Source: an uncultured Akkermansia sp.
GTDB lineage: Bacteria; Verrucomicrobiota; Verrucomicrobiia; Verrucomicrobiales; Akkermansiaceae
NCBI GenBank assembly: GCA_947626635.1
Contig: CANQSY010000001.1
Location: 592-64,591 of the forward strand
DNA length: 64,000 nucleotides
Direction of reading: 5' to 3'
Below, one piece after another: positions 1-64,000 of the stretch. Position 1 is the stretch's first letter; each line of letters begins with the position of its first letter. The notes below the pieces were generated by a model that was not told where the DNA came from, searched no databases, and saw nothing but the letters and a program-made list of their open reading frames with translations. The position numbers and the translations under genes were made by a program.

Positions 1-35
1 CCCCGCTTGTTTCATTTTGTGTCGCCCGTGGGAGC

Positions 36-56
36 AAGCCCGCGGGCGGGCTTTTT
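36..56 (+). terminator. Intrinsic terminator of an upstream + strand gene (outside the window), convergent with the nuclease gene
   Basis: AAGCCCG-CGGG-CGGGCTT hairpin followed by a T-run. Confidence 0.6.
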
Positions 57-152
57 GGGGAGGAATCGCTGCGGAGCGGTATTTCAGGAACAATGCGGAG
101 TGGTAAGAACACAAGAACTCAGCATAAAAACAAACGCACTCTCAAAGAGGAG

Positions 153-776
153 TCAGCGAATTCGGCAGAGGCCTTGACGTTCGGCTTCTTTTTCGTTGAG
201 GACAAAGAGTTCACAACGCGAGTGCCACGCACGCAAGACATGAAGGATTCGTTTGGAACACTCCAATTTGAGGGAAGGAAGCGCATCATCCGGAGCCTCT
301 TTGATGATGAGGTAGAACACAACTTTGCGGTCTGTTCCGTCCCAGTGTAATCGCTTCAACTCATCGAGATGGTCAATGGATTGTTTCCACCTGTCCGGGA
401 GATCGTTCAAAAGGCTATTTTGTTTGCAGGTTTTGAGAGCTAAAAGTGCATTAGAGAACTTTGCGAGCAACGATGAATAAAAGTAAGTGTCATCACGAAT
501 CAGCTTATGGTGGTACTTTTCTGCCGCTTTCCGCAAACCTTCAAGTTCAGGGGACTTTTTCCCACACGCCCTATCGCGCGGTAATGTTGTCTTTGCCTCG
601 ACCACAAGCACGTCCTTTTCACTCCAGAAGATGAAATCCGGTCTTTTCATGGCGCGCCATCCCTCGTGCGGATGCTCACTCAAAAACGGCTCCACATTCA
701 ACAAGAAATGCTCCGCCACCCGAACAAACATCATGCCGGATTCCTCTCTCACATCCTGGGAACAACCTTTATTCAT
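153..776 (-). CDS. Hypothetical protein with PD-(D/E)xK nuclease-like motif, partner of the adjacent ATPase
   Basis: 207 aa ORF; motif KRPDFIFWSEKDVLVVEAKT; start overlaps the ATPase stop by 8 bp; visibly lower GC than core genes. Confidence 0.7.
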   Translation of the reverse strand: MNKGCSQDVREESGMMFVRVAEHFLLNVEPFLSEHPHEGWRAMKRPDFIFWSEKDVLVVEAKTTLPRDRACGKKSPELEGLRKAAEKYHHKLIRDDTYFYSSLLAKFSNALLALKTCKQNSLLNDLPDRWKQSIDHLDELKRLHWDGTDRKVVFYLIIKEAPDDALPSLKLECSKRILHVLRAWHSRCELFVLNEKEAERQGLCRIR

Positions 777-1860
777 GGAAAAATTGGTCTATCTCGTCGC
801 GGTACAATTTGACCGACTCGCGAATAATCGGGTTGTCCAAATCATCTATCCTCAGATTTCCGCGCATCCATCGTTGATTGGTATCTGACTCATCAGAACT
901 CTGGAATGAAAAGACCGGAATGTTTTTCCCGGTTTCGCGAGCTATATTGCGAAGTTTTTTGACAACAAAATAAGAATGTGTGGCAAGGAAAAATTGAATG
1001 CCATCCTGGCTCATTCTGGAAATCGCCTCCATGAACTGAGATACTGCAGCCGGATGGAGGGCGGACTCCGGTTCGTCGATAAAAATGATGGAGCCGGGCC
1101 CTATATAACGATTCCCTAACAAAATATCCAAAATGGACAGCTTTTTAATCCCCTCCGAAACTTCGTTTACGGAATAGGTCTCGTTGCCCTTTTGAATGCT
1201 CCATTCCTTATTTTCCTCATCGTATTGTGGTTTTGCCCCGAAAATGCTGTTAATTGCCTCGCGAGCCTTTGCCATGTTTTCATAACTTTTTCCTTTCGTC
1301 GGTGGACGCATTAGTATTTTGGCAAGATCATAGTACGTGTCATCAAAACCAAATACCCTTTCATCTTCCAGTGCCGGGACAATAACCGAATGCCCTGTAA
1401 GCACCTCTTTTGCCGGCATAAATACTGAATTAACCGGACGCTTAGTCACGGCTCGCTGAGCCGGATCCGGCGTCAATGAAACCTGAAGTTCCCCTTTTAC
1501 ATTCAACCGCATCCTTAAACTATCCTCACAGGTCGTGATACATGAAAAATCCATGGGCTGCGGCCTCTTTTTCCCTTCTCTGCGCACGATGCTCCCCAAC
1601 TTCGGCGGCTGAAATGTCCAATGCAACTTATCTTTAATAATTTCCTCCAGTCCCCTGATATCTTTCCCCCGTCTATAGCTCTCCATCGCTTTACACGCTA
1701 CATAGAGCACCTTCATTAAGTAAGTCTTTCCACACGAGTTCTCCCCGATGATAAGATTGATCCTGTCCAATTCCCCGGACTTCAGCTCCGGTATCGGCCC
1801 TAAATTCTTTACTTCAAACCGGGACAATAATAAACTCTTTTCAGGATGCTCCCTTGTCAT
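769..1860 (-). CDS. ABC-type/AAA_15-AAA_21 family ATPase (OLD-N-terminal/AbiEii-like)
   Basis: Walker A GENSCGKT, signature-like VSEGIKK, Walker B FIDEPESALHP, H-loop ATHS. Confidence 0.85.
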   Translation of the reverse strand: MTREHPEKSLLLSRFEVKNLGPIPELKSGELDRINLIIGENSCGKTYLMKVLYVACKAMESYRRGKDIRGLEEIIKDKLHWTFQPPKLGSIVRREGKKRPQPMDFSCITTCEDSLRMRLNVKGELQVSLTPDPAQRAVTKRPVNSVFMPAKEVLTGHSVIVPALEDERVFGFDDTYYDLAKILMRPPTKGKSYENMAKAREAINSIFGAKPQYDEENKEWSIQKGNETYSVNEVSEGIKKLSILDILLGNRYIGPGSIIFIDEPESALHPAAVSQFMEAISRMSQDGIQFFLATHSYFVVKKLRNIARETGKNIPVFSFQSSDESDTNQRWMRGNLRIDDLDNPIIRESVKLYRDEIDQFFHE

Positions 1861-1909
1861 TTCTCCCTCTTACCATAGCCCCATCCACCTGTCAAGCTCC
1901 AACCCCAGG

Positions 1910-2310
1910 GCAACCGCATTCAAAAATGCGGTTGCCTATTTACGATTTACGATCTCAGGGAATTCGCGCGCCGGTGGCGCGGGGTTGCAAAGTCGCCGAG
2001 GGAGCGAAGGCGGATTGGACAAAAGCGCAGCTTTTGCCCGCAGGGCGCTGGGCGCCTAACGGCGCCTATTTACGAATTTGCCACCTCTAAAAACTACCAA
2101 GGTGAAAAACGAGAGAAAAAAAGTTGAGGAGAAAGGAGTCAAAAAAGGGAAAAATGGGAGAATTTTGAGGGGAAAACATGGGAAAAATGTCCGAGAGGAT
2201 ACGCACCATCGTTTGCCCGCTATCTAAAAAAACGAGTTTTTAGAGGTACCAGAATTACGAATTACGATTTACGATGTGGAAAATTCGAGCGCTCCGCGCG
2301 GGAAGGAAGG
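1910..2310 (+). repeat. Modular palindromic repeat array, locus 1 (interrupted by a MITE-like insert)
   Basis: Hairpin GCAACCGCATT-CAAA-AATGCGGTTGC then CTATTTACGATTTACGA; module GGACAAAAGC-GCA-GCTTTTGCCC; second core at 2067; heptamers resume at about 2252. Confidence 0.85.
2083..2247. mobile_element. Putative MITE-like non-autonomous element (165 bp)
   Basis: Perfect 13-bp terminal inverted repeats ACCTCTAAAAACT (2083-2095) and AGTTTTTAGAGGT (2235-2247) around a purine-rich non-coding interior; splits a heptamer run; no clear target-site duplication. Confidence 0.45.
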
Positions 2311-2559
2311 ATATAGTATACTTTGAACTTCTTGGCACCCTTTTTTGTGCCAAAAAACTGTCGCATTTAATTTTGCGATCCACAGTTGACGCTCGGAGAA
2401 GGTAATGTGCTTGCCTTTTCGAGCAGCGGAGGTAGAATGGTGTTGGGTGTCGTGGTTCATGGTGTCTCTATTTTTTGGACGAAGTTAATATAGTATACTT
2501 TGAACTTCTTGGCACCCCTTTTTTGTGCCAAGAAACTGTCGCATTTAATTTTGCGATCC
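2311..2559. repeat. Near-identical 71-72 bp direct repeat (2311-2381 and 2488-2559)
   Basis: ATATAGTATACTTTGAACTTCTTGGCACCC..TTTTTGTGCCAA..AAACTGTCGCATTTAATTTTGCGATCC occurs twice with only 1-2 differences. Confidence 0.9.
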
Positions 2560-2588
2560 CCATCCACGCCTCCACGCGCGAAAGACTG

Positions 2589-2617
2589 TTGACAGCCTCT
2601 ATTTCGCGTGGTTTAAT
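2589..2617 (+). promoter_or_regulatory. Sigma70-type promoter of the DUF805 gene
   Basis: TTGACA-17bp-TTTAAT. Confidence 0.6.
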
Positions 2618-2640
2618 GTTCTGGGAACCAAGTAACGGAC

Positions 2641-3258
2641 ATGAATGCAAATCCTATACCGGCTTCTGATTTCATCGCCAATGTCAAGTACGGCTTCAAG
2701 CATTTCTTGACCTTTAGAGGACGCTCCACTCGTCCACAATTCTGGTGGTATTTCCTGGCATTATGTATCATCGACACTGTTTTCAAGACAATAGGCAATC
2801 TGTGTGCCGGCACGATCGATATCGATTTGAAAGAATTGGACACCACTACTGACATATTACAGACTTTATGGTCACAGCTGCCGCTCGGCCTCATTATTAT
2901 AACTATCGCCCAACTCGTCATCGGTATCATTCTTTCCATCTCGCTACTTGCTGCAACAGTTCGTCGTTTGCACGATGCCGGTCACTCCGCCTCCTTAGCC
3001 TACATCAACATGATTTTGTACATCATCATGTACGCCGGCTTCTTCGCTATGTTACTCAGTTTGTACAAGATCCTTCCTGTGATCGCTTCCTATCCTCAGC
3101 AAGGGCAAGAATCGTCTGCTATCGCGTTCTTCGCAGGTTGTTGCGCCGGTCTTGCCCTCATCGGGGCAGCCGCACTGATCCTATCGATCATCGTGCTGGT
3201 GTTCTTACTCAAGCCGAGTGAACCTCGTGATAATCGATACGGACCCTTCGTCAATTAA
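2641..3258 (+). CDS. DUF805 family inner membrane protein (YhaH/YhaI-like)
   Basis: N-terminal FRGRSTRPQFWW and ATVRRLHDAGHS motifs, C-terminal PRDNRYGP, 3-4 hydrophobic helices. Confidence 0.9.
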   Translation: MNANPIPASDFIANVKYGFKHFLTFRGRSTRPQFWWYFLALCIIDTVFKTIGNLCAGTIDIDLKELDTTTDILQTLWSQLPLGLIIITIAQLVIGIILSISLLAATVRRLHDAGHSASLAYINMILYIIMYAGFFAMLLSLYKILPVIASYPQQGQESSAIAFFAGCCAGLALIGAAALILSIIVLVFLLKPSEPRDNRYGPFVN

Positions 3259-3346
3259 CGACGACGTATCAACCTTTGAGGGCTTCTCGATGTCCGGTAT
3301 CCAACCCGGTCTTGAATTCATCGAGGAGCCCTCAAATGTTTCGGGC

Positions 3347-3374
3347 TTGCATGCCGGCGAGATAGGAGTATAAT
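3347..3374 (+). promoter_or_regulatory. Sigma70-type promoter of the SurA/PpiD-like gene
   Basis: TTGCAT-16bp-TATAAT. Confidence 0.55.
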
Positions 3375-3407
3375 AGACGCGCGCAACATAGAGAGCAAAA
3401 CGTCGCC

Positions 3408-5171
3408 ATGACTATCCTCGAATTCATTCGGAAAAATTCCCTTTTGGTCATCATCGTCATTGCAGCGGTGGGAGCCGGACTTGTGATGATGGACTACAGC
3501 GGGAAAGGCAGTGCATTTTCCAGAGACTTTTACATACGGGTAAACAATACCAGCTACGACTACCCCGAGACCGCCAATATGGGAGAGAACGGGAAGCAAT
3601 TCCTCTCTTCACTCTACTCGGCCACGCGCGACCTTATCGAACCCCTTGCCGAGGAGAATGCATCGGCCAGTGAGGAGCAAAAGCAAGAGGCCTTCATAGA
3701 ATGGCAGAGGCAACATCCCGACGTGGTTGAATCGCTCAATATGCTCAACGAGGTCTATGCCGGTTGGCATTACGGGGGGACACGGGATGACGCCGTGAAC
3801 GTGGCGATCAACCGTGCCATGTTGCATGCGGAAGCGGATGCTTGGGGACTGCATCCTTCCGAGGAACAGATTGATCTCTTTTTGCGGAGCTTACCGGCAT
3901 TTCGCACGGAGGATGGCGCCTTCAACACCGAGCTGTACCGTCGACTCGCGGGCTACCGGCATGGGCATAGCAACCGCGTGCAGGAAGAGGCCTTCCGCGC
4001 GGTGGTGGCGGACATCATCATCTGGGAGAATCTGCGGGCGATGTTAGGGAAAGGCGTAAGTTTCCAAACCGGGGCACAAACGGCCATGCTGAATGCGTTT
4101 GAGCAGAGCGTGACGGGACGGACGGCTTGGCTGGCGGCTGAAAAAGTGGGAACTCCTCCCGATCCCGGCGAGGAAGAATTAAAGGCGTACTGGGAGGAGC
4201 ACCGCAATCAGTACATGAGCGACGAGCGCAGGATTGTATCTGTTTACACCCTCTCCCCCGCTGCGGACAGCAACATGGAGAATCTGCTTTCCACCGCCGA
4301 TATGCTCATGCAGGATCTTTCCCTGGCGAACGGGCGAGGGCTGGACAAGTTGCTGGCCGATGCGCAGGACAACCCGGAATACGACGCCTTTACCTACCAA
4401 GCAGCGGACGGTAGCACACACGTCACCTACCCACTGAGTACGGAGGAGGAGCTTGAAAAGCAGCTGCAGGACCGGGTGAATTACGAAGGCAAGGAAGTGC
4501 CGCTAGCCCAGGTTGCTTTTGCGGAGATTGAGCAGGCACCGACACCGCAGGCTTACGAGGAGGCTCAAGCAGCAGGGAATGCGGAGAAGGAGCTGAGCAT
4601 CCGGCAAATCCGCGGGTTCTACAACGCAGCCGATGGCAAGTTGAAGCTCCTGCGCATTGAGGCCGTGGAGCGTCCGACGCCTCTGCCGTACGAGCAAGCG
4701 CGGGAGAAGGCTCTGGCGGATTTTCGTCGCGAGCGTGAGGCAAATGCCCTGCAGATTGCAGCAGAAAAAATCTACAAGGATATGCAAGAGGCCCTGACGA
4801 CACAGGGACTGCAAAGCGCCCTCGCCATAGCACAGAAAGCGGGAGCGCTCGTGGAGGATTTCGGTCCCGTCCAGCTATTCCGACCGACCTCTGTACTGCC
4901 CTCCGGCGTATCGGATGCCGACATCATGGGGACCCCGAGCGGAAAGATGACGCCCTTGGTGGTGCAGCCGACCGGCGCGCGCTTCACCTGTATTACCGGG
5001 CGAACCGTAGAGGACAGTCCGTCCATCACCATGCAGAAGCGGTTGTTCGAACTGCCGCGGCTCAACGCTCAGCTGCGCCACAGCATGATGCAGGAGTGGC
5101 AGAATGCAGCCTACAACCGCTTTGACGTCCAGCTCGCTCCCACGATCCGGACCATGGAGAAGGAGGACTAA
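3408..5171 (+). CDS. Membrane-anchored SurA N-terminal domain/PpiD-like periplasmic chaperone
   Basis: 587 aa; PpiD-like N-terminal anchor MTILEFIRKNSLLVIIVI; EELKAYWEEHRNQYMSDERRIVS and PLPYEQAREKA segments typical of PpiD. Confidence 0.7.
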   Translation: MTILEFIRKNSLLVIIVIAAVGAGLVMMDYSGKGSAFSRDFYIRVNNTSYDYPETANMGENGKQFLSSLYSATRDLIEPLAEENASASEEQKQEAFIEWQRQHPDVVESLNMLNEVYAGWHYGGTRDDAVNVAINRAMLHAEADAWGLHPSEEQIDLFLRSLPAFRTEDGAFNTELYRRLAGYRHGHSNRVQEEAFRAVVADIIIWENLRAMLGKGVSFQTGAQTAMLNAFEQSVTGRTAWLAAEKVGTPPDPGEEELKAYWEEHRNQYMSDERRIVSVYTLSPAADSNMENLLSTADMLMQDLSLANGRGLDKLLADAQDNPEYDAFTYQAADGSTHVTYPLSTEEELEKQLQDRVNYEGKEVPLAQVAFAEIEQAPTPQAYEEAQAAGNAEKELSIRQIRGFYNAADGKLKLLRIEAVERPTPLPYEQAREKALADFRREREANALQIAAEKIYKDMQEALTTQGLQSALAIAQKAGALVEDFGPVQLFRPTSVLPSGVSDADIMGTPSGKMTPLVVQPTGARFTCITGRTVEDSPSITMQKRLFELPRLNAQLRHSMMQEWQNAAYNRFDVQLAPTIRTMEKED

Positions 5172-5185
5172 CCGTCGCGACGACC

Positions 5186-6829
5186 ATGGCTTTCCCACCA
5201 CAGACGAAATACATTGTGGGAAATGAGGCGTGCGAGCGCTTCAGCTTTTACGGCATGCGCAGCATCCTCACGCTGTATATGCTCAGCGTGCTGTCCATGG
5301 GCGAGAGCGAGGTCGTCACGGTAGGACATTTATTCAACGCGGGCATCTACGTACTCCCGCTTGTGGGGGCGTGGCTGGCGGATCGTTTCATCGGACGCTA
5401 CCGGATGATCCTCTATGTTTCGCTCTTCTACTGTTTGGGGCATGGGATTCTGGCCACGGCGGATCTGGCCGGGAGCATTGAGATACGGCGGTGGATTCTC
5501 TTCGCGGGCTTGTTCATTATTGCTCTCGGAGCGGGAGGCATCAAACCCTGTGTCTCGGCCTTCGTCGGCGACCAGGCTGACGAGAGCGACAGCCAAACGA
5601 TGACCCGACTCTACGCTGCCTTTTATTGGTCCATTAACCTCGGTTCGTTCTTCTCTTTCCTCATTATCCCATGGGTACGGCAAAATTGGGGGTACAGCTG
5701 GGCCTTTGCCATACCGGGTATCTTCATGGCCCTTGCCACGTTGATCTTCTGGAGAGGGAGGCGCCTGTACCGTCATCGCAAGCCGTCGCAGCCCGACTTC
5801 CTGCCCTCGCTCCGGCTATGGCTGACGCATGGACGCAAGTCGGTCGAGCAACAATTCGGCGGCGAGACCCTGAAAGAAACCCGGCAGACGCTGCACGCCG
5901 TTGCGCGCTTCATCATCCTGCTCATCGCCGTGATTGCGGTGTTGGTGGCTGTATCGACAGGAACATCGCACCTAGTGCGACTGTGGGGAGTCAGCGATCA
6001 GGGAGCATCTCTGTGGAGTCTGCTGGCATGTGCGGTAACGTTGTGCTGTCTCTCCCTGCTCGTCCTGCGGACAGCAGCGGCGCGAAAAACCGATTCCTTT
6101 TTGGGCATCTTCGGCACTCGCCTCTTTTACGGATCGGAGCAAACCGACCGGAGCTACTCTGCCGGCCGCATCGCGGAAGCGCACGGACTCCTGCGCGTGT
6201 TGACGGTCTTTCTCATGATCATCCCCTTCTGGAGTTTGTTTGACCAGACGATGACCAGCTGGGTGCTTCAAGGGGAAAAGATGAGCCCCGTGGTACTTTC
6301 GCAAGCCAGTGGTCTACGCTTTGTCTTTGGGGCGGAGGAGATGCAGAGCATCAATCCGCTGTTTGTGATGGTGCTTGTTCCCGTCGTCACGCTGCTCATC
6401 TACCCGCATATCGGGCGCTGGGCCTCGCCGCTGCGTCGCATGGGCTGCGGCATCACACTCGCCGGTATTTCCTATCTCTCTGTCGCCTCCCTCCAATACC
6501 TCATCGACTCGGGTTCACAACTCTCTATCCTGTGGCAGTGCATCCCGTACCTCCTGCTTACTGTTTCGGAAATACTCGTCAGCACCACGGGCTTGGAATA
6601 TGCGTACACAGCGGCGGGACACAACCTTAAGAGCATCGTATCCGGCTTCTGGTTCCTGACGAGCACGCTGGGCAACTTCCTCGTCATTTACCTCACGCAT
6701 CTCGTCTCCGATCCCGCCTCCACCTCTACCTTCCTCCTCTACGCGGCCATGAGCATTTCCATAGGCTGCATCTTCCTCCGGGTCACCTCACGAAGCTTCT
6801 TCAGGGTAACACCCGATGAAAGCCGGTGA
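5186..6829 (+). CDS. POT/PTR family proton-dependent oligopeptide transporter (MFS)
   Basis: EACERFSFYG (ExxERFxYY) motif, GAWLADRFIGR, GGIKPCVSAFVGDQ, FYWSINLGS. Confidence 0.93.
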   Translation: MAFPPQTKYIVGNEACERFSFYGMRSILTLYMLSVLSMGESEVVTVGHLFNAGIYVLPLVGAWLADRFIGRYRMILYVSLFYCLGHGILATADLAGSIEIRRWILFAGLFIIALGAGGIKPCVSAFVGDQADESDSQTMTRLYAAFYWSINLGSFFSFLIIPWVRQNWGYSWAFAIPGIFMALATLIFWRGRRLYRHRKPSQPDFLPSLRLWLTHGRKSVEQQFGGETLKETRQTLHAVARFIILLIAVIAVLVAVSTGTSHLVRLWGVSDQGASLWSLLACAVTLCCLSLLVLRTAAARKTDSFLGIFGTRLFYGSEQTDRSYSAGRIAEAHGLLRVLTVFLMIIPFWSLFDQTMTSWVLQGEKMSPVVLSQASGLRFVFGAEEMQSINPLFVMVLVPVVTLLIYPHIGRWASPLRRMGCGITLAGISYLSVASLQYLIDSGSQLSILWQCIPYLLLTVSEILVSTTGLEYAYTAAGHNLKSIVSGFWFLTSTLGNFLVIYLTHLVSDPASTSTFLLYAAMSISIGCIFLRVTSRSFFRVTPDESR

Positions 6830-6838
6830 GGTAGGAAC

Positions 6839-9814
6839 TCACTTCTCCCGGGAAGGCTGCGGACGGATAACTTGCAGCGGCACTTTCACCTCGGGCAAAC
6901 CCTCAGCCGATATCGTGACCTCCGCCACACCGGCAGCACGGCGCTGACCGCGAACGATGGCGAGGATGCGTCCATTGAAAAAGCTCTGGTGGGGGGATTG
7001 CATGCAGGTATGGTCAATAGGATTGCCGTTGCAAAAGCCGATCAAGTCCGCCGGTCCGGAAATGGCGAAGGATACGGGGCGACTGTCGGTAAGCACCGGA
7101 TTCCCCTGCTCGTCGGTAAGGGTCAGTTCAATGAAAGAAAGGTCCTCTCCATCGCCAACGAGAGACTGTTGGTCAACCTGAGCAACGACCTTCGCCGTGG
7201 TGCCGGGGGTCTTGCGCGAGGCCTCGGCCCAAAGCTGTCCGTGGTACTTGACGACGACGCGTATCTCACCGGGTTCATAGACGACATCCTCCCAGACGAA
7301 ACGGTAGGCGTTTTTGGGGATGGAGATATCCTTCTGGCAGAAAAGGTTCCCCTCACCTTTGCGTCGAATTCCCTGACTCTTGCCGTTGACAAAAAGCTCG
7401 GCCTCATCGCCGGAGCTGTAACACACCACAGGCGTCACCTTTCCTTCGCGTCCGGGCCAATTCCAGTGCGGCAACAAGTGGGCAAATTGCTCATGCGGTT
7501 TCCAGCGGCTGCGGTACAGGTAATAAATATCCTTGGGGAAGCCCGCGAGATCGAAGATGCCGAAATAGGAGCTGCGGCTCGGCGCCTTGTTTCCCATGGC
7601 CTTCAAGTTATCCATGACGGCCTTCTTCTCCTGATCGGACATACCCTGTAAATTGCCCACGTTCGAGGCGTCCTGGTTGTACGGCGTCGGTTCACCGATG
7701 TAATCAAAACCTGTCCATACAAATTCACCCGCGATGCGCGGCGCCGCGTCGTGAGCGGCGAACTCGATATCCGGACAGTTTCCCCAGACGGGAGCATAGA
7801 GACCATAGGAACTCACCTGGAAGGCACGCATCCCGCCCGATACATTCCACTCCATGGGGAAAAAGTACGTATCCCGGGTGCCGACGCAGGAGCAGGTCTC
7901 AGCGCCGTAGAAGGGCATATTGGGACGCGTTACGTCATAGACCCCGTAGAGGTGGGGCTTGTAGTTAAAACCAAAAACATCCAGCGTATCACCAAAGCCA
8001 TTCCATGGACCGTCCTTGTGGTTCACCCCGGCGGTAAAGGGACGCGTCGGGTCATATTTGCGGAACTCATTGCGCAACTCGATAGAGACCTTGGAACCAC
8101 CGGGAAGGAATATCTCAGCTATCTCATTACCGCCGCTCCAGGCAATGACGCAGGGGTGATTGCGGTCGCGGCGCACGAAATTGGAGACATCTTTTTTCCA
8201 CCAATCGGTCCAATCGATGTGGTAGCCGTTGCCCTTGTCGTATTTTTGGGCTCTCCAGATATCAAAGAGCTCATCAACCACAAGAATGCCCTTCTCATCA
8301 CACAGGTCCAGAACCTCGGGCGCGGGTGGGTTGTGGGAGGTGCGGATGGCATTGCAGCCCATGTCCTGAAGGAGACGAATTTTGCGTTCGAAGGCTTTTT
8401 TATAGAAGGCGGCGCCGAGCGCGCCGAGGTCGTGGTGTTCGCAGACGCCACGCAGCTCAACACGTCGTCCATTCAGGAAAAAACCGTCCGGTGTCCATTC
8501 CGCCGTGCGCACGCCAAAACGCGTGTGGTGGACCTCGGGCTCCTTATTTTGCTCGCGGAGAGTTGTCGTGAGGGTGTAGAGGTGAGGATTTTCACAGCAC
8601 CACCATACCGGCTTATCGAGGAGGATTTCTTGCTCCACGGTGCGGGCCTCACCCGGGGCGAGAGTCACCTGCAGGGGAGAGGCTTGTCTATCACCGACCT
8701 TTTGCTCGAGAGTGAGGACAGCCGGCTGAGCGCCTGTGTTTTCAAGGTCCGTGTGTACGGTGACGATCGCATGATCTCGGGAAATTTCAGGGGTCCGCAC
8801 GCAGATGCCCCGGTAGGCGACATGAGCGGGATGGGAACGAACGAGGCGGACGTGGCGATAGATGCCGGCACCCGGGTACCAGCGGGAGGAAAGAGGTCGA
8901 TTGCTGGCCAGCACCGCCACGAGGTTTTCCTCTCCCGCCTTGAGAAAGGGAGTCATATCCACGCGAAATGAGTTGTACCCGTACGCCCATTTTCCTGCCA
9001 GTTGCCCGTTCACGTAGACCTGTGGGTGGGACATCACGCCGTCAAAGTCGAGGTAATAGCGCTCGGTTGAAGACGAGAAATCAGCCGGGACAGGGAAAGA
9101 TTTGCGATACCAGCCATAGCCCACCCAGGGCAGCTTACCTGTTTCGTTGGGTTCTTCCTTGAGGAACTTGCTCTCGATTGCCCAATCGTGGGGGACGTGG
9201 ACAGCGCGGAAACCGGTCGCATCATACCCGGGCTGAGCCGGTTCATCCGGGGAATGCTCACTCACCGGCTCGACCCTCCTGCCTTCCCGATCCACGAGCA
9301 CAATCTCGCGCACACTTGCCCATGCGGTACCTGTCGTGTCCGGGAAGGAGATGCGAATTTTTTCCAGAATTCTCTCTCCGATGGGGAGACGGGTGAGAAG
9401 GTTCTCCCGGCGCACGGTCTTTTTCTCCACCGAGCCGGGGTAAACGAGTTCAATGTCCACATTCTGGGGCACGCTCTTCTCCCAGTAGATATCCACAACA
9501 CGCAGGGGCGTCTTGTTGCCGATATTGACCTCAATCCGGTAGCCCGGACGGGAATCAGGCGCGCACCAGCGAGTCTGCATATTGCCATCCATGGCATGAC
9601 TGCATGGGTGATAAATCTGCGAACCACCGGAGGATTTGATGCAGGAGGCCTCCTCAAAGGGGTCCCCTTTGCCGAAGTACTTGAAGGACCATCCTTCGTC
9701 AAAGCAAGTGGTCTGCGGCCGCACTCGGGGCTTTTCTCCTTCCTTCTCCTCGGGCTGACATGCTACGACAAGAACCGCGCAGCACACCATCCCTATCCGA
9801 TTTAGCATTTTCAT
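6839..9814 (-). CDS. GH2 beta-galactosidase, lipoprotein with N-terminal discoidin (F5/8 type C)-like domain
   Basis: Lipobox VVAC; VPHDWAI, LRGVCEHHDLGALG, IRTSHNPP, acid/base GGNE, nucleophile GAET, C-terminal DUF4982-like region. Confidence 0.9.
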   Translation of the reverse strand: MKMLNRIGMVCCAVLVVACQPEEKEGEKPRVRPQTTCFDEGWSFKYFGKGDPFEEASCIKSSGGSQIYHPCSHAMDGNMQTRWCAPDSRPGYRIEVNIGNKTPLRVVDIYWEKSVPQNVDIELVYPGSVEKKTVRRENLLTRLPIGERILEKIRISFPDTTGTAWASVREIVLVDREGRRVEPVSEHSPDEPAQPGYDATGFRAVHVPHDWAIESKFLKEEPNETGKLPWVGYGWYRKSFPVPADFSSSTERYYLDFDGVMSHPQVYVNGQLAGKWAYGYNSFRVDMTPFLKAGEENLVAVLASNRPLSSRWYPGAGIYRHVRLVRSHPAHVAYRGICVRTPEISRDHAIVTVHTDLENTGAQPAVLTLEQKVGDRQASPLQVTLAPGEARTVEQEILLDKPVWWCCENPHLYTLTTTLREQNKEPEVHHTRFGVRTAEWTPDGFFLNGRRVELRGVCEHHDLGALGAAFYKKAFERKIRLLQDMGCNAIRTSHNPPAPEVLDLCDEKGILVVDELFDIWRAQKYDKGNGYHIDWTDWWKKDVSNFVRRDRNHPCVIAWSGGNEIAEIFLPGGSKVSIELRNEFRKYDPTRPFTAGVNHKDGPWNGFGDTLDVFGFNYKPHLYGVYDVTRPNMPFYGAETCSCVGTRDTYFFPMEWNVSGGMRAFQVSSYGLYAPVWGNCPDIEFAAHDAAPRIAGEFVWTGFDYIGEPTPYNQDASNVGNLQGMSDQEKKAVMDNLKAMGNKAPSRSSYFGIFDLAGFPKDIYYLYRSRWKPHEQFAHLLPHWNWPGREGKVTPVVCYSSGDEAELFVNGKSQGIRRKGEGNLFCQKDISIPKNAYRFVWEDVVYEPGEIRVVVKYHGQLWAEASRKTPGTTAKVVAQVDQQSLVGDGEDLSFIELTLTDEQGNPVLTDSRPVSFAISGPADLIGFCNGNPIDHTCMQSPHQSFFNGRILAIVRGQRRAAGVAEVTISAEGLPEVKVPLQVIRPQPSREK

Positions 9815-9865
9815 ACTCCTGGAATGAGTCTTTCTACTCTATACGTGAAAATAACCAACAATCTT

Positions 9866-11437
9866 TCAATTTCCGCCGCGTAATTGAGATTCAAACTGGC
9901 GAAATTGAATAGCCTCCAGCAGGTCCTCATCCGACGGAAGCTCGCGTCCGGCGAGATCAGCCATCGTGCGAGTGACGCGCAAAATACGATCAAACGCGCG
10001 CGCTGAGAGACCGAATTGCTCGACGGCCGACAGCAGAAGGGTCTCCTGTGCCGCCGTGAGAGGACAGTACCGGCGGATCAATTTACCGGAGAGTCGGGCA
10101 TTGCAGGTGACCGCCGTACCGGCATAGCGCTTTTGCTGGATGAGACGGGCGGCTGTCACCCGGGCGCGTATCTCGGCACTGCTCTCACCATCCGGTTTGC
10201 TCAGCAGGCTCGAGGGATCCACGGCCGGCACCTCAATCACCATGTCGAAGCGGTCCAGTAAGGGACCGGATATTTTTTTGCGATAACGGGCAATATCCGC
10301 CGGTTTACAGCGGCAGACGTGTCGCGCATCTCCCAGATAGCCGCAGGGGCACGGGTTCATCGCGGCTACAAGCATGAACTGGCAAGGGAAATCCATGGAA
10401 CCGCTGGCGCGGGATATCGTCACGACTCCGCTTTCAAGGGGCTGTCGGAGGGTTTCCAAGGTACGGCGATTGAACTCCGGCAACTCATCGAGGAAGAGGA
10501 CACCGTGGTGCGCCAGGGTAATCTCGCCGGGGGAAATGTTGCTGCCTCCCCCCATGAGACCGACATCGGATATCGTATGGTGCGGGGAGCGAAAGGGACG
10601 TGAACGCAACAACCCCGCGCCCTTGGGCAGCAGACCGCACACAGAGTGAATCTTGCTCACTTCCAGAGCCTCGTCGGTGGTCATAGGCGGCAGAATGGTA
10701 GGCAGGCGGGACGCAAGCATACTCTTGCCACTGCCGGGAGAGCCGCTCATGAGCAGGTTGTGTCCCCCTGCCGCCGCCACTTCCATGGCTCGCCGCGCGT
10801 ACGGCTGTCCCTTGATCTCATCAAAGTCGGGCAGACCCATTGCAAGCTCAACCTGATCCGAACTTTCGTACGGCGCGTGCGACGCGCGATCCAGCAGCAC
10901 CTCCCACGCCTCCGACAAATTCCGCACCGCGTACACCTGCATCCCCTCTACCACGGCGGCTTCTGCCGCATTTTCGGGAGAGAGCATGATGTATTGTCGA
11001 CCGGCCTCGCGCGCTGCAATCGTCTGCGGCAGGATACCGCGCACGCCGCGCACTTCACCGTCCAGGGCAAGCTCCCCCACGATGCACCAATCATCAACAT
11101 CGGTAGGGATGCGGCGGCGGTAGGCTTCCGGCAGGCCATTGTAATTGGCTTGGATGGCCATCTCGAGACCGATGGCGATGGGGAGATCAAAGCCGGGGCC
11201 CTGTTTTTTGACATCGGCCGGGGCGAGATTGACCGTAGCAAGAATCTGCCCCGGGCAGAAAAAGCGGCTGTTTTGGAGGGCGGCTGTGACGCGTTGGGTG
11301 CTTTCCCTCACGGCCGTATCCGGCAAGCCGACCACGACAAAACGGCCGGTCTCCTCCACCTTCTTCACATCGACCTCAACCTGCACCTCGTAACCGGTGA
11401 TACCATTGACTGCTGCACTGTGTAAACGGGATATCAT
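9866..11437 (-). CDS. comM: YifB/ComM Mg-chelatase-like AAA+ ATPase
   Basis: VVVGLPDTAVRES, NLAPADVKKQGPGFDLPIA, Walker A GSPGSGKS, LFLDELPEF, CPCGY zinc motif; start taken at the second Met (ORF track gives 11452). Confidence 0.9.
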   Translation of the reverse strand: MISRLHSAAVNGITGYEVQVEVDVKKVEETGRFVVVGLPDTAVRESTQRVTAALQNSRFFCPGQILATVNLAPADVKKQGPGFDLPIAIGLEMAIQANYNGLPEAYRRRIPTDVDDWCIVGELALDGEVRGVRGILPQTIAAREAGRQYIMLSPENAAEAAVVEGMQVYAVRNLSEAWEVLLDRASHAPYESSDQVELAMGLPDFDEIKGQPYARRAMEVAAAGGHNLLMSGSPGSGKSMLASRLPTILPPMTTDEALEVSKIHSVCGLLPKGAGLLRSRPFRSPHHTISDVGLMGGGSNISPGEITLAHHGVLFLDELPEFNRRTLETLRQPLESGVVTISRASGSMDFPCQFMLVAAMNPCPCGYLGDARHVCRCKPADIARYRKKISGPLLDRFDMVIEVPAVDPSSLLSKPDGESSAEIRARVTAARLIQQKRYAGTAVTCNARLSGKLIRRYCPLTAAQETLLLSAVEQFGLSARAFDRILRVTRTMADLAGRELPSDEDLLEAIQFRQFESQLRGGN

Positions 11438-11441
11438 GAGC

Positions 11442-12071
11442 TTATTTGACAATGACCTTGGAACCGACGGCTAATTTTTCGAAGAGGATACTGCACGCCT
11501 CGGGCGGGATGCGCACGCAGCCATGAGATTCTCCACTGCGATACACACTGCCGACGTGCATACCGATCGCACCGTTGAAGCGCATCCAGTAAGGCATGAG
11601 CGCCCCCTTAAAATGCGAGCCTTTCGGTGCCTTCTGCCATGATTGGACATCCCCTTTCACGATCACGCTATTCGCATCCACAAAGCTGCCGTAGCTGGTG
11701 GAGCGATGTTCACGTTTTTTCTCCGTAATGCGAAAGGTGCCACGGGGCGTTTCGTGTCCGCCCACTCTGCCGGAGCAAACGGGAAAATCCATGGCGATCT
11801 GGTCGTTGATATAGAGGCGTCCTCTCTGCTCCCGCAAGAGAATCTCCACGCGAGAATGCTGCGGGGCGTACATCTCGAGGGCGCGACCTCGCCACATATC
11901 TCTCGACATACTGTAACTCGGGCTGGCAATAAATTGTTCGTAGGTGCGCGCTACCCTCTTGTTCTTGCTAGCCGCCTCTAAACGGGCACCGGTCACGTAG
12001 GGGTCTTCATGGACGCTCCCGCATGCCGCCAGACATACACTCAATACAGCAATGGCAAGATTTCTCATCAT
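11442..12071 (-). CDS. L,D-transpeptidase (YkuD family) lipoprotein
   Basis: Lipobox LAAC; TPRGTFRI, MPYWMRF, IGMHVG...SHGCVRI catalytic motif. Confidence 0.88.
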   Translation of the reverse strand: MMRNLAIAVLSVCLAACGSVHEDPYVTGARLEAASKNKRVARTYEQFIASPSYSMSRDMWRGRALEMYAPQHSRVEILLREQRGRLYINDQIAMDFPVCSGRVGGHETPRGTFRITEKKREHRSTSYGSFVDANSVIVKGDVQSWQKAPKGSHFKGALMPYWMRFNGAIGMHVGSVYRSGESHGCVRIPPEACSILFEKLAVGSKVIVK

Positions 12072-13387
12072 GAATGTTCGCGGTAAGCGGCTATACGCGC
12101 CGCAAATTCCTTCGGCAGGGTGGCTTTCACCACGACATCGTTCCCTTCATAGTCCAGCGAAATCACTTTCCCGTCCCGGTGCATGAGGGCGAGGAGGCGA
12201 CTCTCCGCCTGGGGGATGCGGTACATTTGGGTGACGACTCGGTGCGAGAGCATCTCCACACAAGCTTCGAGCAGCTGCGGCATACCTTCCCCCAAGCGAA
12301 CGCTCAACGAAAGACATTTTCTGTCCTCTGCTCTCTGACGCATTTGCCGGAGCACCTCCGCTTGCCTCTCCTTATCCAGAAGATCCATTTTATTGCACAC
12401 CACCACCATCGGCTTGTCCCCCGCTCCGAGTTCCGCAAGAACCTCACACGTGGTCTCGTAGTGTCGCAGCACCTCGGCGTCACTCGCGTCCACGACGTGA
12501 ATCAGACAATCTGCCAACACGGCTTCCTCCAACGTGGATTTGAACGCCTCCACAAGACGATGCGGCAAATTGCGGATGAAACCTACCGTATCGGTCAGCA
12601 CGAGGGGTTGACCATCTGGCAGCTCGATTTTGCGGCTCGTCGTGTCCAGCGTGGCAAAAAGGACATCCTTCGCGAGAACGCCGGCATCAGTGAGCGCATT
12701 GAGAAGGCTCGATTTGCCCGCATTCGTGTAGCCGACGATGGCGGCGCCGGGTATCCCCTGACGGACGCGTTCCTTGCGTTGCGTAGCGCGCTGGCGGCGC
12801 ACGGTCTCGAGCTCATCGCGGATGGCTTCAATCCGTTCATGAGCGAGCCGACGATCGACCTCAATCTGCTTCTCTCCTTCTCCGCGGGCAGCTGCGCCGC
12901 CGCCCTTGCCGCCGCCGGAGCCTCCGCGCTGGCGGTCGAGGTGTTTCCACATGCCCGCCATGCGCGGCAAGGCGTACTGCATACGAGCCAGATCCACCTG
13001 CAGGGTAGCCTCGCGCGTGCGAGCGCGTTCTGCGAAGATATCGAGAATGATCTCTTCACGATCCCAAACGGGGAGGTCGGTCAATTTTTCCCACTCGCGC
13101 TGTTGGGAGGGAGTGAGTAAATTATCGATCACCAGGCAATCCGCGTGGAGCGACTCCGTCAAGCCGCGAATCTCCTCCGCCTTGCCAATGCCGCAGAGGT
13201 ATTTCGCCTGGAGTTCCCGAATCCACACCACGCGACTTTCCACAATCCCCATGCCGAGATTGCTCACGAGAGCCACCAGTTCCGCCAGCAGGGCTTCGCG
13301 CTCTCGCCTGTCGTCGCCGGGCATGCCGATACCCACCAACAGCGCGCGCTGAGGTTGCTCCGGCATCTCGCGAATTTCAAACGACAT
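12068..13387 (-). CDS. hflX: Ribosome-splitting GTPase HflX
   Basis: GYTNAGKSS, LFATLDTT, DTVGF, NKMD motifs; N-terminal HflX domain. Confidence 0.95.
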   Translation of the reverse strand: MSFEIREMPEQPQRALLVGIGMPGDDRREREALLAELVALVSNLGMGIVESRVVWIRELQAKYLCGIGKAEEIRGLTESLHADCLVIDNLLTPSQQREWEKLTDLPVWDREEIILDIFAERARTREATLQVDLARMQYALPRMAGMWKHLDRQRGGSGGGKGGGAAARGEGEKQIEVDRRLAHERIEAIRDELETVRRQRATQRKERVRQGIPGAAIVGYTNAGKSSLLNALTDAGVLAKDVLFATLDTTSRKIELPDGQPLVLTDTVGFIRNLPHRLVEAFKSTLEEAVLADCLIHVVDASDAEVLRHYETTCEVLAELGAGDKPMVVVCNKMDLLDKERQAEVLRQMRQRAEDRKCLSLSVRLGEGMPQLLEACVEMLSHRVVTQMYRIPQAESRLLALMHRDGKVISLDYEGNDVVVKATLPKEFAARIAAYREHS

Positions 13388-13405
13388 CTCGTTCCTCTCT
13401 CTCCA

Positions 13406-13543
13406 TCAACGAAAACTCTGTGAATGCGTCACCGGCACGTCGCGCAAGTAGTCGCTATTCCCCTTGCACGAGCACTCGCCGCACGACGACAAGATGCATG
13501 CGCCCAGCAGCGCAACGACTCCCATGATTCCAACTGTTTTCAT
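13406..13543 (-). CDS. Small Cys-rich putative lipoprotein, 45 aa (not in the ORF track)
   Basis: Manual translation MKTVGIMGVVALLGACILSSCGECSCKGNSDYLRDVPVTHSQSFR; signal peptide with lipobox LSSC; AAAGGG before the ATG; ends 18 bp upstream of hflX. Confidence 0.65.
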   Translation of the reverse strand: MKTVGIMGVVALLGACILSSCGECSCKGNSDYLRDVPVTHSQSFR

Positions 13544-13747
13544 ACCCTTTCATTCAACCCCAGAATGGCAAAAAAATCAAGCCTTATTTGCTCCACGACA
13601 GCTTAGAAAGGTTCGTGGTAACACGATGCCTTCGTGCTAACCGTGCTTCCTTCGTCCATAGAAAACGCCTGGGATATGGATTGAATAAGCCCGGAGAAGA
13701 ATTTTTTATTGGGACGCGTGAGCTTCAGCGCGTCGTTGGCTCGTCCA

Positions 13748-14389
13748 TCAATTGTCGGAAGGTTCCGGCGACGCGGATTTTTCCATTTGGGTACGACCCT
13801 GGAGAGCGCGCATGACGGTGATGGCATCGGTCTGGGCAAGACCGGCGCCCGCGGGCATACCCTGGGCCAGGCGGGAGATGCGGCAGGGGAGATTCCGAAG
13901 CTGCTCAGCGAGGAAAAGAGCGGTGGCTTCCCCTTCGACATCACTGCCGACGGCGAGTATGACCTCGCAATCGGGGTGAGACCTGACGCGCTCAATGAGT
14001 TTGTCGACGGCAAGATTCTCGGGCATCACCCCATCCAAGGGGGACAATTTGCCGCCGAGGCAGTGGTAGAGCCCATGAAAGAAACCGCTGCGTTCGATGG
14101 GGAGGACGTCTGTGGCCTGTTCAACAACGCATATCTGAGAAGCATCGCGAGCAGGATCGGAGCAGGCCGTGCAGAGTTCCCCCTTTGCTGCAAAGAAACC
14201 GCACCGGGGGCACATCGCTGTGGACTCCACCGCCGCGGTGATGGCCTGCGCCAGAGCCGAGGCATCCGTCTGTCCATTTTTCAAAATCCACAGGGCCAAG
14301 CGCTCAGCACTCCGCCGTCCTGTGCCGGGCAGGTGCGAGAGCTGCGTGATAAGTTCACGAACAGCAGCTGGATAATCCTGAGCTTTCAT
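13748..14389 (-). CDS. recR: Recombination mediator RecR
   Basis: LPGTGRRSAERLA, C4 zinc finger CPRCG..CTAC, TOPRIM VVEQ..D, DVEGEATA; start MKAQDY at 14389. Confidence 0.95.
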   Translation of the reverse strand: MKAQDYPAAVRELITQLSHLPGTGRRSAERLALWILKNGQTDASALAQAITAAVESTAMCPRCGFFAAKGELCTACSDPARDASQICVVEQATDVLPIERSGFFHGLYHCLGGKLSPLDGVMPENLAVDKLIERVRSHPDCEVILAVGSDVEGEATALFLAEQLRNLPCRISRLAQGMPAGAGLAQTDAITVMRALQGRTQMEKSASPEPSDN

Positions 14390-14865
14390 GAACGGATGGA
14401 GCGACAGACAAGTGTTCCCGGCACAAGAAGCACCCACAAAATAACGACACAGAGCAACGGCTGACCAACGTAAAACACCCCATGCCACAGAATGCCCGCC
14501 ACGCCCGGCAACCCCACCGCGATGAATGCCAACAGGGCGACGTGAGTGCGCCGCCACATGCTTTTCCCACGCAGTAAGACAGCCGAGAGATACAGCGTTA
14601 TCCCGACGCAGAGACTAAACGTAACACCGGGCGACAACAACGAAACCTGAGCATCTTCCGCTGTAAGGTAAAAGGGATGACCTGCCAGAAAGCGCAGCTG
14701 AAGCTCGTCGAGCATGATGAGGACACCACAGGCTTGCAGAGCTACGGTCAATCCCAGCACGAGCAGCGTTACCACCGCCCACTGCAGCATCTTATCATCC
14801 TGCGTGTGGCGGCTTCGCAGCCCCGCTAGATAGTCGCTCACTTTGCCGAGTAATTTTTGGTGCAT
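14386..14865 (-). CDS. Hypothetical membrane protein (about 4 TM helices)
   Basis: 159 aa hydrophobic ORF overlapping the recR start by 4 bp. Confidence 0.7.
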   Translation of the reverse strand: MHQKLLGKVSDYLAGLRSRHTQDDKMLQWAVVTLLVLGLTVALQACGVLIMLDELQLRFLAGHPFYLTAEDAQVSLLSPGVTFSLCVGITLYLSAVLLRGKSMWRRTHVALLAFIAVGLPGVAGILWHGVFYVGQPLLCVVILWVLLVPGTLVCRSIRS

Positions 14866-14968
14866 GGGCGGAAGAGAAAAACGTTGGAAGCAGCAGTGCG
14901 ACGGATCAGCGACCTACCACGGTTCACCGTTGCGGCGTCCCCCTCGTCTGAGGGGTTCCTTCGCCGAA

Positions 14969-16225
14969 TCAGGCTTCGAAGCGCTGCACAATGAGCGAAG
15001 CATTATGACCGCCGAAGCCGAAAGAATTGCTCAGCGCTACGCGTACATCATGACTGCGGCCCTGGTTGGCACACACATCGAGGTCACACTCGGGGTCCTG
15101 GTGGAAGACGTTGATCGTGGGCGGTACATAATTCTCACGGACAGCCATGACGCAGGCCAGCAACTCAATCCCGCCCGCAGCTCCGAGCAAGTGACCTGTC
15201 ATCGACTTGGTGGAACTCACCAGCAGACCGTTCTGCGCGTACGAACCGAAGGTCCGTTTGATGGCCTTGACCTCGCAAATGTCCCCCAAATGGGTCGATG
15301 TACCGTGCGTATTCACATAATCGATGTCCTCCGCCTTGAGTCCGGCATGATCCATCGCCATCTGCATACAGCGGCTCGCGCCCTCGCCATCCGGCATGGG
15401 AGAGGTCAGGTGGTACCCATCCGCGCTCAATCCATAGCCCACGAGTTCAGCGAGGATTCTGGCTCCTCGGGCCTGCGCGTGCTCCAGTGTCTCCAAGACA
15501 ACGACGCCGGCGCCCTCACCCATCACAAAGCCATCGCGGTCGATGTCATAGGGTCTGGAGGCCGTAGCGGGGTCATCATTACGGGTAGAAAGAGCCTTCA
15601 TGTTGGCGAACCCGGCAATGCCGATCGGCAAAATCGACGCCTCGGCTCCGCCGCAAATCATGACGTCAGCATCGCCGAACTTCATGATACGCCAAGCCTC
15701 GCCTATGGAGTGATTCGACGTCGCGCAGGCGGTAGAGATACTCATGTTAGGTCCCCCGAAACCAAACTCAATGCTCACCATGCCGCTGGCCATGTTGGTG
15801 ATCATGTAGGGGATGCAAAAGGGAGACACGCGTCTCATCCCACTCTTTATCAATATTTCACAGTTAGACCCGTGGATACCCAAACCTCCGATACCGGAGC
15901 CTATCATGACCCCTACTCTCTCCTTATTTTCCTTCTCGGGATCCAACCCGGCATCCTCGATCGCCATCACCGTAGCGGCCATAGCCAATTGTTCAAACCG
16001 ATCACACCTCCTCACTGCCTTCGGATCCTTGCGAAAATACGGGACCGGATCAAATCCCCTCACCTGACCCGCTATCTGAACAGGGAAAGTTTCCACTCCC
16101 TCCAAACCTTCTATGCGCTGGATTCCGCAGCGACCGGCCTTCATGCCCTTCCACGTTTCCTCCGCGCTATTTCCCAAGGGCGATAACGCGCCTATGCCCG
16201 TGATGACGATTCGACGTGCTTTCAT
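14969..16225 (-). CDS. fabF: Beta-ketoacyl-ACP synthase II
   Basis: ISTACATS catalytic Cys, HGTST, GHLLGAAG, SNSFGFGGHNA. Confidence 0.96.
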   Translation of the reverse strand: MKARRIVITGIGALSPLGNSAEETWKGMKAGRCGIQRIEGLEGVETFPVQIAGQVRGFDPVPYFRKDPKAVRRCDRFEQLAMAATVMAIEDAGLDPEKENKERVGVMIGSGIGGLGIHGSNCEILIKSGMRRVSPFCIPYMITNMASGMVSIEFGFGGPNMSISTACATSNHSIGEAWRIMKFGDADVMICGGAEASILPIGIAGFANMKALSTRNDDPATASRPYDIDRDGFVMGEGAGVVVLETLEHAQARGARILAELVGYGLSADGYHLTSPMPDGEGASRCMQMAMDHAGLKAEDIDYVNTHGTSTHLGDICEVKAIKRTFGSYAQNGLLVSSTKSMTGHLLGAAGGIELLACVMAVRENYVPPTINVFHQDPECDLDVCANQGRSHDVRVALSNSFGFGGHNASLIVQRFEA

Positions 16226-16235
16226 GCTTTGCCTT

Positions 16236-16264
16236 ACCCTACCCGATATCTTCCCTCATGTCAA
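16236..16264 (-). promoter_or_regulatory. Promoter of fabF
   Basis: TTGACA-17bp-TAGGGT, 10 nt before the ATG. Confidence 0.5.
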
Positions 16265-16363
16265 GCATTTTAATTGCAGTCACTTCGAAGTGCACACGTG
16301 TCCCAAGAAAAGGCGAGCACACGAACGATCATCGCAGTTTCAAACAGCATAACACATTGGTTG

Positions 16364-16505
16364 TTTATGATTGACGATATAGTGAATTCACGCACCGCTG
16401 GCGAGGGATGCCAAGCAAATGCTAAGCGGAATTTCCATGGTCAACGGTGATATCAGCCCACATGGGCACTTTCTCCGTTGATGAACTTCTTTTAAATGCG
16501 TTTGC
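16364..16505 (+). repeat. Eroded copy of the modular repeat family
   Basis: Degenerate heptamers TTTATGATTGACGATAT, then GAATTCACGCACCGCTGGCG..GCCAAGC..AAGCGGAATTTCC.TGGTCAACGGTGAT; 16470-16505 matches the reverse complement of 43289-43324 (21 bp exact). Confidence 0.7.
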
Positions 16506-16539
16506 CCTGCATAGAAGCGCTTGACAAGGGAATAAAAAT

Positions 16540-19185
16540 TTGGAAAATGAAAACATGACGTGGAGATTGGCAGCAATAGTGTTCATCCTGCTGATGATGT
16601 TTGCAGGGTACATGATAGAGCCACAGATTTATCCGGAAAAAGTCGTCCGGCAACAAAAAGTGAAGGCACCGGAGCCCGTGGCAGAACCTGAGCCCGAGCC
16701 TGAACCCGAACCAAAGCCCGAACCTGAGCCGGTGGTGGACAACAACGAAGAAGAGCCAGAGCCGGATCCCGAGGGCACGGACGTCACGAAGTTTGCTGAC
16801 GTGCCGGTGGAGGAGGTGAAGGCCCCCGCCAAGGAAGAACATTTCAACAGCAAAATCAATTTCCGCGAATGGCTTAAGCCACCCCAGCTCCAGAAGAAGC
16901 TCGCATCCCGCATTCAAGGCGCCCTGGATGGAACAAGCAAGGAAGATGTGATGGCCTGTATAGCGGACCCCGAGATACGCCTTGCCATTACGCAGTGGGA
17001 GCTTTTGCATCGCGCAAACATGGACGTGCTGGCCCAGTTAATGAAGGAAGATGATACAGCGCAAAGGCTATCGCCGCTGCTCAATGACCTGCAATGGCTA
17101 AGCTCTTTTGTGTACGATGGAGACATGTGCTTGCCGGAAGTAGCGTTGGCCATGGTGAATGACTTCCGCAAGAATGACCCCAATATGGATAAAGATGTGG
17201 CGGAGGAAGGGGAGGAGCCCAAGCCCGGACTGAAACGGCGCATTGCGGCGGCTGTGGCTGTAGAGTTTACGCGCAACGGTTGGTACGGGGCCGGTCGGAC
17301 CCTCACACCCGAAGAGATCGAAGAACTCAAGCAAGCGGGCATGGCTCCGCCCAAGCGAGAGGCTTCCCATTCACGCCAGAAGCACGGCTCCAAAAATGCT
17401 CCCAAGCCGGATATTTACCGACTGGCACGCCAACGATACGCATACTTTGCCGACAGCTGGGACCAAGGACTGCTCAATAGTTCCTTCGGGGACCTTCCCG
17501 ATTGGCTCTTGCATTTCCCCTGCGGCTGGAAAGGGGATAGTCCCTTTGGCACGGCGAGCACCATGCGCTGGTTGCGCGACAACACATCGGCGCCGTCCGG
17601 CTACTACAGCAATATGTGCGGACAAGTCGACTACCTTCCCCTCAACAAATTCGGGGATAAGATTTTCTCTGCCGAACTCTACTACCAGCCCTACTCTGCC
17701 CTCTACCCGGACAACTATGCGAAACAGGTGCGTGAGATGGGCGGCGTGTGCGGCAGCTTGTCGCACTACGGCACATCGGCTGCCTGTGCTAACGGAATAC
17801 CGGCTGTAACCGTTGGTGAGCCCGGACACTGCGCCTACGCCGTGTACAACGATGGCAAGTGGAATCCTTCAAACTCTATTTCTGCCGATCGGCATCCTCA
17901 CTGGCCCATTTGGGGTATGTACACCTGGAGCGCTTTCCAGATGATGACGGACATGTATCAGGATGGGCAACGTACACGCGATGCGCAGATGGTATGCTCC
18001 ATTGCTACCCTGTTTGCCACCACCTACAAGGATCCGGGCAGAGCCCTCAAGCTGTACGAAATGGCCGTAGGCATGCAGCCGCTGTACAACCCGGTGTGGA
18101 CCCTCTACCTGCAGACGGCGGCTAAATCACTAAGCAAGCGTCCCTCGAAGTATCTTGGCGTCAATGATTTCATCTGCAAGTCCGTAGCACCGCAGCACCC
18201 GGAGATGTGCGCCAACTACCTCAACAAGGTTATCTATCCCACACTTCTGCAGACCCTGCGGACACCGCCGCAAAAACTTGTCGCCTTCAAGAGCTTCTTT
18301 GATAATTTGGAGAAGAATGAAGAGGCTGAGTGGCCCCTTGATGAACTGCTGGAGACGCAATACAACTCCATGGGAAAAGCTCTTCCGTACAAGGAAAAAT
18401 ATCTGCGACTTCTTGCGGAAACCATGCAGCACAAGCCGGCGTTCGGTTTCGCTCTCAGCTGGGCAGTGCGCAAAGCCTATTCCGAGGGGCGAACAACAGG
18501 AGAAAAAATACGAGTTATCATCGACAAAGCGCTTGCGAACTTTCCGGAAGACATGGAGAATCGCGAAGAAGTAACCACCCTCCTGAAAGCATCCATCATA
18601 CGCGCCGCGGAAGAAATGACAGCGAAAATGCTGTCCGACAGCAAACGAATCAACCAAAGAGAACTGGACACCTACATGGGCCTCGTGAATCAATACAGCA
18701 AGGATTACCTCAGGGCGGAGGAAGGCAATGAGTCGTACAAGCTTCCTGATTTTCCGGAACCCCAAGGCAACAATGTTGCAGCGGGCGGGGTGGTTATGCT
18801 GGAGAAGTACAATCCGGACCAGCGCAGCATTGTGCGCCATGCCGCCGCACTGACGAAAGAGGGCGGGCTCATCGAGTCCGAGAAAGGCAACCACGTTAAG
18901 CTCACCATTGAATTGGCCAAGAAGACCTCACTGGGAGACATCGTGATCATCCCACGCGAGGGATGCGGACGGTACCGCGATTGGTACATTGAGACCTCAG
19001 TGGATGGCAAGACGTGGGAACGACTCTGCAATCTTCCGGATTCTCAAGACATCCCGTACATGCTCTACCACATTGAGAAAGATTTTCCCACGGCCAGATT
19101 TATCCGCATCGACTCCGGAGCTGAGCAGATGCTTGGTATCGACTTCAAAGCTGTCCTTGTCTATGACCGAAAAAAAGCAAAATAA
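16540..19185 (+). CDS. Large membrane-anchored protein: Pro/Glu linker, transglutaminase/papain-like core, helical region, C-terminal discoidin-like domain
   Basis: N-terminal TM helix; PEPEPEPEPKPEPEP linker; GGVCG...GIPAVTVGEPGHCAY; C-terminal WYIETSVDGKTWE..ARFIRI (F5/8 type C-like); alternative ATG at 16555. Confidence 0.75.
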   Translation: MENENMTWRLAAIVFILLMMFAGYMIEPQIYPEKVVRQQKVKAPEPVAEPEPEPEPEPKPEPEPVVDNNEEEPEPDPEGTDVTKFADVPVEEVKAPAKEEHFNSKINFREWLKPPQLQKKLASRIQGALDGTSKEDVMACIADPEIRLAITQWELLHRANMDVLAQLMKEDDTAQRLSPLLNDLQWLSSFVYDGDMCLPEVALAMVNDFRKNDPNMDKDVAEEGEEPKPGLKRRIAAAVAVEFTRNGWYGAGRTLTPEEIEELKQAGMAPPKREASHSRQKHGSKNAPKPDIYRLARQRYAYFADSWDQGLLNSSFGDLPDWLLHFPCGWKGDSPFGTASTMRWLRDNTSAPSGYYSNMCGQVDYLPLNKFGDKIFSAELYYQPYSALYPDNYAKQVREMGGVCGSLSHYGTSAACANGIPAVTVGEPGHCAYAVYNDGKWNPSNSISADRHPHWPIWGMYTWSAFQMMTDMYQDGQRTRDAQMVCSIATLFATTYKDPGRALKLYEMAVGMQPLYNPVWTLYLQTAAKSLSKRPSKYLGVNDFICKSVAPQHPEMCANYLNKVIYPTLLQTLRTPPQKLVAFKSFFDNLEKNEEAEWPLDELLETQYNSMGKALPYKEKYLRLLAETMQHKPAFGFALSWAVRKAYSEGRTTGEKIRVIIDKALANFPEDMENREEVTTLLKASIIRAAEEMTAKMLSDSKRINQRELDTYMGLVNQYSKDYLRAEEGNESYKLPDFPEPQGNNVAAGGVVMLEKYNPDQRSIVRHAAALTKEGGLIESEKGNHVKLTIELAKKTSLGDIVIIPREGCGRYRDWYIETSVDGKTWERLCNLPDSQDIPYMLYHIEKDFPTARFIRIDSGAEQMLGIDFKAVLVYDRKKAK
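16669..16773 (+). repeat. Low-complexity Pro-Glu coding repeat (extended linker)
   Basis: Imperfect CCN-GAR hexamer tandems encoding (PE)n. Confidence 0.8.
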
Positions 19186-20248
19186 AAGACCAACGCATTT
19201 GGCAAGTTTACTGATTCTCACGGTCCTGGTCGCCGGTTCTCTCGCGACGGCGCAGGACGGGCAGGCCGCTGCGCAAACAAATGGCGACACCGCACAGCCG
19301 GGGGTGAAGAAGAATCCACGCCGACCGGATACGTACAGCGACGCCCTGGCGAACGTCGGCAACGATGGCATTATCGTTTTCTGCTACGGACCGGATTGGA
19401 ATCGGCGCAGTGTGCGCATGTTGAAAAAATTCTGGGAGAATTCGAACATTGAGAAGGTAACGGGGGATGCCATGCTGGTGGCGGCGCCTCTATACCAAAA
19501 TCCTACACCGGAACAAAAGGATCAAGCCTTAACGATCACACAGGGCATGCCCGCCATCCCCTTTGGTATCTGTCCCACTGTGATGATGATTGATTCTTCC
19601 GGCCGTATGTACGCCAACCTGCCCGGCACCGATAATCTCGGGGATGAAAACGGTTCACTTGCCATCAAAAACATTCAGGAGAAGCTGGAGGTCTATCGCA
19701 AGCAAAAAAAGCTCATGGCGGAAGCGGAGACGCTCAGCGGACAGCAAAAAGCTCTCAAACTCGGCGAGATCGCTGACCTTCCCATCCAGCAGCCCTCCGA
19801 CCTCATCAACCTCATTCGCAACGCCGACCCGGAGGATAAAACAGGCATGGTGCGTCGCAATGAACACAGCTCTCTGCAATTCCTTTACAAGATGATGCAC
19901 ACAAAAGACGGCTTCCTCTCGAATGATTTTCAACCAACGATGGAAGGCATGCTGGAGGAATCGATGAAGGTCATCAACGATACAACGCTGCGCCCCATCG
20001 ACCGACAAGCTGCCTACTGTCTGCTCATCGGTCAGGCCCGTCGCGAAGAAGGCGGCGGCAAGCATATGAAGGACCTTATCAATGCCTGCGTCAAACTCGA
20101 CCCAAATAGCGTCTATGGGAAAATATGCCTCGCACTGGCAACGATGTGGAACGGAGCACACCCCTCCATCTCCCCGGAACAACTTAAGCCCTCCAAGGGC
20201 GACTCTCACAATAAAAACGACAACAAGAAGGGGCGAAAGAGAAATTGA
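19163..20248 (+). CDS. Secreted thioredoxin-fold protein lacking CxxC, with helical C-terminus
   Basis: Signal peptide ending SLATA-QD; IIVFCYGPDWNRRS aligns by eye with the FTGSDWCxxC thioredoxin motif; cis-Pro loop ICPTVMMID; start overlaps the upstream stop. Confidence 0.7.
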   Translation: MTEKKQNKRPTHLASLLILTVLVAGSLATAQDGQAAAQTNGDTAQPGVKKNPRRPDTYSDALANVGNDGIIVFCYGPDWNRRSVRMLKKFWENSNIEKVTGDAMLVAAPLYQNPTPEQKDQALTITQGMPAIPFGICPTVMMIDSSGRMYANLPGTDNLGDENGSLAIKNIQEKLEVYRKQKKLMAEAETLSGQQKALKLGEIADLPIQQPSDLINLIRNADPEDKTGMVRRNEHSSLQFLYKMMHTKDGFLSNDFQPTMEGMLEESMKVINDTTLRPIDRQAAYCLLIGQARREEGGGKHMKDLINACVKLDPNSVYGKICLALATMWNGAHPSISPEQLKPSKGDSHNKNDNKKGRKRN

Positions 20249-20258
20249 AACACCCCTG

Positions 20259-20413
20259 GCAAACGCAAAGCGTTTGCTTATTTACGATTGATAAGACTGC
20301 CGACGGCAGTCAGGCAGGTTAGCCGAAAGCGCAGCTTTTGCCCCTAAGGCGCTGAGTCAATGCGGTACCGACGAGTCAATCAACGTCAATCGTAAATAGG
20401 CGACGTAGTCGCC
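20259..20413. repeat. Fold-back repeat element: two inverted cores around a palindromic module
   Basis: TATTTACGATTGA (20279-20291) and TCAATCGTAAATA (20386-20398), each with an outer hairpin; internal GACTGCC-GAC-GGCAGTC and AAAGC-GCA-GCTTT. Confidence 0.85.
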
Positions 20414-20432
20414 TCGGAGTTTCCCGCCGTGC

Positions 20433-20461
20433 TTGACATTACGGCAGCGCTGGGGTATAGT
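20433..20461 (+). promoter_or_regulatory. Promoter of the dapA operon
   Basis: TTGACA-17bp-TATAGT, 10 nt before ATG 20472. Confidence 0.7.
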
Positions 20462-20471
20462 TCCCTTACTT

Positions 20472-21356
20472 ATGAAATACGAGGGTCTTTATACAGCCTT
20501 GATCACACCCTTCCGCGATGGGAAGGTAGATGAAAACGCCTTTCGTTCTCTCATTGAAGCACAGATTGCCGCCGGGGTCAACGGCATTGTCCCTGTCGGC
20601 ACCACCGGGGAATCCCCCACGCTCACCCATGCGGAGCATATGGAGGTGATACGCCTAGCCATTGAAGTTTCCCATGGACGCTGCCAGGTCATTGCCGGGA
20701 CGGGGTCCAACTCCACCGCTGAAGCTGTCGCTATGACCCGCGAGGCTGCCGAGATGGGGGCTGATGGCACGCTGCAGGTTTGTCCCTACTACAACAAACC
20801 CAGCCAGGAAGGGCTCTACCGTCATTTCAGGACCATTGCCGAATGTTCTTCTCTGCCCGTTCTTCTGTACAGCATCCCGGGGCGCAGCGGCATTGAGATC
20901 GCCGTGGAAACGGCTGCACGCCTCGCGAAAGACTGTCCCACCATTGTCGCCATCAAGGAAGCGGGCGGAAGTGTGGATCGCGTGAACCAGCTGGTGCAGG
21001 CGGTTCCGGAAGATTTTGCCGTACTCTGCGGGGATGACGGACTGACTGTTCCCTTTGTTTCATGCGGTGCGCGCGGACTGGTGTCCGTCACTTCCAACGT
21101 GGCGCCAAGGCAGATGCGCGAGTTGGTGGATGCGGCGCTTTCCGGCGATGGAAAAAAGGCTGCCGCCCTGCAGAAAAAGTACTACCCGCTCATGAAGGGA
21201 CTGATGAGTCTGGACGTCAACCCCGTACCCATCAAAGCGGCTCTCGCGCTGCGCGGCGACATCAGCTGGGAACTGCGCCTGCCGCTCGCTCCGTTGGCGG
21301 AAGAAAAACGCGCCCGACTTACGGAGCTCATGCGCCGCTTCTCTCTGCTTTCCTGA
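20472..21356 (+). CDS. dapA: 4-hydroxy-tetrahydrodipicolinate synthase
   Basis: GTTGESPTL, PYYNKPSQEG, Schiff-base Lys in IKEA, NPVPIK. Confidence 0.96.
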   Translation: MKYEGLYTALITPFRDGKVDENAFRSLIEAQIAAGVNGIVPVGTTGESPTLTHAEHMEVIRLAIEVSHGRCQVIAGTGSNSTAEAVAMTREAAEMGADGTLQVCPYYNKPSQEGLYRHFRTIAECSSLPVLLYSIPGRSGIEIAVETAARLAKDCPTIVAIKEAGGSVDRVNQLVQAVPEDFAVLCGDDGLTVPFVSCGARGLVSVTSNVAPRQMRELVDAALSGDGKKAAALQKKYYPLMKGLMSLDVNPVPIKAALALRGDISWELRLPLAPLAEEKRARLTELMRRFSLLS

Positions 21357-21381
21357 TTTTTACTCAACACTCTCTCCTGCC

Positions 21382-22113
21382 ATGAATATCCTCGTTACAG
21401 GCATCTCCGGACGCATGGGACAAGCCGTGAAGCAAGCTGTCGAGCAATGTCCCGACACTTCACTCGCCGCGACGCACGACGTCGGACAAGATATCGCCGC
21501 CGCTTTTTCCAAGGCCGACATAGCTATCGATTTCTCCTTCCACGGCTTTACCCCGGAGCTCGTGGCAACGGCGCTTGCGCAGCACAAACCTGTCGTCATA
21601 GGCACCACGGGGCACACCGAGGAGGAACGTGCCGCCATCACCGATGCCGCCAAGCAGATACCGATCGTCTTTGCCTCTAACTACTCTGTTGGTGTGAACA
21701 CGCTCTTCTGGCTCACTCGCCACGCCGCCCGTATCCTCAACGGCTACGACGTTGAAATCGTCGAGATGCACCACCACCATAAGCTCGATGCCCCCAGCGG
21801 CACCGCGCGTTCTCTCGCCGAGATTGTCTGTGATGTCACCGGCATGGATTACAAGGCCGATGTCATGCACGGCCGAGAGGGCATCGTGGGCGCGCGTCCT
21901 CAAAAACAGATCGGCATGCATTCCCTGCGCGGAGGCGATGTCGTCGGAGACCACACGGTTATTTTTGCCACCGACGGTGAGCGCGTGGAACTCGCGCACA
22001 AAGCCTCCAGCCGCATGACGTTCGCCGCCGGAGCTGTACGCGCTGCTCTTTGGCTAGCGGACAAACCGGCCGGACTCTACAGCATGCAAGATGTGCTCGG
22101 CTTCACAGACTAA
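21382..22113 (+). CDS. dapB: 4-hydroxy-tetrahydrodipicolinate reductase
   Basis: GISGRMG, GTTG, EMHHHHKLDAPSGTA, GDVVGDH. Confidence 0.96.
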   Translation: MNILVTGISGRMGQAVKQAVEQCPDTSLAATHDVGQDIAAAFSKADIAIDFSFHGFTPELVATALAQHKPVVIGTTGHTEEERAAITDAAKQIPIVFASNYSVGVNTLFWLTRHAARILNGYDVEIVEMHHHHKLDAPSGTARSLAEIVCDVTGMDYKADVMHGREGIVGARPQKQIGMHSLRGGDVVGDHTVIFATDGERVELAHKASSRMTFAAGAVRAALWLADKPAGLYSMQDVLGFTD

Positions 22114-22612
22114 CTCTTCCTCAGCGCGCCGGGTCGCCTTCTCCCTGGGCTCAAACTCGGGAGACCGTCTCCGCTTCCTTGAGCGGGCATGCGACGCGTT
22201 ATCCGCGCTGCTGGGCGATCTGCGTCTATCGCAAGTGTACGAAACCGAGCCGATGGACTGTCCGGCGGGCAGTCCGCGTTTTCTCAATGCCTGTGTAGAG
22301 GCATTCACTGCCATGCCGCCGGAGGAGATACTCACCCACGCGCTTCGCATCGAAACCGAGCTCGGGCGCTGCCGCAGCGGCATTCCCGGCGAAGAGCGCA
22401 CCTGCGACATCGACCTCATCTACTGCGGCGATCTTGTACTGAGCACGCCCGCTCTCACCCTTCCCCATCCCCGGGCTCATCTCCGGCGCTTTGTCCTCCG
22501 TCCACTCTGCGATATCGACCCCTCCGTCATTCTTCCGGGGCAAACGCTCCCCATCTCGCAGCTCCTCACGCAATTGCCGGAGCATCCTGCCGTTTTTCCG
22601 TACAACATCTGA
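22091..22612 (+). CDS. folK: 2-amino-4-hydroxy-6-hydroxymethyldihydropteridine diphosphokinase
   Basis: FSLGSN, FLNAC, RTCDIDLI, LPHPR..RRFVLRPL; exact start uncertain. Confidence 0.92.
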   Translation: MCSASQTNSSSARRVAFSLGSNSGDRLRFLERACDALSALLGDLRLSQVYETEPMDCPAGSPRFLNACVEAFTAMPPEEILTHALRIETELGRCRSGIPGEERTCDIDLIYCGDLVLSTPALTLPHPRAHLRRFVLRPLCDIDPSVILPGQTLPISQLLTQLPEHPAVFPYNI

Positions 22613-22623
22613 CCCCCTCTGCT

Positions 22624-23397
22624 ATGACTCCCCAAGATAAAATATCCGCCATTGCCTCCTGTAAAGGCGTGCGTCCCGTCTCGCAGCTTACCGCGTACGA
22701 TTACCCGACAGCGCGTCTTCTGGACGAAGCCGGCATTGATATGCTCCTCGTTGGCGATTCACTCGGTATGATGGTCCTTGGCTTTCCCGATACCACGTCC
22801 GTCACCCTCGAGCACATGCTGCACCACACGGCAGCTGTCGCCCGAGGCACTTCGCATGCGCTTCTCATCGCCGACATGCCCATCCACACGTACGACACGC
22901 CCGAGCAAGCGCTCCATTCCGCGCGCGCGCTTATCGACGCGGGCGCCGAGGCGGTCAAACTCGAGGGAGGGGTCGACGTCGAGGACCGCATCCGCGCCAT
23001 CACCCAAGCCGGCATTCCCGTTCAAGCCCACATCGGTCTGCTTCCCCAGCACATCAAGGAGGACGGCGGCTACCGCATGCGGGGCAAGACGGAGATCGAG
23101 GCTCACGCGCTTCTCGAGGATCTGGCAGCCGTCGTCCATGCGGGCGCTTTTTCCGTGGTCATTGAATGCACCGTTCCCGAAGTCGCAGCCCGCGTCACGG
23201 CGGCCTCCCCCATCATCACCATCGGCATCGGCGCGGGACACGGCACTTGCGACGGCGAGGTACAGGTCATTCACGACCTCATTGGGGCTTTCCCCTGGTT
23301 TACACCGCGCTTTGCCTCACAGCACGCCGACGTTGCCGCTTCCCTTTCCGCTGCAGCAACGACCTGGAAAAACAACCTTGAACTTCCCCGCAGCTGA
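22624..23397 (+). CDS. panB: 3-methyl-2-oxobutanoate hydroxymethyltransferase
   Basis: LTAYD, LVGDSLGM, ADMP, AVKLEGG, TIGIGAG; start MTPQDK at 22624. Confidence 0.96.
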   Translation: MTPQDKISAIASCKGVRPVSQLTAYDYPTARLLDEAGIDMLLVGDSLGMMVLGFPDTTSVTLEHMLHHTAAVARGTSHALLIADMPIHTYDTPEQALHSARALIDAGAEAVKLEGGVDVEDRIRAITQAGIPVQAHIGLLPQHIKEDGGYRMRGKTEIEAHALLEDLAAVVHAGAFSVVIECTVPEVAARVTAASPIITIGIGAGHGTCDGEVQVIHDLIGAFPWFTPRFASQHADVAASLSAAATTWKNNLELPRS

Positions 23398-23478
23398 ACC
23401 GCCGGTCCCCTTCTCTCCCGTGACCCGAAGCGGCTCGGATGGAGAGCCCGTGGGACTCCAAATGGGGGAATGCACGCG

Positions 23479-24972
23479 TCAGGCGCGATTTTTAAGCTGG
23501 GGAAAGAGGATGATATCGCGGATGGATGCCGCGCCGGTGAGCAGCATGCAGAGGCGATCGATCCCTATGCCGATACCGCCGGCAGAAGGCATGCCGGACT
23601 CGAGAGTTTCCACGAAGTCCATGTCGATTTTTTGGGTTTCTTCGCCGGCCTGTTGTTTGAGGCGGGCGAGCTGCTCCACGGGGTCATTTTGTTCTGAGTA
23701 GCCGGGACAAAGCTCCTGCCCATTCATGACCAGCTCAAAGACATCCACCACATCCGGGCGCTCAGGATTCGCCTTCGCGAGGGGAACGAGATCCCGCGCC
23801 ACGTGGCAGACGAAGAGAGGCGAATCCTGCTTCTCCTCCACGAGTTTTTCATACACCTGTTGCGTGACGGCTATATCATCCAGCCCATCACCGATCTGAA
23901 TACCGAGTTGATCCACGGCGCGCCGGCGGCGTTGCTCAGGCGTCAGGTCAAACCAATCCGCCCCGGCAACATCTTTCACGAGATCCGCGTAGTCCGCGCG
24001 CTTCCACGGGCGCGTCAGGTCCACGGTGCGTCGGACATTGCCCTCCTCATCGTATTGGTCGAAAACGAGCTTGCCGAACACATTTTGCGCCACGGTGGTA
24101 ATCATCTCCTCCATCATCTCCGCCATGCTCTCGAAGTCGCCGCCTGCCTCATACACCTCCAGCACGGTGAATTCCGGATTATGCCGCCGGTCGATGCCCT
24201 CGTTGCGGAAATTGCGGTTCAACTCGTACACCTTGGGGAAACCTCCCACCAGCAGACGTTTCAAATAGAGCTCCGGCGCAATGCGCAGCGTCACCGGCTT
24301 TTTCAAGGCGTTGTAATAGGATTCAAAAGGCTTGGCGGCCGCTCCACCTGCAATGTCCTGGAGCATGGGGGTCTCTACCTCCATGAATCCCCGCGCTGCC
24401 AAGTATTGCCGAATCTCGTGGATGATGCGAGACCGCGCCACAAAACGCTGCGCGCTCTCCGGATTGCTCATCAGGTCCAGGTGGCGGCGACGATATCTCA
24501 GGTCCGGATCGGCGAGACCGTGAAACTTGTCCGGCATCGGTCGCAACGCCTTGGAAAGAACGCGAAAACTTTCCACGCGGACGGAGGGTTCTCCCGTACG
24601 CGTCACAAATGTCTCTCCCTGCACGCCGATCCAATCTCCCCGCTCCAGCAGTTTCCACACGCTCCAGTCCTCCTCACTCACCGCCTTCTTGGTCAGCATG
24701 CACTGGATGCCGCCGCAGACATCGCTGAGCGTGAAAAATTGCGTTTTCCCCATATCGCGCAGAGCCGAAATCCTACCGAGCAGGCGCACCTGTTTCCCCT
24801 CCGCAAAATCTGCCTTGAGTTCTGCCGGCGATGTGTTTGTCTCAAAACGCCCGCCGTAAGGGTTGACCCCCAGCGCACGCAATTTATCCACTTTTTCGCG
24901 CCGCACAGCGATAAGTTCTCCCTCCGAGGAGCCTGTCCCAGTTGCCGGATTGTCCGGTTGCTCTTGCGTCAT
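23479..24972 (-). CDS. lysS: Lysine--tRNA ligase (class II)
   Basis: RYRRRHLDL, FMEVETPML, LRIAPELYLKRL, RHNPEFT, GIGIDRL. Confidence 0.97.
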   Translation of the reverse strand: MTQEQPDNPATGTGSSEGELIAVRREKVDKLRALGVNPYGGRFETNTSPAELKADFAEGKQVRLLGRISALRDMGKTQFFTLSDVCGGIQCMLTKKAVSEEDWSVWKLLERGDWIGVQGETFVTRTGEPSVRVESFRVLSKALRPMPDKFHGLADPDLRYRRRHLDLMSNPESAQRFVARSRIIHEIRQYLAARGFMEVETPMLQDIAGGAAAKPFESYYNALKKPVTLRIAPELYLKRLLVGGFPKVYELNRNFRNEGIDRRHNPEFTVLEVYEAGGDFESMAEMMEEMITTVAQNVFGKLVFDQYDEEGNVRRTVDLTRPWKRADYADLVKDVAGADWFDLTPEQRRRRAVDQLGIQIGDGLDDIAVTQQVYEKLVEEKQDSPLFVCHVARDLVPLAKANPERPDVVDVFELVMNGQELCPGYSEQNDPVEQLARLKQQAGEETQKIDMDFVETLESGMPSAGGIGIGIDRLCMLLTGAASIRDIILFPQLKNRA

Positions 24973-24981
24973 AACGCGGGC

Positions 24982-25009
24982 ATTATACCCTATTCACGCT
25001 CGCATGCAA
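24982..25009 (-). promoter_or_regulatory. Promoter of lysS
   Basis: TTGCAT-16bp-TATAAT, 9 nt before the ATG. Confidence 0.6.
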
Positions 25010-25036
25010 CTCAAAATATTTCCCCGCGCGCCCATG

Positions 25037-25331
25037 GGCGCCTGAGGCGCCTATTTACGATTTTCGACATACGATTTACGATTTGGGATGCTAGCGCGCC
25101 AAAGGCGCGGGATATGCGATGCAAAAGCATTGGTGGTGGGATCAATCATGGCGGAATGTTATGAGGAAAGCGGCCGGGCGCCTTCGGCGCCTATTTACGA
25201 TTTTCGATTTACGAATTACGATTTCAGGAAATTCGCGCGCGAAGCGCGTTCCAGCGGAGCGATAGCGCAGCGGAATTTTCGAGAACAATGGTAATGGATA
25301 GCTAGAAAGGCGAAGGCGCCTATTTACGATT
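25037..25331 (+). repeat. Modular palindromic repeat array (3 cores) between divergent lysS and the ABC operon
   Basis: Cores at 25052, 25192, 25321; modules GGGATGCTAGCGCGCCAAAGGCGCG.. and GAAATTCGCGCGCGAAGCGCG..GCGGAATTTTC. Confidence 0.92.
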
Positions 25332-25373
25332 GGCGATGTGGAATGCGGGCGTTGACGGTCAAAAAAAATGCAC

Positions 25374-25401
25374 TTGTCTCGCGGTTCACTTCTGGTAGAA
25401 T
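25374..25401 (+). promoter_or_regulatory. Promoter of the peptide ABC operon (probably leaderless)
   Basis: TTGTCT-16bp-TAGAAT with TGG extension, 6 nt before GTG 25408. Confidence 0.55.
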
Positions 25402-25407
25402 GCCCCT

Positions 25408-26736
25408 GTGCGCAGGTACATCCTCAAGCGGTTGCTGTTGGCTCCCATCACCTTGATCGGGGTTACGCTGATTGTGTTCTGCCTGACGCGAATGGTGCCG
25501 GGAGGTCCGGTAGACAGGATATTGCAGGAACAGGCGATCGGTTCGCTCGCCGGGGAAAAAACGAGCGGAATCAGCACCTCGCACATCAGCGATGCGGAGA
25601 GAGAAAAATTGGAGGACCTCTTCAACTTGAACGAGCCCATGTTTAAGGCCTACCTGCAATGGCTCGGGCTGCAACGTACACGGGTGAACATCACACGCGC
25701 GGAATTCGACAGCGAAGGAAGCGCCTACCTCACCACGTCCTCCCCTGACGGCACGCCCCGCGTTTTGGAGGTACGTCGCGAAGGACTGACGCCGCGTTTT
25801 GCTGCGCCGAGTTGGTGGAAAAGCGAAGGCTGGAAGGTGGACATCGAGGAGCCGACGGCGGCCTCCCCCCACCCGCGGATGAACGTGCGACCTCTTCCGC
25901 CGGATCGTGAGGAAGCGGACCGACGCAAACGAGCGAGGTCAAGGCACTGGCGAGCCGTCATGTACAGGGAGGAGTTTGACGGCATTCTCCAGGGCAATTT
26001 TGGGAAGTCGTATAAATACAATGAGCCGGTGCTCGGCATGATCATGAGTCGGCTGCCGGTATCGCTCTACTTCGGCATACTGGCGGCCATCATCGCGTAT
26101 GGGGTGAGCATACCCTTGGGGGTGTGCAAAGCGATGTGGCATGGAAAGTGGCTGGACAGCGCGACGAGTCTGCTTATTTTTCTGGGGTACGCCGTGCCGG
26201 GATTTGCCTTGGGCGCCGTCCTGCTCATCTACCTTGGCGCGCGACTGGAATATTTCCCCTTGTACGGTCTGACGAGTGTGAACTACGAGAGCATGGGGAT
26301 GCTCGCTCGGGTAGGAGATATCGCGGCTCACACCGTTTTGCCGCTCACGTGTTATGTGGTAGGAGCGTTGGCCATGACGACGATGATGGTCAAGAACAAC
26401 CTCATGGAGAACCTGTCCGCCGGGTACATGCGCACAGCGGCGGCAAAAGGGTTGAGCTTCGGCGGCAGCGTGTGGAAGCATGCACTACGTAATGCCATGA
26501 TACCGGTTGTCTCCGGGTTGGGCGGGGTCATCTGCTCCGTTGTAGGAGGCTCCATACTGATTGAACGGGTATTTGATATCCGAGGCTTCGGTATGTTGAG
26601 TTTCCAGGCCTTGATGGATAAAGACTACACGCTCATCATGGGGACCCTCTTGCTCAGCTCTGTCATCATTATTCTGGGCAACCTGCTGTCGGATGTTCTG
26701 GTGGCCTGCATGGATCCGCGAATCAAGTTTCGTTAA
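25408..26736 (+). CDS. Peptide ABC transporter permease (YejB/OppB-like)
   Basis: YILKRLLLAPITL, PGGPVD, RTAAAKGL..VWKHALRNAMIP (EAA-like loop). Confidence 0.9.
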   Translation: MRRYILKRLLLAPITLIGVTLIVFCLTRMVPGGPVDRILQEQAIGSLAGEKTSGISTSHISDAEREKLEDLFNLNEPMFKAYLQWLGLQRTRVNITRAEFDSEGSAYLTTSSPDGTPRVLEVRREGLTPRFAAPSWWKSEGWKVDIEEPTAASPHPRMNVRPLPPDREEADRRKRARSRHWRAVMYREEFDGILQGNFGKSYKYNEPVLGMIMSRLPVSLYFGILAAIIAYGVSIPLGVCKAMWHGKWLDSATSLLIFLGYAVPGFALGAVLLIYLGARLEYFPLYGLTSVNYESMGMLARVGDIAAHTVLPLTCYVVGALAMTTMMVKNNLMENLSAGYMRTAAAKGLSFGGSVWKHALRNAMIPVVSGLGGVICSVVGGSILIERVFDIRGFGMLSFQALMDKDYTLIMGTLLLSSVIIILGNLLSDVLVACMDPRIKFR

Positions 26737-28332
26737 ATGAAGAAAAAATTGCCAGCCGTGCTGATGATCGTGGCCTCGCTGCTGAGCGCCATGGGAGAGC
26801 TGCGTGGCTGGCTGCTGCCCACGCTTTCGTGGCCGTTCACGGTGTCGCGTGAATTAAGTTTTCTCTCAGTCCCGGCGGAAGTGTGTCCCACGCTGGCGGC
26901 GGATGGACAGGTCCATTGGTTTGGCTGGGCGATAGTGGGTCTTCTCTTTATCGCGGGTGTGACCGTGCTGCTGCGACGGCAACCGAGTTTTCGTCTCTCC
27001 CCTCAGGCGCAGAGGGCGTGGCATCGTTTCAGGTCCCACCGCCGAGCCTATTATTCGCTGCTGATACTGGGCGGCATCATCCTGCTTGCTGCGGCGGACC
27101 AAATCGTCGTAGGCAAACGCGCCCTCGCCGTGCAAACCGAGCAAGGTGAGTGGTACTTCCCAGCCTTTCGTCGCAGCATCATACCGGGAGCCGTCTTCGG
27201 ACTCTCGGGCAACGCTGCCCATGCGGAGGCAGACTACCGAGCTCTGCACGCAGCGCTCGGTAGTCCGGGAGGTCCGCAATTTGTGCTCATGCCCCCCATA
27301 CCGTGGGCACCTACCAATGATCCGGCGCCGTACCCCATGGAGAGGCTCGTCGTGAAGGACGGGCTGCTCTGCACACCGGACGGAAAAACGTTGTTTGATG
27401 GTCAGGCCTGTCGTCTCTACGCCAATGGGGATATTCACCTACGCATTCGCTACCGCCGCGGCAAACCGGACGGACACGTGCAAGGATGGAGTCGGGAGCG
27501 CCGTGAGGTGTACGCCGCCGTGTGGAGCGCGGGTCACCTCATCACGGAAACATACGATGGGGCGGGCAGCATTCCGGACTTCTTAAAAGGAAGCAACACC
27601 GATCACTACCTCATCCACTATCATCCTGCGCCGCCGCTCACCGGCGACCACCTGCTCGGCACGGACAGTCAGGGGTCGGACATTGCAGCCTATCTCTTCG
27701 GCGGGTTACAAGTGAACATCCAGGCAGCACTCTTCTACCTTCCCGCGGTGTATGCTATCGGGATCATGGTGGGCATGTTGATGGGATATCTGGGTGGAGC
27801 ATTTGACATCGTGACGCAGCGCTTGATTGAGATTCTCTCGCAGTTGCCCTTCCTTTTTCTCGTCATGATCCTCACGGATTTCGTGCCGGCGGGGCTGAGG
27901 GGAATGTTTGTAACACTCACCCTGATGGTGCTGCTGGGCTGGATGCCCATGACATACCTGATCCGCACGGCGACGATGCGAGAAAAAGCGAGAGACTACG
28001 TATCGGCAGCGCGAGCTATGGGGGCCGGACCGCTGCACATTCTGGCAAGGCACGTGCTGCCCAATCTCTCTCCCATTGTCATCACCCTTATCCCCTTCAG
28101 CGTAGCGACGGTGGTCCTCTCACTCACTTCGCTGGATTATCTCGGGTTCGGACTCCCCGACTCCTACGCCGCATGGGGACGCCTGCTCAACGACGGTCTT
28201 TCCAAACTTTCCTCACCGTGGGTAGCGTCCTCGGCCGTAGCGGCGCTTGTCCTGCTCCTTCTGCTCATCACCTTTATCGGCGAGGGTGTACGCGAAGCCA
28301 TCGATCCCCATCGCCACGATCACTACGCATAA
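26737..28332 (+). CDS. Peptide ABC transporter permease (YejE/OppC-like) with MORN-like insertion
   Basis: HLLGTDSQG, YVSAARAMGA..ILARHVLPN, WGRLL. Confidence 0.88.
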   Translation: MKKKLPAVLMIVASLLSAMGELRGWLLPTLSWPFTVSRELSFLSVPAEVCPTLAADGQVHWFGWAIVGLLFIAGVTVLLRRQPSFRLSPQAQRAWHRFRSHRRAYYSLLILGGIILLAAADQIVVGKRALAVQTEQGEWYFPAFRRSIIPGAVFGLSGNAAHAEADYRALHAALGSPGGPQFVLMPPIPWAPTNDPAPYPMERLVVKDGLLCTPDGKTLFDGQACRLYANGDIHLRIRYRRGKPDGHVQGWSRERREVYAAVWSAGHLITETYDGAGSIPDFLKGSNTDHYLIHYHPAPPLTGDHLLGTDSQGSDIAAYLFGGLQVNIQAALFYLPAVYAIGIMVGMLMGYLGGAFDIVTQRLIEILSQLPFLFLVMILTDFVPAGLRGMFVTLTLMVLLGWMPMTYLIRTATMREKARDYVSAARAMGAGPLHILARHVLPNLSPIVITLIPFSVATVVLSLTSLDYLGFGLPDSYAAWGRLLNDGLSKLSSPWVASSAVAALVLLLLLITFIGEGVREAIDPHRHDHYA

Positions 28333-28350
28333 CACCCCTTTCTGCGACAA

Positions 28351-30600
28351 ATGCTCAAAAGATTGACACAGCAACTCGCGCGCACCACGCTGCTTCTCAT
28401 GGCGGCAGCGGCGCTTCTTGTTTTGTCGAGCTGTGAGGACAGCACAAAGGAGCGCGGAATTGACTGGCAACCGCCGGCAAATCGTTCGTTACCTATGGGC
28501 TTTGAGGCAGCGGAGAACGTACCTCCGTATGCCCGCGCATGGCGTATGCCACCGGGGTTTCGCGGTTTCCCTGCACGCTGGAATGCCCGTGTACGCACCT
28601 ACTTGGAAGAGGAGCTGCGGAAGACGCGCGCTATCATTGAGGAGGAAGAGACTCGGGCAGCGGCGACAGATTCTACGGAGGCACCGAACGCGCGGCTCCT
28701 CTTTGCTCGAGCGGAGGAGGATAAAATCCGTTCCCGCATCGCCATGGGGGATTACCTCGTTTTCCTCGAAGAAAGAGACTTGCCGACCCATCTCGTATGG
28801 CAGGATGGACATCATCAACCGGAACTCGGCGACCCTGCCGCTATCAAGGGCGGTTCTCTCCGACTTGCCCTCCAACGCACCTTCCCCAATACCCTCCGCG
28901 TCTTTGGTCCCAACAGCAACAATTCCACTCGTCGCTACATCTACGACGACATTGAGCTGCCGCTCGTTCGTATCCACCCGCAGACGCGCGCACTCATTCC
29001 CGGAACGGCGGATCGCTGGGCCGTATCGCCCGGAGGAAAGACCATCTATTTCCACATCGATGAGAAGGCGCGCTACTCAAATGGAGACCCCCTCACAACG
29101 CGCGACTTCGTGAGCTCGCTCTTCCTGCGCACCTCGCCTTACAGCGCAGAGCCTTTTTACACGGACTATTATCTGAGCAACTTTGCCCGCATCGCCGTGT
29201 ATGGCAACAACGTTATGGCTGTCACGCTCCCCACGCCGCGTCCCTATTCAGCGTACTACGCCGGCACCCTGCCCTCCGCCTGCACACGATTCTACGCCGA
29301 GTTCGGTCCGGACTATCCGACGCGTTATCAGTGGCGAGCTGTACCGACGACGGGGGGATATGCCGTAGATGCAGAAGGGGTGACCATGGGCAGCAGGATC
29401 ATGCTCACGCGGGTGAAGAATTGGTGGGCCGAAAAAAGGCGGTTCACTCGGTACTCATGCAACGTGGACCATCTCGTCTACTCCTTCATCGCCGAAGGCG
29501 CAAAGATACGTGAACTCTTCCGCATCGGTGAACTCGATGTCATATCCGCGCGTGATTCCGACTACTGGTACGAAGGGCTGGAGATACCTCCCGTGCATGC
29601 CGGTTACATTCAGCGCGTGCGTTTCGCCAACGAGTGGCCCCGCAATAGTTTCGGTTTTCACCTCAACTGCGTCTCCCCTCTTTTCAGCGATATCAACGCG
29701 CGTCTTGGGTTTCACCATGCCCTGAATGTGCAAGCCGTCATCAATACGCTGTTTCGCGGAGACTTTCGGCGAGGGTCCTCCTACTTCTCCGGGTTTGGTC
29801 CGTTCACCGACACGAGTCTGCGAGCTCTGCCGTATAACCCGGAACAAGCACGCCGCTACTTTGCCCAAGCCGGCTACAGCGTGGAGGGACCGGACGGCAT
29901 TCTCCAACGGGAAGACGGAACGCGACTGAGGGTTCTGGTGAGCTCGCGGATCGACCCGATCTACGCGGCCGCGATGAACATCCTGCGGGAAGATGCCGCA
30001 CGTTGCGGATTGGAACTGGATTTTGAGCAACTGGATGACACCATCTTCTACCTCAAGGTGAAGAACAAGCAATACACGGCTTGCATTTTCTCCTGGGGAT
30101 TCCCGCCGCCGGTGCCGGATGCCTCTCCCTACTTCCTATCACAGTACGCCGTGGATGCGGATGGAAAACCGATACCCGGAACATCCAATATTACCGCCAT
30201 TGCCGACCCGAAACTGGACCAGACCATTCTCGCCGCCCGCGCGGCCACCTCGATGCAGGATGCCATCGTCGCACAGCACGCGGTCCAGCAAGCCATCGCC
30301 GCCACCGCGTGCTGGGTGCCCGGGTGGTCGTCGGGCTTCTGGCGTTTTGCCCAGTGGCGTTGGCTCCGGTGGCCGGAATCGGAAACCACGCATTTCTGTC
30401 CGCCTCTTTACTACGATCCGTTGGATAGTCACCTGTACTGGATTGATCCGCAAATTGTCGAAGAAACGCAACGAGCACGCAGCCGGGGAGAACGCTACCC
30501 CGAAGTTGAACGGGACATACCCTGCCCGCCTGCCACTCCCACTGGGGCGTCCCGGATGACCCCAACAAAGAAAAAGACAGATGACATCACCACTCCTTAG
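28351..30600 (+). CDS. Peptide ABC transporter substrate-binding lipoprotein (YejA-like)
   Basis: Lipobox LSSC; GDPAAIKGG, PGTADRW, ARYSNGDPLT, SBP family 5 motifs. Confidence 0.88.
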   Translation: MLKRLTQQLARTTLLLMAAAALLVLSSCEDSTKERGIDWQPPANRSLPMGFEAAENVPPYARAWRMPPGFRGFPARWNARVRTYLEEELRKTRAIIEEEETRAAATDSTEAPNARLLFARAEEDKIRSRIAMGDYLVFLEERDLPTHLVWQDGHHQPELGDPAAIKGGSLRLALQRTFPNTLRVFGPNSNNSTRRYIYDDIELPLVRIHPQTRALIPGTADRWAVSPGGKTIYFHIDEKARYSNGDPLTTRDFVSSLFLRTSPYSAEPFYTDYYLSNFARIAVYGNNVMAVTLPTPRPYSAYYAGTLPSACTRFYAEFGPDYPTRYQWRAVPTTGGYAVDAEGVTMGSRIMLTRVKNWWAEKRRFTRYSCNVDHLVYSFIAEGAKIRELFRIGELDVISARDSDYWYEGLEIPPVHAGYIQRVRFANEWPRNSFGFHLNCVSPLFSDINARLGFHHALNVQAVINTLFRGDFRRGSSYFSGFGPFTDTSLRALPYNPEQARRYFAQAGYSVEGPDGILQREDGTRLRVLVSSRIDPIYAAAMNILREDAARCGLELDFEQLDDTIFYLKVKNKQYTACIFSWGFPPPVPDASPYFLSQYAVDADGKPIPGTSNITAIADPKLDQTILAARAATSMQDAIVAQHAVQQAIAATACWVPGWSSGFWRFAQWRWLRWPESETTHFCPPLYYDPLDSHLYWIDPQIVEETQRARSRGERYPEVERDIPCPPATPTGASRMTPTKKKTDDITTP

Positions 30601-31558
30601 CGTACGTAACCTGACCGTGGCCTTTGACACAGAGCACGGGGTGTACCCCGTGGCGGAGGACATTTCTTTTGACATACCGTCGGGAAACTGCGTCGCCATC
30701 GTGGGTGAGAGCGGCAGTGGCAAGAGCGCGACGGCGATGAGCTTGCTGCGGCTGCTGCCGCAACCCGGGGGGCGCATTCTCTCCGGCAGCGCCATCTTCC
30801 ATGATGAAGATCTGTTGGCCATGCCGCTCAAAAAACTGCGCGACATACGCGGTAACCGCATCAGTTGCATTTTCCAAGAACCGATGCAGGCCCTCAACCC
30901 CGTGCAGCGGATCGGTGACCAGATAGCCGAGGTGCTCATTCTGCACAAGGGAATAGGCGAAGAGGAGGCGTGGCATGAAGCCGTGCGACTCCTCGAGGCC
31001 GTGCAGATACCGGCGGCAAACCAACGCGCGCAGGACTACCCTCATTCCCTCTCCGGAGGTATGCGACAGCGTGTACTCATCGCCATGGCTCTCGCTTGTC
31101 GACCGGAACTCATCATCGCGGATGAACCGACGACAGCGCTGGACGTCACCGTGCAGCAGCAAATCCTCGCCCTGCTGCGGGAGATGCGTCGTGAGCTCGG
31201 AGCGGCGTGTCTGCTCATCACGCACGACATGGGTGTTGTCTCAGAAAATTGTGATTACGTGTGGGTGATGTATGCCGGACGATTTGTAGAGGGCGCTCCG
31301 GTGAGGGAGCTTTTCGAGCACCCCTGCCACGCGTACACGCGGGCGTTGATGCGCTCAATGATTACCCCGGACCTCCCGCACAAAAGTGAGCTCTCCACGA
31401 TTCCGGGCACCGTCGCTCCCCCCGGCGACTACGTCGACGGCTGCCGCTTCTGCCAACGCCTGGGACGCGAAGGGGATGTCCTTCTTGAACGTCCCTCTGT
31501 CGTAGAGATTACCCGGGGACACTACGTGGAGGCCTGTCCCTTCTGCACCGGGGATTGA
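30581..31558 (+). CDS. Peptide ABC transporter ATP-binding protein (OppD/DppD-like)
   Basis: [30 protein letters not shown], Cys-containing C-terminal extension. Confidence 0.93.
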
Positions 31559-31571
31559 GCAGTACGAATCT

Positions 31572-33125
31572 CTACCCGAGGGAGTTTCGGAGGACACGAG
31601 ACTGTTCGGGGTCCGGCAAAATATCAAGGATGGACAGGGAATCATCCGGAAGTCCCTCGATGATCTCAAAATCGGCCTCGCATCGGATAGAGTAGTATTC
31701 GGCGCCGAGGAGACGAGCGGCATCAGCAGGAGACAGCTGAGGCGGCTGAACGATAAGGCGTCGGAGTTCCTCATGGTCGCAGGCGGGGGCAAGGCCGGCG
31801 CCCTCGTTGTTCAAGACAGCAATCACGCGCTTTCCGATGGGCAGCTGTTCAACAAAGGTGACGGCAGCCACATCACGCTGGAGAGACAAGTCGCCGATAA
31901 GAGCGCACGAGAAGGAGGCTCCCACCGTATTGGCGAAGAACGCCGAGAGAGCGCCATCGGCGCCTCCCGCCAGAGAAGACTGACGCACGTAATAGAGGGG
32001 AGACTGAAGCTGCGCAAACCGGTTCCAGAGAACGGTGGAAGTGGGACTGCCGAGGAACATGACTTCCGCAAAAGCCGCATGCTGGGAAAAAGCGCGTACG
32101 AGGGAGGCATCGCTTTCCGGGTATGAGAGCAAGAGTTCCTCCTCTAAACCGGCATAACTTCGAGCGCGGGGAAAATAGTTCAATGTATCGCCCACGCGTG
32201 GCACATCATCGAGAGCTTTCATCACCTGCTCGGGCTCGCCTTCAATGACGACGCTTTCACGCCGCAATCCGGGAAACCCACTGCGAGTGATGGAAAAAAC
32301 CTGCGTATCGGGCATCTCCTCAAGAGCTCGCCAAAAAGGAAAAGACGGTACAGCCCCAACGCGCAGCACAAAAGGAGGTGGAGCATCCGTGAGGATGTCA
32401 CTCCCTCCCCGTAGCAGCAACGGCCCGAGCTTTTCGCGAAGACCGCTCGTCGCATCCGCCAACACGGGGACCCGGAGCGTGCGCGCAAGCCACAGTGCGG
32501 ATTCCTGTTCATCCGGATCCAACGCGCCGAGGAGAAGGACCAATCCCTCGGATGCCCGAAACCGCAAGAGAGAAGACAGGTCCGCCAGTGATGCGCGGAA
32601 AGGCGTCGGGGACGGAGGATCGGCTACGACATGGCACTCCCCTCGTCCGACGCGCACTCCCTCCGCGCCATGCAGGTGGATATGCAGCGGGAATCCCTCC
32701 GCGCAAATAGGGACAAGATCCGGCAGGGACGGCAGAGCGCAGGGTAAGTGCAACTCAAGGGTGGGGGCGTACATCCCGAAAAGAGAGTCCTGCTCTGCCC
32801 GAGCATAGGCTCCGACTCGTCCGGAGGACGGTTCGTCGTCCACAGTAACGACGATAAGCGGTCGCCGTTCATAGAAAGCTTCAATGACCGCCGGCATGAG
32901 GGCCGCCGCAGACGCCGCGCCACCCGCCACCATGGCCACGGGACGGGCGGTTGCCTGGATGCGTCCGAGGGCAAAGAAAGCGGCACTCCTTTCGTCCTGC
33001 GCATGCCAACGATGCACCGCCGCGCAATGCGCCAAAGCTGTGAGGAGAGGAGTGTTCAATTCCCCCGGACAACAAACCCACTCTGCCACGCCGGCTCGTG
33101 CGCAACTTGATACGAGGCTGTCCAT
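31572..33125 (-). CDS. menD: Divergent MenD-like ThDP-dependent enzyme
   Basis: DERSAAFFALG (catalytic Glu), GDLS...NNEG ThDP motif and overall MenD layout; several substrate motifs altered. Confidence 0.65.
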   Translation of the reverse strand: MDSLVSSCARAGVAEWVCCPGELNTPLLTALAHCAAVHRWHAQDERSAAFFALGRIQATARPVAMVAGGAASAAALMPAVIEAFYERRPLIVVTVDDEPSSGRVGAYARAEQDSLFGMYAPTLELHLPCALPSLPDLVPICAEGFPLHIHLHGAEGVRVGRGECHVVADPPSPTPFRASLADLSSLLRFRASEGLVLLLGALDPDEQESALWLARTLRVPVLADATSGLREKLGPLLLRGGSDILTDAPPPFVLRVGAVPSFPFWRALEEMPDTQVFSITRSGFPGLRRESVVIEGEPEQVMKALDDVPRVGDTLNYFPRARSYAGLEEELLLSYPESDASLVRAFSQHAAFAEVMFLGSPTSTVLWNRFAQLQSPLYYVRQSSLAGGADGALSAFFANTVGASFSCALIGDLSLQRDVAAVTFVEQLPIGKRVIAVLNNEGAGLAPACDHEELRRLIVQPPQLSPADAARLLGAEYYSIRCEADFEIIEGLPDDSLSILDILPDPEQSRVLRNSLG

Positions 33126-33228
33126 CGCGGTCTATTATCGACGTGCGGGAGAGCAAAGTCAATGCAATTCAAGCTCCACGAGCTCAGAAAGAGACGAAAG
33201 GAGACAAGGGGCGCACCCACGCGACCCT

Positions 33229-33690
33229 TCAGCTTTTCTTGCCGGATGCGGCAGAGGAAGCAGGGATGGCATAGTAGGGAGAGACATCCCCCCAGTTGCC
33301 ATTGCGAATCCTTTGCATAAAGGAACGCACATGGGCCGCCCATGGACTACGTGTTTGGCAATAAATCCGACCGATCTGGGCAACGGTAACCCGTCCGTTC
33401 GCCTTGTATTGAGCGAGAATCATGGCGAGGTGCTGCACACATTCCGCCTTGGAAGCATAAACACGCTGACCGCGACGCCCCATAATACCGGCAAGATTAT
33501 TCTTCGTCCGGGCTGCCTTTGACGTTGCATTGCCTGACTCGTGGCGGATAATGGCTTCCATCAGCAAGGGATCCACTCCATTCGCCTTCGCCGCATCCCG
33601 AATCGCGGGGCGCAACTCACTCACAGCGTCCGCTCTCACCACGAGCATCCCCAACACACTCACACAGATAGCTGTTATGAGTCTCTTCAT
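33229..33690 (-). CDS. Secreted lysozyme-fold protein (glucosaminidase/lytic transglycosylase-like)
   Basis: Signal peptide; AAKANGVDPLLMEAIIRHESG, NNLAGI. Confidence 0.75.
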   Translation of the reverse strand: MKRLITAICVSVLGMLVVRADAVSELRPAIRDAAKANGVDPLLMEAIIRHESGNATSKAARTKNNLAGIMGRRGQRVYASKAECVQHLAMILAQYKANGRVTVAQIGRIYCQTRSPWAAHVRSFMQRIRNGNWGDVSPYYAIPASSAASGKKS

Positions 33691-33697
33691 GGGTCCT

Positions 33698-33726
33698 ATT
33701 CTACCTTTTTCTGACTTTCATGTCAA
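33698..33726 (-). promoter_or_regulatory. Promoter of the lysozyme-fold gene (probably leaderless)
   Basis: TTGACA-17bp-TAGAAT, 7 nt before the ATG. Confidence 0.7.
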
Positions 33727-33956
33727 GCTATTTTCCGTAACAAACTAACAATAATCGTTTTCTAACTTAATAGTTAGTTAAAAAAGTGAGAGAAAAGCTC
33801 GTGAAGAAGGCAGAAATGAGCATAAAAAAAAGAAGCGCGCGATTTCTTTCTACTTGACAATTACCCGAAAAGGTAGTTACATAGCGCGCCAACATATTAG
33901 GCGGCTAGCCCCGTCCGAGTGAAGGCAGAAGTTTCAATAACCGTTTAACAAGCAAT

Positions 33957-34061
33957 ATGGGATCCCTGAAGAAGAGACGTAAGGCGAAGATCAACAAACA
34001 CAAGCGCAGTAAGCGCATGCGTCAAAATCGTCACAAGAAACGTTTGCGTTACAAGTCCTAA
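33957..34061 (+). CDS. Small basic ribosomal protein bS22/mS38-like (AURKAIP1/COX24 domain), 34 aa
   Basis: Manual translation MGSLKKRRKAKINKHKRSKRMRQNRHKKRLRYKS matches the family pattern MGSxxKKRRKxMxKHKxRK; TTGACA upstream; below the ORF-track cutoff. Confidence 0.85.
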   Translation: MGSLKKRRKAKINKHKRSKRMRQNRHKKRLRYKS

Positions 34062-34063
34062 AT

Positions 34064-34717
34064 CCCGGCAACGCCGGGCGGCGTTCCGCCGCCTATTTAC
34101 GATTTTCGATTTACGATTTACGATTTCAGGGAATTCGCGCACCGGAGGCGCGTTCCTACCGAGCAGTAGCGAAGCGGAATTCTTGAAATGTTGGTGCGGT
34201 GATAGGAGGAAAGCGCCGGGCGCCTTCGGCGCCTATTTACGATTTTCGATTTTCGAATTACAAGACTGCCGGCGGCTGCAAGGCAGGTTGGACAAAAGCG
34301 CAGCTTTTGCCCGAAGGGCAAAGCGTCAAGGCGGTCGACGGCCCCGTGTAGGGCGCACGCGTAGCGGGTGGTAAGACCGATTGGACAACGCGTGAGCGTT
34401 GCCCGTAGGGCTCAGCGCCGATGCGGCGGCGCTGAGTCAATGGGGCGGCGCTGAGTCAATTTCAGGGAATTCGCGCGCGGAGCGCGTTCCAGCCGAGCAG
34501 CAGCATAGCGGAATTCTTGAAATGTTGGTGCGGTGATTGGAGGAAAGCGCTGGGCGCCTTCGGCGCCTATTTACGATTTTCGATTTACGATTTCAGGAAA
34601 TTCGCGCGCGAAGCGCGGGATATGCTAAGCAGTAGCGAAGCGGAATTTTCAGGGTCAACGGTAATGAATAGCTAGAAAGGTGCCGGGCGCCGGGAGCCGG
34701 GAGCCTTCGGCGCCTAT
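34064..34717 (+). repeat. Largest modular palindromic repeat array (about 650 bp), ending in the hicB stop codon
   Basis: Cores at 34094, 34234, 34568 and a truncated one at about 34715; multiple hairpin modules. Confidence 0.93.
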
Positions 34718-35088
34718 ACGAGGACGACGGCGTGCTTGGCTAACGCATCGCGCAATTTTTCGGCCTCGCCGGCGCGGAAGGGCGTACCATTGCGAATACG
34801 AGCGTTGAGCGTGCGCGGCTCTATTCCGAGCAATCGAGCAACCTCCGTTTTATTGAGTACTTTGCTGGCTTTCTTCAGCGTGGATATATCAGGCGTAGGC
34901 GGAACAAAAGACGCATTGACTCCAAGCTCTGCTTCGAGGTAGCAGGCGATCGCTTCGTTGATTTCACGCAAGGCTTCCTCCTGTGTTTCACCGTGAGCGG
35001 AGCACCCGGGAAGTACCGGAACAGTGGCAACCCAGATTTCATCGTCCGAGTCCCAATCCAGTTTGATCGGATAGTGATATGCTTTCAT
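34714..35088 (-). CDS. hicB: HicB family antitoxin with C-terminal HTH
   Basis: WVATVPVLPGCSAHGETQEEALREINEAI; HTH-like NKTEVARLLGIEPRTL; start MKAYHY. Confidence 0.9.
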   Translation of the reverse strand: MKAYHYPIKLDWDSDDEIWVATVPVLPGCSAHGETQEEALREINEAIACYLEAELGVNASFVPPTPDISTLKKASKVLNKTEVARLLGIEPRTLNARIRNGTPFRAGEAEKLRDALAKHAVVLV

Positions 35089-35092
35089 ATTT

Positions 35093-35332
35093 TTATTTCG
35101 CGTTAAAGTAGTCTCTGACTTGTTTGACTTGATAGCGTTTTGCCTTTCCATTTTCACTGACTTGTAGATTGAAGGGCTGCGAGCCTTCCTTGCGGAAGTG
35201 GTAGTGCGAGCCCCTCACTCGCTTGACGTTGTACCCACGCGACAGCAGGAATTGCGAAAGTTCCTCAAAGGTGATGTTTCCATCAGAGTTTCCATCAAGG
35301 ATTTTCTCGGCAAGTTTGGCGTGCTTTGTCAC
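35093..35332 (-). CDS. hicA: HicA family mRNA interferase toxin
   Basis: ITFEELSQFL..GY...RGSHYHF..QV...GKAKRYQVKQV; probable GTG start at 35332. Confidence 0.9.
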   Translation of the reverse strand: MTKHAKLAEKILDGNSDGNITFEELSQFLLSRGYNVKRVRGSHYHFRKEGSQPFNLQVSENGKAKRYQVKQVRDYFNAK

Positions 35333-35338
35333 GAGGAT

Positions 35339-35368
35339 ATTGTACTTTGTCTCCTTATTCCGAGTCAA
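35339..35368 (-). promoter_or_regulatory. Promoter of hicAB (probably leaderless)
   Basis: TTGACT-18bp-TACAAT, 6 nt before the GTG. Confidence 0.55.
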
Positions 35369-35417
35369 GAAAAAACTTTCTCATTTCAGAAATTTTCCCT
35401 TTTACTGCCCAAGTTCT

Positions 35418-35660
35418 GGCGCCTAACGGTGACGCTTCGGTACCGCACTACCTCAGCGCCCTACGGGCAACGAATACGCGTTGTCCAATCCCCTTACATG
35501 CCTTCAGTGGCTTTTTACGATTTACGATTTCAGGGAATTCGCGCGCCGGAGGCGCGTTCCAGCCGAGCGATAGCTAAGCGGAATTCTTGAAATGTTGGTG
35601 CGGTGATAGGAGGAAAGCGCCGGGCGGCGTTCCGCCGCCTATTTTTGATTTTCGATTTGT
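35418..35660 (+). repeat. Modular repeat array on the upstream side of hicAB
   Basis: Module GACGCTTCGGTACCGCACTACCTC..GTTGTCCAATCCC, heptamers, GGGAATTCGCGCG..GCGGAATTC module, variant core CGCCTATTTTTGA. Confidence 0.9.
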
Positions 35661-35804
35661 TGATAACGTGCGCGTTGCGCAGATTTTTGGGATTGTTAAC
35701 GAATGCGGAATCTTCTTAAGAGCCATCATCATGATGACCGCTCGTTGCCATGATTTTTGATAGGCATCAACGATGATATCAATCAGCAAGAGCATTCTCT
35801 CCAT
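35574..35804 (-). CDS. Possible small orphan ORF whose 3-prime end runs into the repeat
   Basis: 76 aa, hydrophobic N-terminus, GGAAG upstream; could be a remnant or spurious. Confidence 0.25.
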   Translation of the reverse strand: MERMLLLIDIIVDAYQKSWQRAVIMMMALKKIPHSLTIPKICATRTLSTNRKSKIGGGTPPGAFLLSPHQHFKNSA

Positions 35805-35850
35805 CGATTAACTTCCCACAAATGTGTTGACCCTGGGTCGATCCCCGGTC

Positions 35851-35888
35851 ACGGCACATCCCGCTGTCCCGGGGCGTGCCGTTTTTTT
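35851..35888 (+). terminator. Terminator-like hairpin with + strand U-tract
   Basis: ACGGCAC...GTGCCGT stem followed by TTTTTT. Confidence 0.5.
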
Positions 35889-35922
35889 GTGCAAAACCCG
35901 GCAAGAGACCGGGAAGGAGCGA

Positions 35923-37026
35923 TCAGATTTTAATCAGGATGCCGGCGCGCCAAAGGAGGAAACAGATGCTCCATGCACCGGCGAGGAAGAGCGAGGAGGC
36001 GTACAGCGGCTCTAGGGCGGGGGCAATATCTGCGCGATGAAACAACAAGGAAGAGAGGTGATTGCAGAGCTGGGGATAACCGGGCAAGTGAGTGAGCAGG
36101 TAGATGAACAGGGCATTGAGACCAACGACACGGAAGGGGAAACTGACCCACGCGCCCCATCTCCCAACATCGCAAAGCAGACGGAAGAGGGCGAGCAGGA
36201 TAAAACCGATGCCACCCGTCGTCCATACAAAAGCCGGTGTCCATATCCCTTTGATAACAGGTCCGCTCACCTGCCCTACCCCCACGCACGCTAAACCCAC
36301 GACGACGAGCAGCGCGAGCTGCCGCCCCAGGGAGAGCGAGGAAGAGCACGTCCGTCCCGCGCAGAAGCCCAGCAAGGCCAGAGCCGTTGCAGAAAGGATG
36401 CACAGAGGACCTTCCGGATCATACGAGCCGCTGTGCAGGACACCCGGGAGCAGCGCTTGGTCCACCTTCGCATTGAAGCAACCGGATGGAGTCATGTCCC
36501 CACCGAAGTGTTGCAGACACCACACCGTCGCGAGTACGACAAGAGCCAGCACGGGTGCGCTCCACGAGCGACGTAGAATGAGGATAGCCGACCCGGCAAG
36601 AGCGCAGCTGATGCCGATGAGACCAAGCACAGAGGCATACCGAATCGAAGCGAATCCCGGGGAGAGCAGAAAGAGCTCATGAATGTCCCACGTGCTCACC
36701 AGGCAGCCGCAAATCGCCAGGATGAAAGCTCGCTTCCAGAGCTTGACGAGAAGAGACCAACGGTTCATCCCACGCGCCTGAGCCCGAGTAAGGGAAAAAT
36801 ACATGGCCGCGCCGCTGATGAAGACGAACAGGGGGAAAATAAGATCGTAAAGCGCAAGACCCTCCCAACTACAGTGTCCAAGCTGGCGCCATACTTCAGA
36901 ACGCACTTCCTCCGGGGCGTAAAGGGATGCCCACGTGCGCAACAGCGCATCTAAGCCGATGATAAACAGCATATCCAGCCCGCGCAGAGCATCGAGCGAT
37001 AAAAGACGTGGCTGAGAGGTCTCCAT
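35923..37026 (-). CDS. Heparan-alpha-glucosaminide N-acetyltransferase-like (DUF5009) membrane acyltransferase
   Basis: RLLSLDALRGLDM, LGHCSWEG, DLIFPLFVFISG, YDPEGPL, PVIKGIWTP. Confidence 0.85.
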   Translation of the reverse strand: METSQPRLLSLDALRGLDMLFIIGLDALLRTWASLYAPEEVRSEVWRQLGHCSWEGLALYDLIFPLFVFISGAAMYFSLTRAQARGMNRWSLLVKLWKRAFILAICGCLVSTWDIHELFLLSPGFASIRYASVLGLIGISCALAGSAILILRRSWSAPVLALVVLATVWCLQHFGGDMTPSGCFNAKVDQALLPGVLHSGSYDPEGPLCILSATALALLGFCAGRTCSSSLSLGRQLALLVVVGLACVGVGQVSGPVIKGIWTPAFVWTTGGIGFILLALFRLLCDVGRWGAWVSFPFRVVGLNALFIYLLTHLPGYPQLCNHLSSLLFHRADIAPALEPLYASSLFLAGAWSICFLLWRAGILIKI

Positions 37027-37122
37027 ATCCAATAATACGATAAACACCCCGCTATTCTTTCAACGCAATGACGGCCACGCAGGCGCAGTTCCATGCGCCT
37101 GCGTCATGACACCTGAAAAGAC

Positions 37123-37151
37123 TTGCCAGGCGGGGAGAAACAACGTACAAT
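37123..37151 (+). promoter_or_regulatory. Promoter of glnS (probably leaderless)
   Basis: TTGCCA-17bp-TACAAT, 7 nt before ATG 37159. Confidence 0.65.
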
Positions 37152-37158
37152 CGCGCCC

Positions 37159-38835
37159 ATGGCACCCGAGGAAAAACGAGACTTCATACGTGAGTGGATA
37201 GCGGAGGATTTAACGAAGGGGCACTGTAAGGCTCCCATCACGCGCTTTCCTCCGGAACCTAACGGCTATCTGCATATCGGTCATGCCAAGGCCATCTGTC
37301 TCGATTTCGGTGTCGCCAAGGAATACGCCCACCTCGGAGCGGTCTGTCACCTGCGCTTTGACGACACGAACCCCTGCAAGGAAGACGTTGAATTTGTGAA
37401 CTCGATCCAGGAGGACATCCGCTGGCTGGGCTTTGACTGGGGAGAGCACCTCTACTGGGCATCCAATATATTCGATTTCTACTACGACTGCGCCGTGGCG
37501 CTGATCAAGAAGGGGCTCGCCTATGTGGACGAGCAGGACCGCGAAACAATGCGCAAGCAGCGGGGAGATCTCGTGACGCCGGGCATCCCCTCCCCCTTTC
37601 GCGACACCGCGGCGGAGGAAAATCTCGCGAAGTTTGAACGAATGAAAGCCGGCGAGTATGCCGAGGGAGCCGCCGTGCTGCGTGCCAAAATCGACATGGG
37701 CAGCAGCAACATGAACATGCGTGACCCCGTCATCTACCGTATCTCGTACGACCCGCACCACAACACCGGAAAACAGTGGTGCATTTACCCCATGTACGAC
37801 TTTGCCCACCCCCTTGAAGACGCATGGGAGCACGTTACCCATTCTCTCTGCACGCTCGAGTTTGAAAATCACCGTCCATTGTACGATTGGGTCATTGAGA
37901 ACTGTCCGGTGCCCGCGCGTCCCCAGCAGCGGGAATTTTCCCGTCTGAACATCACCTATACCGTGATGAGCAAGCGCAAACTGCGTCAGATGGTGGAAGA
38001 AGGCTATGTTTCCGGGTGGGACGACCCGCGCATGCCGACCATTTGCGGAATGCGGCGCCGCGGATACCCAGCCGCTGCCATCGTCGACTTCTGCGAGGGC
38101 GTCGGCATCACCAAATTCAACGGCAACACGGACGTTGCCCGTCTGGAAAATGCCGTACGTGCGGAGCTGAATGCCCACGCACCCCGTCGGATGGCGGTGT
38201 TGCATCCGCTGAAGCTCGTTCTCACCAACCTGCCGCAGGACCACGATGAGGAAGTGCGCGTGCAGATTAACCCGGAAATGCCGGAACTCGGCGAGCGCGC
38301 CCTGCGTCTCACCCGTGAGGTGTGGATTGAGCGGGAGGACTTCATGGTCGATCCTCCCAAAAAGTACAAGCGACTCAGTCCCGGCGCCTGTGTACGTCTC
38401 CGCGGCGGCTATTGCATCGTCTGCTCCGGCTACTCGACGGATCACGATGGTCGGGTCTGCGAAGTTCAGGCGGAGGTTCTTCCCGGCACGATCGGGGCCA
38501 TGCCGCCGGAGGGCATCCGCTGTCGCGGCGCGATCCATTGGGTTTCCGCGAAACATGGTGTACGGGCAGAGGTGCGGCTCTATGATCGTCTCTTCAAGGA
38601 TGAGGCGCCGGACGCCAATCCGGATGGATTCCTTGCGTCGCTCAACGAACATTCGCTCACGGTACTGACTGACGCCGTCGTGGAGCCCGAGCTCGCCGCC
38701 GCCGAGCCGGAATTCCTCTGCCAGTTTGAAAGACTGGGCTATTTTGTGGCGGATCGCCGAGACCATTGTCCGGAGCACCCGGTCTTCAATCGTTCGGTGA
38801 GTCTGCGCGACTCATGGGCCAAGATCAACAAATGA
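37159..38835 (+). CDS. glnS: Glutamine--tRNA ligase
   Basis: RFPPEPNGYLHIGH (HIGH), RFDDTNP, MSKRK, QFERLGYF. Confidence 0.96.
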   Translation: MAPEEKRDFIREWIAEDLTKGHCKAPITRFPPEPNGYLHIGHAKAICLDFGVAKEYAHLGAVCHLRFDDTNPCKEDVEFVNSIQEDIRWLGFDWGEHLYWASNIFDFYYDCAVALIKKGLAYVDEQDRETMRKQRGDLVTPGIPSPFRDTAAEENLAKFERMKAGEYAEGAAVLRAKIDMGSSNMNMRDPVIYRISYDPHHNTGKQWCIYPMYDFAHPLEDAWEHVTHSLCTLEFENHRPLYDWVIENCPVPARPQQREFSRLNITYTVMSKRKLRQMVEEGYVSGWDDPRMPTICGMRRRGYPAAAIVDFCEGVGITKFNGNTDVARLENAVRAELNAHAPRRMAVLHPLKLVLTNLPQDHDEEVRVQINPEMPELGERALRLTREVWIEREDFMVDPPKKYKRLSPGACVRLRGGYCIVCSGYSTDHDGRVCEVQAEVLPGTIGAMPPEGIRCRGAIHWVSAKHGVRAEVRLYDRLFKDEAPDANPDGFLASLNEHSLTVLTDAVVEPELAAAEPEFLCQFERLGYFVADRRDHCPEHPVFNRSVSLRDSWAKINK

Positions 38836-40136
38836 TGCCACGTACCTCAACCAGCGAAGCACCGATGGAGGAAAATCCTGTCGAGCGCCCGCTCTCTCCC
38901 CCACCTCCGGAGGAGGAGGTCCCCATCGCGGAAGGTCAGGACCCCATCACTTACTGCACCCTTGACGAAATCCTGCAGGAGTTGCAGCAGGGGCGCCTCG
39001 TCCTCGTAACAGATGACCCCGCGCGCGAGAATGAAGCCGATCTCATCTGCGCCGGGCAATTTGCCACGCCTCAGAACATCAACTTCATGGCCACGCATGC
39101 TCGCGGCCTCATCTGCATCCCTATGGCTCCCGAGCGGGTGGATACCCTCGGTCTCTCCATGCAGACCAGCCACAATACGGAAAAGCACCACACAGCCTTC
39201 ACCGTCAGCGTCGATGCTAAAATCGGCACCACCACCGGCATCAGCGCCTACGAGCGCAGTGTGACAACCCTCCGACTGGCGGACCCCCATGCAACGCTGG
39301 ATGACTTTGTTCAGCCGGGGCACTGTTTTCCCCTGCGTGCCCGGGAAGGAGGAGTGCTGCGCCGCGCGGGACACACGGAAGCCACCGTGGACCTCATGCG
39401 AATGGCCGGACTGGAACCGGTTGGGGTATGCTGCGAGATCATGAAAGAGGACGGGACGATGGCCCGACTCGGAGAGCTGGGAAGTTTCCAACGAGAATTC
39501 GGGCTCAAGGCATGTTCCCTGGCTCAGATCATCTCGCGTCGGCAACACACGGAAAAGCTCGTTGAACGCGAAGAAACCGTCAAACTCCCAACCGACTACG
39601 GAGAGTTCATCTGCCATGCCTACCATTCCAAGGTCGATGGACGCACACACCTCGCCCTCGTGCACGGCAACATCGACCCGGAGCAGCCCATTCTTTGCCG
39701 GGTGCACAGCGAATGTCTCACCGGCGATGTATTCGCCTCTCGTCGCTGCGACTGCGGTTCCCAGCTGCATCTGGCTATGCAACGCATCGCCCGGGAAGGA
39801 GGGGTGCTGCTCTATCTTCGCCAAGAGGGACGCGGCATCGGACTCTCGGCCAAGCTTCATGCGTACAAGCTCCAGGAGCAGGGTCTCGATACCGTGGATG
39901 CCAACATCCGCCTCGGCTTTCCGCCGGATCTCCGTGATTATGGCGTCGGCGCGCAAATTTTGCGAGATCTCGGCGTCCGCCAGCTCCGCCTCCTCACCAA
40001 CAACCCGCGCAAAATTGTTGGACTGTCCGGTCACGGTCTCCGAATTGTGGAGCAACTACCCATCTCCATTCCCGCCAACGACGATAATCGGCGCTATCTC
40101 GAGACCAAACGCACACGCATGGGGCACACGATCTGA
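38832..40136 (+). CDS. ribBA: Bifunctional DHBP synthase/GTP cyclohydrolase II
   Basis: RENEADL, TGISA, RAGHTEA, RVHSECLTGD, RCDCG, QEGRGIGL, LTNNP; exact start uncertain. Confidence 0.95.
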   Translation: MMPRTSTSEAPMEENPVERPLSPPPPEEEVPIAEGQDPITYCTLDEILQELQQGRLVLVTDDPARENEADLICAGQFATPQNINFMATHARGLICIPMAPERVDTLGLSMQTSHNTEKHHTAFTVSVDAKIGTTTGISAYERSVTTLRLADPHATLDDFVQPGHCFPLRAREGGVLRRAGHTEATVDLMRMAGLEPVGVCCEIMKEDGTMARLGELGSFQREFGLKACSLAQIISRRQHTEKLVEREETVKLPTDYGEFICHAYHSKVDGRTHLALVHGNIDPEQPILCRVHSECLTGDVFASRRCDCGSQLHLAMQRIAREGGVLLYLRQEGRGIGLSAKLHAYKLQEQGLDTVDANIRLGFPPDLRDYGVGAQILRDLGVRQLRLLTNNPRKIVGLSGHGLRIVEQLPISIPANDDNRRYLETKRTRMGHTI

Positions 40137-40272
40137 TGACGGCGTGGAAAAAACACCGGAGGAAAGAGCATCCCTTGCATCTATCTTTCACGAGGATGGC
40201 GAGTATGTCTCACTCCGGTGTTTCCAACGAAGAAAGAATACAGTAGTATAGGGAAGGTAGCAATTCTTTGAC

Positions 40273-42597
40273 ATGGCAGACATGAGTGACCAGAAACCGA
40301 GCAACGAGCAGGAACCGCCAACGCCGCCGACACCACCCCAGGGACAGACCAATTGGGGGTTATGGGTATTAATCTCCGTGATTGTCGGGGTCATCCTATT
40401 GGCCTTTGTCTTTGACAACGGGCTCGGCGTATCGAGCAAAAAGATGGACCTCTCGTCGTTTGAGAAAAAATTCCGCGACGGAGAAGTCGTGCTGAACGAC
40501 CCGAAAAATTTTCCGATTGAAGTCATCACGGATGAGCAGGCCAATTCCGGAGTCATTCATGCCTTCCTGTACAAGGAAAAGCCGACGTTTACCTACAGTC
40601 GTTTCTACATGCCCTTCACGGATAGTGATGAAATCAAAGCACTCTGCAACCGATTCGGCATCACATCCACCTCCGTCGAAAACGCCGATACACCTCTGCC
40701 TGACCAGACGCCGGGCGCCGTGCGTATTTGGTCGACGCAGGAATTTCGGACGCTCGGAGAGGAGGGACGCATCGATATGTCAACGCCGCCCGTGGTCTAC
40801 CTGCGCGGCAGTGGGAGCGGGGTCATCATAGGACAATGCCGACTTTATCCGACGCAGAAGGTGAGCCGAAGAAATGTGGTGGCCGTGCGCGTGGCATTCA
40901 ACGGGAAGTTTCAAGGTGATTCCGTACGCACGCTGCTGGGGAGTCACGCCTCCTATCGCGTGGAGAGCAATACCCTGCAACTCATACTCATCAACTGTCT
41001 GCCGGTTGTGCTGATTTTGCTGCTCTTTTTCCTGCTCATCCGTATGCAGACGGGAGGACCGGGCGGCGCAATCAAGTTTGCTAAGTCGCGCGCGCGTCTC
41101 CTGGATCCCTCAAAAAACAAGACCACGTTCAAAGATGTAGCGGGCATCTCGGAGGCCAAGGAGGAGGTATGGGAACTCGTAGAATTCCTGCGCAACCCGG
41201 AAAAATTCCGAGCTCTCGGCGGGTCGATACCCAAGGGTATCCTCATGGTCGGTCCCCCCGGTACGGGCAAAACGCTGCTTGCTAAAGCAATAGCCGGCGA
41301 AGCCGACGTTCCCTTCTACACCATCTCCGGCTCCGACTTCATGGAGATGTTTGTCGGCGTCGGAGCAAGCCGCGTAAGGGATATGTTCTCCGAAGCTAAA
41401 AAACACACGCCCTGCCTCATCTTTATCGACGAGATTGATGCGGTGGGACGTCACCGCGGTCATGGAGTCGGCGGCGGACACGACGAACGTGAACAGACGC
41501 TCAACGCCCTGCTCGTGGAGATGGACGGCTTCACCGACAACGAGAACATCATCGTCATCGCCGCGACAAACCGCGAGGATGTCCTGGATCCGGCCTTGCT
41601 GCGTCCCGGACGTTTCGACCGTCGCGTCATGGTGAACCTGCCGGATGCAGCGGGACGGGAGCAGATTCTGAGAGTTCACGCGCGGAAGATCAAACTCGCT
41701 CCGGATGTGGATTTGGCACCCGTTGCCAAGGCGACCACCGGATTCTCCGGCGCCGAACTGGCCAATCTCGTGAACGAGTCGGCGCTCATCGCCGTGCGGC
41801 GCGGGCATGCTGCCGTGTTGCAGAGCGACCTGGAGGAAGCGCGGGAAAAGGTGAGATGGGGACGCGAAAGGAGATCGTTGGAAATCACGGATCGCGAGAA
41901 ATGGATGACGGCTGTACACGAGGCAGGGCACGCGATTTGCCTCCTGAAGACAGAACTTTCCAAGACATTGCCGCTGCATAAGGTGACCATTATCCCACGC
42001 GGACCGGCGCTGGGGGTCACGATGATGTTGCCGGAAGAGGACCAGCACAGTGAGTACAAAAAAGAACTGCTCGACTACATCGTCATGGCGATGGGCGGAC
42101 GCTGTGCGGAAGTCGTTATGTTCGGCGATGTCTCCGGCGGCGCTCGAGGCGATATCAGTCAAGCGACGGTCATTGCTCGGAAAATGGTGTGTGTGTACGG
42201 GATGAGTGAGAAACTCGGACCCGTGGAGTATTCCTCCGGACATGACGAAGTATTCCTGGCTCGCGACTTCGCGCAATCGGTGCGCAACTTTTCGGAGCGC
42301 ACGGCGCAGCTCATCGACGAAGAAATCCGGCGCATCATCGAGGAAAATTATGAACGGGCTCTCAATATCCTCAGGCAAAACAAGGACCGCCTTGAGCTCA
42401 TCGCTAAAAAGCTCATCGAGTATGAGACCCTCAGCGGCGAGAACGTGAAGGAGCTCTTGGAAACGGGAGAAATGACAGATCCTCCCGTTCGGGAACTCCC
42501 GCCGGAGATACCGACTGCTCCCGACGCTGCCACCGACCTGGAAACTCCGGATGACAACCCGCCGACCGACAGCCCGGATGACCGCGATATCCTCTGA
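40273..42597 (+). CDS. ftsH: ATP-dependent zinc metalloprotease FtsH
   Basis: Two TM helices, [15 protein letters not shown], second region of homology, HEAGH. Confidence 0.97.
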
Positions 42598-42640
42598 TCC
42601 ACATCCCCTGCCCCTTCTCTCTCATTTCGTTTCTCAGCCT

Positions 42641-42976
42641 ATGAACAGTCAGGACCTAGCCCGCGCTTGCGCTGCCGCAGCCGAGGACGCAAAAGCAACC
42701 GACGTTGCCATCTACGACCTACGAGCCTCCTCCACGATCACCGATTTCGCTGTGGTCTGCACGGCTACCTCCGTGCCGCATATGCGCGCCGTATTGCGCG
42801 ATGTGAATGACCTTGTCGGTGAGCGGCACGAGGTGTATCCCGTCTATGCCGAGCGTACACCGCAAGCGCTATGGTCGGTGCTGGATTACGTGGATGTGAT
42901 GGTACACGTGATGGCGGAAGAAATCCGCGACTTTTACAAACTGGAGGATTTTTGGGATCGGAAAAACAAGCTGTGA
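42641..42976 (+). CDS. rsfS: Ribosome silencing factor
   Basis: AEDAKATDVAIYDL, FAVVCTA, WSVLDYVDVMVHVM..R.FYKLEDFW. Confidence 0.92.
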   Translation: MNSQDLARACAAAAEDAKATDVAIYDLRASSTITDFAVVCTATSVPHMRAVLRDVNDLVGERHEVYPVYAERTPQALWSVLDYVDVMVHVMAEEIRDFYKLEDFWDRKNKL

Positions 42977-43324
42977 GGCGGCGGGCGGCGTTCCGTTGAC
43001 GCTTCGGTACCGCACTACCTCAACGCCCTGCGGGCAACGCTTGCGCGTTGTCCAATCCCACTCCGGGCCCTCGTGGGCTTTGCCTATTTACGATTTTCGA
43101 TTTACGATTTACGATTTCAGGGAATTCGCGCGCGGCGCGCGGGGAGGCAAAGCCGGTGCGGAGCGGAATTTTTAAATGATGAAGAGGTGATAGGAGGAAA
43201 GCGCCGGGCGCCTATTGGCGCCTATTTACGATTTTCGATTTGGAAATAATGCGCGCGGAGCGCGGGGTGCGGAAGTTCCGTCCCCAGAGCAAACGCGTTT
43301 GAGAGAAGTTCATCAACGGAGAAA
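42977..43324 (+). repeat. Modular repeat array between rsfS and yoeB
   Basis: Cores at 43085 and 43223; begins immediately after the rsfS stop. Confidence 0.92.
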
Positions 43325-43345
43325 ATACTCTTGCTGGCTGATTTC

Positions 43346-43621
43346 CTAATGCGGCTGCCCATAGTGCCCCATCATGGACAAAACTTCTACAACGCCTGCT
43401 TCCTCATTGACGCGATACACCAGCCGATCCTTCCTGTTGATCCGCCGCGACCAGCACTCCGCCAGCTCATACTTCAGCGGCTCCGGCTTCCCCCTCCCAA
43501 AGTATGGAGTCTCTGCTACTTCGCGCAGAAGCTCCTCTATTTTTTCCGCCGCCTTCCTATCCCTTTTCACCCACGCCTTCCTCTCCTTCTCCGCCTCAAG
43601 CGTCAGAATGATCTTCATCAT
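43346..43621 (-). CDS. yoeB: Txe/YoeB family toxin
   Basis: GKPEPLKY.L...WSRRI...DRLVY. Confidence 0.93.
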   Translation of the reverse strand: MMKIILTLEAEKERKAWVKRDRKAAEKIEELLREVAETPYFGRGKPEPLKYELAECWSRRINRKDRLVYRVNEEAGVVEVLSMMGHYGQPH

Positions 43622-43874
43622 AAAACATGCCCTTGTATTCAACGAGTTCTCCTCTCTTTGCCTGATCCAGCGACTTCAGCAAATGCGCCCTGTTCACCGG
43701 ATTATCCAGCAGATACCTCGTCTCCTCCTCGCTCGCCCAATCATCATACGGCACCATCACAACCTTCCTCCCGCGACTCGTAATCACCACGGGCTGACTG
43801 TCATCCACGCATTCCTTCATCAAACTCGCCAAATTCTGGCGCGCCTTACTGTAACTTACTACGGTCGGACACAT
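43596..43874 (-). CDS. yefM: Phd/YefM family antitoxin
   Basis: VSYSKARQNLA, PVVITSRG, EETRYLL..PVNRAHL..S. Confidence 0.93.
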   Translation of the reverse strand: MCPTVVSYSKARQNLASLMKECVDDSQPVVITSRGRKVVMVPYDDWASEEETRYLLDNPVNRAHLLKSLDQAKRGELVEYKGMFYDEDHSDA

Positions 43875-43885
43875 AACCCCTTTAT

Positions 43886-43904
43886 TGTACACAAAACTTG
43901 TACT
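43886..43904. promoter_or_regulatory. Putative YefM operator overlapping the promoter
   Basis: TGTACA (43886-43891) and TGTACT (43899-43904) cores; - strand TCGACA-16bp-TACAAT. Confidence 0.5.
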
Positions 43905-43934
43905 TTGTCGATCTAAAAAAATACACACACCGGG

Positions 43935-44333
43935 GCAAACGCATTTTCCAATGCGTTTGCTATTTACGATTTACGAATTACGATTTACGATTTGGGATGC
44001 TAGCGCGCCAAAGGCGCGGGATATGCTAAGCAGTAGCGAAGCGGAATTTCCGAGAGCAATGGTGATGGATAGCTAGAAAGGAGCCGGGCGGCGGGCGCCT
44101 GGGCTGCGCCTATTTACGATTACGAATTACGTTGACTCACCGCCGCCCCATCGACGGTTCGCCCTGCGGGCAAAAGCACCGCTTTTGTCCAATCCCACTC
44201 CGGGCCCTCGTGGGCTTTGCCTATTTACGATTTTCGATTTTCGAATTACGATTTCGGGGAATTCGCGCACCGGGGGCGCGTTCCAGCCGAGCGATAGCGA
44301 AGCGGAATTTTCGAGGACGAGGGGGCGGCGTTC
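43935..44333 (+). repeat. Modular repeat array on the upstream side of yefM-yoeB
   Basis: Cores at 43961, 44111, 44222; ends at a hairpin loop directly abutting the next stop codon. Confidence 0.92.
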
Positions 44334-45092
44334 TCACACCTTTTCCGGTCCGCGATACGAAACAAAGAAGCCATCACCGCGGTAGGGAGTGGGGTCAGAG
44401 ATGTCGTGCTTTTTGAGACCCACGCGGGCAATGTAGCCGGGGATTTCCTGCGGAGAATCCGGGAGTTGGCGGCGAAAGGCATCCGGATCGGGGAGAGGTT
44501 CATGAGCATCGGGGTCGACGACGCAGATCCAACCCGGCAAACCGTCTTCATCGCGAAACCAGATATTCGGCTGGACATGGGGAATATCCTGGTAGGAAAG
44601 AATGGGAACATTCTTCTTTCTCAGTTCGTTGATAACGACGGATACGCGCAGATTGCTCAGCTCCCAGTCCGACATGGGAACGGGCTCGGGCAGGTCCGGC
44701 ACCTCGGCAGGATTGATCATCTCGCCGGAAACAGGCGAAAGCAGATTCCACCCAAGAGAAAGAGGCGCCATGCTGTGCACCCAAATGGGGAAAAAGGCGG
44801 GCTCAAGGTTAAAATGGCGGGCCTCTTCAAGAAGGAGAGTCCGTTGATCCTCGGGTAAGGATATCTGGACCTGAACCTGTTTGCCGCGCTGTCCATGCGC
44901 ATTTTCTACTTTTGCGAGGAGGACGGCGTAAATCCGGTTGCCGACGGAAAAGATGAGGTCGGCAAATGAGGGACGAGACGGCTGCACCTTGTGCCACGCG
45001 TGGCGCCGGTTTTCCAACGTATCGAGGCACTGCTGCAACTGGTTGCCACACACCTTGAATGCCTCAATGTATTGTTGCTCGTCGAATACCAT
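44334..45092 (-). CDS. Hypothetical protein (252 aa)
   Basis: Clean ORF 21 bp downstream of gatB, same strand. Confidence 0.7.
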   Translation of the reverse strand: MVFDEQQYIEAFKVCGNQLQQCLDTLENRRHAWHKVQPSRPSFADLIFSVGNRIYAVLLAKVENAHGQRGKQVQVQISLPEDQRTLLLEEARHFNLEPAFFPIWVHSMAPLSLGWNLLSPVSGEMINPAEVPDLPEPVPMSDWELSNLRVSVVINELRKKNVPILSYQDIPHVQPNIWFRDEDGLPGWICVVDPDAHEPLPDPDAFRRQLPDSPQEIPGYIARVGLKKHDISDPTPYRGDGFFVSYRGPEKV

Positions 45093-45113
45093 AGAGAGGG
45101 AGAGAAAAAGCTG

Positions 45114-46586
45114 TTAAACTTTCAATCGGGCGAGGATGAGCTGGGTGACAAGTTTCGGGTTGGGCTTGGGCTGAGCCACTTTCATGACTTTGCCTGTGAG
45201 GGCATTGACGAGCTTGGCATTGCCGGCGCGCACGAGCTCCACCATGTCCGGATTCTCTGCCAAAACGCGATCGACCATCGACTCCAACTCTCCGGCGTCG
45301 GCTTTCTTGTAACCCAGTTGATCAGCGGCATCGGCTGCACTTTTCTCCGGATGCGCCCACATGAGCTCCAGCACCTCACGCGCCTGACTGGTGGAGACCA
45401 CTCCCTGCTCCACGATACCGACAAGATCCGCGAGGGCCGAGGGAGAAACGGGGCACTCCGCGAGAGAAACGTTTTTTTCCGCAAGCACACCCGAAAGCGT
45501 GTTAAGCACCCAGTTGGCCACCTTCTTGGTCGGCGCCTTGTTCTCCTTTGTCGCCGCCTCAAAATAGGTGCACAGCTCCCCGTCACTCACCAGCGCCGTC
45601 GCATCTGCCGAGGGCAAGCCATATTCCTCCATCAATCGCTGCCGTCGTGCGTTCGGCAGCTCCTGTATATTCTGCTTCACACGCTCCACAAGGGGGGCTG
45701 TGTGGATGGGAATGAGGTCCGGACAAGTGTGGTAGCGGTAATCGTGGGCATTTTCTTTGGTACGCATGACCACACTCTCACCGAGGGCATCATCCCAGCG
45801 GCGGGTGGACTGCACCTGTGCGATACCCGCATCCAGTTCCTCCGCCTGGCGACGAATCTCGTAGATAAGCGCTCGGCGAGCCGCGGACATGGAATTGATG
45901 TTTTTCATCTCAATTTTGGCGCCGAGTTCCTCCTGCCCCTTGGGGCGAAGGGACACATTGACGTCACAGCGCATCTCACCCTTTTCCATATCGGCATGGG
46001 AAATGCCGGCGCAGATCATCATCTGCTGAAGACTCTTGAGGTAGGCATACGCTTCATCCGGCGTGTGGAGGTCCGGGGCAGAGACAATTTCCATGAGTGG
46101 CGTGCCGCCGCGATTGTAGTCCACGAGCGAATAGCCGGCATAATGGGTAAGCTTGGCTGCATCCTCCTCGAGATGGATGTGGTCCAGCTGAACGCGGCGC
46201 ACGACTCCGTCCTGCGAAGCCGGTAGTTTGGTATGAGGAGGAAAAGCCCACTCGTAGAGAGGAACCGAGCCGCCCATGCAGAGCGGGAGATCCAGCTGAC
46301 TCGTCTGGTAATTTTTCGGCATATCCGGATAAAAGTAATTTTTCCGATCCCATTTGCTGATTTCCGGTATGCGACAGTCCAACAAGAGACCGGCAAGAAT
46401 GGTGCGCTCAATGGCGTACTCGTTGAGCACGGGAAGAGCACCCGGCATGCCGAGACAAGTGGGGCAAACGTTTGTGTTCGGTTCATAGCCAAAGCCGGCT
46501 CGGCAAGTGCAGAACATCTTGGTGGCTGTATTGATCTGGCAATGAACCTCGAGTCCTATGGTTACCAGGTAGTCGTCGACAGGCAT
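45114..46586 (-). CDS. gatB: Asp-tRNA(Asn)/Glu-tRNA(Gln) amidotransferase subunit B
   Basis: IGLEVH, RKNYFYPDMPKNYQ, HLEEDA, DYNRGGTPLMEIVS, MRCDVN, DYRY. Confidence 0.97.
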   Translation of the reverse strand: MPVDDYLVTIGLEVHCQINTATKMFCTCRAGFGYEPNTNVCPTCLGMPGALPVLNEYAIERTILAGLLLDCRIPEISKWDRKNYFYPDMPKNYQTSQLDLPLCMGGSVPLYEWAFPPHTKLPASQDGVVRRVQLDHIHLEEDAAKLTHYAGYSLVDYNRGGTPLMEIVSAPDLHTPDEAYAYLKSLQQMMICAGISHADMEKGEMRCDVNVSLRPKGQEELGAKIEMKNINSMSAARRALIYEIRRQAEELDAGIAQVQSTRRWDDALGESVVMRTKENAHDYRYHTCPDLIPIHTAPLVERVKQNIQELPNARRQRLMEEYGLPSADATALVSDGELCTYFEAATKENKAPTKKVANWVLNTLSGVLAEKNVSLAECPVSPSALADLVGIVEQGVVSTSQAREVLELMWAHPEKSAADAADQLGYKKADAGELESMVDRVLAENPDMVELVRAGNAKLVNALTGKVMKVAQPKPNPKLVTQLILARLKV

Positions 46587-46593
46587 AAGTTTT

Positions 46594-47535
46594 TCATTGA
46601 GGGAGGGTTAAACCGACGCCCTCATGCAGGGCATCATCCAAATCAGTGCGGAAACTCGCATCGAACACATCGTCGAAACACTCTGCATGCGTGCAGCTCA
46701 AACTCTCGTACACGTCATCCAACGCATCAGAAAAGGTGTCAAATTGCTCGCTATCGTAACCGGGAAGCCCAACGATGCGAACGATCTCATTGCGGATCTT
46801 CCAGAGAACAGTTTCCAACTCACGACAGACGCCCAGCAGCTCTTCGCGCTGGTTGTCCGGGAAGTTGAATGCGCAGAGACGCAACTCCGGCTGTGCATCG
46901 CTCATTTTTTTTGCCAATTGGTGCAACTGCGGCGCGATACGGGTCGCCGTCGGGGCATCCTTGACCATGACGAGTAAGCTCAACAGTTGATCGTCCGGCT
47001 TCCGCAGCGCGCGGAGGCGACGAATCTCAATGACGGCGGCGGACGATGTGAGCACAAGTGTCGTGGTATGCAAATACACCTCATCCTCATCGCTGAATAT
47101 GCCCTCCCGTATTGCCTTGGTAAAGGCGCGGGTGAGCCCCGCCGAACCGTAACAGCGAGCGCGACAAAGGCTGGTAAACTCGCTGCTCAGCTCTTCATAC
47201 GCCTCCGCAATCCGATACGTATCCTCGTTGTCCAGCGCCTCGACGTCCAGCGCCTGCGCGTCAGCATCAAACATAGCGTTGCTCAATTCAGCGGATTGTT
47301 CGACAAGGCGGGAAAATTTCTCCGCCGCCCGATCAGCCGTCTCCTTGTTCATGACGCCGGAAAGCAGCAGCCACATCTCATTGGTGACGCGTAAAAGCTT
47401 CGAGGAGACAGCTCCGCCGTCCGGATTTCGTCCCTGCTCGGGAGCCGTTCCGGCAGCAAACGCTGACGGCAGCAAAATGATTGCTGCTATCACAAAGCCC
47501 GTCAGCCGCCAGATCCCTTTCATCTCGCCGCTCAT
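46594..47535 (-). CDS. Secreted hypothetical protein with two internal alpha-helical repeats
   Basis: Signal peptide ending SAFA-AG; duplicated LLxxVxxxxTAxRxA segments. Confidence 0.72.
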   Translation of the reverse strand: MSGEMKGIWRLTGFVIAAIILLPSAFAAGTAPEQGRNPDGGAVSSKLLRVTNEMWLLLSGVMNKETADRAAEKFSRLVEQSAELSNAMFDADAQALDVEALDNEDTYRIAEAYEELSSEFTSLCRARCYGSAGLTRAFTKAIREGIFSDEDEVYLHTTTLVLTSSAAVIEIRRLRALRKPDDQLLSLLVMVKDAPTATRIAPQLHQLAKKMSDAQPELRLCAFNFPDNQREELLGVCRELETVLWKIRNEIVRIVGLPGYDSEQFDTFSDALDDVYESLSCTHAECFDDVFDASFRTDLDDALHEGVGLTLPQ

Positions 47536-47624
47536 TGTACACGCTTACCCCACCGTTTTCAAGTCCGACTTTACAAACAGGGACTACCAGTCACATCCGT
47601 CCCAAGAAAAACGAGGGCAATAAG

Positions 47625-48020
47625 GGGCGCCGGGCGCCTTCGGCGCCTATTTACGATTTTCGATTTTCGATTTACGATTTCAGGGAATTCGCGCGCGAAG
47701 CGCGGGATATGCCAGGCAGTAGCGAAGCGGAATTTTCGAGGACGAGGGGCGGTGATGAAAGGAAAGCGGCGGAGGGCCGGGCGCCTTCGGCGCCTATTTA
47801 CGATTTTCGATTTTCGAATTACGATTTGGAATGCTAGCGCGCCAAAGGCGCGGGATATGCGATGCAAGGGCATCGGTGGTGGGATCAATCATGGCGGGAT
47901 GTTATGAGGAAAGCGGCCGGGCGGCGTTCCGCCGCCTATTTACGAATTACGATTTACGAATTACGATTTGGGATGCTAGTGCGCCAAAGGCGCGGGGGAG
48001 CGGAGCGCCTCCTTGCGCTC
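47625..48020 (+). repeat. Modular repeat array (3 cores) between divergent genes
   Basis: Cores at 47648, 47795, 47937; one module nearly identical to 25081-25180. Confidence 0.92.
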
Positions 48021-48102
48021 AGAGAAATTTTATGGGGGACACGTGTGGGGACAGGTGGAAAAATGTATAGGAGGAAGGCGAAACACCGCCTGTTCATTTG
48101 GC

Positions 48103-48131
48103 TTGCAAAATGGGGCATGGAGTGGTATGGT
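48103..48131 (+). promoter_or_regulatory. Promoter of the MBL hydrolase operon (probably leaderless)
   Basis: TTGCAA-17bp-TATGGT, 7 nt before ATG 48139. Confidence 0.6.
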
Positions 48132-48138
48132 TCTGCGC

Positions 48139-48765
48139 ATGCGTTCGCAGATCCAACAGTATACCGGCGGTCCCCTCATGTGCAATGGGTACCTGGTAGA
48201 GGCTGCACCGGGCGTGTTTGTGGCGATTGATGCCCCGGCGGGTTTTGCCGACTGGCTGCGGGGTGTCCTGCCGCCGAACGCCCGTCTGGCGCATCTGCTC
48301 ATCACGCACCAGCACTTTGACCATATTGCGGACGTCCGGCAGCTCGTGCAGGAAACAGCTTGCGAGGTTCACGCCTGCGCGCCGTACAGTGCGCAGCTCA
48401 CTCTCGAAGGTCACGCCCGGAGCTGGGGCATTCCGGAGCCTCCTTCCTTCCGAGTGGTCCGTACCTACCCCGAGGGCACGCACGAACTCCGACTCGCGGA
48501 CGCGGTGTGGCAGGCTCTGCACGTGCCGGGGCACTCCACCGACAGCCTCGCGTGGTACCTTGCAGATGCCCGAGCCGTCTTCACCGGAGATGCCCTCTTT
48601 GCCGGCAGCATCGGTCGCACGGATCTGCCCGGCGGCAGCGCCGCCCAACTTGTGCAGAGCATTCGCGAAAAACTCCTTCCTCTGCCGCCCCGAACCGAGG
48701 TTCTTCCGGGGCATGGCGCCTCGTCAACCATCGGCGAAGAAGAAATCAATAACCCCTTCTTATAA
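48139..48765 (+). CDS. MBL-fold metallo-hydrolase (YcbL/glyoxalase II-like)
   Basis: THQHFDH, PGHS, TGDALF..SIGRTDLPGG, PGHG. Confidence 0.92.
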   Translation: MRSQIQQYTGGPLMCNGYLVEAAPGVFVAIDAPAGFADWLRGVLPPNARLAHLLITHQHFDHIADVRQLVQETACEVHACAPYSAQLTLEGHARSWGIPEPPSFRVVRTYPEGTHELRLADAVWQALHVPGHSTDSLAWYLADARAVFTGDALFAGSIGRTDLPGGSAAQLVQSIREKLLPLPPRTEVLPGHGASSTIGEEEINNPFL

Positions 48766-48784
48766 CACAAACGACGCGCATCAC

Positions 48785-49987
48785 ATGATGACATTTGAAG
48801 AACTAGGATTATCCGGGCCCGTGCTGCAGGCTGTCAAGGATTGTGGCTACGTAGCCCCTACCCCCATCCAGGAACAGGCCATCCCCTTCATCTTGCAGGG
48901 ACGCGACGTCATCGGCGCCTCCCAAACGGGGACCGGGAAGACGGCCGCCTTTGCCCTGCCGATACTGACTCGCCTCCGCCACACCGGTCAACCTCAAGTA
49001 CTCATCCTCGAACCCACCCGCGAGCTGGCCGACCAACTGGCCGAGGCTTTTCGTCAGTACGGAGCTCACACGGATATCACCATCGCCCTCCTCTACGGTG
49101 GCGTCGGTTACGGTCAACAAGCCACTGCCCTGAAAGCCGGCGCTGATATCGTCGTCGCCACACCGGGACGCCTCGTGGACCACTTCTACCGCGGCAACAT
49201 GAAGTTCAAGGAGGTGAAGACCCTCGTGCTGGACGAGGTGGACCGCATGACGGACATGGGATTTCTGCCCATCGTGCGCAAAATTGTCAATCTGTGTCCC
49301 TGGGAGGGTCGACAGACGCTCTTTTTCTCAGCGACGATGCCGCAGGTACTCCAGGGCTTTGCGAAGTGGTGCCTGACCGATCCGCAAGAGGTGGCCATCG
49401 CCCGGCGCGAGGTGGCGGCCACGATCTCGCACGCCTTCTACCCGGTGGGACTCGACCAGCGCGATGAGCTGCTGCTGGCTCTCGTCAAAGCGACGAATTT
49501 CCACAATCTGATGATATTCACGCGTACGCGCAAGGAAGCCGACATGGTGGCCAACATGCTGAGCAGCGCGGGCTGGGGACGCGAAGTCACCGCCATGCAC
49601 TCTGATATTCCTCAAAAGGAGCGCATGGCCGCCCTCAAGGGCTTCAAGGAGGATAAGTACCGCATCCTCGTCGCCACGGATGTCGCCGCTCGCGGTATCG
49701 ACATCAATGATGTGACGCACGTCATCAACTACCGCGTCCCGGAAAATCCGGAGGACTACGTGCACCGCATCGGACGCACGGGGCGTGCCGAGGCTCAGGG
49801 AGACGCCTTCACCCTGCTCACGGCGGATGAGATTGACTTCGCCAAGAGTGTGGAGATTTTCCTCAAGCAGAAGGTCGAGCGCCGCAAGCTGGAAGGATTC
49901 CCGTACGCCTACACAGCCCTTCTGGATGAAGCCGCTCCTCCTCTCCGCAAGCCCCGTCCCGCAGCCAAGGGCAGTCGTCGTCGTTAA
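48785..49987 (+). CDS. DEAD/DEAH-box RNA helicase (RhlE-like)
   Basis: Q motif PTPIQ, TGTGKT, PTRELA, TPGRL, DEVD, SAT, ARGID, HRIGRTGR. Confidence 0.95.
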   Translation: MMTFEELGLSGPVLQAVKDCGYVAPTPIQEQAIPFILQGRDVIGASQTGTGKTAAFALPILTRLRHTGQPQVLILEPTRELADQLAEAFRQYGAHTDITIALLYGGVGYGQQATALKAGADIVVATPGRLVDHFYRGNMKFKEVKTLVLDEVDRMTDMGFLPIVRKIVNLCPWEGRQTLFFSATMPQVLQGFAKWCLTDPQEVAIARREVAATISHAFYPVGLDQRDELLLALVKATNFHNLMIFTRTRKEADMVANMLSSAGWGREVTAMHSDIPQKERMAALKGFKEDKYRILVATDVAARGIDINDVTHVINYRVPENPEDYVHRIGRTGRAEAQGDAFTLLTADEIDFAKSVEIFLKQKVERRKLEGFPYAYTALLDEAAPPLRKPRPAAKGSRRR

Positions 49988-50023
49988 TCCCTGCTTGACC
50001 CGACCGCACGCTTCATCGCGCCC

Positions 50024-50530
50024 ATGCGAGTGCTTTCCATAGACCCCGCTATTCGCAACACCGGATACGCCGTGATTGAGGGCGACCACAAGCAGGCGCG
50101 CGCCCTGGAGTACGGCACACTCTCGTTGAAGGCCTCCCTGGCGCAAAGCGAATGCCTGTTGCAAATACACCGTAAGGTCATTGAGCTTATCGAAAAATGG
50201 ACGCCCGATGAACTCGCCATCGAGGGCATCATCTACGTCCAATCGCACCGCACCGCCATCAGCATGGGGTCCGCCCGCGCCGCCACCGTCATCGCCGCCG
50301 CCGCCAAAGGTCTTCCCATCATGGAATATCCTCCTTCCTGCGTCAAGCAGGCTGTCGTCGGTATCGGCGGAGCCGACAAGAGTCAGGTAGCTTTTATGAT
50401 GCGCGCCCTGCTCGGGCTGGATAAGACGCCGGCACCGGATGCTGCGGATGCTTTAGCCATCGGTTTTGCGCATTTATCGGCAGCGGATCCCCTGCGCGCC
50501 CATCTCTTTGCCAAGCGCAAGTACATTTGA
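50024..50530 (+). CDS. ruvC: Holliday junction resolvase RuvC
   Basis: SIDPAIRNTGY, LAIEG, VKQAVVG.GGADKSQV, DAADALAI. Confidence 0.95.
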   Translation: MRVLSIDPAIRNTGYAVIEGDHKQARALEYGTLSLKASLAQSECLLQIHRKVIELIEKWTPDELAIEGIIYVQSHRTAISMGSARAATVIAAAAKGLPIMEYPPSCVKQAVVGIGGADKSQVAFMMRALLGLDKTPAPDAADALAIGFAHLSAADPLRAHLFAKRKYI

Positions 50531-50551
50531 TGAAGGAGGGGAGACAATCGT

Positions 50552-52558
50552 TCACTCCTCGCTGAGGAGCGCGCGCATGGAGTCAAAGAAGTTGATGCAT
50601 TCCTCCTCCGTTGCGGGCGCGGCCATCATGGCGTCGTAATCCACGAACTCGTACAAACTGTCGGGTATCTCTTCAATAAATTCCGAAGGGGCGCATTTCT
50701 CTTCCTTGCCGTAGCGCACGCGCTTGGAGCAGTAGGAAAGCGTCAGTTTTTCCTGAGCTCGGGTGATGCCGACGTAGAGAAGACGCCTTTCCTCATCCAG
50801 ATTGCCCTCGTCCACGGATCGGGAGTGCGGCAGCAGTCCCTGCTCCACCCCCACGATATACACCACGGGGAACTCAAGACCCTTCGCCGCGTGCATGGTG
50901 ATGAGGCATACTCCCTTCTTCCCCTCGATGTCATCCTCCTCCTGGCGGGCGTCGTCGAGACAGATATCGGCGAGCAGGTCCGTCAGTTTACCGGGTTTCG
51001 GCTGCAAGCTGTTCATGGTCTCCAGCAGCTCATCCACCGACGCCTCACGCTGGAGCCTCTCCTCCTCGGTCTTGCAACTGCGCGCAATGTATTCCCTGTA
51101 GCCCACCTCCTCGAGGAAACGTCGCAGCACGGCGGCGTGCGGTTCCCTCGCGGCGCTGAATTGGTCGATGTACCTGCGCATCATCGAGGTGAAGGAACGA
51201 ATGGCGGACATCGACCGCTCGCTGCAATCCTCCGCCAATCGTTCGTCGAGCAGCGTTTCCCAGACGCTCTTGCGCAACTCGCGGCTTTTATCGATGATGA
51301 CTCCCGCCGTGGTCGAGCTGATGCCGCGCGGCGGCGTGTTGAGAATGCGCAGCAGGTGCAGATCCGCCGCAGGGTTGTCCATGGCGTGCAAGTAACTGAG
51401 GATGTCCTTGATCTCCCGTCGGTCAAAAAAGCTCTTGGAGCCCACCATCCTGTAAGGGATATGGTTTTCGCGCATAGCGACCTCGAGGGCACGGCTCTGG
51501 GCGTTGGCTCGGAAAAGCACGGCGAAGGCCTCCCAGGGACGCTTTTCTCTTGTGTGGGCATCCGCTATTTCCTGCGCCACGAAGGCGGCCTCCTCTTCAG
51601 CCCCGGAGATGCCCACGAGGCGCACGGCGTCGCTCCCCATTTTCGTGGTACGCAGCGTTTTCTCCCGTCGTCCGACATTGTGGCGGATGAGGGCGTTGGC
51701 GCAGTCCAGCACCTGTCGGGTGCAACGGTAATTTTCCTCGAGCTTGATGACTTTCGGATTCGGAAAGTAGCTCTCAAACTCCAGGATGTTGGATATCTGC
51801 GCCCCGCGCCAACCGTAGATCGATTGATCATCGTCGCCCACCACGCACACGTTGCGTTTCTCGTCCACCAGCTGCCTCAACAAGCTCATCTGCAGCGAAT
51901 TCGTGTCCTGGAATTCATCCACCGTGATGTGCGTGTATCGTTTCTGCCAGCGCTCATGCACATCCGGATAGCAGCGCAGCAGACGCTCCGCCAGAATGAG
52001 CAAATCATCGAAATCCAGGGCATTCTGGGCCTTGAGGGCGCGCTGGTAGGCGCCGGCGACGGCGGAGATGAGCGAGTCGTCGATCTGCTTGTACGTGAGC
52101 CCGCGGTTACGGACGGCGGAGTAGGCGGCGATGACTTGAGCCGGCTCGAGTTTTTCGTTGCGGGCGCCCTGCTCGACGATTAATTTTTTGATGAGTCCGG
52201 TCTGGTCGCTGCCGGTGAAGATGGAAAAATTTTCCTTGTAGCCGAGTCGGCCTATCTCGCGCCGCAGGATACGCACGCAGAGGGAGTGGAACGTACATAC
52301 CGTCATCTGCTTCGCCGCTTCGCGGTCCACCAATCCCCCCACGCGCTCCGCCATCTCCCGCGCCGCCTTGTTCGTGAAGGTCAGCGCCAGGATACCACGC
52401 GGATCCACCCCCTTTTCCAGCATATTCGCGATGCGGCAGGTCACCGTCCGCGTCTTTCCCGTCCCTGCCCCGGCCAGGATAAGCACGGGACCGTCCAGCG
52501 TCCGCACCGCCTCCCGCTGCGCCGCATTCAATTTCCTGATGTCAAATTTTTCTCCCAT
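50552..52558 (-). CDS. UvrD/Rep/PcrA family DNA helicase
   Basis: AGAGTGKT, TFTNKAA, DEFQDT, VGDDDQSIY, LEENYR, KGLEF, EERRLLYVGITRA. Confidence 0.96.
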   Translation of the reverse strand: MGEKFDIRKLNAAQREAVRTLDGPVLILAGAGTGKTRTVTCRIANMLEKGVDPRGILALTFTNKAAREMAERVGGLVDREAAKQMTVCTFHSLCVRILRREIGRLGYKENFSIFTGSDQTGLIKKLIVEQGARNEKLEPAQVIAAYSAVRNRGLTYKQIDDSLISAVAGAYQRALKAQNALDFDDLLILAERLLRCYPDVHERWQKRYTHITVDEFQDTNSLQMSLLRQLVDEKRNVCVVGDDDQSIYGWRGAQISNILEFESYFPNPKVIKLEENYRCTRQVLDCANALIRHNVGRREKTLRTTKMGSDAVRLVGISGAEEEAAFVAQEIADAHTREKRPWEAFAVLFRANAQSRALEVAMRENHIPYRMVGSKSFFDRREIKDILSYLHAMDNPAADLHLLRILNTPPRGISSTTAGVIIDKSRELRKSVWETLLDERLAEDCSERSMSAIRSFTSMMRRYIDQFSAAREPHAAVLRRFLEEVGYREYIARSCKTEEERLQREASVDELLETMNSLQPKPGKLTDLLADICLDDARQEEDDIEGKKGVCLITMHAAKGLEFPVVYIVGVEQGLLPHSRSVDEGNLDEERRLLYVGITRAQEKLTLSYCSKRVRYGKEEKCAPSEFIEEIPDSLYEFVDYDAMMAAPATEEECINFFDSMRALLSEE

Positions 52559-52564
52559 AAAATC

Positions 52565-53236
52565 TCAATACCCTTCCGTGTTCAAAAAACTCGGCGGCGG
52601 TGTACCGACGCGCACGCATTCCATCCCCGCCGCGCGCGCGGCCTGCATCCCCGGCTCAGCATCCTCAAACACGACGCAATCCTGCGGCGCCGCCTGCATC
52701 CTTTCCGCCGCGCACAAAAAAATATCCGGAGCCGGCTTGCCGTACGCCACATCCTCCGGTGTGATGATGAGCGGAAAGAGCTCCTCAATACCCGCCGCGC
52801 GCAAGGTGGCCAGAGCCCCGGGTATCGCGCTGCCGGTGCCGATGGCGTAGGGAATCCCTCGCTCGCGCAGGCTACGCACCAGCTGCACGGTCTCCGGGAT
52901 GATTTTCAGCTCGCCTTCACTCAAGTAGGTGGCATAGAGCGCCCTCTTCTCGTCCGCCGTAGCGGCCGGCTGCATGCTCAGTCCGTACTGCTCATTGAGC
53001 CCGCGCACAATGTCCACCGCCGCGATCCCGCCATGCGCCAGGAATTCCTGCCACCCGAACACCTCTCTCGGCGCACCGTGTCGGCGCAGCGCCTCGCGCC
53101 ATGCCCGGTAGTGCAGCGGCATGCTCTCCACGAGCGTTCCATCCAGATCAAAGATATACCCCTTAAACACTCTTTCCGGGATGACAACCCTGCCCGCACT
53201 CATTCTCTCTCCCTGCATCCTGTTCCTTTCATTCAC
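52565..53236 (-). CDS. HAD family phosphatase (YqaB/beta-PGM-like)
   Basis: FDLDGTL, KPAPD, FED. Confidence 0.9.
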   Translation of the reverse strand: MNERNRMQGERMSAGRVVIPERVFKGYIFDLDGTLVESMPLHYRAWREALRRHGAPREVFGWQEFLAHGGIAAVDIVRGLNEQYGLSMQPAATADEKRALYATYLSEGELKIIPETVQLVRSLRERGIPYAIGTGSAIPGALATLRAAGIEELFPLIITPEDVAYGKPAPDIFLCAAERMQAAPQDCVVFEDAEPGMQAARAAGMECVRVGTPPPSFLNTEGY

Positions 53237-53937
53237 AGCGCGAAGCCGTCTGCAAAACGTTTCAGGTCCTCATCCTTGCCGAAAAGAACCAGCACATCAC
53301 CCTCCTGGAATTGCATGGAGGGCTCCGGCGTATCAATGACCGGTTGCTCCGGCTGCAGGATAACATCGTCGGTTTCTGCCGGCACGGTCGGTTTTCCGCG
53401 ACGCACGGTGAGTAAGTTGAGATGGTAACGACTGCGCAGTTCCACCTCCACGAGACTCTTGTCCACCCATGCCCCCGGCAGATTCACCTCCGCCAGCGAA
53501 TGGGTCGGGTCGATCTTGCGCAAGCGCATCAACCCCTCGTTGACAAAACGCGTCGCCAGCTGCTTCGCCGCCACATCCTCCACGCGGAACAGCTCGGATA
53601 CGCCGATAAGCTTGAGCACCTTCCCCTGCAGATCATTCACGGATCGCGCATAGAGGTGCTTGACGCCGCCGATCTCCTTCATCTGTGCCGCGATGAGCAG
53701 GCTGCGCTCGAAACTCTCCCCCACCGCGATGATCACGCAGGTGTCATCTCCCAAATCCAACTGCTTGAGCAGGCGCACATCGGTCGCATCCCCGACAATA
53801 GCGCAGGCCACGCTGTCTTTGAGTTCTGTGACGACGGATTCTCGCTCGTCGATGATAGTGACCTCAAACCCGTTCTGGGTGAGATTGAGGGCGAGGGCTC
53901 GTCCGAATTGACCGATTCCGATGATGACGAATTTCAT
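53233..53937 (-). CDS. TrkA/KtrA family potassium uptake regulatory subunit
   Basis: IGIGQFG Rossmann motif, RCK_N plus TrkA_C. Confidence 0.9.
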   Translation of the reverse strand: MKFVIIGIGQFGRALALNLTQNGFEVTIIDERESVVTELKDSVACAIVGDATDVRLLKQLDLGDDTCVIIAVGESFERSLLIAAQMKEIGGVKHLYARSVNDLQGKVLKLIGVSELFRVEDVAAKQLATRFVNEGLMRLRKIDPTHSLAEVNLPGAWVDKSLVEVELRSRYHLNLLTVRRGKPTVPAETDDVILQPEQPVIDTPEPSMQFQEGDVLVLFGKDEDLKRFADGFAL

Positions 53938-53956
53938 GGCGTTCTGGTGGTGATAT

Positions 53957-55738
53957 TTAGTTAAGAGGGAGTCGCGTTTCCGGGTAGCGGAAGGGTTGCG
54001 GAGGTTTCGGCGTGATGAAGATGAGCATGAACGTGAACATCCCCATGCGACCGAAGAGCATATTGAGCGTGATAATCAGCTTCGACAGGGAAGATAAGAT
54101 GCCCGGGTCAATCAGCGAGTACCCTGCCGTGGTGTACGCGCTCACCTCCAGGAAAAGCATGTTGATGATTCCCCTCTCCCCGTCAGCTACCTTCGGCTCA
54201 AGCAGCAGCAGCAGCATGGTCGTCGCTATAATCCAGAAAATCGAAAGCACCACCGTCGCCATCGCGCGCTCCACGGTGCTGCGCGCTATCCTCCGCGAGT
54301 GAAACTGCACATCCTGCTGCCCGCGCAGCACCCGGATCACCTCCAACACACACAGCGCCACCACCGGCGCAAACACCCCTCCTCCCGTCCCTGCCGGATT
54401 TCCCCCCACAAACATCAGCACACACATGTACAGCTTGTACACCGGACCGTAATCGGCTATGTCGGTCAGATTGAACCCGGCGGACCTGCCCACGGTGTTC
54501 CACGCGCTCTCCCAAATGGAGAGACCCACCTGCTGCGCGTGCGTGGAGGGCTCCAGCCAGCTCAGTAGTCCGAGTCCCACAAACCCCATCAGCAGCACGA
54601 TGCCCGTCACCCGAAATACCAGCCAGGAGTGCGTACTCCAGCGTCGCGTGTTCTTCTTACCCTGGAGCCTCCGTCGCAGCCGCGTCAGTCCCTCCAGGTA
54701 GATACCGAAACCCAAGGTGCCGGCCAGAACCAGCAGCAGCATCACCACCTGCGCCCCGAAGCACGTCACAATGCCATCCTGCGCCATGTTTTTCGGAAAA
54801 AGGGTGATGCCGGCATTGCAGAAAGCCGACACCGAATGGAAGAATGCGTAGAACCACAGATGATCCTGCGGCACAGCCGGATTCCCGCTCCACAGGCCGT
54901 GAAGAAGCACGGCTCCTATGAGCTCGATGCCGAAGGTCACAAAGAACACCGTCCGCAGCAAGTGCGGGATGATCTGCACGCCTTCCTGGTCCATGATGGC
55001 CGACATGGTCGTGCTCTCGTGCGTGTTGAGTCTCTTGCCCAGCATCAGGAGGATAAGGTACGTAAAGGTCATGACACCCAACGCCCCTATCTGAAAATCT
55101 GCCAGCACGACTAATTTTCCCAACGGCGTCAGCGCCTGTGAAATGTCAACCGTCATCAACCCGGTGATCGACGTCGCGCTCGCGCACGTGAACAAGGCAT
55201 CCACAAAACCGATCGGCTTGCAGGATGCCCCCGGCGTGAGTAATACCAATGAACTGAAAAGCACAAAGCCCACCATCGCCGTGAAGAAGAGAATAGCGGG
55301 CGACCACCTGTTCCTCTTCCCCTGTTGCAAACTGCGCCGGCGCTCCTTCACGTACGTGACCACATTGAGGATGCCGAAGATGCCGATGAACAGGGCCAGC
55401 AACAAGCCCAGCCACGGCATCGGCTTCATGGCGCCCCCTATCTCTCCGAAGAACACAACGCACGCCGCCACCCCCACCGCCAACTGACACCACACCATCC
55501 TCACCGGCATCCGTCGCCCGTACACCTCCCGCACGATGTTCGCGACAACGCACAGCGTGTTGAAACCCACGAGTCCCCCCACAATCAACAGAACGCTGCG
55601 CGTGAAGCTGCTCGCCACCTCCGCATTCGCCGCATTCGGCACGAAACACGCCGCCCACAGTACCACGCCTACTACCATGATACCGGATGCTATCTCGGGC
55701 AACTCCAATGCCCGGCCTGGCCTGCTTCGCCCTGCCAT
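53957..55738 (-). CDS. TrkH/KtrB family potassium uptake membrane subunit with extra N-terminal helices
   Basis: Pore loops TSITGL, SAFCNAG, RSAGF, TTAGYS; start uncertain. Confidence 0.88.
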   Translation of the reverse strand: MAGRSRPGRALELPEIASGIMVVGVVLWAACFVPNAANAEVASSFTRSVLLIVGGLVGFNTLCVVANIVREVYGRRMPVRMVWCQLAVGVAACVVFFGEIGGAMKPMPWLGLLLALFIGIFGILNVVTYVKERRRSLQQGKRNRWSPAILFFTAMVGFVLFSSLVLLTPGASCKPIGFVDALFTCASATSITGLMTVDISQALTPLGKLVVLADFQIGALGVMTFTYLILLMLGKRLNTHESTTMSAIMDQEGVQIIPHLLRTVFFVTFGIELIGAVLLHGLWSGNPAVPQDHLWFYAFFHSVSAFCNAGITLFPKNMAQDGIVTCFGAQVVMLLLVLAGTLGFGIYLEGLTRLRRRLQGKKNTRRWSTHSWLVFRVTGIVLLMGFVGLGLLSWLEPSTHAQQVGLSIWESAWNTVGRSAGFNLTDIADYGPVYKLYMCVLMFVGGNPAGTGGGVFAPVVALCVLEVIRVLRGQQDVQFHSRRIARSTVERAMATVVLSIFWIIATTMLLLLLEPKVADGERGIINMLFLEVSAYTTAGYSLIDPGILSSLSKLIITLNMLFGRMGMFTFMLIFITPKPPQPFRYPETRLPLN

Positions 55739-55780
55739 CTATGCCCCTATTCTACCACATACCGCGCCCAATGCAAGCCC

Positions 55781-55932
55781 CGGGCGCCTTCGGCGCCTAT
55801 TTACGATTTTCGATTTACGATCTACGATTTGGAATTAATGCGCGCCGGGGGCGCGTTCCAGTGGAGCGTATGCAAAGCGGAATTTTCAGGGTCAACGGTA
55901 ATGAATAGCTAGAAAGGAGCTGGGCGCCTTCG
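55781..55932 (+). repeat. Single repeat unit (core, module, half core)
   Basis: Core at 55798; ends within the next hairpin at GGGCGCCTTCG. Confidence 0.9.
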
Positions 55933-55957
55933 TTAAAAAATGCCATTTCGGGAACGC

Positions 55958-57055
55958 TCACAGGTCCCGTCCGAAAACCTCTGATTGGCGGCCGCTGGAC
56001 TCGAGAGCTTGGAGTCGGGCGGGGGGCAGGACGGAGCGGGAGAGCTGGGCGTAGTGGAGACGGTTGCGGAAGTAGTCCACCGCGCTTTGAGAGACGGCAA
56101 AGATACGACGGAATCCCCGGTTTCTCGCTTTTTCCTCAACGAAGTGGCACATGGCACGTCCGTACCCATGTCCCTCGTAACTTTTCTTGATAAAGAGGCA
56201 ACCCAACTCCGCGCATGATTCTTCCGGGTAAGGATAGAGAGCGACGCAGCCCACGATCGTGTCGTCCAGCGTGTAAACGTAGTAGCTGTGCAGCTCGGCG
56301 CGGATGCTTTCGTAGGTGCGTTGCAGCAGTTTCTCGTCCGCCACGCAGCGAGCTATCATCGAGAGCAGCTCGGGAATATCATCCTCCTGCACGGGGCGAA
56401 TCTCGCGGTAGGAGTCGGCGTGCACCATGGTGCCGACCCCTTCCTCGGAGAAAATCTCATCGAGCAGCACGCCACGTCGACGTCCGTTCAGCAAGTGCAC
56501 ACGCGGGATGCCGCGCCGGCAGACGCAAGCCGCGGCGCGGAGTTCCTCCGCGTGACTGCACTCCGCAAGGCTGCGCTCGACCTCACTCTCGAGAATGGCG
56601 AAGATAGGCTGGCCCGCGCGGGAGGGGACCTCGTCGGTCTGCAGACAAATGTATTTAGCCGCGTTGAGCTCCACCGCCAGCTGCACACTCCCCCCATCAA
56701 AGCGACCCTGCGAGCCGGAGGCGATGATGGCGACCTGACGCCGGTCGATGATTTCGCGCACGCGACTCACGGCGGCAGGGTCCGTCAACGCGATACCGGC
56801 GGCGGCGGCGTGCATCTCGCAGATGTCCGCCCGATGCGCCAGCGAGTCTGCGCTGTCGCCCTCCGCCACGAGGACGAGACGAACGCCGATCTCATGCAGC
56901 GCGTCCACATCCAGCAGCGCGTCCACCAGTTCGTCCGCCTCGAGCAGGCTGCGGCTGATATGCACGACGAAGAGACGCCCTTGGAAGTAGGGCACGTATT
57001 CCAGCACTGAGCGGATGTTGGCGGACATACTCACTGCATGGTCAAGGAAGGACAC
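55958..57055 (-). CDS. argA: Amino-acid N-acetyltransferase (N-acetylglutamate synthase, AAK plus GNAT)
   Basis: YVPYFQGRLFVV, GIPRVHLLNG..LLDEIFSEEGVGTM, AELGCL, RSGRQSEV. Confidence 0.88.
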   Translation of the reverse strand: MSFLDHAVSMSANIRSVLEYVPYFQGRLFVVHISRSLLEADELVDALLDVDALHEIGVRLVLVAEGDSADSLAHRADICEMHAAAAGIALTDPAAVSRVREIIDRRQVAIIASGSQGRFDGGSVQLAVELNAAKYICLQTDEVPSRAGQPIFAILESEVERSLAECSHAEELRAAACVCRRGIPRVHLLNGRRRGVLLDEIFSEEGVGTMVHADSYREIRPVQEDDIPELLSMIARCVADEKLLQRTYESIRAELHSYYVYTLDDTIVGCVALYPYPEESCAELGCLFIKKSYEGHGYGRAMCHFVEEKARNRGFRRIFAVSQSAVDYFRNRLHYAQLSRSVLPPARLQALESSGRQSEVFGRDL

Positions 57056-57057
57056 TC

Positions 57058-60000
57058 TCAGAGGGTAGGATGCGGATCCTGGGGATCGAACACCGGAGAA
57101 TCATCCGATGCTTTCTTCTGCTTGTTCTCGGACTTGATATGGACGAGTCGTTTTTTTCGCGAGGGGAGGGAGAGCTTTTTCTCGTGCATGACGGCGCCCT
57201 CCGGCAACGCGCCGGAAAGGCTATCCTCCCGGGCGGAGCTCTCCTGCGCCTCCTGCTCATGGAGGCGGCGCAACTGGTCGCGCAGGGAGGTCAGGAGGTC
57301 TCCCTGATTAAGAAAATCATCTCCGCCGGAATCGTTATGGGGGTCGGCGACCGGGAGCGAGGCGAGGAAGTCCTCGAAGGCGCTGAGGTTGGTGGTGCTG
57401 CGGAAGAGTCGGCTGAGCATATCCAGCTGGATATCCTGCATCAGCGTTTCGAAGAGACCGTAGGCCTCGCGCTTGTATTCCACGAGCGGGTCGCGCTGTC
57501 CCTGGGCACGCAGACGCACCCCTTCCCGCAGGGCATCCATGTCGTTGATGTGCCGCTGCCACATCTTATCAATCGCCTGCAACATGAGCTGCCGTTCCAT
57601 ACGGTCCACGTAGTCCGGACGTTCCCCGCTCACCTTTTTCTCGTACATCTCGCGCACGCGATCGCAGATGAGTTTAGCCGCCTCGCCGGCAGTTTTGCCC
57701 TCCAGTTGGGCATCCTTTTCGCTCCAGCCGGTGGGGAAGGCTGTGTTCACCCAGTTAAGCAAGCTTTCGGCATTCACGGTGCCGTCGTGTTCATCCTGGA
57801 TGTAGTATTCGCACTTAAACTGCACGGCTTCATCGAGAATCTCGTAGATCATGATGCGCGGTTCCTCGCAGAGGAGCGCATCGTTGCGCATGGCGTACAC
57901 AATGGTGCGCTGCTGGTTCATGACGTCGTCGTAATCCAGCACGTGCTTACGCCAAATATAATTGCGCTGCTCAACCCTCTTTTGGGCGCCCTCGATGATT
58001 TTGTTCATGAGGCGGTTCTCCACAGCCTCGCCCTCTTCCATGCCGAAGCGGTCCATGATCTTGGTCATGCGCTCGCTCCCGCCGAAGTTGCGCATGAGGT
58101 CGTCCTCGAACGAAAGGAAGAATTGCGAGGCTCCGGGGTCGCCCTGCCGCGAACAACGTCCGCGCAGCTGGCGGTCAATTCGCCGCGCCTCGTAGCGCTC
58201 GGTCCCCAGCACGAAGAGACCACCCAAATCCGCCACACCTTCGCCCAACTTGATGTCCGTACCGCGACCCGCCATGTTGGTAGAAACCGTGACGGCGGCG
58301 CGCTGTCCCGCCAGGGCGATGATCTCCGCCTCACGCTGGTGATTTTTGGCGTTGAGCACCTCATGCGGCACCTTCGCCATCTTGAGCATGCGCGAGAGGG
58401 TCTCCGAGGCATCCACCGAAGCCGTCCCTACCAGCACCGGCTGCCCCTTCTTGTGCAGCTCCACAATCTTCGCCACAACGGCATTGAACTTTTCCCGACG
58501 GCTCTTAAAAATGAGGTCGTTGAAATCCTCGCGGATGCAGGGCTTGTTGGTCGGGATGGGAAGGACGTCCAGCTTGTAGATGTCGTGGAACTCTGCCGCC
58601 TCGGTTTCCGCCGTACCGGTCATGCCTGCCAAACGGCTGTAAAGGCGGAAGTAATTCTGGATGGTGATGGTGGCGTAGGTCATGTTCTCCTCTTCGACCT
58701 CGACGCCTTCCTTGGCCTCCACCGCCTGGTGCAGCCCTTCGCTCCAGCGGCGACCGGGCATTTCGCGACCGGTATTCTGGTCGATGATGATGATCTTGCC
58801 TTCCTTCACGACGTACTCCTTATCGCGCTCATAGATCGTGTAGGCCTTGAGCAGTTGGCTCGTCGTATGCAGGCGGATGCCGGTTTCCTCCAGCTTCTTG
58901 GTCAGGGCCTGCTTACGCGCTTCTTTCTCGCGCTCGCTGAGGCGCTCGTTCTCGTCAATGTTGACAAATTCCGTTCCGATATCGGGGAGGACGAAATCCT
59001 CGGGGTGTCCGGGGCTGATGAGTTGACGTCCCTGCTCCATCAGGTCCGCGTCGTGCGTCTTCTCATCCACGGAGAAGTAAAGTTCCTCCTTGAGACGGAA
59101 GAGTTCTTGTTTGCGCGGGTCCTGGAAGAGGAAGAGCTCATATTTTTCCACCATGCGGCGGAACTCGGGATCCTGCTGGGAGCGCATGAAAGCACGGTTG
59201 CGCGGCATTCCCAGCTTAACCTTGTACAGGCAGCGACCGGCGGCTTCCGTGTTGCCCTCCTTGGCGTAGTCGAACGCCTGAGTCATGAGTTTGTTGCACA
59301 GCTCTACCTGCGCCTTCACCACCTTTTCGATGATGGGCTTGAGCTTGTCGTACTGCTGTTCCGTCTCGATGACGGCGGGACCGGAAATGATGAGCGGCGT
59401 GCGTGCTTCGTCGATGAGGATGGAATCCACCTCGTCGATAATGGCGAAGTAATGACCGCGCTGCACCTGCGCCTCGCGGGTGGTGGCCATGCCATTGTCG
59501 CGCAGATAGTCGAAGCCGAACTCGGCGTTTGTGCCGTAGGTGATGTCGCAAGCGTACTGCTCGTGCCTCAGGTCGTTCGGCATAAGGCTCTGGATGCAGC
59601 CCACCGTGAGGCCGAGAAAGTTGAACAGAGCCCCCATCCACATGGAGTCGCGTTTAGCGAGATAATCGTTCACCGTCACCACGTGCACACCCAGCCCCGT
59701 CAGCGCATTCAGGTACACCGGCAATGTCGCCACCAGCGTCTTGCCCTCGCCCGTCGCCATCTCGGCGATGAACCCCCGATGCAGCGCGACGCCGCCCAAC
59801 AGCTGCACGTCGAAGTGCACCATGTTCCACTCGGTCGGCGTGCCGCAAACATCGATGACCTTGCCGCACATCATACGCGCCGCTAATTTCACGACGGCGA
59901 AAGCCTCCGGCAGGATGGCGTCCAGGTACTTGCTGCGCAACTTGTCGAACTTCGGTTCAATATCGACAAAGGCCTTTTTCCCCTCTTCAATGGACGCCAC

Positions 60001-60309
60001 CGAGGCCTCAACGTGCGGAAGTTTGGGAAAGACATCGCGCAGGGCGTCGAAGCGGGTGTTGAGTGTATCGGCGTACCGGTCGAGCTGCTCCTGGGAGGCG
60101 GCGAGGATGATGCCTCGCGGCGGCATGTCGATCGGCGTGAAGCGGTGCAGGTAAGACTGCCACTCGCGGGTTTTGCCGCGCAGGAACTCCTCATCTTTTT
60201 CCATCCACTCCGCCTCTTTCTCAAGAATGCGTTTCACAACGGGACGCAACTTGCGCACTTCCCGCTGATTTTTTGATCCCACAATTTTATTGAGAATCCA
60301 CTTGATCAT
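57058..60309 (-). CDS. secA: Preprotein translocase ATPase SecA
   Basis: AEMATGEGKT, IIDEVDSILIDEAR, TNMAGRGTDI, RQLRGRCSRQGDPG; start MIKWIL. Confidence 0.97.
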   Translation of the reverse strand: MIKWILNKIVGSKNQREVRKLRPVVKRILEKEAEWMEKDEEFLRGKTREWQSYLHRFTPIDMPPRGIILAASQEQLDRYADTLNTRFDALRDVFPKLPHVEASVASIEEGKKAFVDIEPKFDKLRSKYLDAILPEAFAVVKLAARMMCGKVIDVCGTPTEWNMVHFDVQLLGGVALHRGFIAEMATGEGKTLVATLPVYLNALTGLGVHVVTVNDYLAKRDSMWMGALFNFLGLTVGCIQSLMPNDLRHEQYACDITYGTNAEFGFDYLRDNGMATTREAQVQRGHYFAIIDEVDSILIDEARTPLIISGPAVIETEQQYDKLKPIIEKVVKAQVELCNKLMTQAFDYAKEGNTEAAGRCLYKVKLGMPRNRAFMRSQQDPEFRRMVEKYELFLFQDPRKQELFRLKEELYFSVDEKTHDADLMEQGRQLISPGHPEDFVLPDIGTEFVNIDENERLSEREKEARKQALTKKLEETGIRLHTTSQLLKAYTIYERDKEYVVKEGKIIIIDQNTGREMPGRRWSEGLHQAVEAKEGVEVEEENMTYATITIQNYFRLYSRLAGMTGTAETEAAEFHDIYKLDVLPIPTNKPCIREDFNDLIFKSRREKFNAVVAKIVELHKKGQPVLVGTASVDASETLSRMLKMAKVPHEVLNAKNHQREAEIIALAGQRAAVTVSTNMAGRGTDIKLGEGVADLGGLFVLGTERYEARRIDRQLRGRCSRQGDPGASQFFLSFEDDLMRNFGGSERMTKIMDRFGMEEGEAVENRLMNKIIEGAQKRVEQRNYIWRKHVLDYDDVMNQQRTIVYAMRNDALLCEEPRIMIYEILDEAVQFKCEYYIQDEHDGTVNAESLLNWVNTAFPTGWSEKDAQLEGKTAGEAAKLICDRVREMYEKKVSGERPDYVDRMERQLMLQAIDKMWQRHINDMDALREGVRLRAQGQRDPLVEYKREAYGLFETLMQDIQLDMLSRLFRSTTNLSAFEDFLASLPVADPHNDSGGDDFLNQGDLLTSLRDQLRRLHEQEAQESSAREDSLSGALPEGAVMHEKKLSLPSRKKRLVHIKSENKQKKASDDSPVFDPQDPHPTL

Positions 60310-60361
60310 ATCGAATAGCTGTTGGTATATTCCCTCGCGAGCAGGTGTCCCCGCGCGCGTC

Positions 60362-60390
60362 ATCCTACCATAGCTCGCGCTCGTTTGCAA
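60362..60390 (-). promoter_or_regulatory. Promoter of secA
   Basis: TTGCAA-17bp-TAGGAT with TGG extension. Confidence 0.6.
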
Positions 60391-60440
60391 GGGGAATGTC
60401 GTTGCTTTACGCGTGGAGACACAAAATTCCGGGCGGGGGC

Positions 60441-60985
60441 CGGGCGCCTTCGGCGCCTATTTACGATTTTCGATTTACGATTTACGATCTCAGGGAATTC
60501 GCGCGCGAAGCGCGGGATATGCCAAGCAGTAGCGAAGCGGAATTTTCAGGGTCAACGGTAATGAATAGCTAGAAAGGAGCCGGTGGCGCCTGGGCTGCGC
60601 CTATTTACGATTTTCGATTTACGTTGACTCACCGCCGCCCCATCGACGGTTCGCCCTGCGGGCAAAAGCACCGCTTTTGTCCAATCCCCCTCCGAGCCCT
60701 CGGGGGCTTTTTACGATCTCAGGGAATTCGCGCGCGAAGCGCGGGATATGCCAAGCAGTAGCGAAGCGGAATTTTCAGGGTCAACGGTAATGAATAGCTA
60801 GAAAGGAGCCGGTGGCGCCTAGGCTGCGCCTATTTACGATTTTCGATTTACGTTGACTCACCGCCGCCCCATCGACGGTTCGCCCTGCGGGCAACGCGTG
60901 AGCGTTGTCCGCAGGGCGCTGAGGTAGTGCGGTACCGAAGCGTCAAAGCAGTAGCGAAGCGGAATTCTTGAAATGATGGTGCGTT
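60441..60985 (+). repeat. Modular repeat array containing a 229-bp-period tandem duplication
   Basis: Cores at 60458, 60602, 60831; 60481-60665 repeated at 60710-60894. Confidence 0.93.
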
Positions 60986-61006
60986 GGGGTGGTATCTCGG
61001 CATACC

Positions 61007-62260
61007 TCACCCGTTCAAACAGGCGGGGTTGAGGAGGAAATCGCGGAGGGGGAGGATGAAGATGCCGAAGGGGTCGTAGTGAGCAGCGGGCGCATCACGA
61101 GTGATGAGGACCTTTTTGAAGGAATCGCTGACGGCAAGCAGGGGGCGCTCCTCCTGTTCGCGTTTTTCACGGGTGGGAATGGAAAGAGAGGACTGGATGT
61201 AGATGCGTGAATCGCCGAGGTTGGCGACAAAATCGACCTCCACTTTTTTTCGCTCACGCGAGGCTTTACCCTTGTCCTTGTCCACTTCCACGGATCCGAC
61301 ATCCACATTGTAGCCGCGGATGAGTAGCTCGTTGTAAATCACGTTTTCCATGATGTGAGCCTCCTCCGTCTGGCGGAAATTGATGCAAGCATTGCGCAGC
61401 CCCATGTCCACAAAATAATACTTGTAGGGGGAATCAATGTAACGGTTTCCGCGGATATCGAAACGTTCAGCACGTTGGATGAGGAACGCCTCCTGCAGGA
61501 GATCGAGAAATTGCTTGATCGTGGGAGCAGAAAGATTGACGTGTTTGACACTCGCGAAGCAGTTTGCCAGCTTACGGGGGTTGAGCAGGCAGCTGATGTT
61601 TGACGCCAGGATGTTCATCAATTCGTCAAGCTCCTCCGTCTTGCGAAGTCGGTTGCGCTCGATCATGTCGCGCAGGTAGGTCTCACGGAAGAGAGAACGC
61701 AGGTATTGCATCTTCTTCCTCGGCTCATCGATGGAGAGTGTGAGCGGCATACCTCCGTAGAGGATGTACTCCTTCCATGCCTCCTCCCAGTAGCAATCCT
61801 TCACCGAATAAAACTCGGCAAAGCTCAGCGGATGCACGCGCACCTCGTCGCCGCGTCCTCGAAACTCCGTCACCACGTCACTCGACAGAAAACGCGAGTT
61901 GCTCCCCGTCACGTAGATGTCGAGATGGCGCACACGCAGCAAGCCATTGAGCACACTCTCGAAGTCCGCCATCATCTGCACCTCATCCAGCAGCAGATAG
62001 TACATCTCTTCATCACGTATTTGCGCTTTCACGTACCGGTAGCATTCCTCCGGGTCGCGGTATTTCCGCTCATCAAAATTATCCAGAGCCAAGCTGATGA
62101 TGTGGTCCTCCCTCACCCCCGACTCCAGCAAATGGCGACGAAACAACTCGAAAAGAAGATAGGATTTGCCGCAGCGCCGGACCCCGCTCACAATTTTGAT
62201 CAGCCCGTTTTCCCGTTTGGAAACAAGTTGATCGATATACTCTTTTCGTTTAATTTCCAT
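61007..62260 (-). CDS. AAA_14 ATPase with C-terminal DUF4143 domain
   Basis: GVRRCGKS, LLDEVQ, TGSNS, KYYFVDMGLRN, ENVIYNEL, EVDFV; start MEIKRK at 62260; lower GC. Confidence 0.9.
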   Translation of the reverse strand: MEIKRKEYIDQLVSKRENGLIKIVSGVRRCGKSYLLFELFRRHLLESGVREDHIISLALDNFDERKYRDPEECYRYVKAQIRDEEMYYLLLDEVQMMADFESVLNGLLRVRHLDIYVTGSNSRFLSSDVVTEFRGRGDEVRVHPLSFAEFYSVKDCYWEEAWKEYILYGGMPLTLSIDEPRKKMQYLRSLFRETYLRDMIERNRLRKTEELDELMNILASNISCLLNPRKLANCFASVKHVNLSAPTIKQFLDLLQEAFLIQRAERFDIRGNRYIDSPYKYYFVDMGLRNACINFRQTEEAHIMENVIYNELLIRGYNVDVGSVEVDKDKGKASRERKKVEVDFVANLGDSRIYIQSSLSIPTREKREQEERPLLAVSDSFKKVLITRDAPAAHYDPFGIFILPLRDFLLNPACLNG

Positions 62261-62272
62261 AGGTTTATAATT

Positions 62273-62318
62273 TTCTATTTTACACAATGCGGGAATTCCC
62301 GCGAAGTGTAAAATAGAA
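62273..62318. promoter_or_regulatory. 46-bp interrupted palindrome in the leader/promoter of the DUF4143 ATPase
   Basis: TTCTATTTTACAC-AAT-GCGGGAATTCCCGC-GAA-GTGTAAAATAGAA. Confidence 0.6.
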
Positions 62319-62341
62319 TATACGCAAAAGCCTCCCTTTTG

Positions 62342-62405
62342 GCAAGACAATTCACTTGCTATTTACGGGGCGCCGGGCGCCTTCGGCGCCTATTTACGAT
62401 TTACC
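62342..62405 (+). repeat. Minimal repeat array (2 cores) between the DUF4143 ATPase and the gltA stop
   Basis: GCAAG..CTTGC-TATTTACG (62360) and GGCGCC-TTC-GGCGCC-TATTTACGATTTAC (62391). Confidence 0.85.
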
Positions 62406-63543
62406 TCATGTCCAGCATGGGAACGAGGAGGGGCTCATTGGTCCCCACGTAGCGGGAGAGCGGACGGAAGAGGGTGTTGTCCTCCAACTGCTCGAGGATT
62501 TGCGCGACCCAGCCAGCGACGCGAGCGATGGCGAAGACGGTGGTGAACATCCGGGTGGGGATGCCTAGGCTGTAGTAAACGGTGGCGGAATAGAAATCGA
62601 CGTTGGCGTTGAGATTTTTTCGGTCGCGCAGGATTTTGGCAATCATGTCGCTCATGCGGATCCACTTGGGTTCGCCGATGGTTTGGGTGAGGCGGATGGC
62701 GATGCGGCGCAGCTGCGGCGCGCGCGGATCGAGAGTCTTGTACACGCGGTGTCCGATGCCGAAGATTTTCTCGTGGTTCGCGAGTTTCTCATTGATGTAC
62801 GCCTCCACGTTGGACTCTTCCCCGATCTCCTTGAGCATCTCGATCACCGCTTCATTGGCGCCGCCGTGCAGCGGTCCCTTGAGGGTGCCGATGGCAGAGG
62901 TGATGCAGGAATACATGTCCGACAGGGTGGAGGCCGTCACTCGGGAGGAGAAGGTAGAGGCGTTCATCCCGTGGTCAGCGTGCAGAATGTACGCCACGTC
63001 CAGGATATGCGCCTCGCCCGGGTCCGGCTCCTTCCCCTTCAACAGCCAGAGGAAATGCGCCGCCTCGTCGAGATCCGTGCGGATGGGCGGCAGGTCCAAC
63101 CCCTGGCAGGTGCGGTAGTAATAGGCCGCCATCACCGGCAACTTGGCGATGAGCGACAGCCCGATCTCCTTCATCTGCGTCGGGTCCTTTGTCCGGTCGT
63201 CGTACATGCCGAGCATGGAGACCGCCGTGCGCAGCGCGCTCATGGGACGCGCCGTCTTAGTGGCGGTCTTGAAGAAATCCAGAATCGGCTGCGGCAGCTC
63301 GCGATCCGTGCGCAATCTCTGCTGCAGACCCATGAGTTCTTGTCGATTCGGCAGCCTCTTGTTGAGCAGGAGATAGATGATCTCCCCGTAGGAACAGAGA
63401 TCCACCAAATCCTCAATATCGTACCCGCAGTAAAGCAAACGTCCCTCCTCACCCCGCACATCGCTGAGCCGTGTTTCATTCGCTACAATGCCTTTGAGCC
63501 CTTTGCTGTAGATTGGTTGAGGCGCGTCGCTGTCGGGTGTCAT
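62401..63543 (-). CDS. gltA: Citrate synthase
   Basis: YSKGLKG, LHADHGMNAST, GPLHGGANE, GIGHRVYK, NVDFYS; start MTPDSD. Confidence 0.96.
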   Translation of the reverse strand: MTPDSDAPQPIYSKGLKGIVANETRLSDVRGEEGRLLYCGYDIEDLVDLCSYGEIIYLLLNKRLPNRQELMGLQQRLRTDRELPQPILDFFKTATKTARPMSALRTAVSMLGMYDDRTKDPTQMKEIGLSLIAKLPVMAAYYYRTCQGLDLPPIRTDLDEAAHFLWLLKGKEPDPGEAHILDVAYILHADHGMNASTFSSRVTASTLSDMYSCITSAIGTLKGPLHGGANEAVIEMLKEIGEESNVEAYINEKLANHEKIFGIGHRVYKTLDPRAPQLRRIAIRLTQTIGEPKWIRMSDMIAKILRDRKNLNANVDFYSATVYYSLGIPTRMFTTVFAIARVAGWVAQILEQLEDNTLFRPLSRYVGTNEPLLVPMLDMR

Positions 63544-63630
63544 CTTCTCGTTCAGGGGGTGGAGGGTTCGTTTCCGTCGGTGAAGCGTCGTGACGCATCG
63601 ACGGAGCTCCCGCATCGTTGCGGCTTGCGT

Positions 63631-63659
63631 ACTGTAGCGTAAAATCGGCCCTCTGTCAA
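63631..63659 (-). promoter_or_regulatory. Promoter of gltA
   Basis: TTGACA-17bp-TACAGT. Confidence 0.65.
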
Positions 63660-63725
63660 CACATCCGTCCCAAGAAAAAACACCCCCAATAAGTGGTTAA
63701 CGGCGTATCACGCAGCATAAGTTGT

Positions 63726-64000
63726 TGATTATTTACGAATTACGATTTCAGGGAATTCGCGCGCGAAGCGCGGGATATGCCAAGCAGTAGCGAAGCGGAA
63801 TTTTCGGGAGCAATGGTGATAGTAGCTAGAAAGGGAAGAGGAAGAAGAGCCGGGCTGCGCCTATTTACGATTTACGATTTACGATTTGGGATGCTAGCGC
63901 GCCAGTGGCGCGGGGGAGCAAAGCCGCCGATGGATCGGAGGCCGATTGGATAAAAGCGCGGCTTTTGTCCAGCCTTCCTCCCCCGTCCGCACCTGCTTGA
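63726..64000 (+). repeat. Modular repeat array running to the window end
   Basis: Cores at 63730 and 63862; GGGAATTCGCGCGCGAAGCGCG module; GGATAAAAGC-GCG-GCTTTTGTCC module. Confidence 0.9.

Follow-up and report, generated by a model that had tools for sequence, protein, structure and literature searches.

Intergenic repeat arrays in a rabbit-gut Akkermansia genome as probable mosaics of nested non-autonomous mobile elements

Our analysis of a 64,000-nt stretch of DNA (the window) from an uncultured Akkermansia sp. of the rabbit gut, with a 2.16-Mb genome (G000), shows that its intergenic repeat arrays are real and recently active. These arrays are probably mosaics in which several non-autonomous mobile elements have become inserted into, and recombined with, each other. 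A preliminary description had taken them for one palindromic family with a constant core, actively shuffled, non-autonomous and possibly undescribed. The last three parts of that reading are supported by our data; instead of a single family, however, we find at least four types of element nested together. Two of them are ordinary transposon derivatives with terminal inverted repeats (TIRs) and, in part of their copies, target duplications, one of them with an IS5-family parent in the same genome.

Anatomy of the arrays

The core, CTATTTACGA, searched with at most one mismatch, has 47 matches in the window compared to 1.49 expected, a number reached in none of 100 shuffles, and 46 of the 47 lie on the plus strand. 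The genome-wide search which the preliminary description had proposed yielded 261 occurrences. The core comes immediately 3′ of a base-paired hairpin and 5′ of a tract of TTTACGA-type heptamers. In 206 of 306 cores a perfect stem, 5 bp or longer, reaches exactly to the core, and in 216 it stops no more than 3 bases from it; among random control positions, 4.5% lie that close to such a stem. The stem arms comprise 41 distinct sequences, i.e., the pairing of the hairpins is conserved while their sequence varies. Among the 96 core pairs of the genome that are at most 400 bp apart, the spacing peaks at 140–149 bp (27 pairs), with secondary modes near 222–235 and 252 bp. All eleven core-to-core distances reported previously (130, 140, 129, 140, 138, 150, 111, 147, 142, 144 and 132 bp) were reproduced from the core coordinates.

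There are about 200 mosaic loci in the genome, and 203 of 207 core loci are intergenic according to crude gene calls. Twelve arrays with a core or near-core occupy ∼4.4 kb (6.9%) of the window; together with two further degenerate relics (13635–13715 and 16293–16470) they agree with the earlier estimate of about 14 loci and ∼6%. Independently assembled contigs from other samples (L105, L106, L112, L119, L120) carry the arrays identically, base for base, and thus the arrays are not assembly artefacts.

Between the cores lie modules B, C, D and D′, all present as previously described. B and C form units of ∼140 bp whose heads, middles and tails occur in free combination throughout the genome: B or C heads pair with either type of middle, and such head/middle recombinants are common. 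A chimera noted earlier at 43990–44080 is real and joins a C head to a B middle and tail. The D element consists of three hairpins (about 85–113 nt) and is found in either orientation, between heptamers or within B units.

Array 1 (1907–2300, plus strand; cores at 1936 and 2066) starts with a long hairpin, GGCAACCGCATT..AATGCGGTTGCC, followed by core, heptamers, a B head and a partial D, and continues with a second hairpin and core (2050–2075), an IS5-derived MITE, heptamers and a B-like head. The only reversed core of the window belongs to a fold-back locus without overall strand (20259–20413), in which a plus-strand hairpin and core, a D-like element, and a minus-strand core and hairpin follow one another. 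All remaining arrays are on the plus strand. Three cores at 25051, 25191 and 25320 (array 25020–25345) are set apart by single units, the first two by a C unit over 140 bp and the last two by a B unit over 129 bp, and the array at 34065–34700 reads K-B-K-D-D′-B-K-B. At 35418–35660 a reversed D is followed by heptamers, a B unit, and a hairpin with a decayed core (CTATTTTTGATTTTCGA), and at 42978–43290 a reversed D′ adjoins a core, followed by a B unit, a second core 138 bp on and an GAAATAAT-type head. The array at 43930–44320 comprises a long hairpin and core, a unit with C head and B middle and tail (150 bp), a further core, a reversed D (111 bp), another core and a B unit. A single unit of hairpin, core, heptamers, GAATTAAT-type head, middle and tail is located at 55770–55932. 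The array at 60420–60990 contains a 229-bp internal duplication (K-B-K-reversed D, twice; 60481–60894), the second reversed D being fused via hairpin 2 to the 3′ part of a forward D. Finally, a near-core, a hairpin and a core at 62340–62404 adjoin the citrate synthase stop codon.

Some arrays enclose accessory genes, all on the minus strand. hicB (34714–35157) and a hicA-like 91-aa ORF (35093–35368), the yoeB/yefM toxin-antitoxin pair (43346–43928) and an AAA_14/DUF4143 ATPase gene (61007–62350) each lie between two co-oriented arrays. The hicAB cassette is wholly absent at the orthologous site of another species (L063), and the ATPase gene at that of two other repeat-bearing species (L009, L033). 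Such an arrangement, along with a strain-difference junction inside a D palindrome, would be compatible with arrays that are attC-like or other recombination sites at which a site-specific recombinase brings in and exchanges accessory genes. We consider this very improbable: most arrays flank housekeeping genes and are scattered over about 200 loci rather than clustered, the one tyrosine recombinase examined is not tied to the repeats, and homologous recombination between dispersed repeats would look the same.

A TIR-bounded carrier and an IS5-derived MITE

The core is part of an element, here called T-MITE, with terminal inverted repeats CACAYSYGTCCC(A/C)A(G/T)AAAA, which contains core, heptamers and B/C units and whose left arms lead straight into TTATTTACGA and heptamers. 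The genome harbors about 100 T ends and 17 complete TIR-bounded copies of 73–537 bp. Among the complete copies, a 9-bp target duplication matches at 8 or more of 9 bases in six, four of these being perfect, and the other 11 show no clear duplication. One complete copy (47592–48047, plus strand; CACATCCGTCCCAAGAAAA ... TTTTATGGGGGACACGTGTG) encloses three cores with B and C units, within which TRF reports a 142-bp period at 47629–47996. Close to the end of the window, a long T-MITE left arm (63660–64000, plus strand, extending beyond the window) leads into core and heptamers, followed by a B unit, a second core and a C head with D. Both relics, also on the plus strand, derive from T-MITEs: that at 13635–13715 is a right end (...GGAGAAGAATTTTTTATTGGGACGCGTGAG), and that at 16293–16470 is a degenerate left end (CACACGTGTCCCAAGAAAA), after which come a decayed core with heptamers (TTGTTTATGATTGACGAT) and a decayed B unit.

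Most arrays have no visible TIRs: among 207 core loci, a T left end is present at most 160 bp upstream of 18, and a T end downstream of 32. Either the ends of these arrays have decayed or been recombined away, or core units have spread by another route too.

T-MITEs most likely move by DDE-type cut-and-paste or copying, with a transposase that would act in trans and be absent from the assemblies. In G000, no TIR pair surrounds a transposase-like ORF; only two T TIR pairs exceed 700 bp, the genes inside them are DAHP synthase-like and prepilin-like, and one of the pairs relies on a poor end match. An autonomous T element was not found in seven core-bearing (carrier) genomes, which include G000 and four of which are at least 95% complete. 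In the same seven genomes, searches with PF01609 matched only an IS5 element, an IS distinct from the T-MITE, and PF00872 had no match. The arrays are non-autonomous, as had been proposed: none contains an ORF, and a cognate transposase for the main elements was not found.

For the second TIR-bounded element the parent is present. An IS5-family IS of 1321 bp (G000:C22:17801–19121) sits in a heptamer tract and carries a 17-bp TIR pair (C22:17801 and 19121). Its transposase scores 245.9 bits against NF033581 (cut-off 140); consistent with membership in the IS5 family, this DDE transposase lies between inverted repeats, and the target duplication is short and fixed. The duplication, GAWTT, is shared with a 173-bp MITE, and 5 bp are perfectly duplicated in 10 of 11 copies, nine of the 11 copies being within heptamer tracts. 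In the window, the MITE occupies 2079–2251 (C1:2670–2842; no strand assigned) in a heptamer tract of Array 1, with TIRs TGCCACCTCTAAAAACT / AGTTTTTAGAGGTACCA and the duplication GAATT at 2074–2078 and 2252–2256. Two IS5-type insertions are polymorphic between strains, and the IS5 TIR is abundant only in three core-rich genomes. The IS and its MITE thus appear to prefer the heptamer tract as target.

Strain differences, orientation and the mode of spread

We compared about 62 kb between strains of this species with an identity of about 99.2–99.7%. All six structural differences are in or at arrays, five inside them and one in the adjacent hicA-like ORF. In a base-by-base alignment to strain L107 no indel above 4 bp is listed, and the contigs of the other strains break only at array sites. 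L107 does not contain 34073–34547, a block of 475 bp (two units, D and D′) bounded by a 109-bp direct repeat, and is collinear, without indel, at array 25020–25345. At 43930–44320, strain L110 lacks the reversed D and instead has the 173-bp MITE and one extra C/B unit. In strain L118, 60489–60888 is replaced by 69 bp that differ in sequence, and the 173-bp MITE has entered at about 63876, flanked by the target duplication GATTT. The arrays hence vary across strains at orthologous loci and are not invariant. Together with the free combination of heads, middles and tails, sequence gained or lost at the unit scale, newly inserted elements and a chimera centred on a hairpin bear out the proposed active shuffling.

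For the B/C units, we suggest that copies in place multiply, get lost and exchange heads, middles and tails by homologous (unequal) recombination, which, between direct copies, would give rise to both the ∼140-bp period and the chimeras. D would be inserted in either orientation, and its central palindrome may serve as a breakpoint.

Within the hicA-like ORF of strain L110, a 116-bp hairpin-core-heptamer element with about 10 heptamers takes the place of 98 bp (about 35214–35312). It has neither TIRs nor a duplication and is therefore not explained by a simple DDE insertion. This replacement could instead indicate REP/RAYT- or IS200/IS605-like single-strand transposition, in which an HUH Y1 enzyme, recently lost or unsampled in the draft genomes, would move the folded hairpin-core and D. 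The conserved pairing and variable sequence of the hairpin that abuts the fixed motif also fit such a mechanism, as do the D copies: about 27 of 88 are in the context TTAC|D...TCAA|, and IS608 has the flanking and terminal tetranucleotides TTAC and TCAA. D is also found in contexts without TTAC, with copies inside B units after ...GC, and within heptamers a 5-bp duplication around D is indistinguishable from none. No match to Y1/RAYT (PF01797) was detected at E ≤ 0.1 in the seven carrier genomes, with positive controls for the search, and no TnpB above cut-off. The absence of a RAYT gene noted earlier for the window thus extends to the whole genome, with no Y1 transposase in either, and the HUH gene search proposed there identified none in any carrier; the genes that lie between inverted cores are housekeeping genes. 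Y1_Tnp is present in 67 of 121 Akkermansia species, that is, in 67 of the other 114 sampled. One such gene lies between 97-nt inverted repeats and has a D-like copy about 160 bp downstream, which would favor single-strand transposition.

The arrays show a strong polarity. Adjacent core loci share their orientation in 87 versus 21 cases, irrespective of their distance, over a range that extends beyond 40 kb. At gene-strand-corrected third codon positions, the strand carrying the core has A>T and C>G for 124 loci as opposed to 44, and for 42 contigs as opposed to 13 (p = 1e-4). The same bias is observed for T left ends (23:8), B heads (69:22) and C heads (30:10), and is not followed by the IS5 MITE (4:6). 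In genome G068, the polarity looks similar, with 14 of 17 adjacent pairs among the matches listed, and in G132 it is absent (9 of 18 adjacent pairs). Strand skew is generally tied to replication direction, and if this applies here, the orientation bias would follow replication, via strand-specific insertion or selection after insertion. Since DDE transposons are usually inserted in either orientation, a strong polarity requires an extra assumption for T-MITEs. Single-strand transposition at the replication fork would explain it, and the orientation of IS200/IS605 elements is reportedly tied to replication. We nevertheless regard single-strand transposition as unlikely. The core is physically part of an element with TIRs and, in some complete copies, a target duplication, no candidate enzyme was detected in the carriers, and the copies are direct, with only three mixed loci.

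Polarity could also reflect selection rather than a transposition mechanism if the repeats served the host as weak terminators or insulators against head-on transcription, promoter-like tracts or RNA-stabilising hairpins. The chromosome-wide polarity and intergenic location would be compatible with this, and minority-orientation loci lie more often immediately past the end of a co-oriented gene (18 of 46 versus 28 of 125, p = 0.034). At the orthologous 3′ end of the citrate synthase gene in two other species, the unit is in terminator orientation. As read from the sequence, moreover, the commonest heptamer run, of four, puts TTTACG and TACGAT 17 bp apart, a promoter-like spacing. On the other hand, only about a quarter of the loci are in terminator position, the hairpin tail is too T-poor for a terminator scan, which called no core site, whole units fold no better than shuffles (z = −0.2 to −1.1), and no Rfam family matches. 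Arrays that vary between near-identical strains and in one case disrupt a gene behave as selfish DNA, and we consider a host-serving role improbable, even more so than single-strand transposition.

Relation to known repeat families

If the arrays are mosaics of mobile elements, as we favor, MITEs are among their closest relatives in kind. With these, the T-MITE and the 173-bp element share TIRs, small size, lack of ORFs, many intergenic copies and target duplications (5 bp for the 173-bp element, and 9 bp in six of the 17 complete copies for the T-MITE); for the 173-bp element the likeness includes an IS5-family parent in the same genome. The T-MITE differs in its unfixed interior, which at 73–537 bp gains tandem 140-bp units and other elements, in its strong orientation polarity, and in that no parent element was found in the genomes searched. 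PATEs derived from IS200/IS605 elements lack TIRs and target duplications, have subterminal hairpins and insert 3′ of a fixed tetra- or pentanucleotide. With IS200/IS605 elements and PATEs the arrays have in common hairpins near ends, a probably replication-linked orientation and, in many D copies, IS608-like tetranucleotides; in contrast, the carrier genomes contain no detectable TnpA (Y1) or TnpB, and D occurs in other contexts and in both orientations.

The preliminary description had compared the arrays to REP/BIME mosaics, which holds for their appearance and not for membership. Like REP, BIME and REPIN elements, they are extragenic GC-rich hairpins beside a short conserved motif, present in hundreds of copies and in linker-module mosaics, and are targets of specific insertion sequences, as are REPs for IS1397 and ISKpn1. 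As in REPs, which are imperfect palindromes of 20–40 bp, the palindrome is extragenic and in high copy. The arrays differ by the lack of a RAYT gene in the seven carriers, by copies that are direct and neither alternating nor inverted, the heptamer microsatellite and the TIR-bounded carrier. A BIME-like library of linkers and modules is present, but the cores of one array share one orientation, and REPIN doublets do not fit arrays that are head-to-tail apart from the three mixed-orientation loci. In REPs, the palindrome is flanked on one side by an unpaired tag, GTAG or CGTC (PMC3733652). The complementary strand here reads (TCGTAAA)n-TAG and then a GC-rich palindrome, which resembles the GTAG-plus-palindrome structure of REPs (PMC3733652) and would favor single-strand transposition; its conserved flank, ...AAATAG, however, gives ATAG, identical to GTAG at three of four bases, rather than GTAG or CGTC.

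Two further families are similar in organization. BOX elements of Streptococcus pneumoniae, boxA-boxB(n)-boxC, are intergenic and modular, combining a few types of sub-unit in variable copy number, and no dedicated transposase is known for them. The Akkermansia arrays share these features, with unrelated sequence and host, freer recombination of modules, a heptamer tract and chromosome-wide polarity. MIRUs of Mycobacterium tuberculosis, short intergenic tandem units of tens to about 100 bp, likewise vary in copy number between strains, but are simple tandem repeats oriented with the operon and not hairpin-module mosaics inside a TIR element.

Regarding the earlier suggestion that the elements are possibly undescribed, no Rfam family reached its gathering score anywhere in the window, or E ≤ 1 within 33900–35000, our literature search found no paper on native repeats of Akkermansia, and scans of viral and JGI metagenome collections for these elements were empty. 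The mosaics thus represent a genuine, undescribed variant of known bacterial repeat families (MITE, REP/BIME, BOX-like). Among 121 Akkermansia species, T ends are found in 14 and the high-copy core only in three rabbit-gut species, indicating that the MITE itself is older and its core-bearing variant younger.

Genome-wide extent and composition of the arrays

The window corresponds to positions 592–64591 of contig C1 in genome G000, a 2.16-Mb assembly of 155 contigs with 56% GC that is rated 98.8% complete, and the window's proteins have their best relatives in Akkermansia. The core, a fixed motif directly after a variable hairpin and before a tract of TTTACGA-type heptamers, matches the window 47 times versus 1.5 expected (CTATTTACGA, at most one mismatch), 46 times on the + strand, and all eleven core-to-core distances of the preliminary description were recovered from the core coordinates. 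Genome-wide, we found 261 exact cores and 306 copies of the 9-mer TATTTACGA, the latter grouped into 207 loci, 203 of which are intergenic according to crude gene calls. Core spacing has its mode at 140–149 bp, with additional peaks around 225 and 252 bp that include a D element. BLAST searches with the arrays of the window as query returned ~319 loci that together span no less than 58 kb (2.7% of the genome), and the true repeat content is higher, since 16 contig ends are heptamer tracts; a 12-mer copy-number mask, which is too permissive inside genes and flags 15.7% of the window, was not used for this figure. Short-read assemblies are broken by the arrays. We rejected an assembly artefact as their source because identical arrays occur in independent assemblies of other samples: five contigs of the same species (L105, L106, L112, L119, and L120) are effectively identical to the window, arrays included, which shows short-term stability.

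Reading ~60 loci end to end showed that the arrays are composed of four element types: a TIR-bounded MITE that carries the core (T-MITE), the ~140-bp B and C units, the three-hairpin element D, and an IS5-family element. The repeats initially described as one modular family are real and were read essentially correctly, but the object is a composite rather than a single family. About 100 T-MITE ends match CA(C/T)..GTCCC.A.AAA, and 17 end pairs delimit complete T-MITEs of 73 to 537 bp, whose 9-bp flanking duplications are perfect in four cases and agree at 8 of 9 bases in two more. The left arm leads directly to TTATTTACGA and the heptamers, via either a ~70-nt arm or a short arm plus hairpin, and the right arm is placed after a B head or other modules. 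In the window, the array at 47592–48047 is a complete T-MITE, a left arm starts another array from 63660, and relics are found at 13635–13715 and 16293–16470. Many core loci carry no visible T ends.

The hairpin before the core is conserved in its pairing, not in its sequence. Of the 306 copies, 206 are immediately preceded by a perfect stem of 5 bp or more, and allowing a gap of up to three bases raises the count to 216, against 4.5% of random positions with such a stem in that range; the stem arms comprise 41 different sequences with three main classes, GGCGCC, GGCGG(C/T)G, and GGCAAACGC(ATT). One to five heptamers, most often four, follow the core, with runs of 8–11 at contig ends, the main variants being TTTACGA (672), ATTACGA (120), TTTTCGA (90), and TTGACGA (23). 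The ~140-bp unit has four parts: a head (GGGAATTC, GGTAACTC, GGATGCTA, or GAAATAAT), a GCGCGC-loop-GCGCGC hairpin, a middle of one of two types (GGATATGCGATGCAAGAGCATCGGTGGTGGGATCAATCATGGCGG or TTCCAGCGGAGCCGGTGCGGAGCGGAATTT), and a tail that exists in several versions, terminating in ...GGAAAGCG or ...TAGAAAGG, after which the next hairpin follows. Heads and middles occur in every combination, so that the chimeric module noted at 43990–44080 is borne out as one among many such mixtures. Folded as single-stranded DNA, whole units together with their core are no more stable than shuffles (z = −0.2 to −1.1), and the idea that each unit forms a single large RNA or DNA structure was therefore dropped; the D elements are somewhat more stable than shuffles (z = −2.1 to −2.6). 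The unit structure is a series of short local hairpins rather than one large fold. A terminator scan did not call the core hairpins because their tails contain too few T, and Rfam gave no match, either at gathering score over the whole window or at E ≤ 1 over one array.

Element D consists of AA(A/G)(G/A)C, hairpin 1, TTGGACAA-hairpin 2-GCCC, hairpin 3, and TCAA, with compensatory variants of hairpin 1 (CCCAC..GTGGG, CCGCC..GGCGG, and CTGCC..GGCAG). Its 88 copies occur in both orientations, many placed as TTAC-D-TTTACGA in heptamer tracts and others within B units; reversed copies adjoin GCCTATTTACGA and are therefore the source of the third hairpin class ahead of the core. The IS5-family insertion sequence (1321 bp, 17-bp inverted repeats; G000 contig C22, 17801–19121) encodes a transposase scoring 245.9 bits against the IS5 family model NF033581 and has ten MITE derivatives of 172–181 bp, including the copy at 2079–2251 of the window. 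Perfect 5-bp duplications flank 10 of these 11 copies, and 9 of the 11 are located in heptamer tracts, with duplications of GAATT, GATTT, GAGTT, or the complement; at the two sites outside such tracts the duplications are GATCC and TATTC.

Several other sequences were observed next to arrays or elsewhere in the genome. Two copies of a ~75-bp unit, ATATAGTATACTTTGAACTTCTTGGCACCC..TTTGTGCCAA..CTGTCGCATTTAATTTTGCGATCCACA (2311–2381 and 2488–2559), belong to a separate repeat family that adjoins array 1 and precedes a DUF805 gene, its 13-mers averaging ~16 occurrences genome-wide with both strands counted. Array 1 also adjoins an AAA_21/AbiEii-like ATPase gene (769–1860, − strand) with an overlapping, lower-GC upstream ORF (together 153–1860), which may form a defence pair. 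Past a decayed core, positions 35640–35800 hold a conserved module, TTGATAA..GCAGATTTTTG..TTAACGAATGC.GAATCTTCTTAAGAGCCATCATCATGATGACC..GTTGCCATGATTTTTGATAGG, that also follows cores at C3:23711, C13:20544, C16:29037, and C22:6491 and contains an 11-codon ORF (MATSGHHDDGS) on its − strand. Outside the window, the genome carries a 31-nt repeat, GTCGCCTCCTCACGGAGGCGTGAGTTGAAAC, that resembles a CRISPR repeat of type I-C (13-mers averaging ~47 occurrences, both strands counted).

Array differences between strains

Same-species contigs from other samples were obtained through exact-protein look-ups. One strain (samples ERZ27249295 and ERZ27249300), with ~99.2–99.7% identity over ~62 kb, differs structurally from the window at arrays only. 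It lacks 475 bp at 34073–34547, corresponding to two units plus D and D', with a 109-bp direct repeat at the bounds, as expected for unequal recombination between direct repeats. At ~63876 it carries the 173-bp IS5 MITE in the heptamer tract with GATTT duplicated, and at ~44121 this MITE and an additional C/B unit replace the reversed D of the window. Positions 60489–60888, which in the window form an inverted chimera (reversed D 3′ part, hairpin 2, and forward D 3′ part), are replaced by 69 bp of other sequence, with the junction within the central palindrome of D. A hicA-like 91-aa ORF upstream of hicB (35093–35368) is intact in the window and, in strain contig L110 (~99.2–99.7% identical), loses 98 bp (35214–35312) to a 116-bp block consisting of hairpin, core, and ~10 heptamers.

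Base-by-base alignment of strain contig L107 over 13662–34181 lists indels of 1–2 bp outside the arrays and three further indels of 2–4 bp inside the array at ~34150; the arrays at 20278–20402 and 25044–25332 are collinear and free of indels. In L111, a 56-kb contig of another sample, the array at 47931 is fused to sequence from contig C68 of G000 (5716–11705), reflecting either a repeat-mediated rearrangement or a chimera created at a repeat during assembly. Structural variation between strains comes mainly from the arrays, which could therefore be used as strain markers for rabbit-gut Akkermansia.

Distribution of the elements in Akkermansia

In a scan of species-representative genomes, the core was found almost only in Akkermansia assembled from rabbit metagenomes ('Lapin' bins). 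The 12-mer GCCTATTTACGA is abundant in three of 121 Akkermansia species, namely G000 (216 copies), G068 (151), and G132 (186), and has 3–8 copies in four more; the remaining 114 species have at most two core matches, which is chance level. High copy numbers of the IS5 inverted repeat are confined to the same three core-rich genomes. T-MITE ends occur in 14 of the 121 species and number up to 144 in genomes with few cores, which makes the core-bearing variant a more recent derivative of an older MITE. D-like sequence is present in 32 of the 121 species and forms tandem 114-bp arrays in two. In a sister species (L009, 5230–5290), a T left end and hairpin are followed by TATGGACGA(TGGACGA)n, a variant tract in the TTTACGA position. 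The orthologous site 3′ of citrate synthase carries repeats in all three species compared, with differing build and orientation, and in the window an additional AAA_14 ATPase gene lies between the arrays there.

A 19-mer core pattern, for which about four chance matches are expected in this collection, also matched single contigs labelled Fimbriimonadaceae, Pyrinomonadaceae, Bacteroidota, and a rabbit Oscillospiraceae bin (L006, L012, L017, L026, and L086); the Oscillospiraceae match, at a contig end, may come from a mis-binned Akkermansia contig. A scan of viral contigs and two JGI metagenome scans gave no match.

Polarity, candidate enzymes, and origin of the arrays

Core orientation is nearly uniform within contigs (27 to 1 on C1, which contains the window; 12:0, 11:0, and 0:8 on others), and neighbouring loci share their orientation in 87 versus 21 cases, irrespective of distance, even beyond 40 kb. 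Neither raw contig GC skew nor gene-strand bias predicts this orientation. After removal of the gene-strand component from third-codon-position skew, the core strand is the strand with A>T and C>G at 124 versus 44 loci and, counted per contig, in 42 versus 13 cases (p = 1e-4); the two corrected skews vary inversely with each other, which is the behaviour expected of replication skew. Leading strands are usually G- and T-rich, and under this rule the written strand of the core would be the lagging strand. The bias of the cores is also seen for T left ends, B heads, and C heads and, weakly, for D, but not for the IS5 MITE. Loci in the minority orientation are enriched immediately 3′ of co-oriented genes (18/46 versus 28/125, p = 0.034). 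Among the matches listed, 14 of 17 adjacent pairs are co-oriented in G068, which looks similarly polar, and 9 of 18 in G132, which does not.

The preliminary description had noted a resemblance to REP/BIME mosaics, and movement of the core units by a hairpin-directed single-strand route of the REP/RAYT or IS200/IS605 type would account both for core units at loci without visible T ends and for the polar orientation, for which selection on orientation is an alternative. The single-strand route fails the direct test, however, because the seven carrier genomes contain no such gene: no Y1 transposase/RAYT (PF01797) was detected in them at E ≤ 0.1. Nor did these genomes contain a TnpB (PF07282) over the cut-off or an IS256-type transposase (PF00872). 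Each of their DDE_Tnp_1 genes is either part of the IS5 element or without T ends, and none of the T-end pairs encloses a transposase-like ORF. A hidden transposase between inverted cores was rejected, as the genes there are housekeeping genes, and so were the multi-copy proteins of the genome, which comprise phage, outer-membrane, and ATPase genes as well as an integrase unconnected with the repeats.

Y1 genes as such are present in 67 of the 121 Akkermansia species. In two contigs (L099, G003:C68:21500-25500, and L100, G001:C8), a 184-aa RAYT-like Y1 gene is flanked by inverted repeats of 97 nt; ~160 bp downstream, a pair of 56-nt direct repeats encloses a D-like element. In a species lacking the core (L098, G002:C60), a heptamer-like tract, TCGTATCTCGTATTTCGTA, and the IS5-TIR-like GAGTTTTTAGAGA were seen near or downstream of a Y1 gene.

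The best-supported account of the arrays is a nest of non-autonomous elements. The T-MITE, with its TIR and target duplication, would found new loci, and its interior would grow and be shuffled through recombination between ~140-bp direct repeats; D elements would enter by insertion or recombination, and the IS5 element and its MITE would target the heptamer tract. We regard as improbable a replication-coupled, hairpin-directed mechanism that moves or copies the core unit independently of a Y1/HUH transposase, with the arrays acting as polar landing pads that capture accessory genes (toxin-antitoxin pairs and ATPases) and shelter IS5; if true, this would be a self-organising 'repeat ecosystem' and a new kind of strand-specific mobility.

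The arrays are akin to known kinds of repeats, namely MITEs, REP/BIMEs, and BOX-like mosaics. REP superfamilies are defined through GTAG or CGTC tags, whereas the Akkermansia repeats have neither (Di Nocera et al., PMC3733652). We found no earlier description of these repeats, the literature on Akkermansia together with REP or MITE concerning PCR typing or unrelated topics. Noteworthy are the chromosome-wide polarity without Y1, the microsatellite tract that houses an IS5 element, and the arrays as the chief structural difference between strains. A MITE family that is strongly oriented chromosome-wide while a single-strand transposase is absent raises the question of insertion bias or selection. 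In this gut commensal with a ~2.2-Mb genome, ~3% of the DNA is a young, still-changing nest of mobile repeats whose core-bearing form is missing from most relatives in the genus, and which offers a natural case of an insertion sequence specialised on the microsatellite tract of another mobile element.

Follow-up and report, generated by a model that had tools for sequence, protein, structure and literature searches.

A REP-like family of tagged palindromes with variable, base-paired stems and heptad runs in Akkermansia

Introduction

REP superfamilies share a stem of 5-13 bp, one end of which carries a conserved tag that stays unpaired, and they often occur in clusters; classical REPs seldom form head-to-tail arrays, and one superfamily has no dedicated transposase (PMC3733652). 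REP/BIME elements and REPINs are GTAG-tagged palindromes that are mobilized by RAYT Y1 transposases (PMC3116915, PMC3733652). Our literature search found no comparable interspersed repeat family in Akkermansia, no paper containing the TTTACGA heptad dimers, and none on Akkermansia repeats.

Here, we describe repeats in a 64,000-nucleotide stretch of DNA (the window) from a rabbit-gut Akkermansia genome. The initial annotation had proposed that a sequence-variable but base-paired hairpin is immediately followed by the fixed motif (C)TATTTACGA, and it had likened this architecture to the ends of HUH transposase substrates and to integron attC sites, with an intrinsic terminator with a U-rich tail as the alternative. 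Like REP/BIME elements, the repeats are short extragenic GC-rich palindromes with stems of 5-13 bp, variable loops, and a conserved unpaired tag at one stem end. They likewise number in the hundreds, lie in mosaic clusters with other motifs, and differ very unevenly in copy number among relatives. Read on the complement, TAAATAG abuts a GC-rich stem in Akkermansia where GTAG does so in Escherichia coli REPs. Unlike in REP/BIME elements, the tag is not GTAG but a 9- to 10-mer, TCGTAAATAG, that runs into a heptad microsatellite, and the cores are uniformly oriented over whole contigs. CGTC-tagged REPs also comprise tagged palindromes without a dedicated transposase in the genome, but they have another tag, stems of 8-9 bp, and loops of 4-5 nt, are seldom clustered, and carry no heptad run (PMC3733652).

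Results

Variable stems adjoin an invariant motif

Exact matches to the motif TATTTACGA number 25 in the window (plus strand, 24; minus strand, 1), against an expectation of 0.14 and a maximum of 2 in shuffled sequence. The whole 2.16-Mb genome holds 306 copies, 291 of which are intergenic. When a stem was defined as at least 5 bp, perfect or with one G.T pair, and ending 0-1 nt 5' of the motif, 214 of the 306 copies had one, whereas shuffling the upstream sequence gave a mean of 14 (maximum, 20) and moving the anchor 12 nt upstream gave 19. These stems comprise 44 distinct sequences of 5-13 bp. The core consists of a variable paired stem, an invariant GGC/GCC foot, and the unpaired fixed tag (C)TATTTACGA. 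On the complementary strand it reads 5'-(TCGTAAA)n-TAG-stem-G(N)A-stem, with ATAG of the tag adjoining the stem. Short stems enclose a loop of the form T..C on the written strand, corresponding to G(N)1-2A when read on the opposite strand, in 107 of 160 copies (11 distinct loops).

A covariance model derived from 17 copies in the window was run against the window and 73 loci of two sister species and yielded 196 matches; the statistics refer to the best 150 of these aligned matches (145 distinct). Among them, 96.6% of cells were paired, compared with 77.8% in shuffles, and 170 cells were altered on both sides, compared with 66. The covariation score was 0.417 versus 0.137 in shuffles, was equaled in none of 500 shuffles, and was far lower in all slid registers. 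Variation is absent from the three pairs of the foot (GGC/GCC), and it is the inner pairs that covary. Much of the covariation lies between two large stem classes, the GGCGCC type and the GGCAAACGCATT type, so that independent events are fewer than the cell count. Collectively, the abutting stems and the covariation bear out the proposal that pairing, together with the fixed motif beside it, is under selection.

Among distinct stems with 7 bp or more, 61 of 86 show perfect Watson-Crick pairing. One-mismatch stems carry G.T/T.G in 3 cases, A.C/C.A in 7, and other mismatches in 15, which indicates no RNA-type wobble excess. Of the 25 copies in the window, about 5 have weak stems (3-4 bp or with G.T), namely those at 25321, 43085, 44222, 63730, and 63862. 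Folding is confined to local hairpins, the unit as a whole lacking a global structure (z, -1.2/-1.35), and no Rfam family matched the window at gathering score.

Arrays in the window

Features of the window are listed in Table 1. All seven hairpins that had been given as examples were recovered (at 1910, 20259, 34079, 43935, 47922, 62342, and, on the minus strand, 20399), and the CGGCG-TTC-CGCCG hairpin shared by 34079 and 47922 also occurs at 35625. At 62342 the stem is present, but the motif that follows it is TATTTACGG rather than TATTTACGA.

Table 1. Repeat loci and associated features in the window
Feature	Position	Strand	Basis
Array 1, two cores	1910..2078	+	motif matches, folding
Array 1, first core: GCAACCGCATT-CAAA-AATGCGGTTGC (1910-1935), then C, then TATTTACGA	1937-1945 (TATTTACGA)	+	
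Array 1, second core: GGCGCC-TAAC-GGCGCC + TATTTACGA	2051-2075	+	
Array 1, module between the two cores: hairpins GCGCGCC-GGT-GGCGCG and GGACAAAAGCGCAGCTTTTGCCC		+	
Array 1, remaining heptads ATTACGA ATTACGA TTTACGA and second hairpin	2254..2300	+	
Fold-back unit, cores on both strands enclosing a D-type module	20259..20413	.	
Fold-back unit, plus core: GCAAACGC-AAA-GCGTTTGC + TATTTACGA	20259-20287	+	
Fold-back unit, minus core: GGCGAC-TAC-GTCGCC + TATTTACGA	20390-20413	-	
Array, three cores; motifs at 25052, 25192, 25321 (spacing 140 and 129 nt)	25037..25345	+	
Array, cores at 34094, 34234, 34568	34064..34700	+	
Array with degenerate core GGCGGCG-TTC-CGCCGCC + TATTTTTGA at 35623-35648	35427..35665	+	
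Array with D module	42977..43290	+	
Array, cores at 43961, 44111, 44222	43935..44333	+	
Array, three cores at 47648, 47795, 47937 (spacing 147 and 142 nt)	47625..48010	+	
Single unit: GGGCGCC-TTC-GGCGCC + TATTTACGA (55798) at start, half hairpin GGGCGCCTTCG at end	55775..55932	+	
Array, cores at 60458, 60602, 60831	60435..60999	+	
AAA_14/DUF4143 ATPase gene segment between repeat arrays	61000..62367	-	identity comparison
Two nested cores	62342..62405	+	
Array, weak-stem cores at 63730 and 63862, reaching the window end	63711..64000	+	

The arrays follow a mosaic order, in which the hairpin leads to TA, to (TTTACGA)1-5, to a second GC hairpin, and then to shuffled modules. The long hairpin of array 1 folds as DNA with -15.5 kcal/mol (z, -6.1), and the heptad remainder of this array is parted from position 2075 by an inserted 175-bp TIR-MITE. 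The fold-back unit, the only inverted one in the window, contains a 13-bp inverted repeat, TATTTACGATTGA, and the third core of the array at 25037 has a stem of just 4 bp. The array at 34064 begins 3 nt past the stop of a 34-aa bS22-like gene (33957-34061); its stems are GGCGGCG-TTC-CGCCGCC at the first core and GGCGCC-TTC-GGCGCC at the other two, and ATTAC at 34262 is followed by inserted D-type modules. In the array at 42977, the D module ends in the minimal foot GGC-TTT-GCC + TATTTACGA (43085), the second core is GGCGCC-TATT-GGCGCC + TATTTACGA (43223), and the stretch 42985-43140 matches a segment of contig C88 with 97-99% identity. The stems of the neighboring array are GCAAACGCATT-TTCC-AATGCGTTTGC (43961), GGCGC-CTGGGCT-GCGCC (44111), and again the GGC-TTT-GCC foot (44222). 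The array at 47625 lies directly upstream of the TTGAAA-17-TACAAT promoter of a minus-strand gene (46594-47535). A 229-nt tandem duplication was found in the array at 60435 (60481-60665 and 60710-60894, 99% identical). The nested pair at 62342 reads GCAAG-ACAATTCA-CTTGC, TATTTACGG, and then GGCGCC-TTC-GGCGCC + TATTTACGA TTTAC, with unique DNA directly after TTTAC.

Genome-wide, we counted 204 core clusters at ~200 intergenic loci, dispersed over many contigs between housekeeping genes. Cores stand mostly head to tail with shuffled hairpin modules at a period of ~140 nt (spacing peak, 140-149 nt). Unlike in REPs, where head-head and tail-tail dimers dominate, 77 clusters are in the same orientation and only 3 are mixed. 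Orientation is uniform over tens of kilobases, and 97 of 113 clusters follow the majority orientation of their contig, whereas 78 would be expected and 10,000 simulations never exceeded 91. Relative to local GC skew, orientation splits 33:12 in this genome and 24:41 at the sister-species loci; given this inconsistency, any connection with the replication fork is conjectural. Gene order is scrambled relative to the closed genome used for the replichore comparison.

Distribution and traces of recombination

An exact 19-mer occurs in 3 of 121 genomes of the family, all of them Akkermansia, and in this sample the repeats are restricted to the genus. The number of heptad dimers in a genome varies between 0 and 762 among 151 species, with 0-1 in the large human-type genomes, an uneven distribution that is typical of selfish DNA and fits selfish amplification. 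Every repeat-rich genome is split into 110-220 contigs, with contig ends in heptads.

Segments of 100-190 nt are 96-100% identical at unlinked loci; their identity begins or ends in a hairpin or in heptads, and hairpin loops differ within otherwise identical copies. Neither a TIR nor a TSD was found in these shared segments, and we therefore rejected the possibility that the core family is a TIR-MITE moved by a DDE transposase. A genuine TIR-MITE (175 bp, 18-bp TIR, 3-bp TSD) does occur in the same genome. Heptad runs are a preferred target of this separate element.

The same gap in sister species (~82% identity) differs in occupancy and orientation. We found no insertion polymorphism, the sole other contigs of this strain being 99.9-100% identical across the arrays, and no clean empty site delimiting the unit ends. 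The AAA_14/DUF4143 segment recurs in four other Akkermansia species with 91-96% identity, compared with ~82% for neighboring genes; it lies in different contexts there, and its end abuts a heptad array every time. Toxin-antitoxin genes (Phd, HicB) are also located between arrays.

Candidate enzymes and comparison with other mobile systems

In this genome and six other repeat-rich MAGs, all of them fragmented so that multi-copy transposase genes can drop out, we found no match to Y1_Tnp (PF01797), even at E<=10, and none to Y2_Tnp or TnpB; PF01797 is present in 37 of 61 other Akkermansia genomes. The repeats thus differ from REPs and REPINs in having no RAYT/Y1_Tnp in these seven genomes. No integron integrase was found either. 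A family of ~350-aa XerC/D/IntI-like tyrosine recombinases gave nine matches in the genome, of which two scanned paralogues reached 31 and 26 bits against a TIGR02249 cut-off of 265; paralogues also occur in repeat-free genomes (1-14 copies) with no clear correlation with the repeats, and their genes are not adjacent to arrays. On these profile searches, the mobilizing enzyme in these genomes would be other than a Pfam-type Y1 or Y2 HUH transposase.

Similar to the ends of IS200/IS605 elements (IS608, ISDra2) and of miniature elements derived from them, the repeats have a subterminal hairpin with a short cleavage/target motif nearby, are strand-polar, and have no TIR or TSD (PMC5027513, PMC3201880). 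The Akkermansia heptad includes TTAC, the IS608 target, and the left junctions of five inspected D modules lay at TTAC (3), TTGAT (1), and AGGC (1), where heptad homology on both sides makes the cut point ambiguous. At the right end of IS608, TCAA follows the hairpin foot by ~10 nt, and the D-type module also ends in TCAA ~10 nt past its hairpin foot. On the other hand, the seven genomes lack TnpA as well as TnpB, some D-module junctions are not at TTAC, and the GC-skew counts conflict on a lagging-strand bias. In architecture, the likeness to HUH transposase ends and to REPs is real, comprising the tagged palindrome, the strand polarity, the lack of TIR and TSD, and the breakpoints at hairpin or tag, but it does not extend to an enzyme.

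Like attC sites, the repeats vary in sequence but keep their folding, have a conserved 7-mer at the stem foot, are co-oriented, and bound a gene. The comparison with attC that the initial annotation had drawn nevertheless breaks down, since there is no IntI, no R''/R' consensus (RYYYAAC/GTTRRRY), and no extrahelical base in the perfect stems, and since sites are dispersed genome-wide over ~200 loci instead of forming one array. Cyanobacterial STRRs are intergenic tandem heptamers, e.g., CCCCAGT. They resemble the Akkermansia heptads in being abundant in some lineages only, with a different unit sequence; we know of no STRR heptamers that are anchored to a tagged hairpin.

Discussion

Our data fit best with hairpin + (C)TATTTACGA being the core of a lineage-amplified, non-coding, and non-autonomous REP/BIME-like family of tagged palindromes that acts at the DNA level, a reading to which we give about an even chance. 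Were the repeats instead to act at the RNA level, the hairpin and its U-rich tail UAUUUACGAUUUU would form an intrinsic terminator or a 3'-end mRNA stabilizer, and arrays would be stacked terminators or small RNA genes. Indeed, the GC-rich stem-loop of an intrinsic terminator is present, 42 of the 65 clusters behind a co-directional gene have the motif no more than 60 nt from the stop codon, and two sister species have a sense core ~35 nt past the citrate synthase stop; moreover, behind the bS22-like gene, A. muciniphila-type genomes have a canonical terminator and this genome has the core alone. However, the tail TATTTACG contains 4 T among its 8 nt where the test asks for 5 or more, the variant at 35622 alone passes a terminator scan, and terminator-like matches between 33 and 49 kb are no commoner than in shuffles (22 vs 18.4). 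The 65 downstream clusters compare with 109 that face a gene start, and antisense cores outnumber sense cores in co-directional gaps (54 vs 25). Repeat-rich Akkermansia species do use canonical stem + T-run terminators, whose frequency is unaffected by a sense core (7% vs 14%, small numbers), and termination needs neither an invariant 9-mer nor a heptad microsatellite. Together with the lack of a G.U excess, an Rfam match, and a global fold, these observations make an RNA-level element unlikely, and the plain terminator alternative, given the T count of the tail and the 65 versus 109 clusters, can mostly be set aside. The roughly one-fifth of clusters directly past a stop codon in the sense direction may still terminate or stabilize mRNA. 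Arrays could also be host sites for a nucleoid, replication, segregation, or regulatory protein, with the palindrome as a dimer site, heptads as iterons, and a KOPS/Chi-like polarity; the perfect palindromes, invariant tag, uniform orientation over tens of kilobases, and positions just upstream of promoters are in line with this. Yet most Akkermansia species have few or no repeats, and such a function is thus not essential or general; stem sequences vary in a way that a sequence-specific dimer could not tolerate, a 7-bp period would not hold sites on the same helix face, and polarity does not follow GC skew. We consider host sites very unlikely.

In an integron-like system, the folded hairpin and heptad would be a tyrosine recombinase site and the genes between arrays mobile cassettes, as the nine recombinase matches, the co-oriented cores, the Phd and HicB genes, and the AAA_14 gene conserved across species at different loci beside heptads might suggest. 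This is quite improbable, since the recombinases score far below the integrase cut-off, occur in repeat-free genomes, and do not lie beside arrays, the cores sit at ~200 loci among housekeeping genes, the stems lack extrahelical bases, and repeat-flanked genes are not significantly enriched in accessory genes (65% vs 53%; p, 0.29). Alternatively, the family may be a relic that spread in the past and now changes only by slippage of heptads during replication, by duplication in tandem, and by gene conversion or homologous recombination among dispersed copies, with no dedicated enzyme at present. The expected transposase kinds are absent from seven genomes, CGTC-type REPs likewise have no transposase (PMC3733652), shared segments break off where all copies have the same sequence, which gene conversion would produce, and the 99% identical tandem duplication and the lack of polymorphism between samples agree with this. 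A relic is nonetheless doubtful: the copy-number spread within one genus and the differences between sister species in the same gap imply continued turnover, copies at unlinked loci are 97-100% identical, and contig-wide polarity requires a directional process. There is a similarly small chance that hairpin, tag, and heptads are the recognition and crossover site of an unrecognized strand-specific recombination or transposition system, whose enzyme is not a Y1/Y2 HUH, TnpB, or IntI protein, and which builds head-to-tail arrays, shuffles modules, and moves genes (AAA_14, toxin-antitoxin) between heptad landing pads, the polarity marking chromosomal direction.

For the REP/BIME-like family that we favor, constraint would fall on the DNA rather than on the transcript. 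We postulate that an enzyme or process reads the folded single strand, probably the complement, and cuts or joins within the tag or the heptads; this step would leave strand-polar copies without TIR or TSD as well as tandem arrays. With the same core at many loci, homologous recombination between cores could shuffle modules and occasionally transport a gene, such as AAA_14, among arrays and species. Effects on transcription would be side effects.

Akkermansia is a much-studied gut genus, and this repeat family breaks its short-read assemblies. The repeats mark certain animal-gut lineages and are usable as strain-typing markers. They also offer a natural case of tagged palindromes without a RAYT, with an unusual head-to-tail order and a contig-wide polarity, that bears on how REP-like repeats spread. 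Finally, since heptad runs are both a target of a TIR-MITE and the border of a horizontally moving gene, they may be hotspots of genome plasticity.

Sequence and pairing of the core

The window (592–64591 of contig C1) contains 25 copies of the motif TATTTACGA, 24 on the plus strand and 1 on the minus strand, where 0.14 would be expected, and the whole genome (2.16 Mb, 155 contigs, 56% GC) contains 306. The initial annotation had proposed that the hairpin stem preceding this motif varies in sequence yet stays paired; each hairpin it cited was found where it had placed it, and the proposal holds genome-wide. Indeed, 214 of the 306 copies have a stem of 5 bp or longer that ends 0–1 nt 5' of the motif, compared with a mean of 14 when the upstream sequence was shuffled and 19 when the anchor was slid by 12 nt. 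These are 44 distinct stems of 5–13 bp, such as GGCGCC/GGCGCC, GGCGGTG/CACCGCC, GGCGGCG/CGCCGCC, GGTGGCG/CGCCACC, GGCGGAG/CTCCGCC, GGCGAC/GTCGCC, and GGCAA(A/C)CGCATT/AATGCG(T/G)TTGCC.

A covariance model, which the same annotation had suggested building, was seeded with 17 window copies and searched against the window and 73 loci of two sister Akkermansia species, giving 196 matches. In the alignment of the best 150 of these (145 distinct), 96.6% of cells were paired, shuffles giving 77.8%, and the covariation score was 0.417, a value that 0 of 500 shuffles reached (shuffled score, 0.137); pairing and covariation collapsed in every slid register. The three foot pairs (GGC/GCC) are invariant and variation is confined to three inner pairs. 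This variation mainly separates two large stem classes and so reflects a modest number of independent events.

Anatomy of the element and its arrays

The core is only one part of a larger element. The stem is followed on its 3' side by TA and then by 1–5 heptads (most often 4, maximum 12) of the variants TTTACGA, TTTTCGA, and ATTACGA. Past the heptads come TTT(C/G)(A/G)GGAAT.. and a second GC hairpin, e.g., CGCGC-GAA-GCGCG or GCGCGCC-AAA-GGCGCGC, and between this hairpin and the next core lie assorted modules, each with more small hairpins. A "D" module of ~95 nt (AAAGCCC...TCAA) is found in both orientations between heptad runs. Core-to-core spacing has its main peak at 140–149 nt and a second one at 220–259 nt. 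The genome holds 204 clusters, 80 of which contain 2–4 cores and 3 of which are of mixed orientation. Folded as DNA, on either strand, short hairpins reach −9.4 kcal/mol and long ones −15.5 kcal/mol (z −6 to −7 for the latter); no fold of the whole unit was seen beyond these local hairpins (z −1.2 and −1.35), and an Rfam search gave no match. In a phage-like region (C38, 9.2–17.3 kb; also C113, C117, C135, and C152), inverted pairs of heptad runs separate short genes and flank a central GCGCGC hairpin, forming long fold-backs unlike the head-to-tail chromosomal arrays.

Perfect pairing is seen in 61 of the 86 distinct stems that reach 7 bp or more, and the one-mismatch stems comprise 3 G.T/T.G, 7 A.C/C.A, and 15 of other types. 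Wobble pairs are thus not enriched on either strand, which is what a DNA palindrome, or recent copying, would be expected to give. On the written strand, i.e., that reading the stem and then TATTTACGA, the loop of short GC stems has the form T..C in 107 of 160 cases (11 distinct loops). The T..C loops include TTC, TAGC, TGGC, TATC, TGAC, and TAAC, whose complements are GAA, GCTA, GCCA, GATA, GTCA, and GTTA. C.G-closed G(N)A and G(NN)A loops are stable mini-loops of single-stranded DNA. This asymmetry weakly points to the complementary strand, reading (TCGTAAA)n-TAG-stem, as the one that folds. The two strands of the core can be written as TCGTAAATAG-stem and stem-CTATTTACGA; the complementary-strand core has the layout of a GTAG-tagged REP, but with ATAG in place of GTAG.

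Gene context and transcription

The window encodes ordinary Akkermansia housekeeping functions (SecA, FtsH, UvrD, citrate synthase, TrkH, and a GH2 glycosidase), and other features of note are collected in the table. A crude dicodon gene call, by which 85% of the genome is coding, places 291 of the 306 core copies in intergenic DNA. A chimeric MAG as the source of uneven repeat density was unsupported when checked.

Features in the window
Feature	Coordinates	Remarks
Overlapping minus-strand gene pair	153-1860	adjoins array 1; larger gene with AAA_21/AAA_15 (AbiEii-like) ATPase domains
MITE, 175 bp	2079-2253	TIR TCTGGCACCTCTAAAAAC; 3-bp target duplication
47-nt direct repeat (CCCTTTTTTGTGCCAAAAAACTGTCGCATTTAATTTTGCGATCC)	2338-2384, 2516-2562	96% identity; upstream of DUF805 gene
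bS22-like ribosomal protein gene	33957-34061	34 aa; identical protein sequence genus-wide
HicB-like antitoxin gene	34714-35157	flanked by repeat arrays
Phd/YefM antitoxin gene with small partner ORF	43346-43928	flanked by repeat arrays
GNAT acetyltransferase gene	55958-57055	
AAA_14/DUF4143 ATPase gene	61000-62367	91-96% identical in four other Akkermansia species

The overlapping gene pair is likely a defence system. The 47-nt direct repeat has no relation to the core family.

As an alternative to mobile ends, the initial annotation had considered an intrinsic terminator. At 65 clusters the gene 5' of the hairpin is indeed transcribed into it, and 42 of these have the motif no more than 60 nt past the stop codon. 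Downstream of the bS22-like gene, A. muciniphila-type genomes carry a canonical stem and T-run terminator, in the place of which our genome has a core. As an explanation of the family, however, the terminator fails: the core tail does not satisfy a simple U-tract rule (the only passing variant being TATTTTTGA at 35622), and at 109 clusters the gene 5' of the hairpin is directed away from it, with a median of 89 nt to the gene start. In gaps between co-directional genes, 54 are antisense versus 25 sense. Canonical stem and T-run terminators are also present in other repeat-rich species, and a comparison addressing whether sense cores generally replace canonical terminators gave no clear effect. 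Some sense-oriented cores may well terminate or stabilise transcripts; such a role cannot account for the whole repeat family. The heptads were likewise rejected as a promoter, as they offer no consistent −35/−10 pair. Standard TTGACA/TAnAAT promoters are located between arrays and genes, so the arrays lie outside the promoter-gene interval.

Polarity along contigs

The contig-wide polarity of the cores is real. By contig, cluster orientation was 13/13 on C1 (the contig of the window), 7/7 on C3, 6/6 on C43, and 0/5 on C37. Overall, 97 of 113 clusters follow the majority orientation, where 78 would be expected and 10,000 simulations gave a maximum of 91; among the core sites listed for a sister genome, within-contig uniformity is similar. 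This polarity corresponds neither to gene strand nor to raw per-contig skew, and GC skew at four-fold sites is noisy per contig. By local raw skew, 33 clusters have a C-rich written strand and 12 a G-rich one, a trend opposite to that in 8-kb loci of the two sister species (24 C-rich versus 41 G-rich). In the closed relative AP025943.1, 2.4 Mb of which (0–2.4 Mb) was analyzed, a clean GC-skew switch places the origin at ~1.23 Mb, and the skew sign in 20-kb windows matches the replichore in 116 of 118. Of 490 orthologues mapped between the two genomes, 47% are on the leading strand of the relative, which has no gene-strand bias, and hardly any gene order is conserved beyond operons. For these two reasons, replichore direction is not transferable from the relative.

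Relations between copies and candidate enzymes

An all-against-all comparison of intergenic DNA revealed 85 near-identical pairs at different loci (≥90 nt, ≥96% identity). In core-bearing pairs, a boundary of the identity falls within the hairpin or heptads. Copies that are otherwise ~98% identical can have different hairpin loops (TGGC versus GTA), and one and the same module is preceded by different hairpins in different copies. The shared core-bearing segments are without terminal inverted repeats and target duplications, unlike the genuine 175-bp MITE, which rules out the core family as a DDE-type MITE. The MITE itself has 10 copies (89–100% identity; the others on C17, C43 ×2, C63, C69 ×2, C89, C98, and C133), and the assembly showed no full-length parent IS. 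Eight of the 10 copies lie within heptad runs, all at one common register (ACGA|NTT|ACGA), which makes these runs real insertion hotspots.

HUH enzymes and TnpB were rejected as the mover. The Y1_Tnp domain (PF01797) of IS200/IS605 TnpA and RAYTs is present in 37 of 61 genus genomes and in 0 of 7 repeat-rich ones, even at E ≤ 10, and neither Y2_Tnp (PF04986, IS91) nor the TnpB zinc ribbon (PF07282) gave anything above cut-off in the repeat-rich genomes. Since all of these are fragmented MAGs, a multi-copy gene could be missing, and a transposase gene may possibly have been lost from the assemblies; seven independent losses are unlikely. In many Akkermansia genomes, closed ones included, a single ORF of ~350 aa matches Y1_Tnp weakly (E 1e-8 to 1e-11) and looks like a domesticated RAYT; it is absent from the repeat-rich lineages. 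A family of ~350-aa tyrosine recombinases has nine matches in our genome, eight within the called gene set, and those scanned score far under the Xer and IntI cut-offs. These paralogues were dismissed as partners: they occur in all genus genomes (1–14 copies in repeat-free ones), their copy number does not clearly track that of the repeats, and none adjoins an array.

The neighbours of the AAA_14/DUF4143 gene are ~82% identical in the four species sharing it, where the gene itself lies on other contigs or loci, which points to recent horizontal movement. A paralogue is found on C22. In each of the four species, the promoter-side end of the gene, ...GGCAAGACAA(TTCA), directly abuts a heptad run; in our genome, seven additional bases (CTTGCTA) pair with the cassette's GCAAG to give the hairpin at 62342, one of those originally annotated. 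These junctions fit recombination at heptads or at the hairpin. In a crude genome-wide test, accessory genes were not significantly enriched between arrays.

Distribution in the genus and affiliation

Outside this genome, nearly all exact matches to the core motif lie in MAGs of uncultured Akkermansia from rabbit gut ("Lapin" series). The exact 19-mer GCCTATTTACGANTTNCGA is present in 3 of 121 family genomes, all in the genus Akkermansia (175, 99, and 5 copies), and the heptad dimer in 100 of 151 Akkermansia species (range, 0–762 copies), with 0 or 1 in complete 2.7–3.5-Mb genomes. The core in the SecA-citrate synthase gap is reversed in the sister species (~82% identity), and the gap beside the GNAT acetyltransferase gene has no core there, its border being different. 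Such turnover and burst-like copy numbers form the pattern shown by selfish repeats (compare PMC3733652). The sister species also carry a related family with TGGACGA heptads, in which the architecture is conserved and the heptad sequence changed. At their loci L119 (1330–1400; contig C80 of G021) and L134 (1170–1300), the hairpin GGCACC-GGA-GGTGCC precedes TA and a run of TGGACGA heptads. No strain polymorphism was detected, as contigs of two other samples show the same sequence across the arrays. A viral collection contained many heptad microsatellites, none with the GCC-TATTTACGA core, and a literature search found no description of this repeat family.

Collectively, the repeat is a real, highly non-random structure-plus-tag element. 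The originally proposed likeness to HUH-transposase ends and attC sites does not establish membership in the RAYT-REP, IS200/IS605, or integron families, as defining features of each were looked for and found lacking. It is unusual in that its tag is fused to a heptad microsatellite, its arrays run head to tail, its polarity extends over whole contigs, and our searches found no HUH enzyme. It is best filed as a new, DNA-level variant of the REP/BIME tagged palindromes that has been amplified in some Akkermansia lineages.

Follow-up and report, generated by a model that had tools for sequence, protein, structure and literature searches.

Orientation of a hairpin-bearing intergenic repeat in Akkermansia is coherent over tens of kilobases and biased with respect to both strand composition and gene direction

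Results

Repeat units in the window

The window, that is, the whole 64-kb stretch of DNA analysed here, belongs to contig C1 of a 155-contig Akkermansia MAG (G000, 98.8% complete). The 8-mer TATTTACG occurs in it 25 times on the + strand and once on the − strand (20391-20398), and every position listed in the original prediction was matched exactly. The total of 26 compares with a chance expectation of 0.65 obtained from 100 shuffles (sd 0.77, maximum 3). The copies form 11 intergenic places with arrays of 1–3 units at a spacing of ~140 nt, and the 25 copies are thus not 25 independent events.

TATTTACG is the conserved core of a unit of ~140 nt, and units are grouped as short direct arrays. 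Within a unit, a G+C hairpin of variable sequence precedes TATTTACG; repeated ATTTACG-like heptamers follow the core, and then come another hairpin and a spacer. The stems directly preceding the core are 7–13 bp of G+C that differ in sequence from copy to copy, and those of the window units fold. The complement of the core reads 5′-(CGTAAAT)n-CGTAAATAG-hairpin-3′. A search of the window against Rfam gave zero family matches. The 11 places, together with one stretch of degenerate copies (35504..35660), are:

1915..2080, + strand: repeat array, cores at 1937 and 2067, each after a G+C hairpin; divergent genes flank
20259..20413, both strands: fold-back unit, + core at 20279 and the sole reversed core at 20391-20398
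25030..25340, + strand: three-core array (25052, 25192, 25321; ~140-nt spacing); divergent genes flank
34072..34700, + strand: three-core array (34094, 34234, 34568); adjoins a HicB-like antitoxin gene (34714-35157, − strand)
35504..35660, + strand: degenerate copies (TTTTTACG and CTATTTTTG variants) on the far side of the HicB cassette, polarity unchanged
43063..43285, + strand: two-core array (43085, 43223), after rsfS (+) and before a YoeB/YefM pair (43346-43928, − strand)
43940..44290, + strand: three-core array (43961, 44111, 44222), opposite side of the YoeB/YefM cassette
47626..48000, + strand: three-core array (47648, 47795, 47937); divergent genes flank
55776..55900, + strand: single unit, core at 55798, between − strand genes (a trkH-like gene and the gene downstream of secA)
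60436..60990, + strand: three-core array (60458, 60602, 60831), two units 99% identical; upstream of secA (−)
62360..62405, + strand: two cores (62360, 62391) immediately next to the citrate synthase (−) stop codon
63693..63915, + strand: two-core array (63730, 63862) between two − strand genes

Ten of the 11 places are purely +, and the remaining one, the fold-back, holds both orientations; a + core is present in all 11 (two-sided p ~0.001). Three further + copies lie on C1 beyond the window, which brings the contig to 28:1. By our own gene calls, six places lie between −/− pairs, four between divergent genes and one between convergent genes. The predicted occurrence between divergent, convergent and co-oriented genes alike is therefore roughly right, except that no +/+ pair is among them.

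Small accessory genes of the window, namely toxin-antitoxin pairs and one ATPase gene, are bracketed by repeats. For instance, the arrays at 60436..60990 and 62360..62405 enclose an AAA_14/DUF4143 gene (61007-62350) that is missing at the orthologous site in sister MAGs. L155 and L179, two sister MAGs, also carry the element upstream of secA, with an orientation relative to the genes opposite to that in the window. The three shared genes around secA show a lagging-type composition shift between G000 and the sister MAGs, in the expected direction and within bootstrap error. The family is abundant in 3 of 154 Akkermansia genomes and confined to one group of rabbit-gut species. A metagenome scan with the core and heptamers returned unrelated single matches only, and no publication describing repeats of this kind in Akkermansia turned up in a literature search.

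Polarity across the genome

G000 carries 338 cores in 233 places, with 300 of the 338 outside called genes. Both orientations are balanced in sum (167:171) and are mixed in 3 of the 233 places only. This balance, together with C1 being the largest and also the most extreme in polarity of the 155 contigs, would suit a reading in which the repeats are oriented at random and the window is extreme by chance. However, 98 of the 128 pairs of same-contig neighbours in the genome agree in orientation, with no decay across 0–60 kb, the agreement is still 0.74 when C1 is left out, and a model with one direction per contig (f = 0.83) gains 18.6 in logL over independence. The same pattern is seen in G146, one of the three repeat-abundant genomes, where 42 of 58 adjacent pairs are concordant by hand count. 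The concordance and the fit of the coherent model effectively refute the chance reading, to which we assign next to no probability; the polarity is real and spans tens of kilobases.

Triplets of places (7 isolated flips, 22 switches) look no different from what independent noise would give if each contig had one direction. The closest sequence relative lies on the same contig for only 21 of 293 copies, and local duplication was rejected on this ground as the cause of the coherence.

Polarity and replication strand

Strand was scored with a discriminant of gene-strand-corrected GC3 and AT3 skew. The score is 89–96% accurate on the closed congener G007, which has a clean V-shaped skew and three rRNA operons co-directional from the skew minimum; the coefficients applied to G000 are those transferred from this other species. 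By this score, the core is on the C/A-rich (lagging-type) strand in 145 of 218 places and on the opposite strand in 73 (contig-flip permutation p = 0.002). Similarly, 23 of the 30 contigs with at least three places and a majority have the core on the C/A-rich strand. A skew prior improves logL by 2.8, with a best-fit weight only one third of the G007 calibration, and the per-place fidelity is ~0.67 against the skew score and ~0.8 with one hidden direction per contig. The + strand of the window itself has a negative GC skew and a mostly positive AT skew (contig C1 score z = −2.1).

Raw GC skew was weak or null as a strand proxy (48:33 contigs, not significant; zero association where |skew| ≥ 0.08), and only the gene-strand-corrected score was informative. 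Agreement of core and strand does not rise with the strength of the discriminant. Seven multi-place contigs disagree with the strand rule, several of them at high |z| (C6, C9, C107), and polarity switches in blocks (++−−, −−−++) within contigs of uniform z (C4, C9, C29, C48). The skew of G000 is more mosaic than that of G007, the lag-3 sign concordance being 0.69–0.74 versus 0.85–0.87. Ordering the G000 contigs on G007 (2.8 of 3.18 Mb compared) was rejected as an approach: synteny is conserved at the operon scale only and leading/lagging status is shared in 52% of 417 orthologues, and replichore assignment of the contigs is therefore impossible. A link with replication is plausible and partial, as read through a composition proxy in a fragmented genome.

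Polarity and gene direction

Between co-oriented genes, cores are antisense rather than sense by 57:26 (2.2:1), and the polarity is therefore not fully independent of gene orientation. Cores inside called ORFs are sense by 22:5. Read in antisense, the heptamers have a TAA in each of the three frames, and in the sense orientation the hairpin lies at a median of 36 nt past the stop codon. Gene ends within 40 nt of a hairpin comprise 30 stops and 15 starts, and most copies are not 3′ of a same-strand gene (54/141). In a terminator scan the tail UAUUUACG, with 4 U in 8, fails, and the sole pass is the degenerate copy at 35622.

Gene direction was rejected as the sole cause of the polarity. A simulation from flanking genes alone gives an adjacent agreement of 0.51 versus 0.78 observed (p < 0.0002); places flanked by divergent or convergent genes follow neighbouring places by 29:14, and where the neighbour rule and the gene-direction rule conflict, the neighbours prevail by 14:8. 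Polarity correlates only weakly with local gene-strand bias (rho = −0.12). Strand and flank act as independent factors with odds ratios of 2.26 and 2.03; taken together, they predict an adjacent agreement of 0.59 versus the observed 0.78 (p = 0.0002).

Candidate enzymes

Profile searches of G000 gave zero matches for PF01797 (Y1/RAYT, TnpA), for which control genomes were matched, and zero for PF07282 (TnpB). For the integron integrase, the best TIGR02249 score was 87 bits against a cut-off of 265. Two candidates were rejected: tyrosine recombinases number 8–13 in repeat-rich and repeat-free genomes alike, and the four-helix-bundle PF05635 does not track the repeats, since G146 lacks it and the repeat-free G007 has it.

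Discussion

The repeats share with REP/BIME (REPIN) sequences the combination of a short imperfect palindrome and an adjacent conserved motif, hundreds of short intergenic copies per genome, restriction to a lineage and a mosaic assembly of hairpin and linker modules. On the bottom strand the motif lies 5′ of the variable hairpin, as GTAG does in REPs, and the Akkermansia repeats, too, may serve as hairpins at mRNA 3′ ends. Unlike REPs, they occur in a genome without a Y1/RAYT gene, mostly form direct arrays at ~140 nt and not inverted doublets, have TATTTACG and not GTAG as the conserved motif, and carry a tandem (ATTTACG)n tract after the core. IS608 and ISDra2 are known to target the lagging-strand template, and BIMEs have been proposed to do so (PMC3333891, PMC6006769). 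With the IS200/IS605 elements the repeats have in common subterminal hairpins near a short conserved sequence and, judging by a composition proxy, may share an orientation bias relative to that template. They differ in that their bias is only ~2:1, no left and right ends or target-site rule are established, and G000 is devoid of TnpA and TnpB matches. The target tetranucleotide of IS608 is TTAC, which is present in the core and in every heptamer of the Akkermansia repeat.

Integron attC sites, including integrase-less clusters, resemble the repeats in conserving hairpin structure over sequence beside a conserved core, in keeping uniform polarity over many sites and in bracketing small accessory genes, which in the window are toxin-antitoxin pairs and an ATPase gene. 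However, G000 lacks an integron integrase, its repeats are scattered genome-wide among housekeeping genes (secA, ftsH, uvrD, dapA, citrate synthase), and the genes between them are on both strands and not in a single co-oriented cassette array. Like Chi and KOPS, the core is an 8-mer biased by strand at roughly 2–3:1, in its case with a putative tie to replication direction, but Chi and KOPS are mostly intragenic, G-rich on the leading strand and not parts of repeats, whereas the Akkermansia 8-mer is the core of an intergenic element found in few species. Intrinsic terminators have a G+C stem-loop with a U-rich tract directly after it; the G+C stems of the repeats fold, and 4 of the 8 tail residues are U.

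We give an even chance to the explanation that the cores are parts of a young, mosaic intergenic repeat family restricted to one clade, whose orientation is biased by two separate filters, replication strand and gene direction. For the first filter, the strand reading TATTTACG is preferentially the C- and A-rich, lagging-type strand, and the (CGTAAAT)n-CGTAAATAG-hairpin complement would therefore be on the lagging-strand template, single-stranded at the fork. At forks, copies may then enter or persist as folded single-stranded DNA, as for IS200/IS605 and as proposed for REP/BIME, with the help of an enzyme that is probably not a recognisable Y1 transposase. The second filter favours the antisense orientation inside co-oriented gene pairs. 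In the antisense case, the mRNA would read stop codons in all three frames and then a hairpin devoid of a U tract; in the sense case, the hairpin with UAUUUACGAUUUU may resemble a weak terminator shortly past the stop codon. The 25:1 ratio of the window would arise because both filters coincide there, with a C/A-rich + strand and mostly − flanking genes, plus some luck. The polarity and both biases, with their magnitudes, are measured results, whereas the coupling to forks is inferred. The polarity had been predicted to follow replication direction and to be independent of gene orientation. The former stands in part, by the 145 of 218 places and 23 of 30 contigs, and is weakened by the null result of raw GC skew, the lack of a rise with skew strength and the switches within contigs. 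The latter needs qualification: gene direction acts at a similar ~2:1, although flanking genes alone fall well short of the observed coherence.

It is possible, if rather unlikely, that the tens-of-kb polarity domains are unrelated to replication and that the 2:1 association with skew arises secondarily or by coincidence. Such domains could stem from recent repeat-mediated block inversions, import of large blocks from other strains, or regional spread from a few oriented founders by recombination or gene conversion. The coherence left over beyond both factors, the block-like switches within uniformly skewed contigs, an association no stronger at higher |z|, the more mosaic skew of G000 and a gene order heavily scrambled across the genus all point this way. 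Nevertheless, most contigs follow one rule, and the triplet patterns fit independent noise with one direction per contig. Inversions flip skew and repeats together and therefore preserve, not create, a skew association; spread of founders within a domain is improbable, given that the nearest relatives of a copy mostly lie on other contigs.

We consider it very unlikely that transcription and translation alone set the orientation, with runs of co-oriented genes creating an apparent polarity and copies surviving mainly where neighbouring genes are neither terminated nor extended. The antisense excess between co-oriented genes, the TAA codons of the antisense heptamers, the sense excess of cores within ORFs, the position of sense hairpins after stops and the empty +/+ class of the window agree with it. 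However, the flank-only simulation, the adherence of divergent- and convergent-flanked places to their neighbours, the outcome where the two rules conflict and the weak correlation with gene-strand bias all speak against it. Quite unlikely, too, is a stronger role of replication, in which the repeat would be either a fork-coupled single-stranded DNA element moved by something other than a Y1 HUH transposase, with another host or element enzyme recognising the hairpin and CGTAAATAG, or a polar signal adopted by the host for orienting the chromosome. In either form, base skew would be a poorer record of the current replication direction than the orientation of the repeats, in a genome that has recently been rearranged.

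Few intergenic repeats other than those of the IS200/IS605 and REP world are strand-polar. The polarity of this family comes without its usual enzyme, and in a gut genus that attracts broad interest. If the link with replication is false, the repeats are an ordinary lineage-specific family with a regional orientation pattern lacking explanation. If it is true, they would allow fork direction to be read and recent inversions to be spotted directly in these Akkermansia, would indicate a so far unrecognised mechanism that moves hairpin DNA at forks, and would explain the insertion of small toxin-antitoxin and ATPase cassettes between housekeeping genes.

The repeat unit and its copies

The original prediction of 25 + copies of the core TATTTACG in the window and a single - copy was confirmed at every position, the sole - copy being at 20391; the 26 matches compare with a chance expectation of 0.65. 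The copies share a larger unit. A G+C hairpin of variable sequence (for instance GGGCGCC-TTC-GGCGCC, GGCGGCG-TTC-CGCCGCC, or the 13-bp stem at 1908–1936) is followed by TATTTACG, 1–5 heptamers (ATTTACG, ATTTTCG or AATTACG), another hairpin of the form GCGCGCGAAGCGCGC or GCGCGCCAAAGGCGCGC, and lastly a spacer. Arrays consist of 1–3 units with a period of ~140 nt, and additional hairpin modules are spliced into them in either orientation. With genes called by our own dicodon-based prediction (1680 genes, 86% coding), the 26 cores fall into 11 intergenic places, flanked by -/- pairs in 6 cases, divergent pairs in 4 and a convergent pair in 1. An Rfam search of the window returned no family match. 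A degenerate core variant, GCCTATTTTTGATTTTCG, at 35618–35658 is the only family member within 33500–48500 to pass a terminator-like scan. Small accessory genes, all on the - strand, lie between the repeat arrays of the window:

34714–35157, - strand, HicB-like antitoxin
43346–43928, - strand, YoeB/YefM toxin-antitoxin pair
61007–62350, - strand, AAA_14/DUF4143 ATPase

FtsH (40273–42597, 774 aa) and SecA (57058–60390, 1110 aa) are long, with extra N-terminal or internal segments beyond their Pfam domain spans. A small contig of the same assembly (G000:C111:562–3286) holds three tyrosine recombinase genes in tandem.

The SecA protein and the genes around it assign the window to a rabbit-gut Akkermansia MAG. 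This host genome, G000, is assembled in 155 contigs (2.16 Mb, 98.8% complete), with the window at C1:592–64591. Counts of the 10-mer CTATTTACGA across 154 Akkermansia genomes indicate that the family is young and limited to a single clade. In relatives whose SecA is 84% identical, the core has diverged into variants.

Copies of CTATTTACGA in Akkermansia genomes
G000: 261
G139: 241
G146: 195
G140, G141, G145 and G148: 17–42 each
Other genomes of the 154: background, mostly <10

Polarity across the genome

Core orientation is balanced in G000 as a whole (167 +, 171 -) and coherent locally. Only 3 of its 233 places are of mixed orientation, and adjacent places are concordant in 98 of 128 pairs, an agreement that does not fall off over tens of kilobases. 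The contig of the window, C1, is the most extreme (28:1); C17, C31, C34, C37, C43 and C52 are among the unanimous contigs, while C4 (++--), C9 (---++), C15 (+++--) and C29 (--++) switch in blocks. The same pattern is found in G146, with 42 of 58 adjacent pairs concordant by hand count. The polarity is real and reproducible. Local copying was ruled out as the source of coherence, since the closest sequence relative lies on the same contig for only 21 of 293 copies (~6 expected at random). Contig edges hold 62 of the 233 places, which makes the repeats one of the chief reasons why the assembly breaks. A number of the orientation exceptions are copies <1 kb from a contig end, in C6, C16, C22 and C48 of G000 and in C3, C4, C9, C10 and C11 of G146.

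Gene direction

Polarity was said to be independent of gene orientation, and this proved only partly correct. Among co-oriented neighbours the core is antisense in 57 cases and sense in 26, and polarity is thus partly dependent on gene direction; yet a simulation from flank orientation alone gives an adjacent agreement of 0.51, against 0.78 observed. Divergent (30) and convergent (28) contexts are used roughly as available, and places in them are concordant with their neighbours 29:14. The antisense strand, (CGTAAAT)n-CGTAAATAG, has a TAA or TAG stop in each of the three frames and then a hairpin without a U tract, while the sense strand is without stop codons and has UAUUUACGAUUUU directly after its hairpin. 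This layout suggests a sequence-based reason for the antisense bias. Fitting it, cores within called ORFs are mostly sense (22, with 5 antisense), and in sense copies the hairpin lies a median 36 nt past a stop codon. Also in keeping with it, the canonical tail, with only 4 U in 8, fails the terminator scan, although the stems fold.

Strand composition and replication

The sole closed congener, G007 (3,175,525 bp, of which 2.8 Mb was covered), has a cumulative GC skew forming a clean V with its minimum at 1.22–1.24 Mb and still rising at 2.78 Mb. Its three 16S genes (678 kb -, 1196 kb -, 2030 kb +) and most located highly expressed marker genes run away from the minimum, so that the G/T-rich strand is the leading one, as is usual. 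The dnaA gene of G007 is at the record start (positions 422–916), whereas the skew minimum is near 1.23 Mb; with the 16S directions, this places dnaA seemingly far from the origin, near the skew maximum (>2.78 Mb). Ordering the G000 contigs on G007 failed, synteny being at operon scale only, and leading or lagging status is kept in 52% of 417 orthologues. Raw GC skew showed no significant relation to polarity across G000 contigs (48 anti, 33 same), nor any association at |skew| >=0.08.

A score of third-codon-position GC plus AT skew, corrected for gene strand, classified G007 replichores correctly in 89%, 93% and 96% of 10-, 20- and 40-kb windows, and is bimodal on G000 contigs. A place is anti when the strand reading TATTTACG is C/A-rich, that is, lagging-type.

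Core orientation and the strand score in G000
Places, anti:same: 145:73 (66.5%), contig-flip permutation p = 0.002
Contigs, anti:same: 52:29, p = 0.014
Contigs with >=3 places and a majority: rule obeyed in 23/30, two-sided binomial ~0.005
Model with a single hidden direction for each contig: f = 0.83, logL higher by 18.6 than under independence
Skew score added as prior: logL up by another 2.8 (~p = 0.02), with the prior at a third of the weight calibrated on G007
Logistic regression: independent odds ratios, strand 2.26, flank 2.03

The predicted tie to replication direction is partly supported. By the composition proxy, the bias is ~2:1 for single places, and some three quarters of the multi-place contigs follow the rule. 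Agreement does not rise with |z| (the contig score), and C6, C9 and C107 contradict the rule at high |z|. Core orientation is associated, about 2:1, with replication-linked strand asymmetry as read from a composition proxy on unordered draft contigs.

In the window, the + strand is C/A-rich (GC skew negative, AT skew mostly positive, z = -2.1) and the flanking genes are mostly on -, and both filters therefore favour + cores. The joint probability under strand score and flank direction is 0.058 for the 11 scored places, which marks the window as a favourable tail and not an anomaly.

The two factors jointly predict an adjacent agreement of 0.59, short of the 0.78 observed, and in several G000 contigs polarity switches without a change in z. 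These points, like those on |z| above, would fit either a stronger replication effect blurred by an imprecise proxy in a genome that has lately rearranged, with which the more mosaic skew of G000 than of G007 is compatible, or a second, regional cause.

The citrate synthase–secA site

In two sister MAGs, L155 and L179 (SecA 92% identical), the citrate synthase–secA spacer carries the element in sense orientation, whereas it is antisense in G000, where a repeat-bracketed AAA_14/DUF4143 gene absent from the L155 and L179 spacer is inserted.

Pooled skew of the three shared genes at the secA site
G000: GC3 -0.094, AT3 -0.194
L155: GC3 -0.136, AT3 -0.093
L179: GC3 -0.148, AT3 -0.104

The L155 and L179 genes are shifted lagging-type-ward, as the replication rule predicts; because the shift falls at the limit of the bootstrap interval, it is only suggestive. 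Downstream of the secA operon, L155 and L179 have a tRNA-like gene (~7530–7610) and different neighbours. In G000 this position is taken by a repeat unit (55798) and a trkH-like gene, so that synteny breaks where a repeat lies.

Relation to known families

A search of G000 found no Y1/RAYT gene, TnpB or integron integrase, and membership of the REP/RAYT, IS608/ISDra2-type and integron families was rejected, their defining features being absent. Tyrosine recombinases were dropped as a candidate, their counts being alike in repeat-rich and repeat-free genomes, as was a four-helix-bundle family whose presence does not match the repeats across genomes. IS608 and ISDra2 are documented to target the lagging-strand template, and the same has been proposed for BIMEs (PMC3333891, PMC6006769). 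Given the polarity, the lagging-strand template in G000 would carry 5′-(CGTAAAT)n-CGTAAATAG-hairpin. Like REPs and IS608 ends, the repeats place a short conserved motif on the 5′ side of a hairpin that varies, but they form direct arrays rather than inverted doublets. We rate the family as REP/BIME-like in kind.
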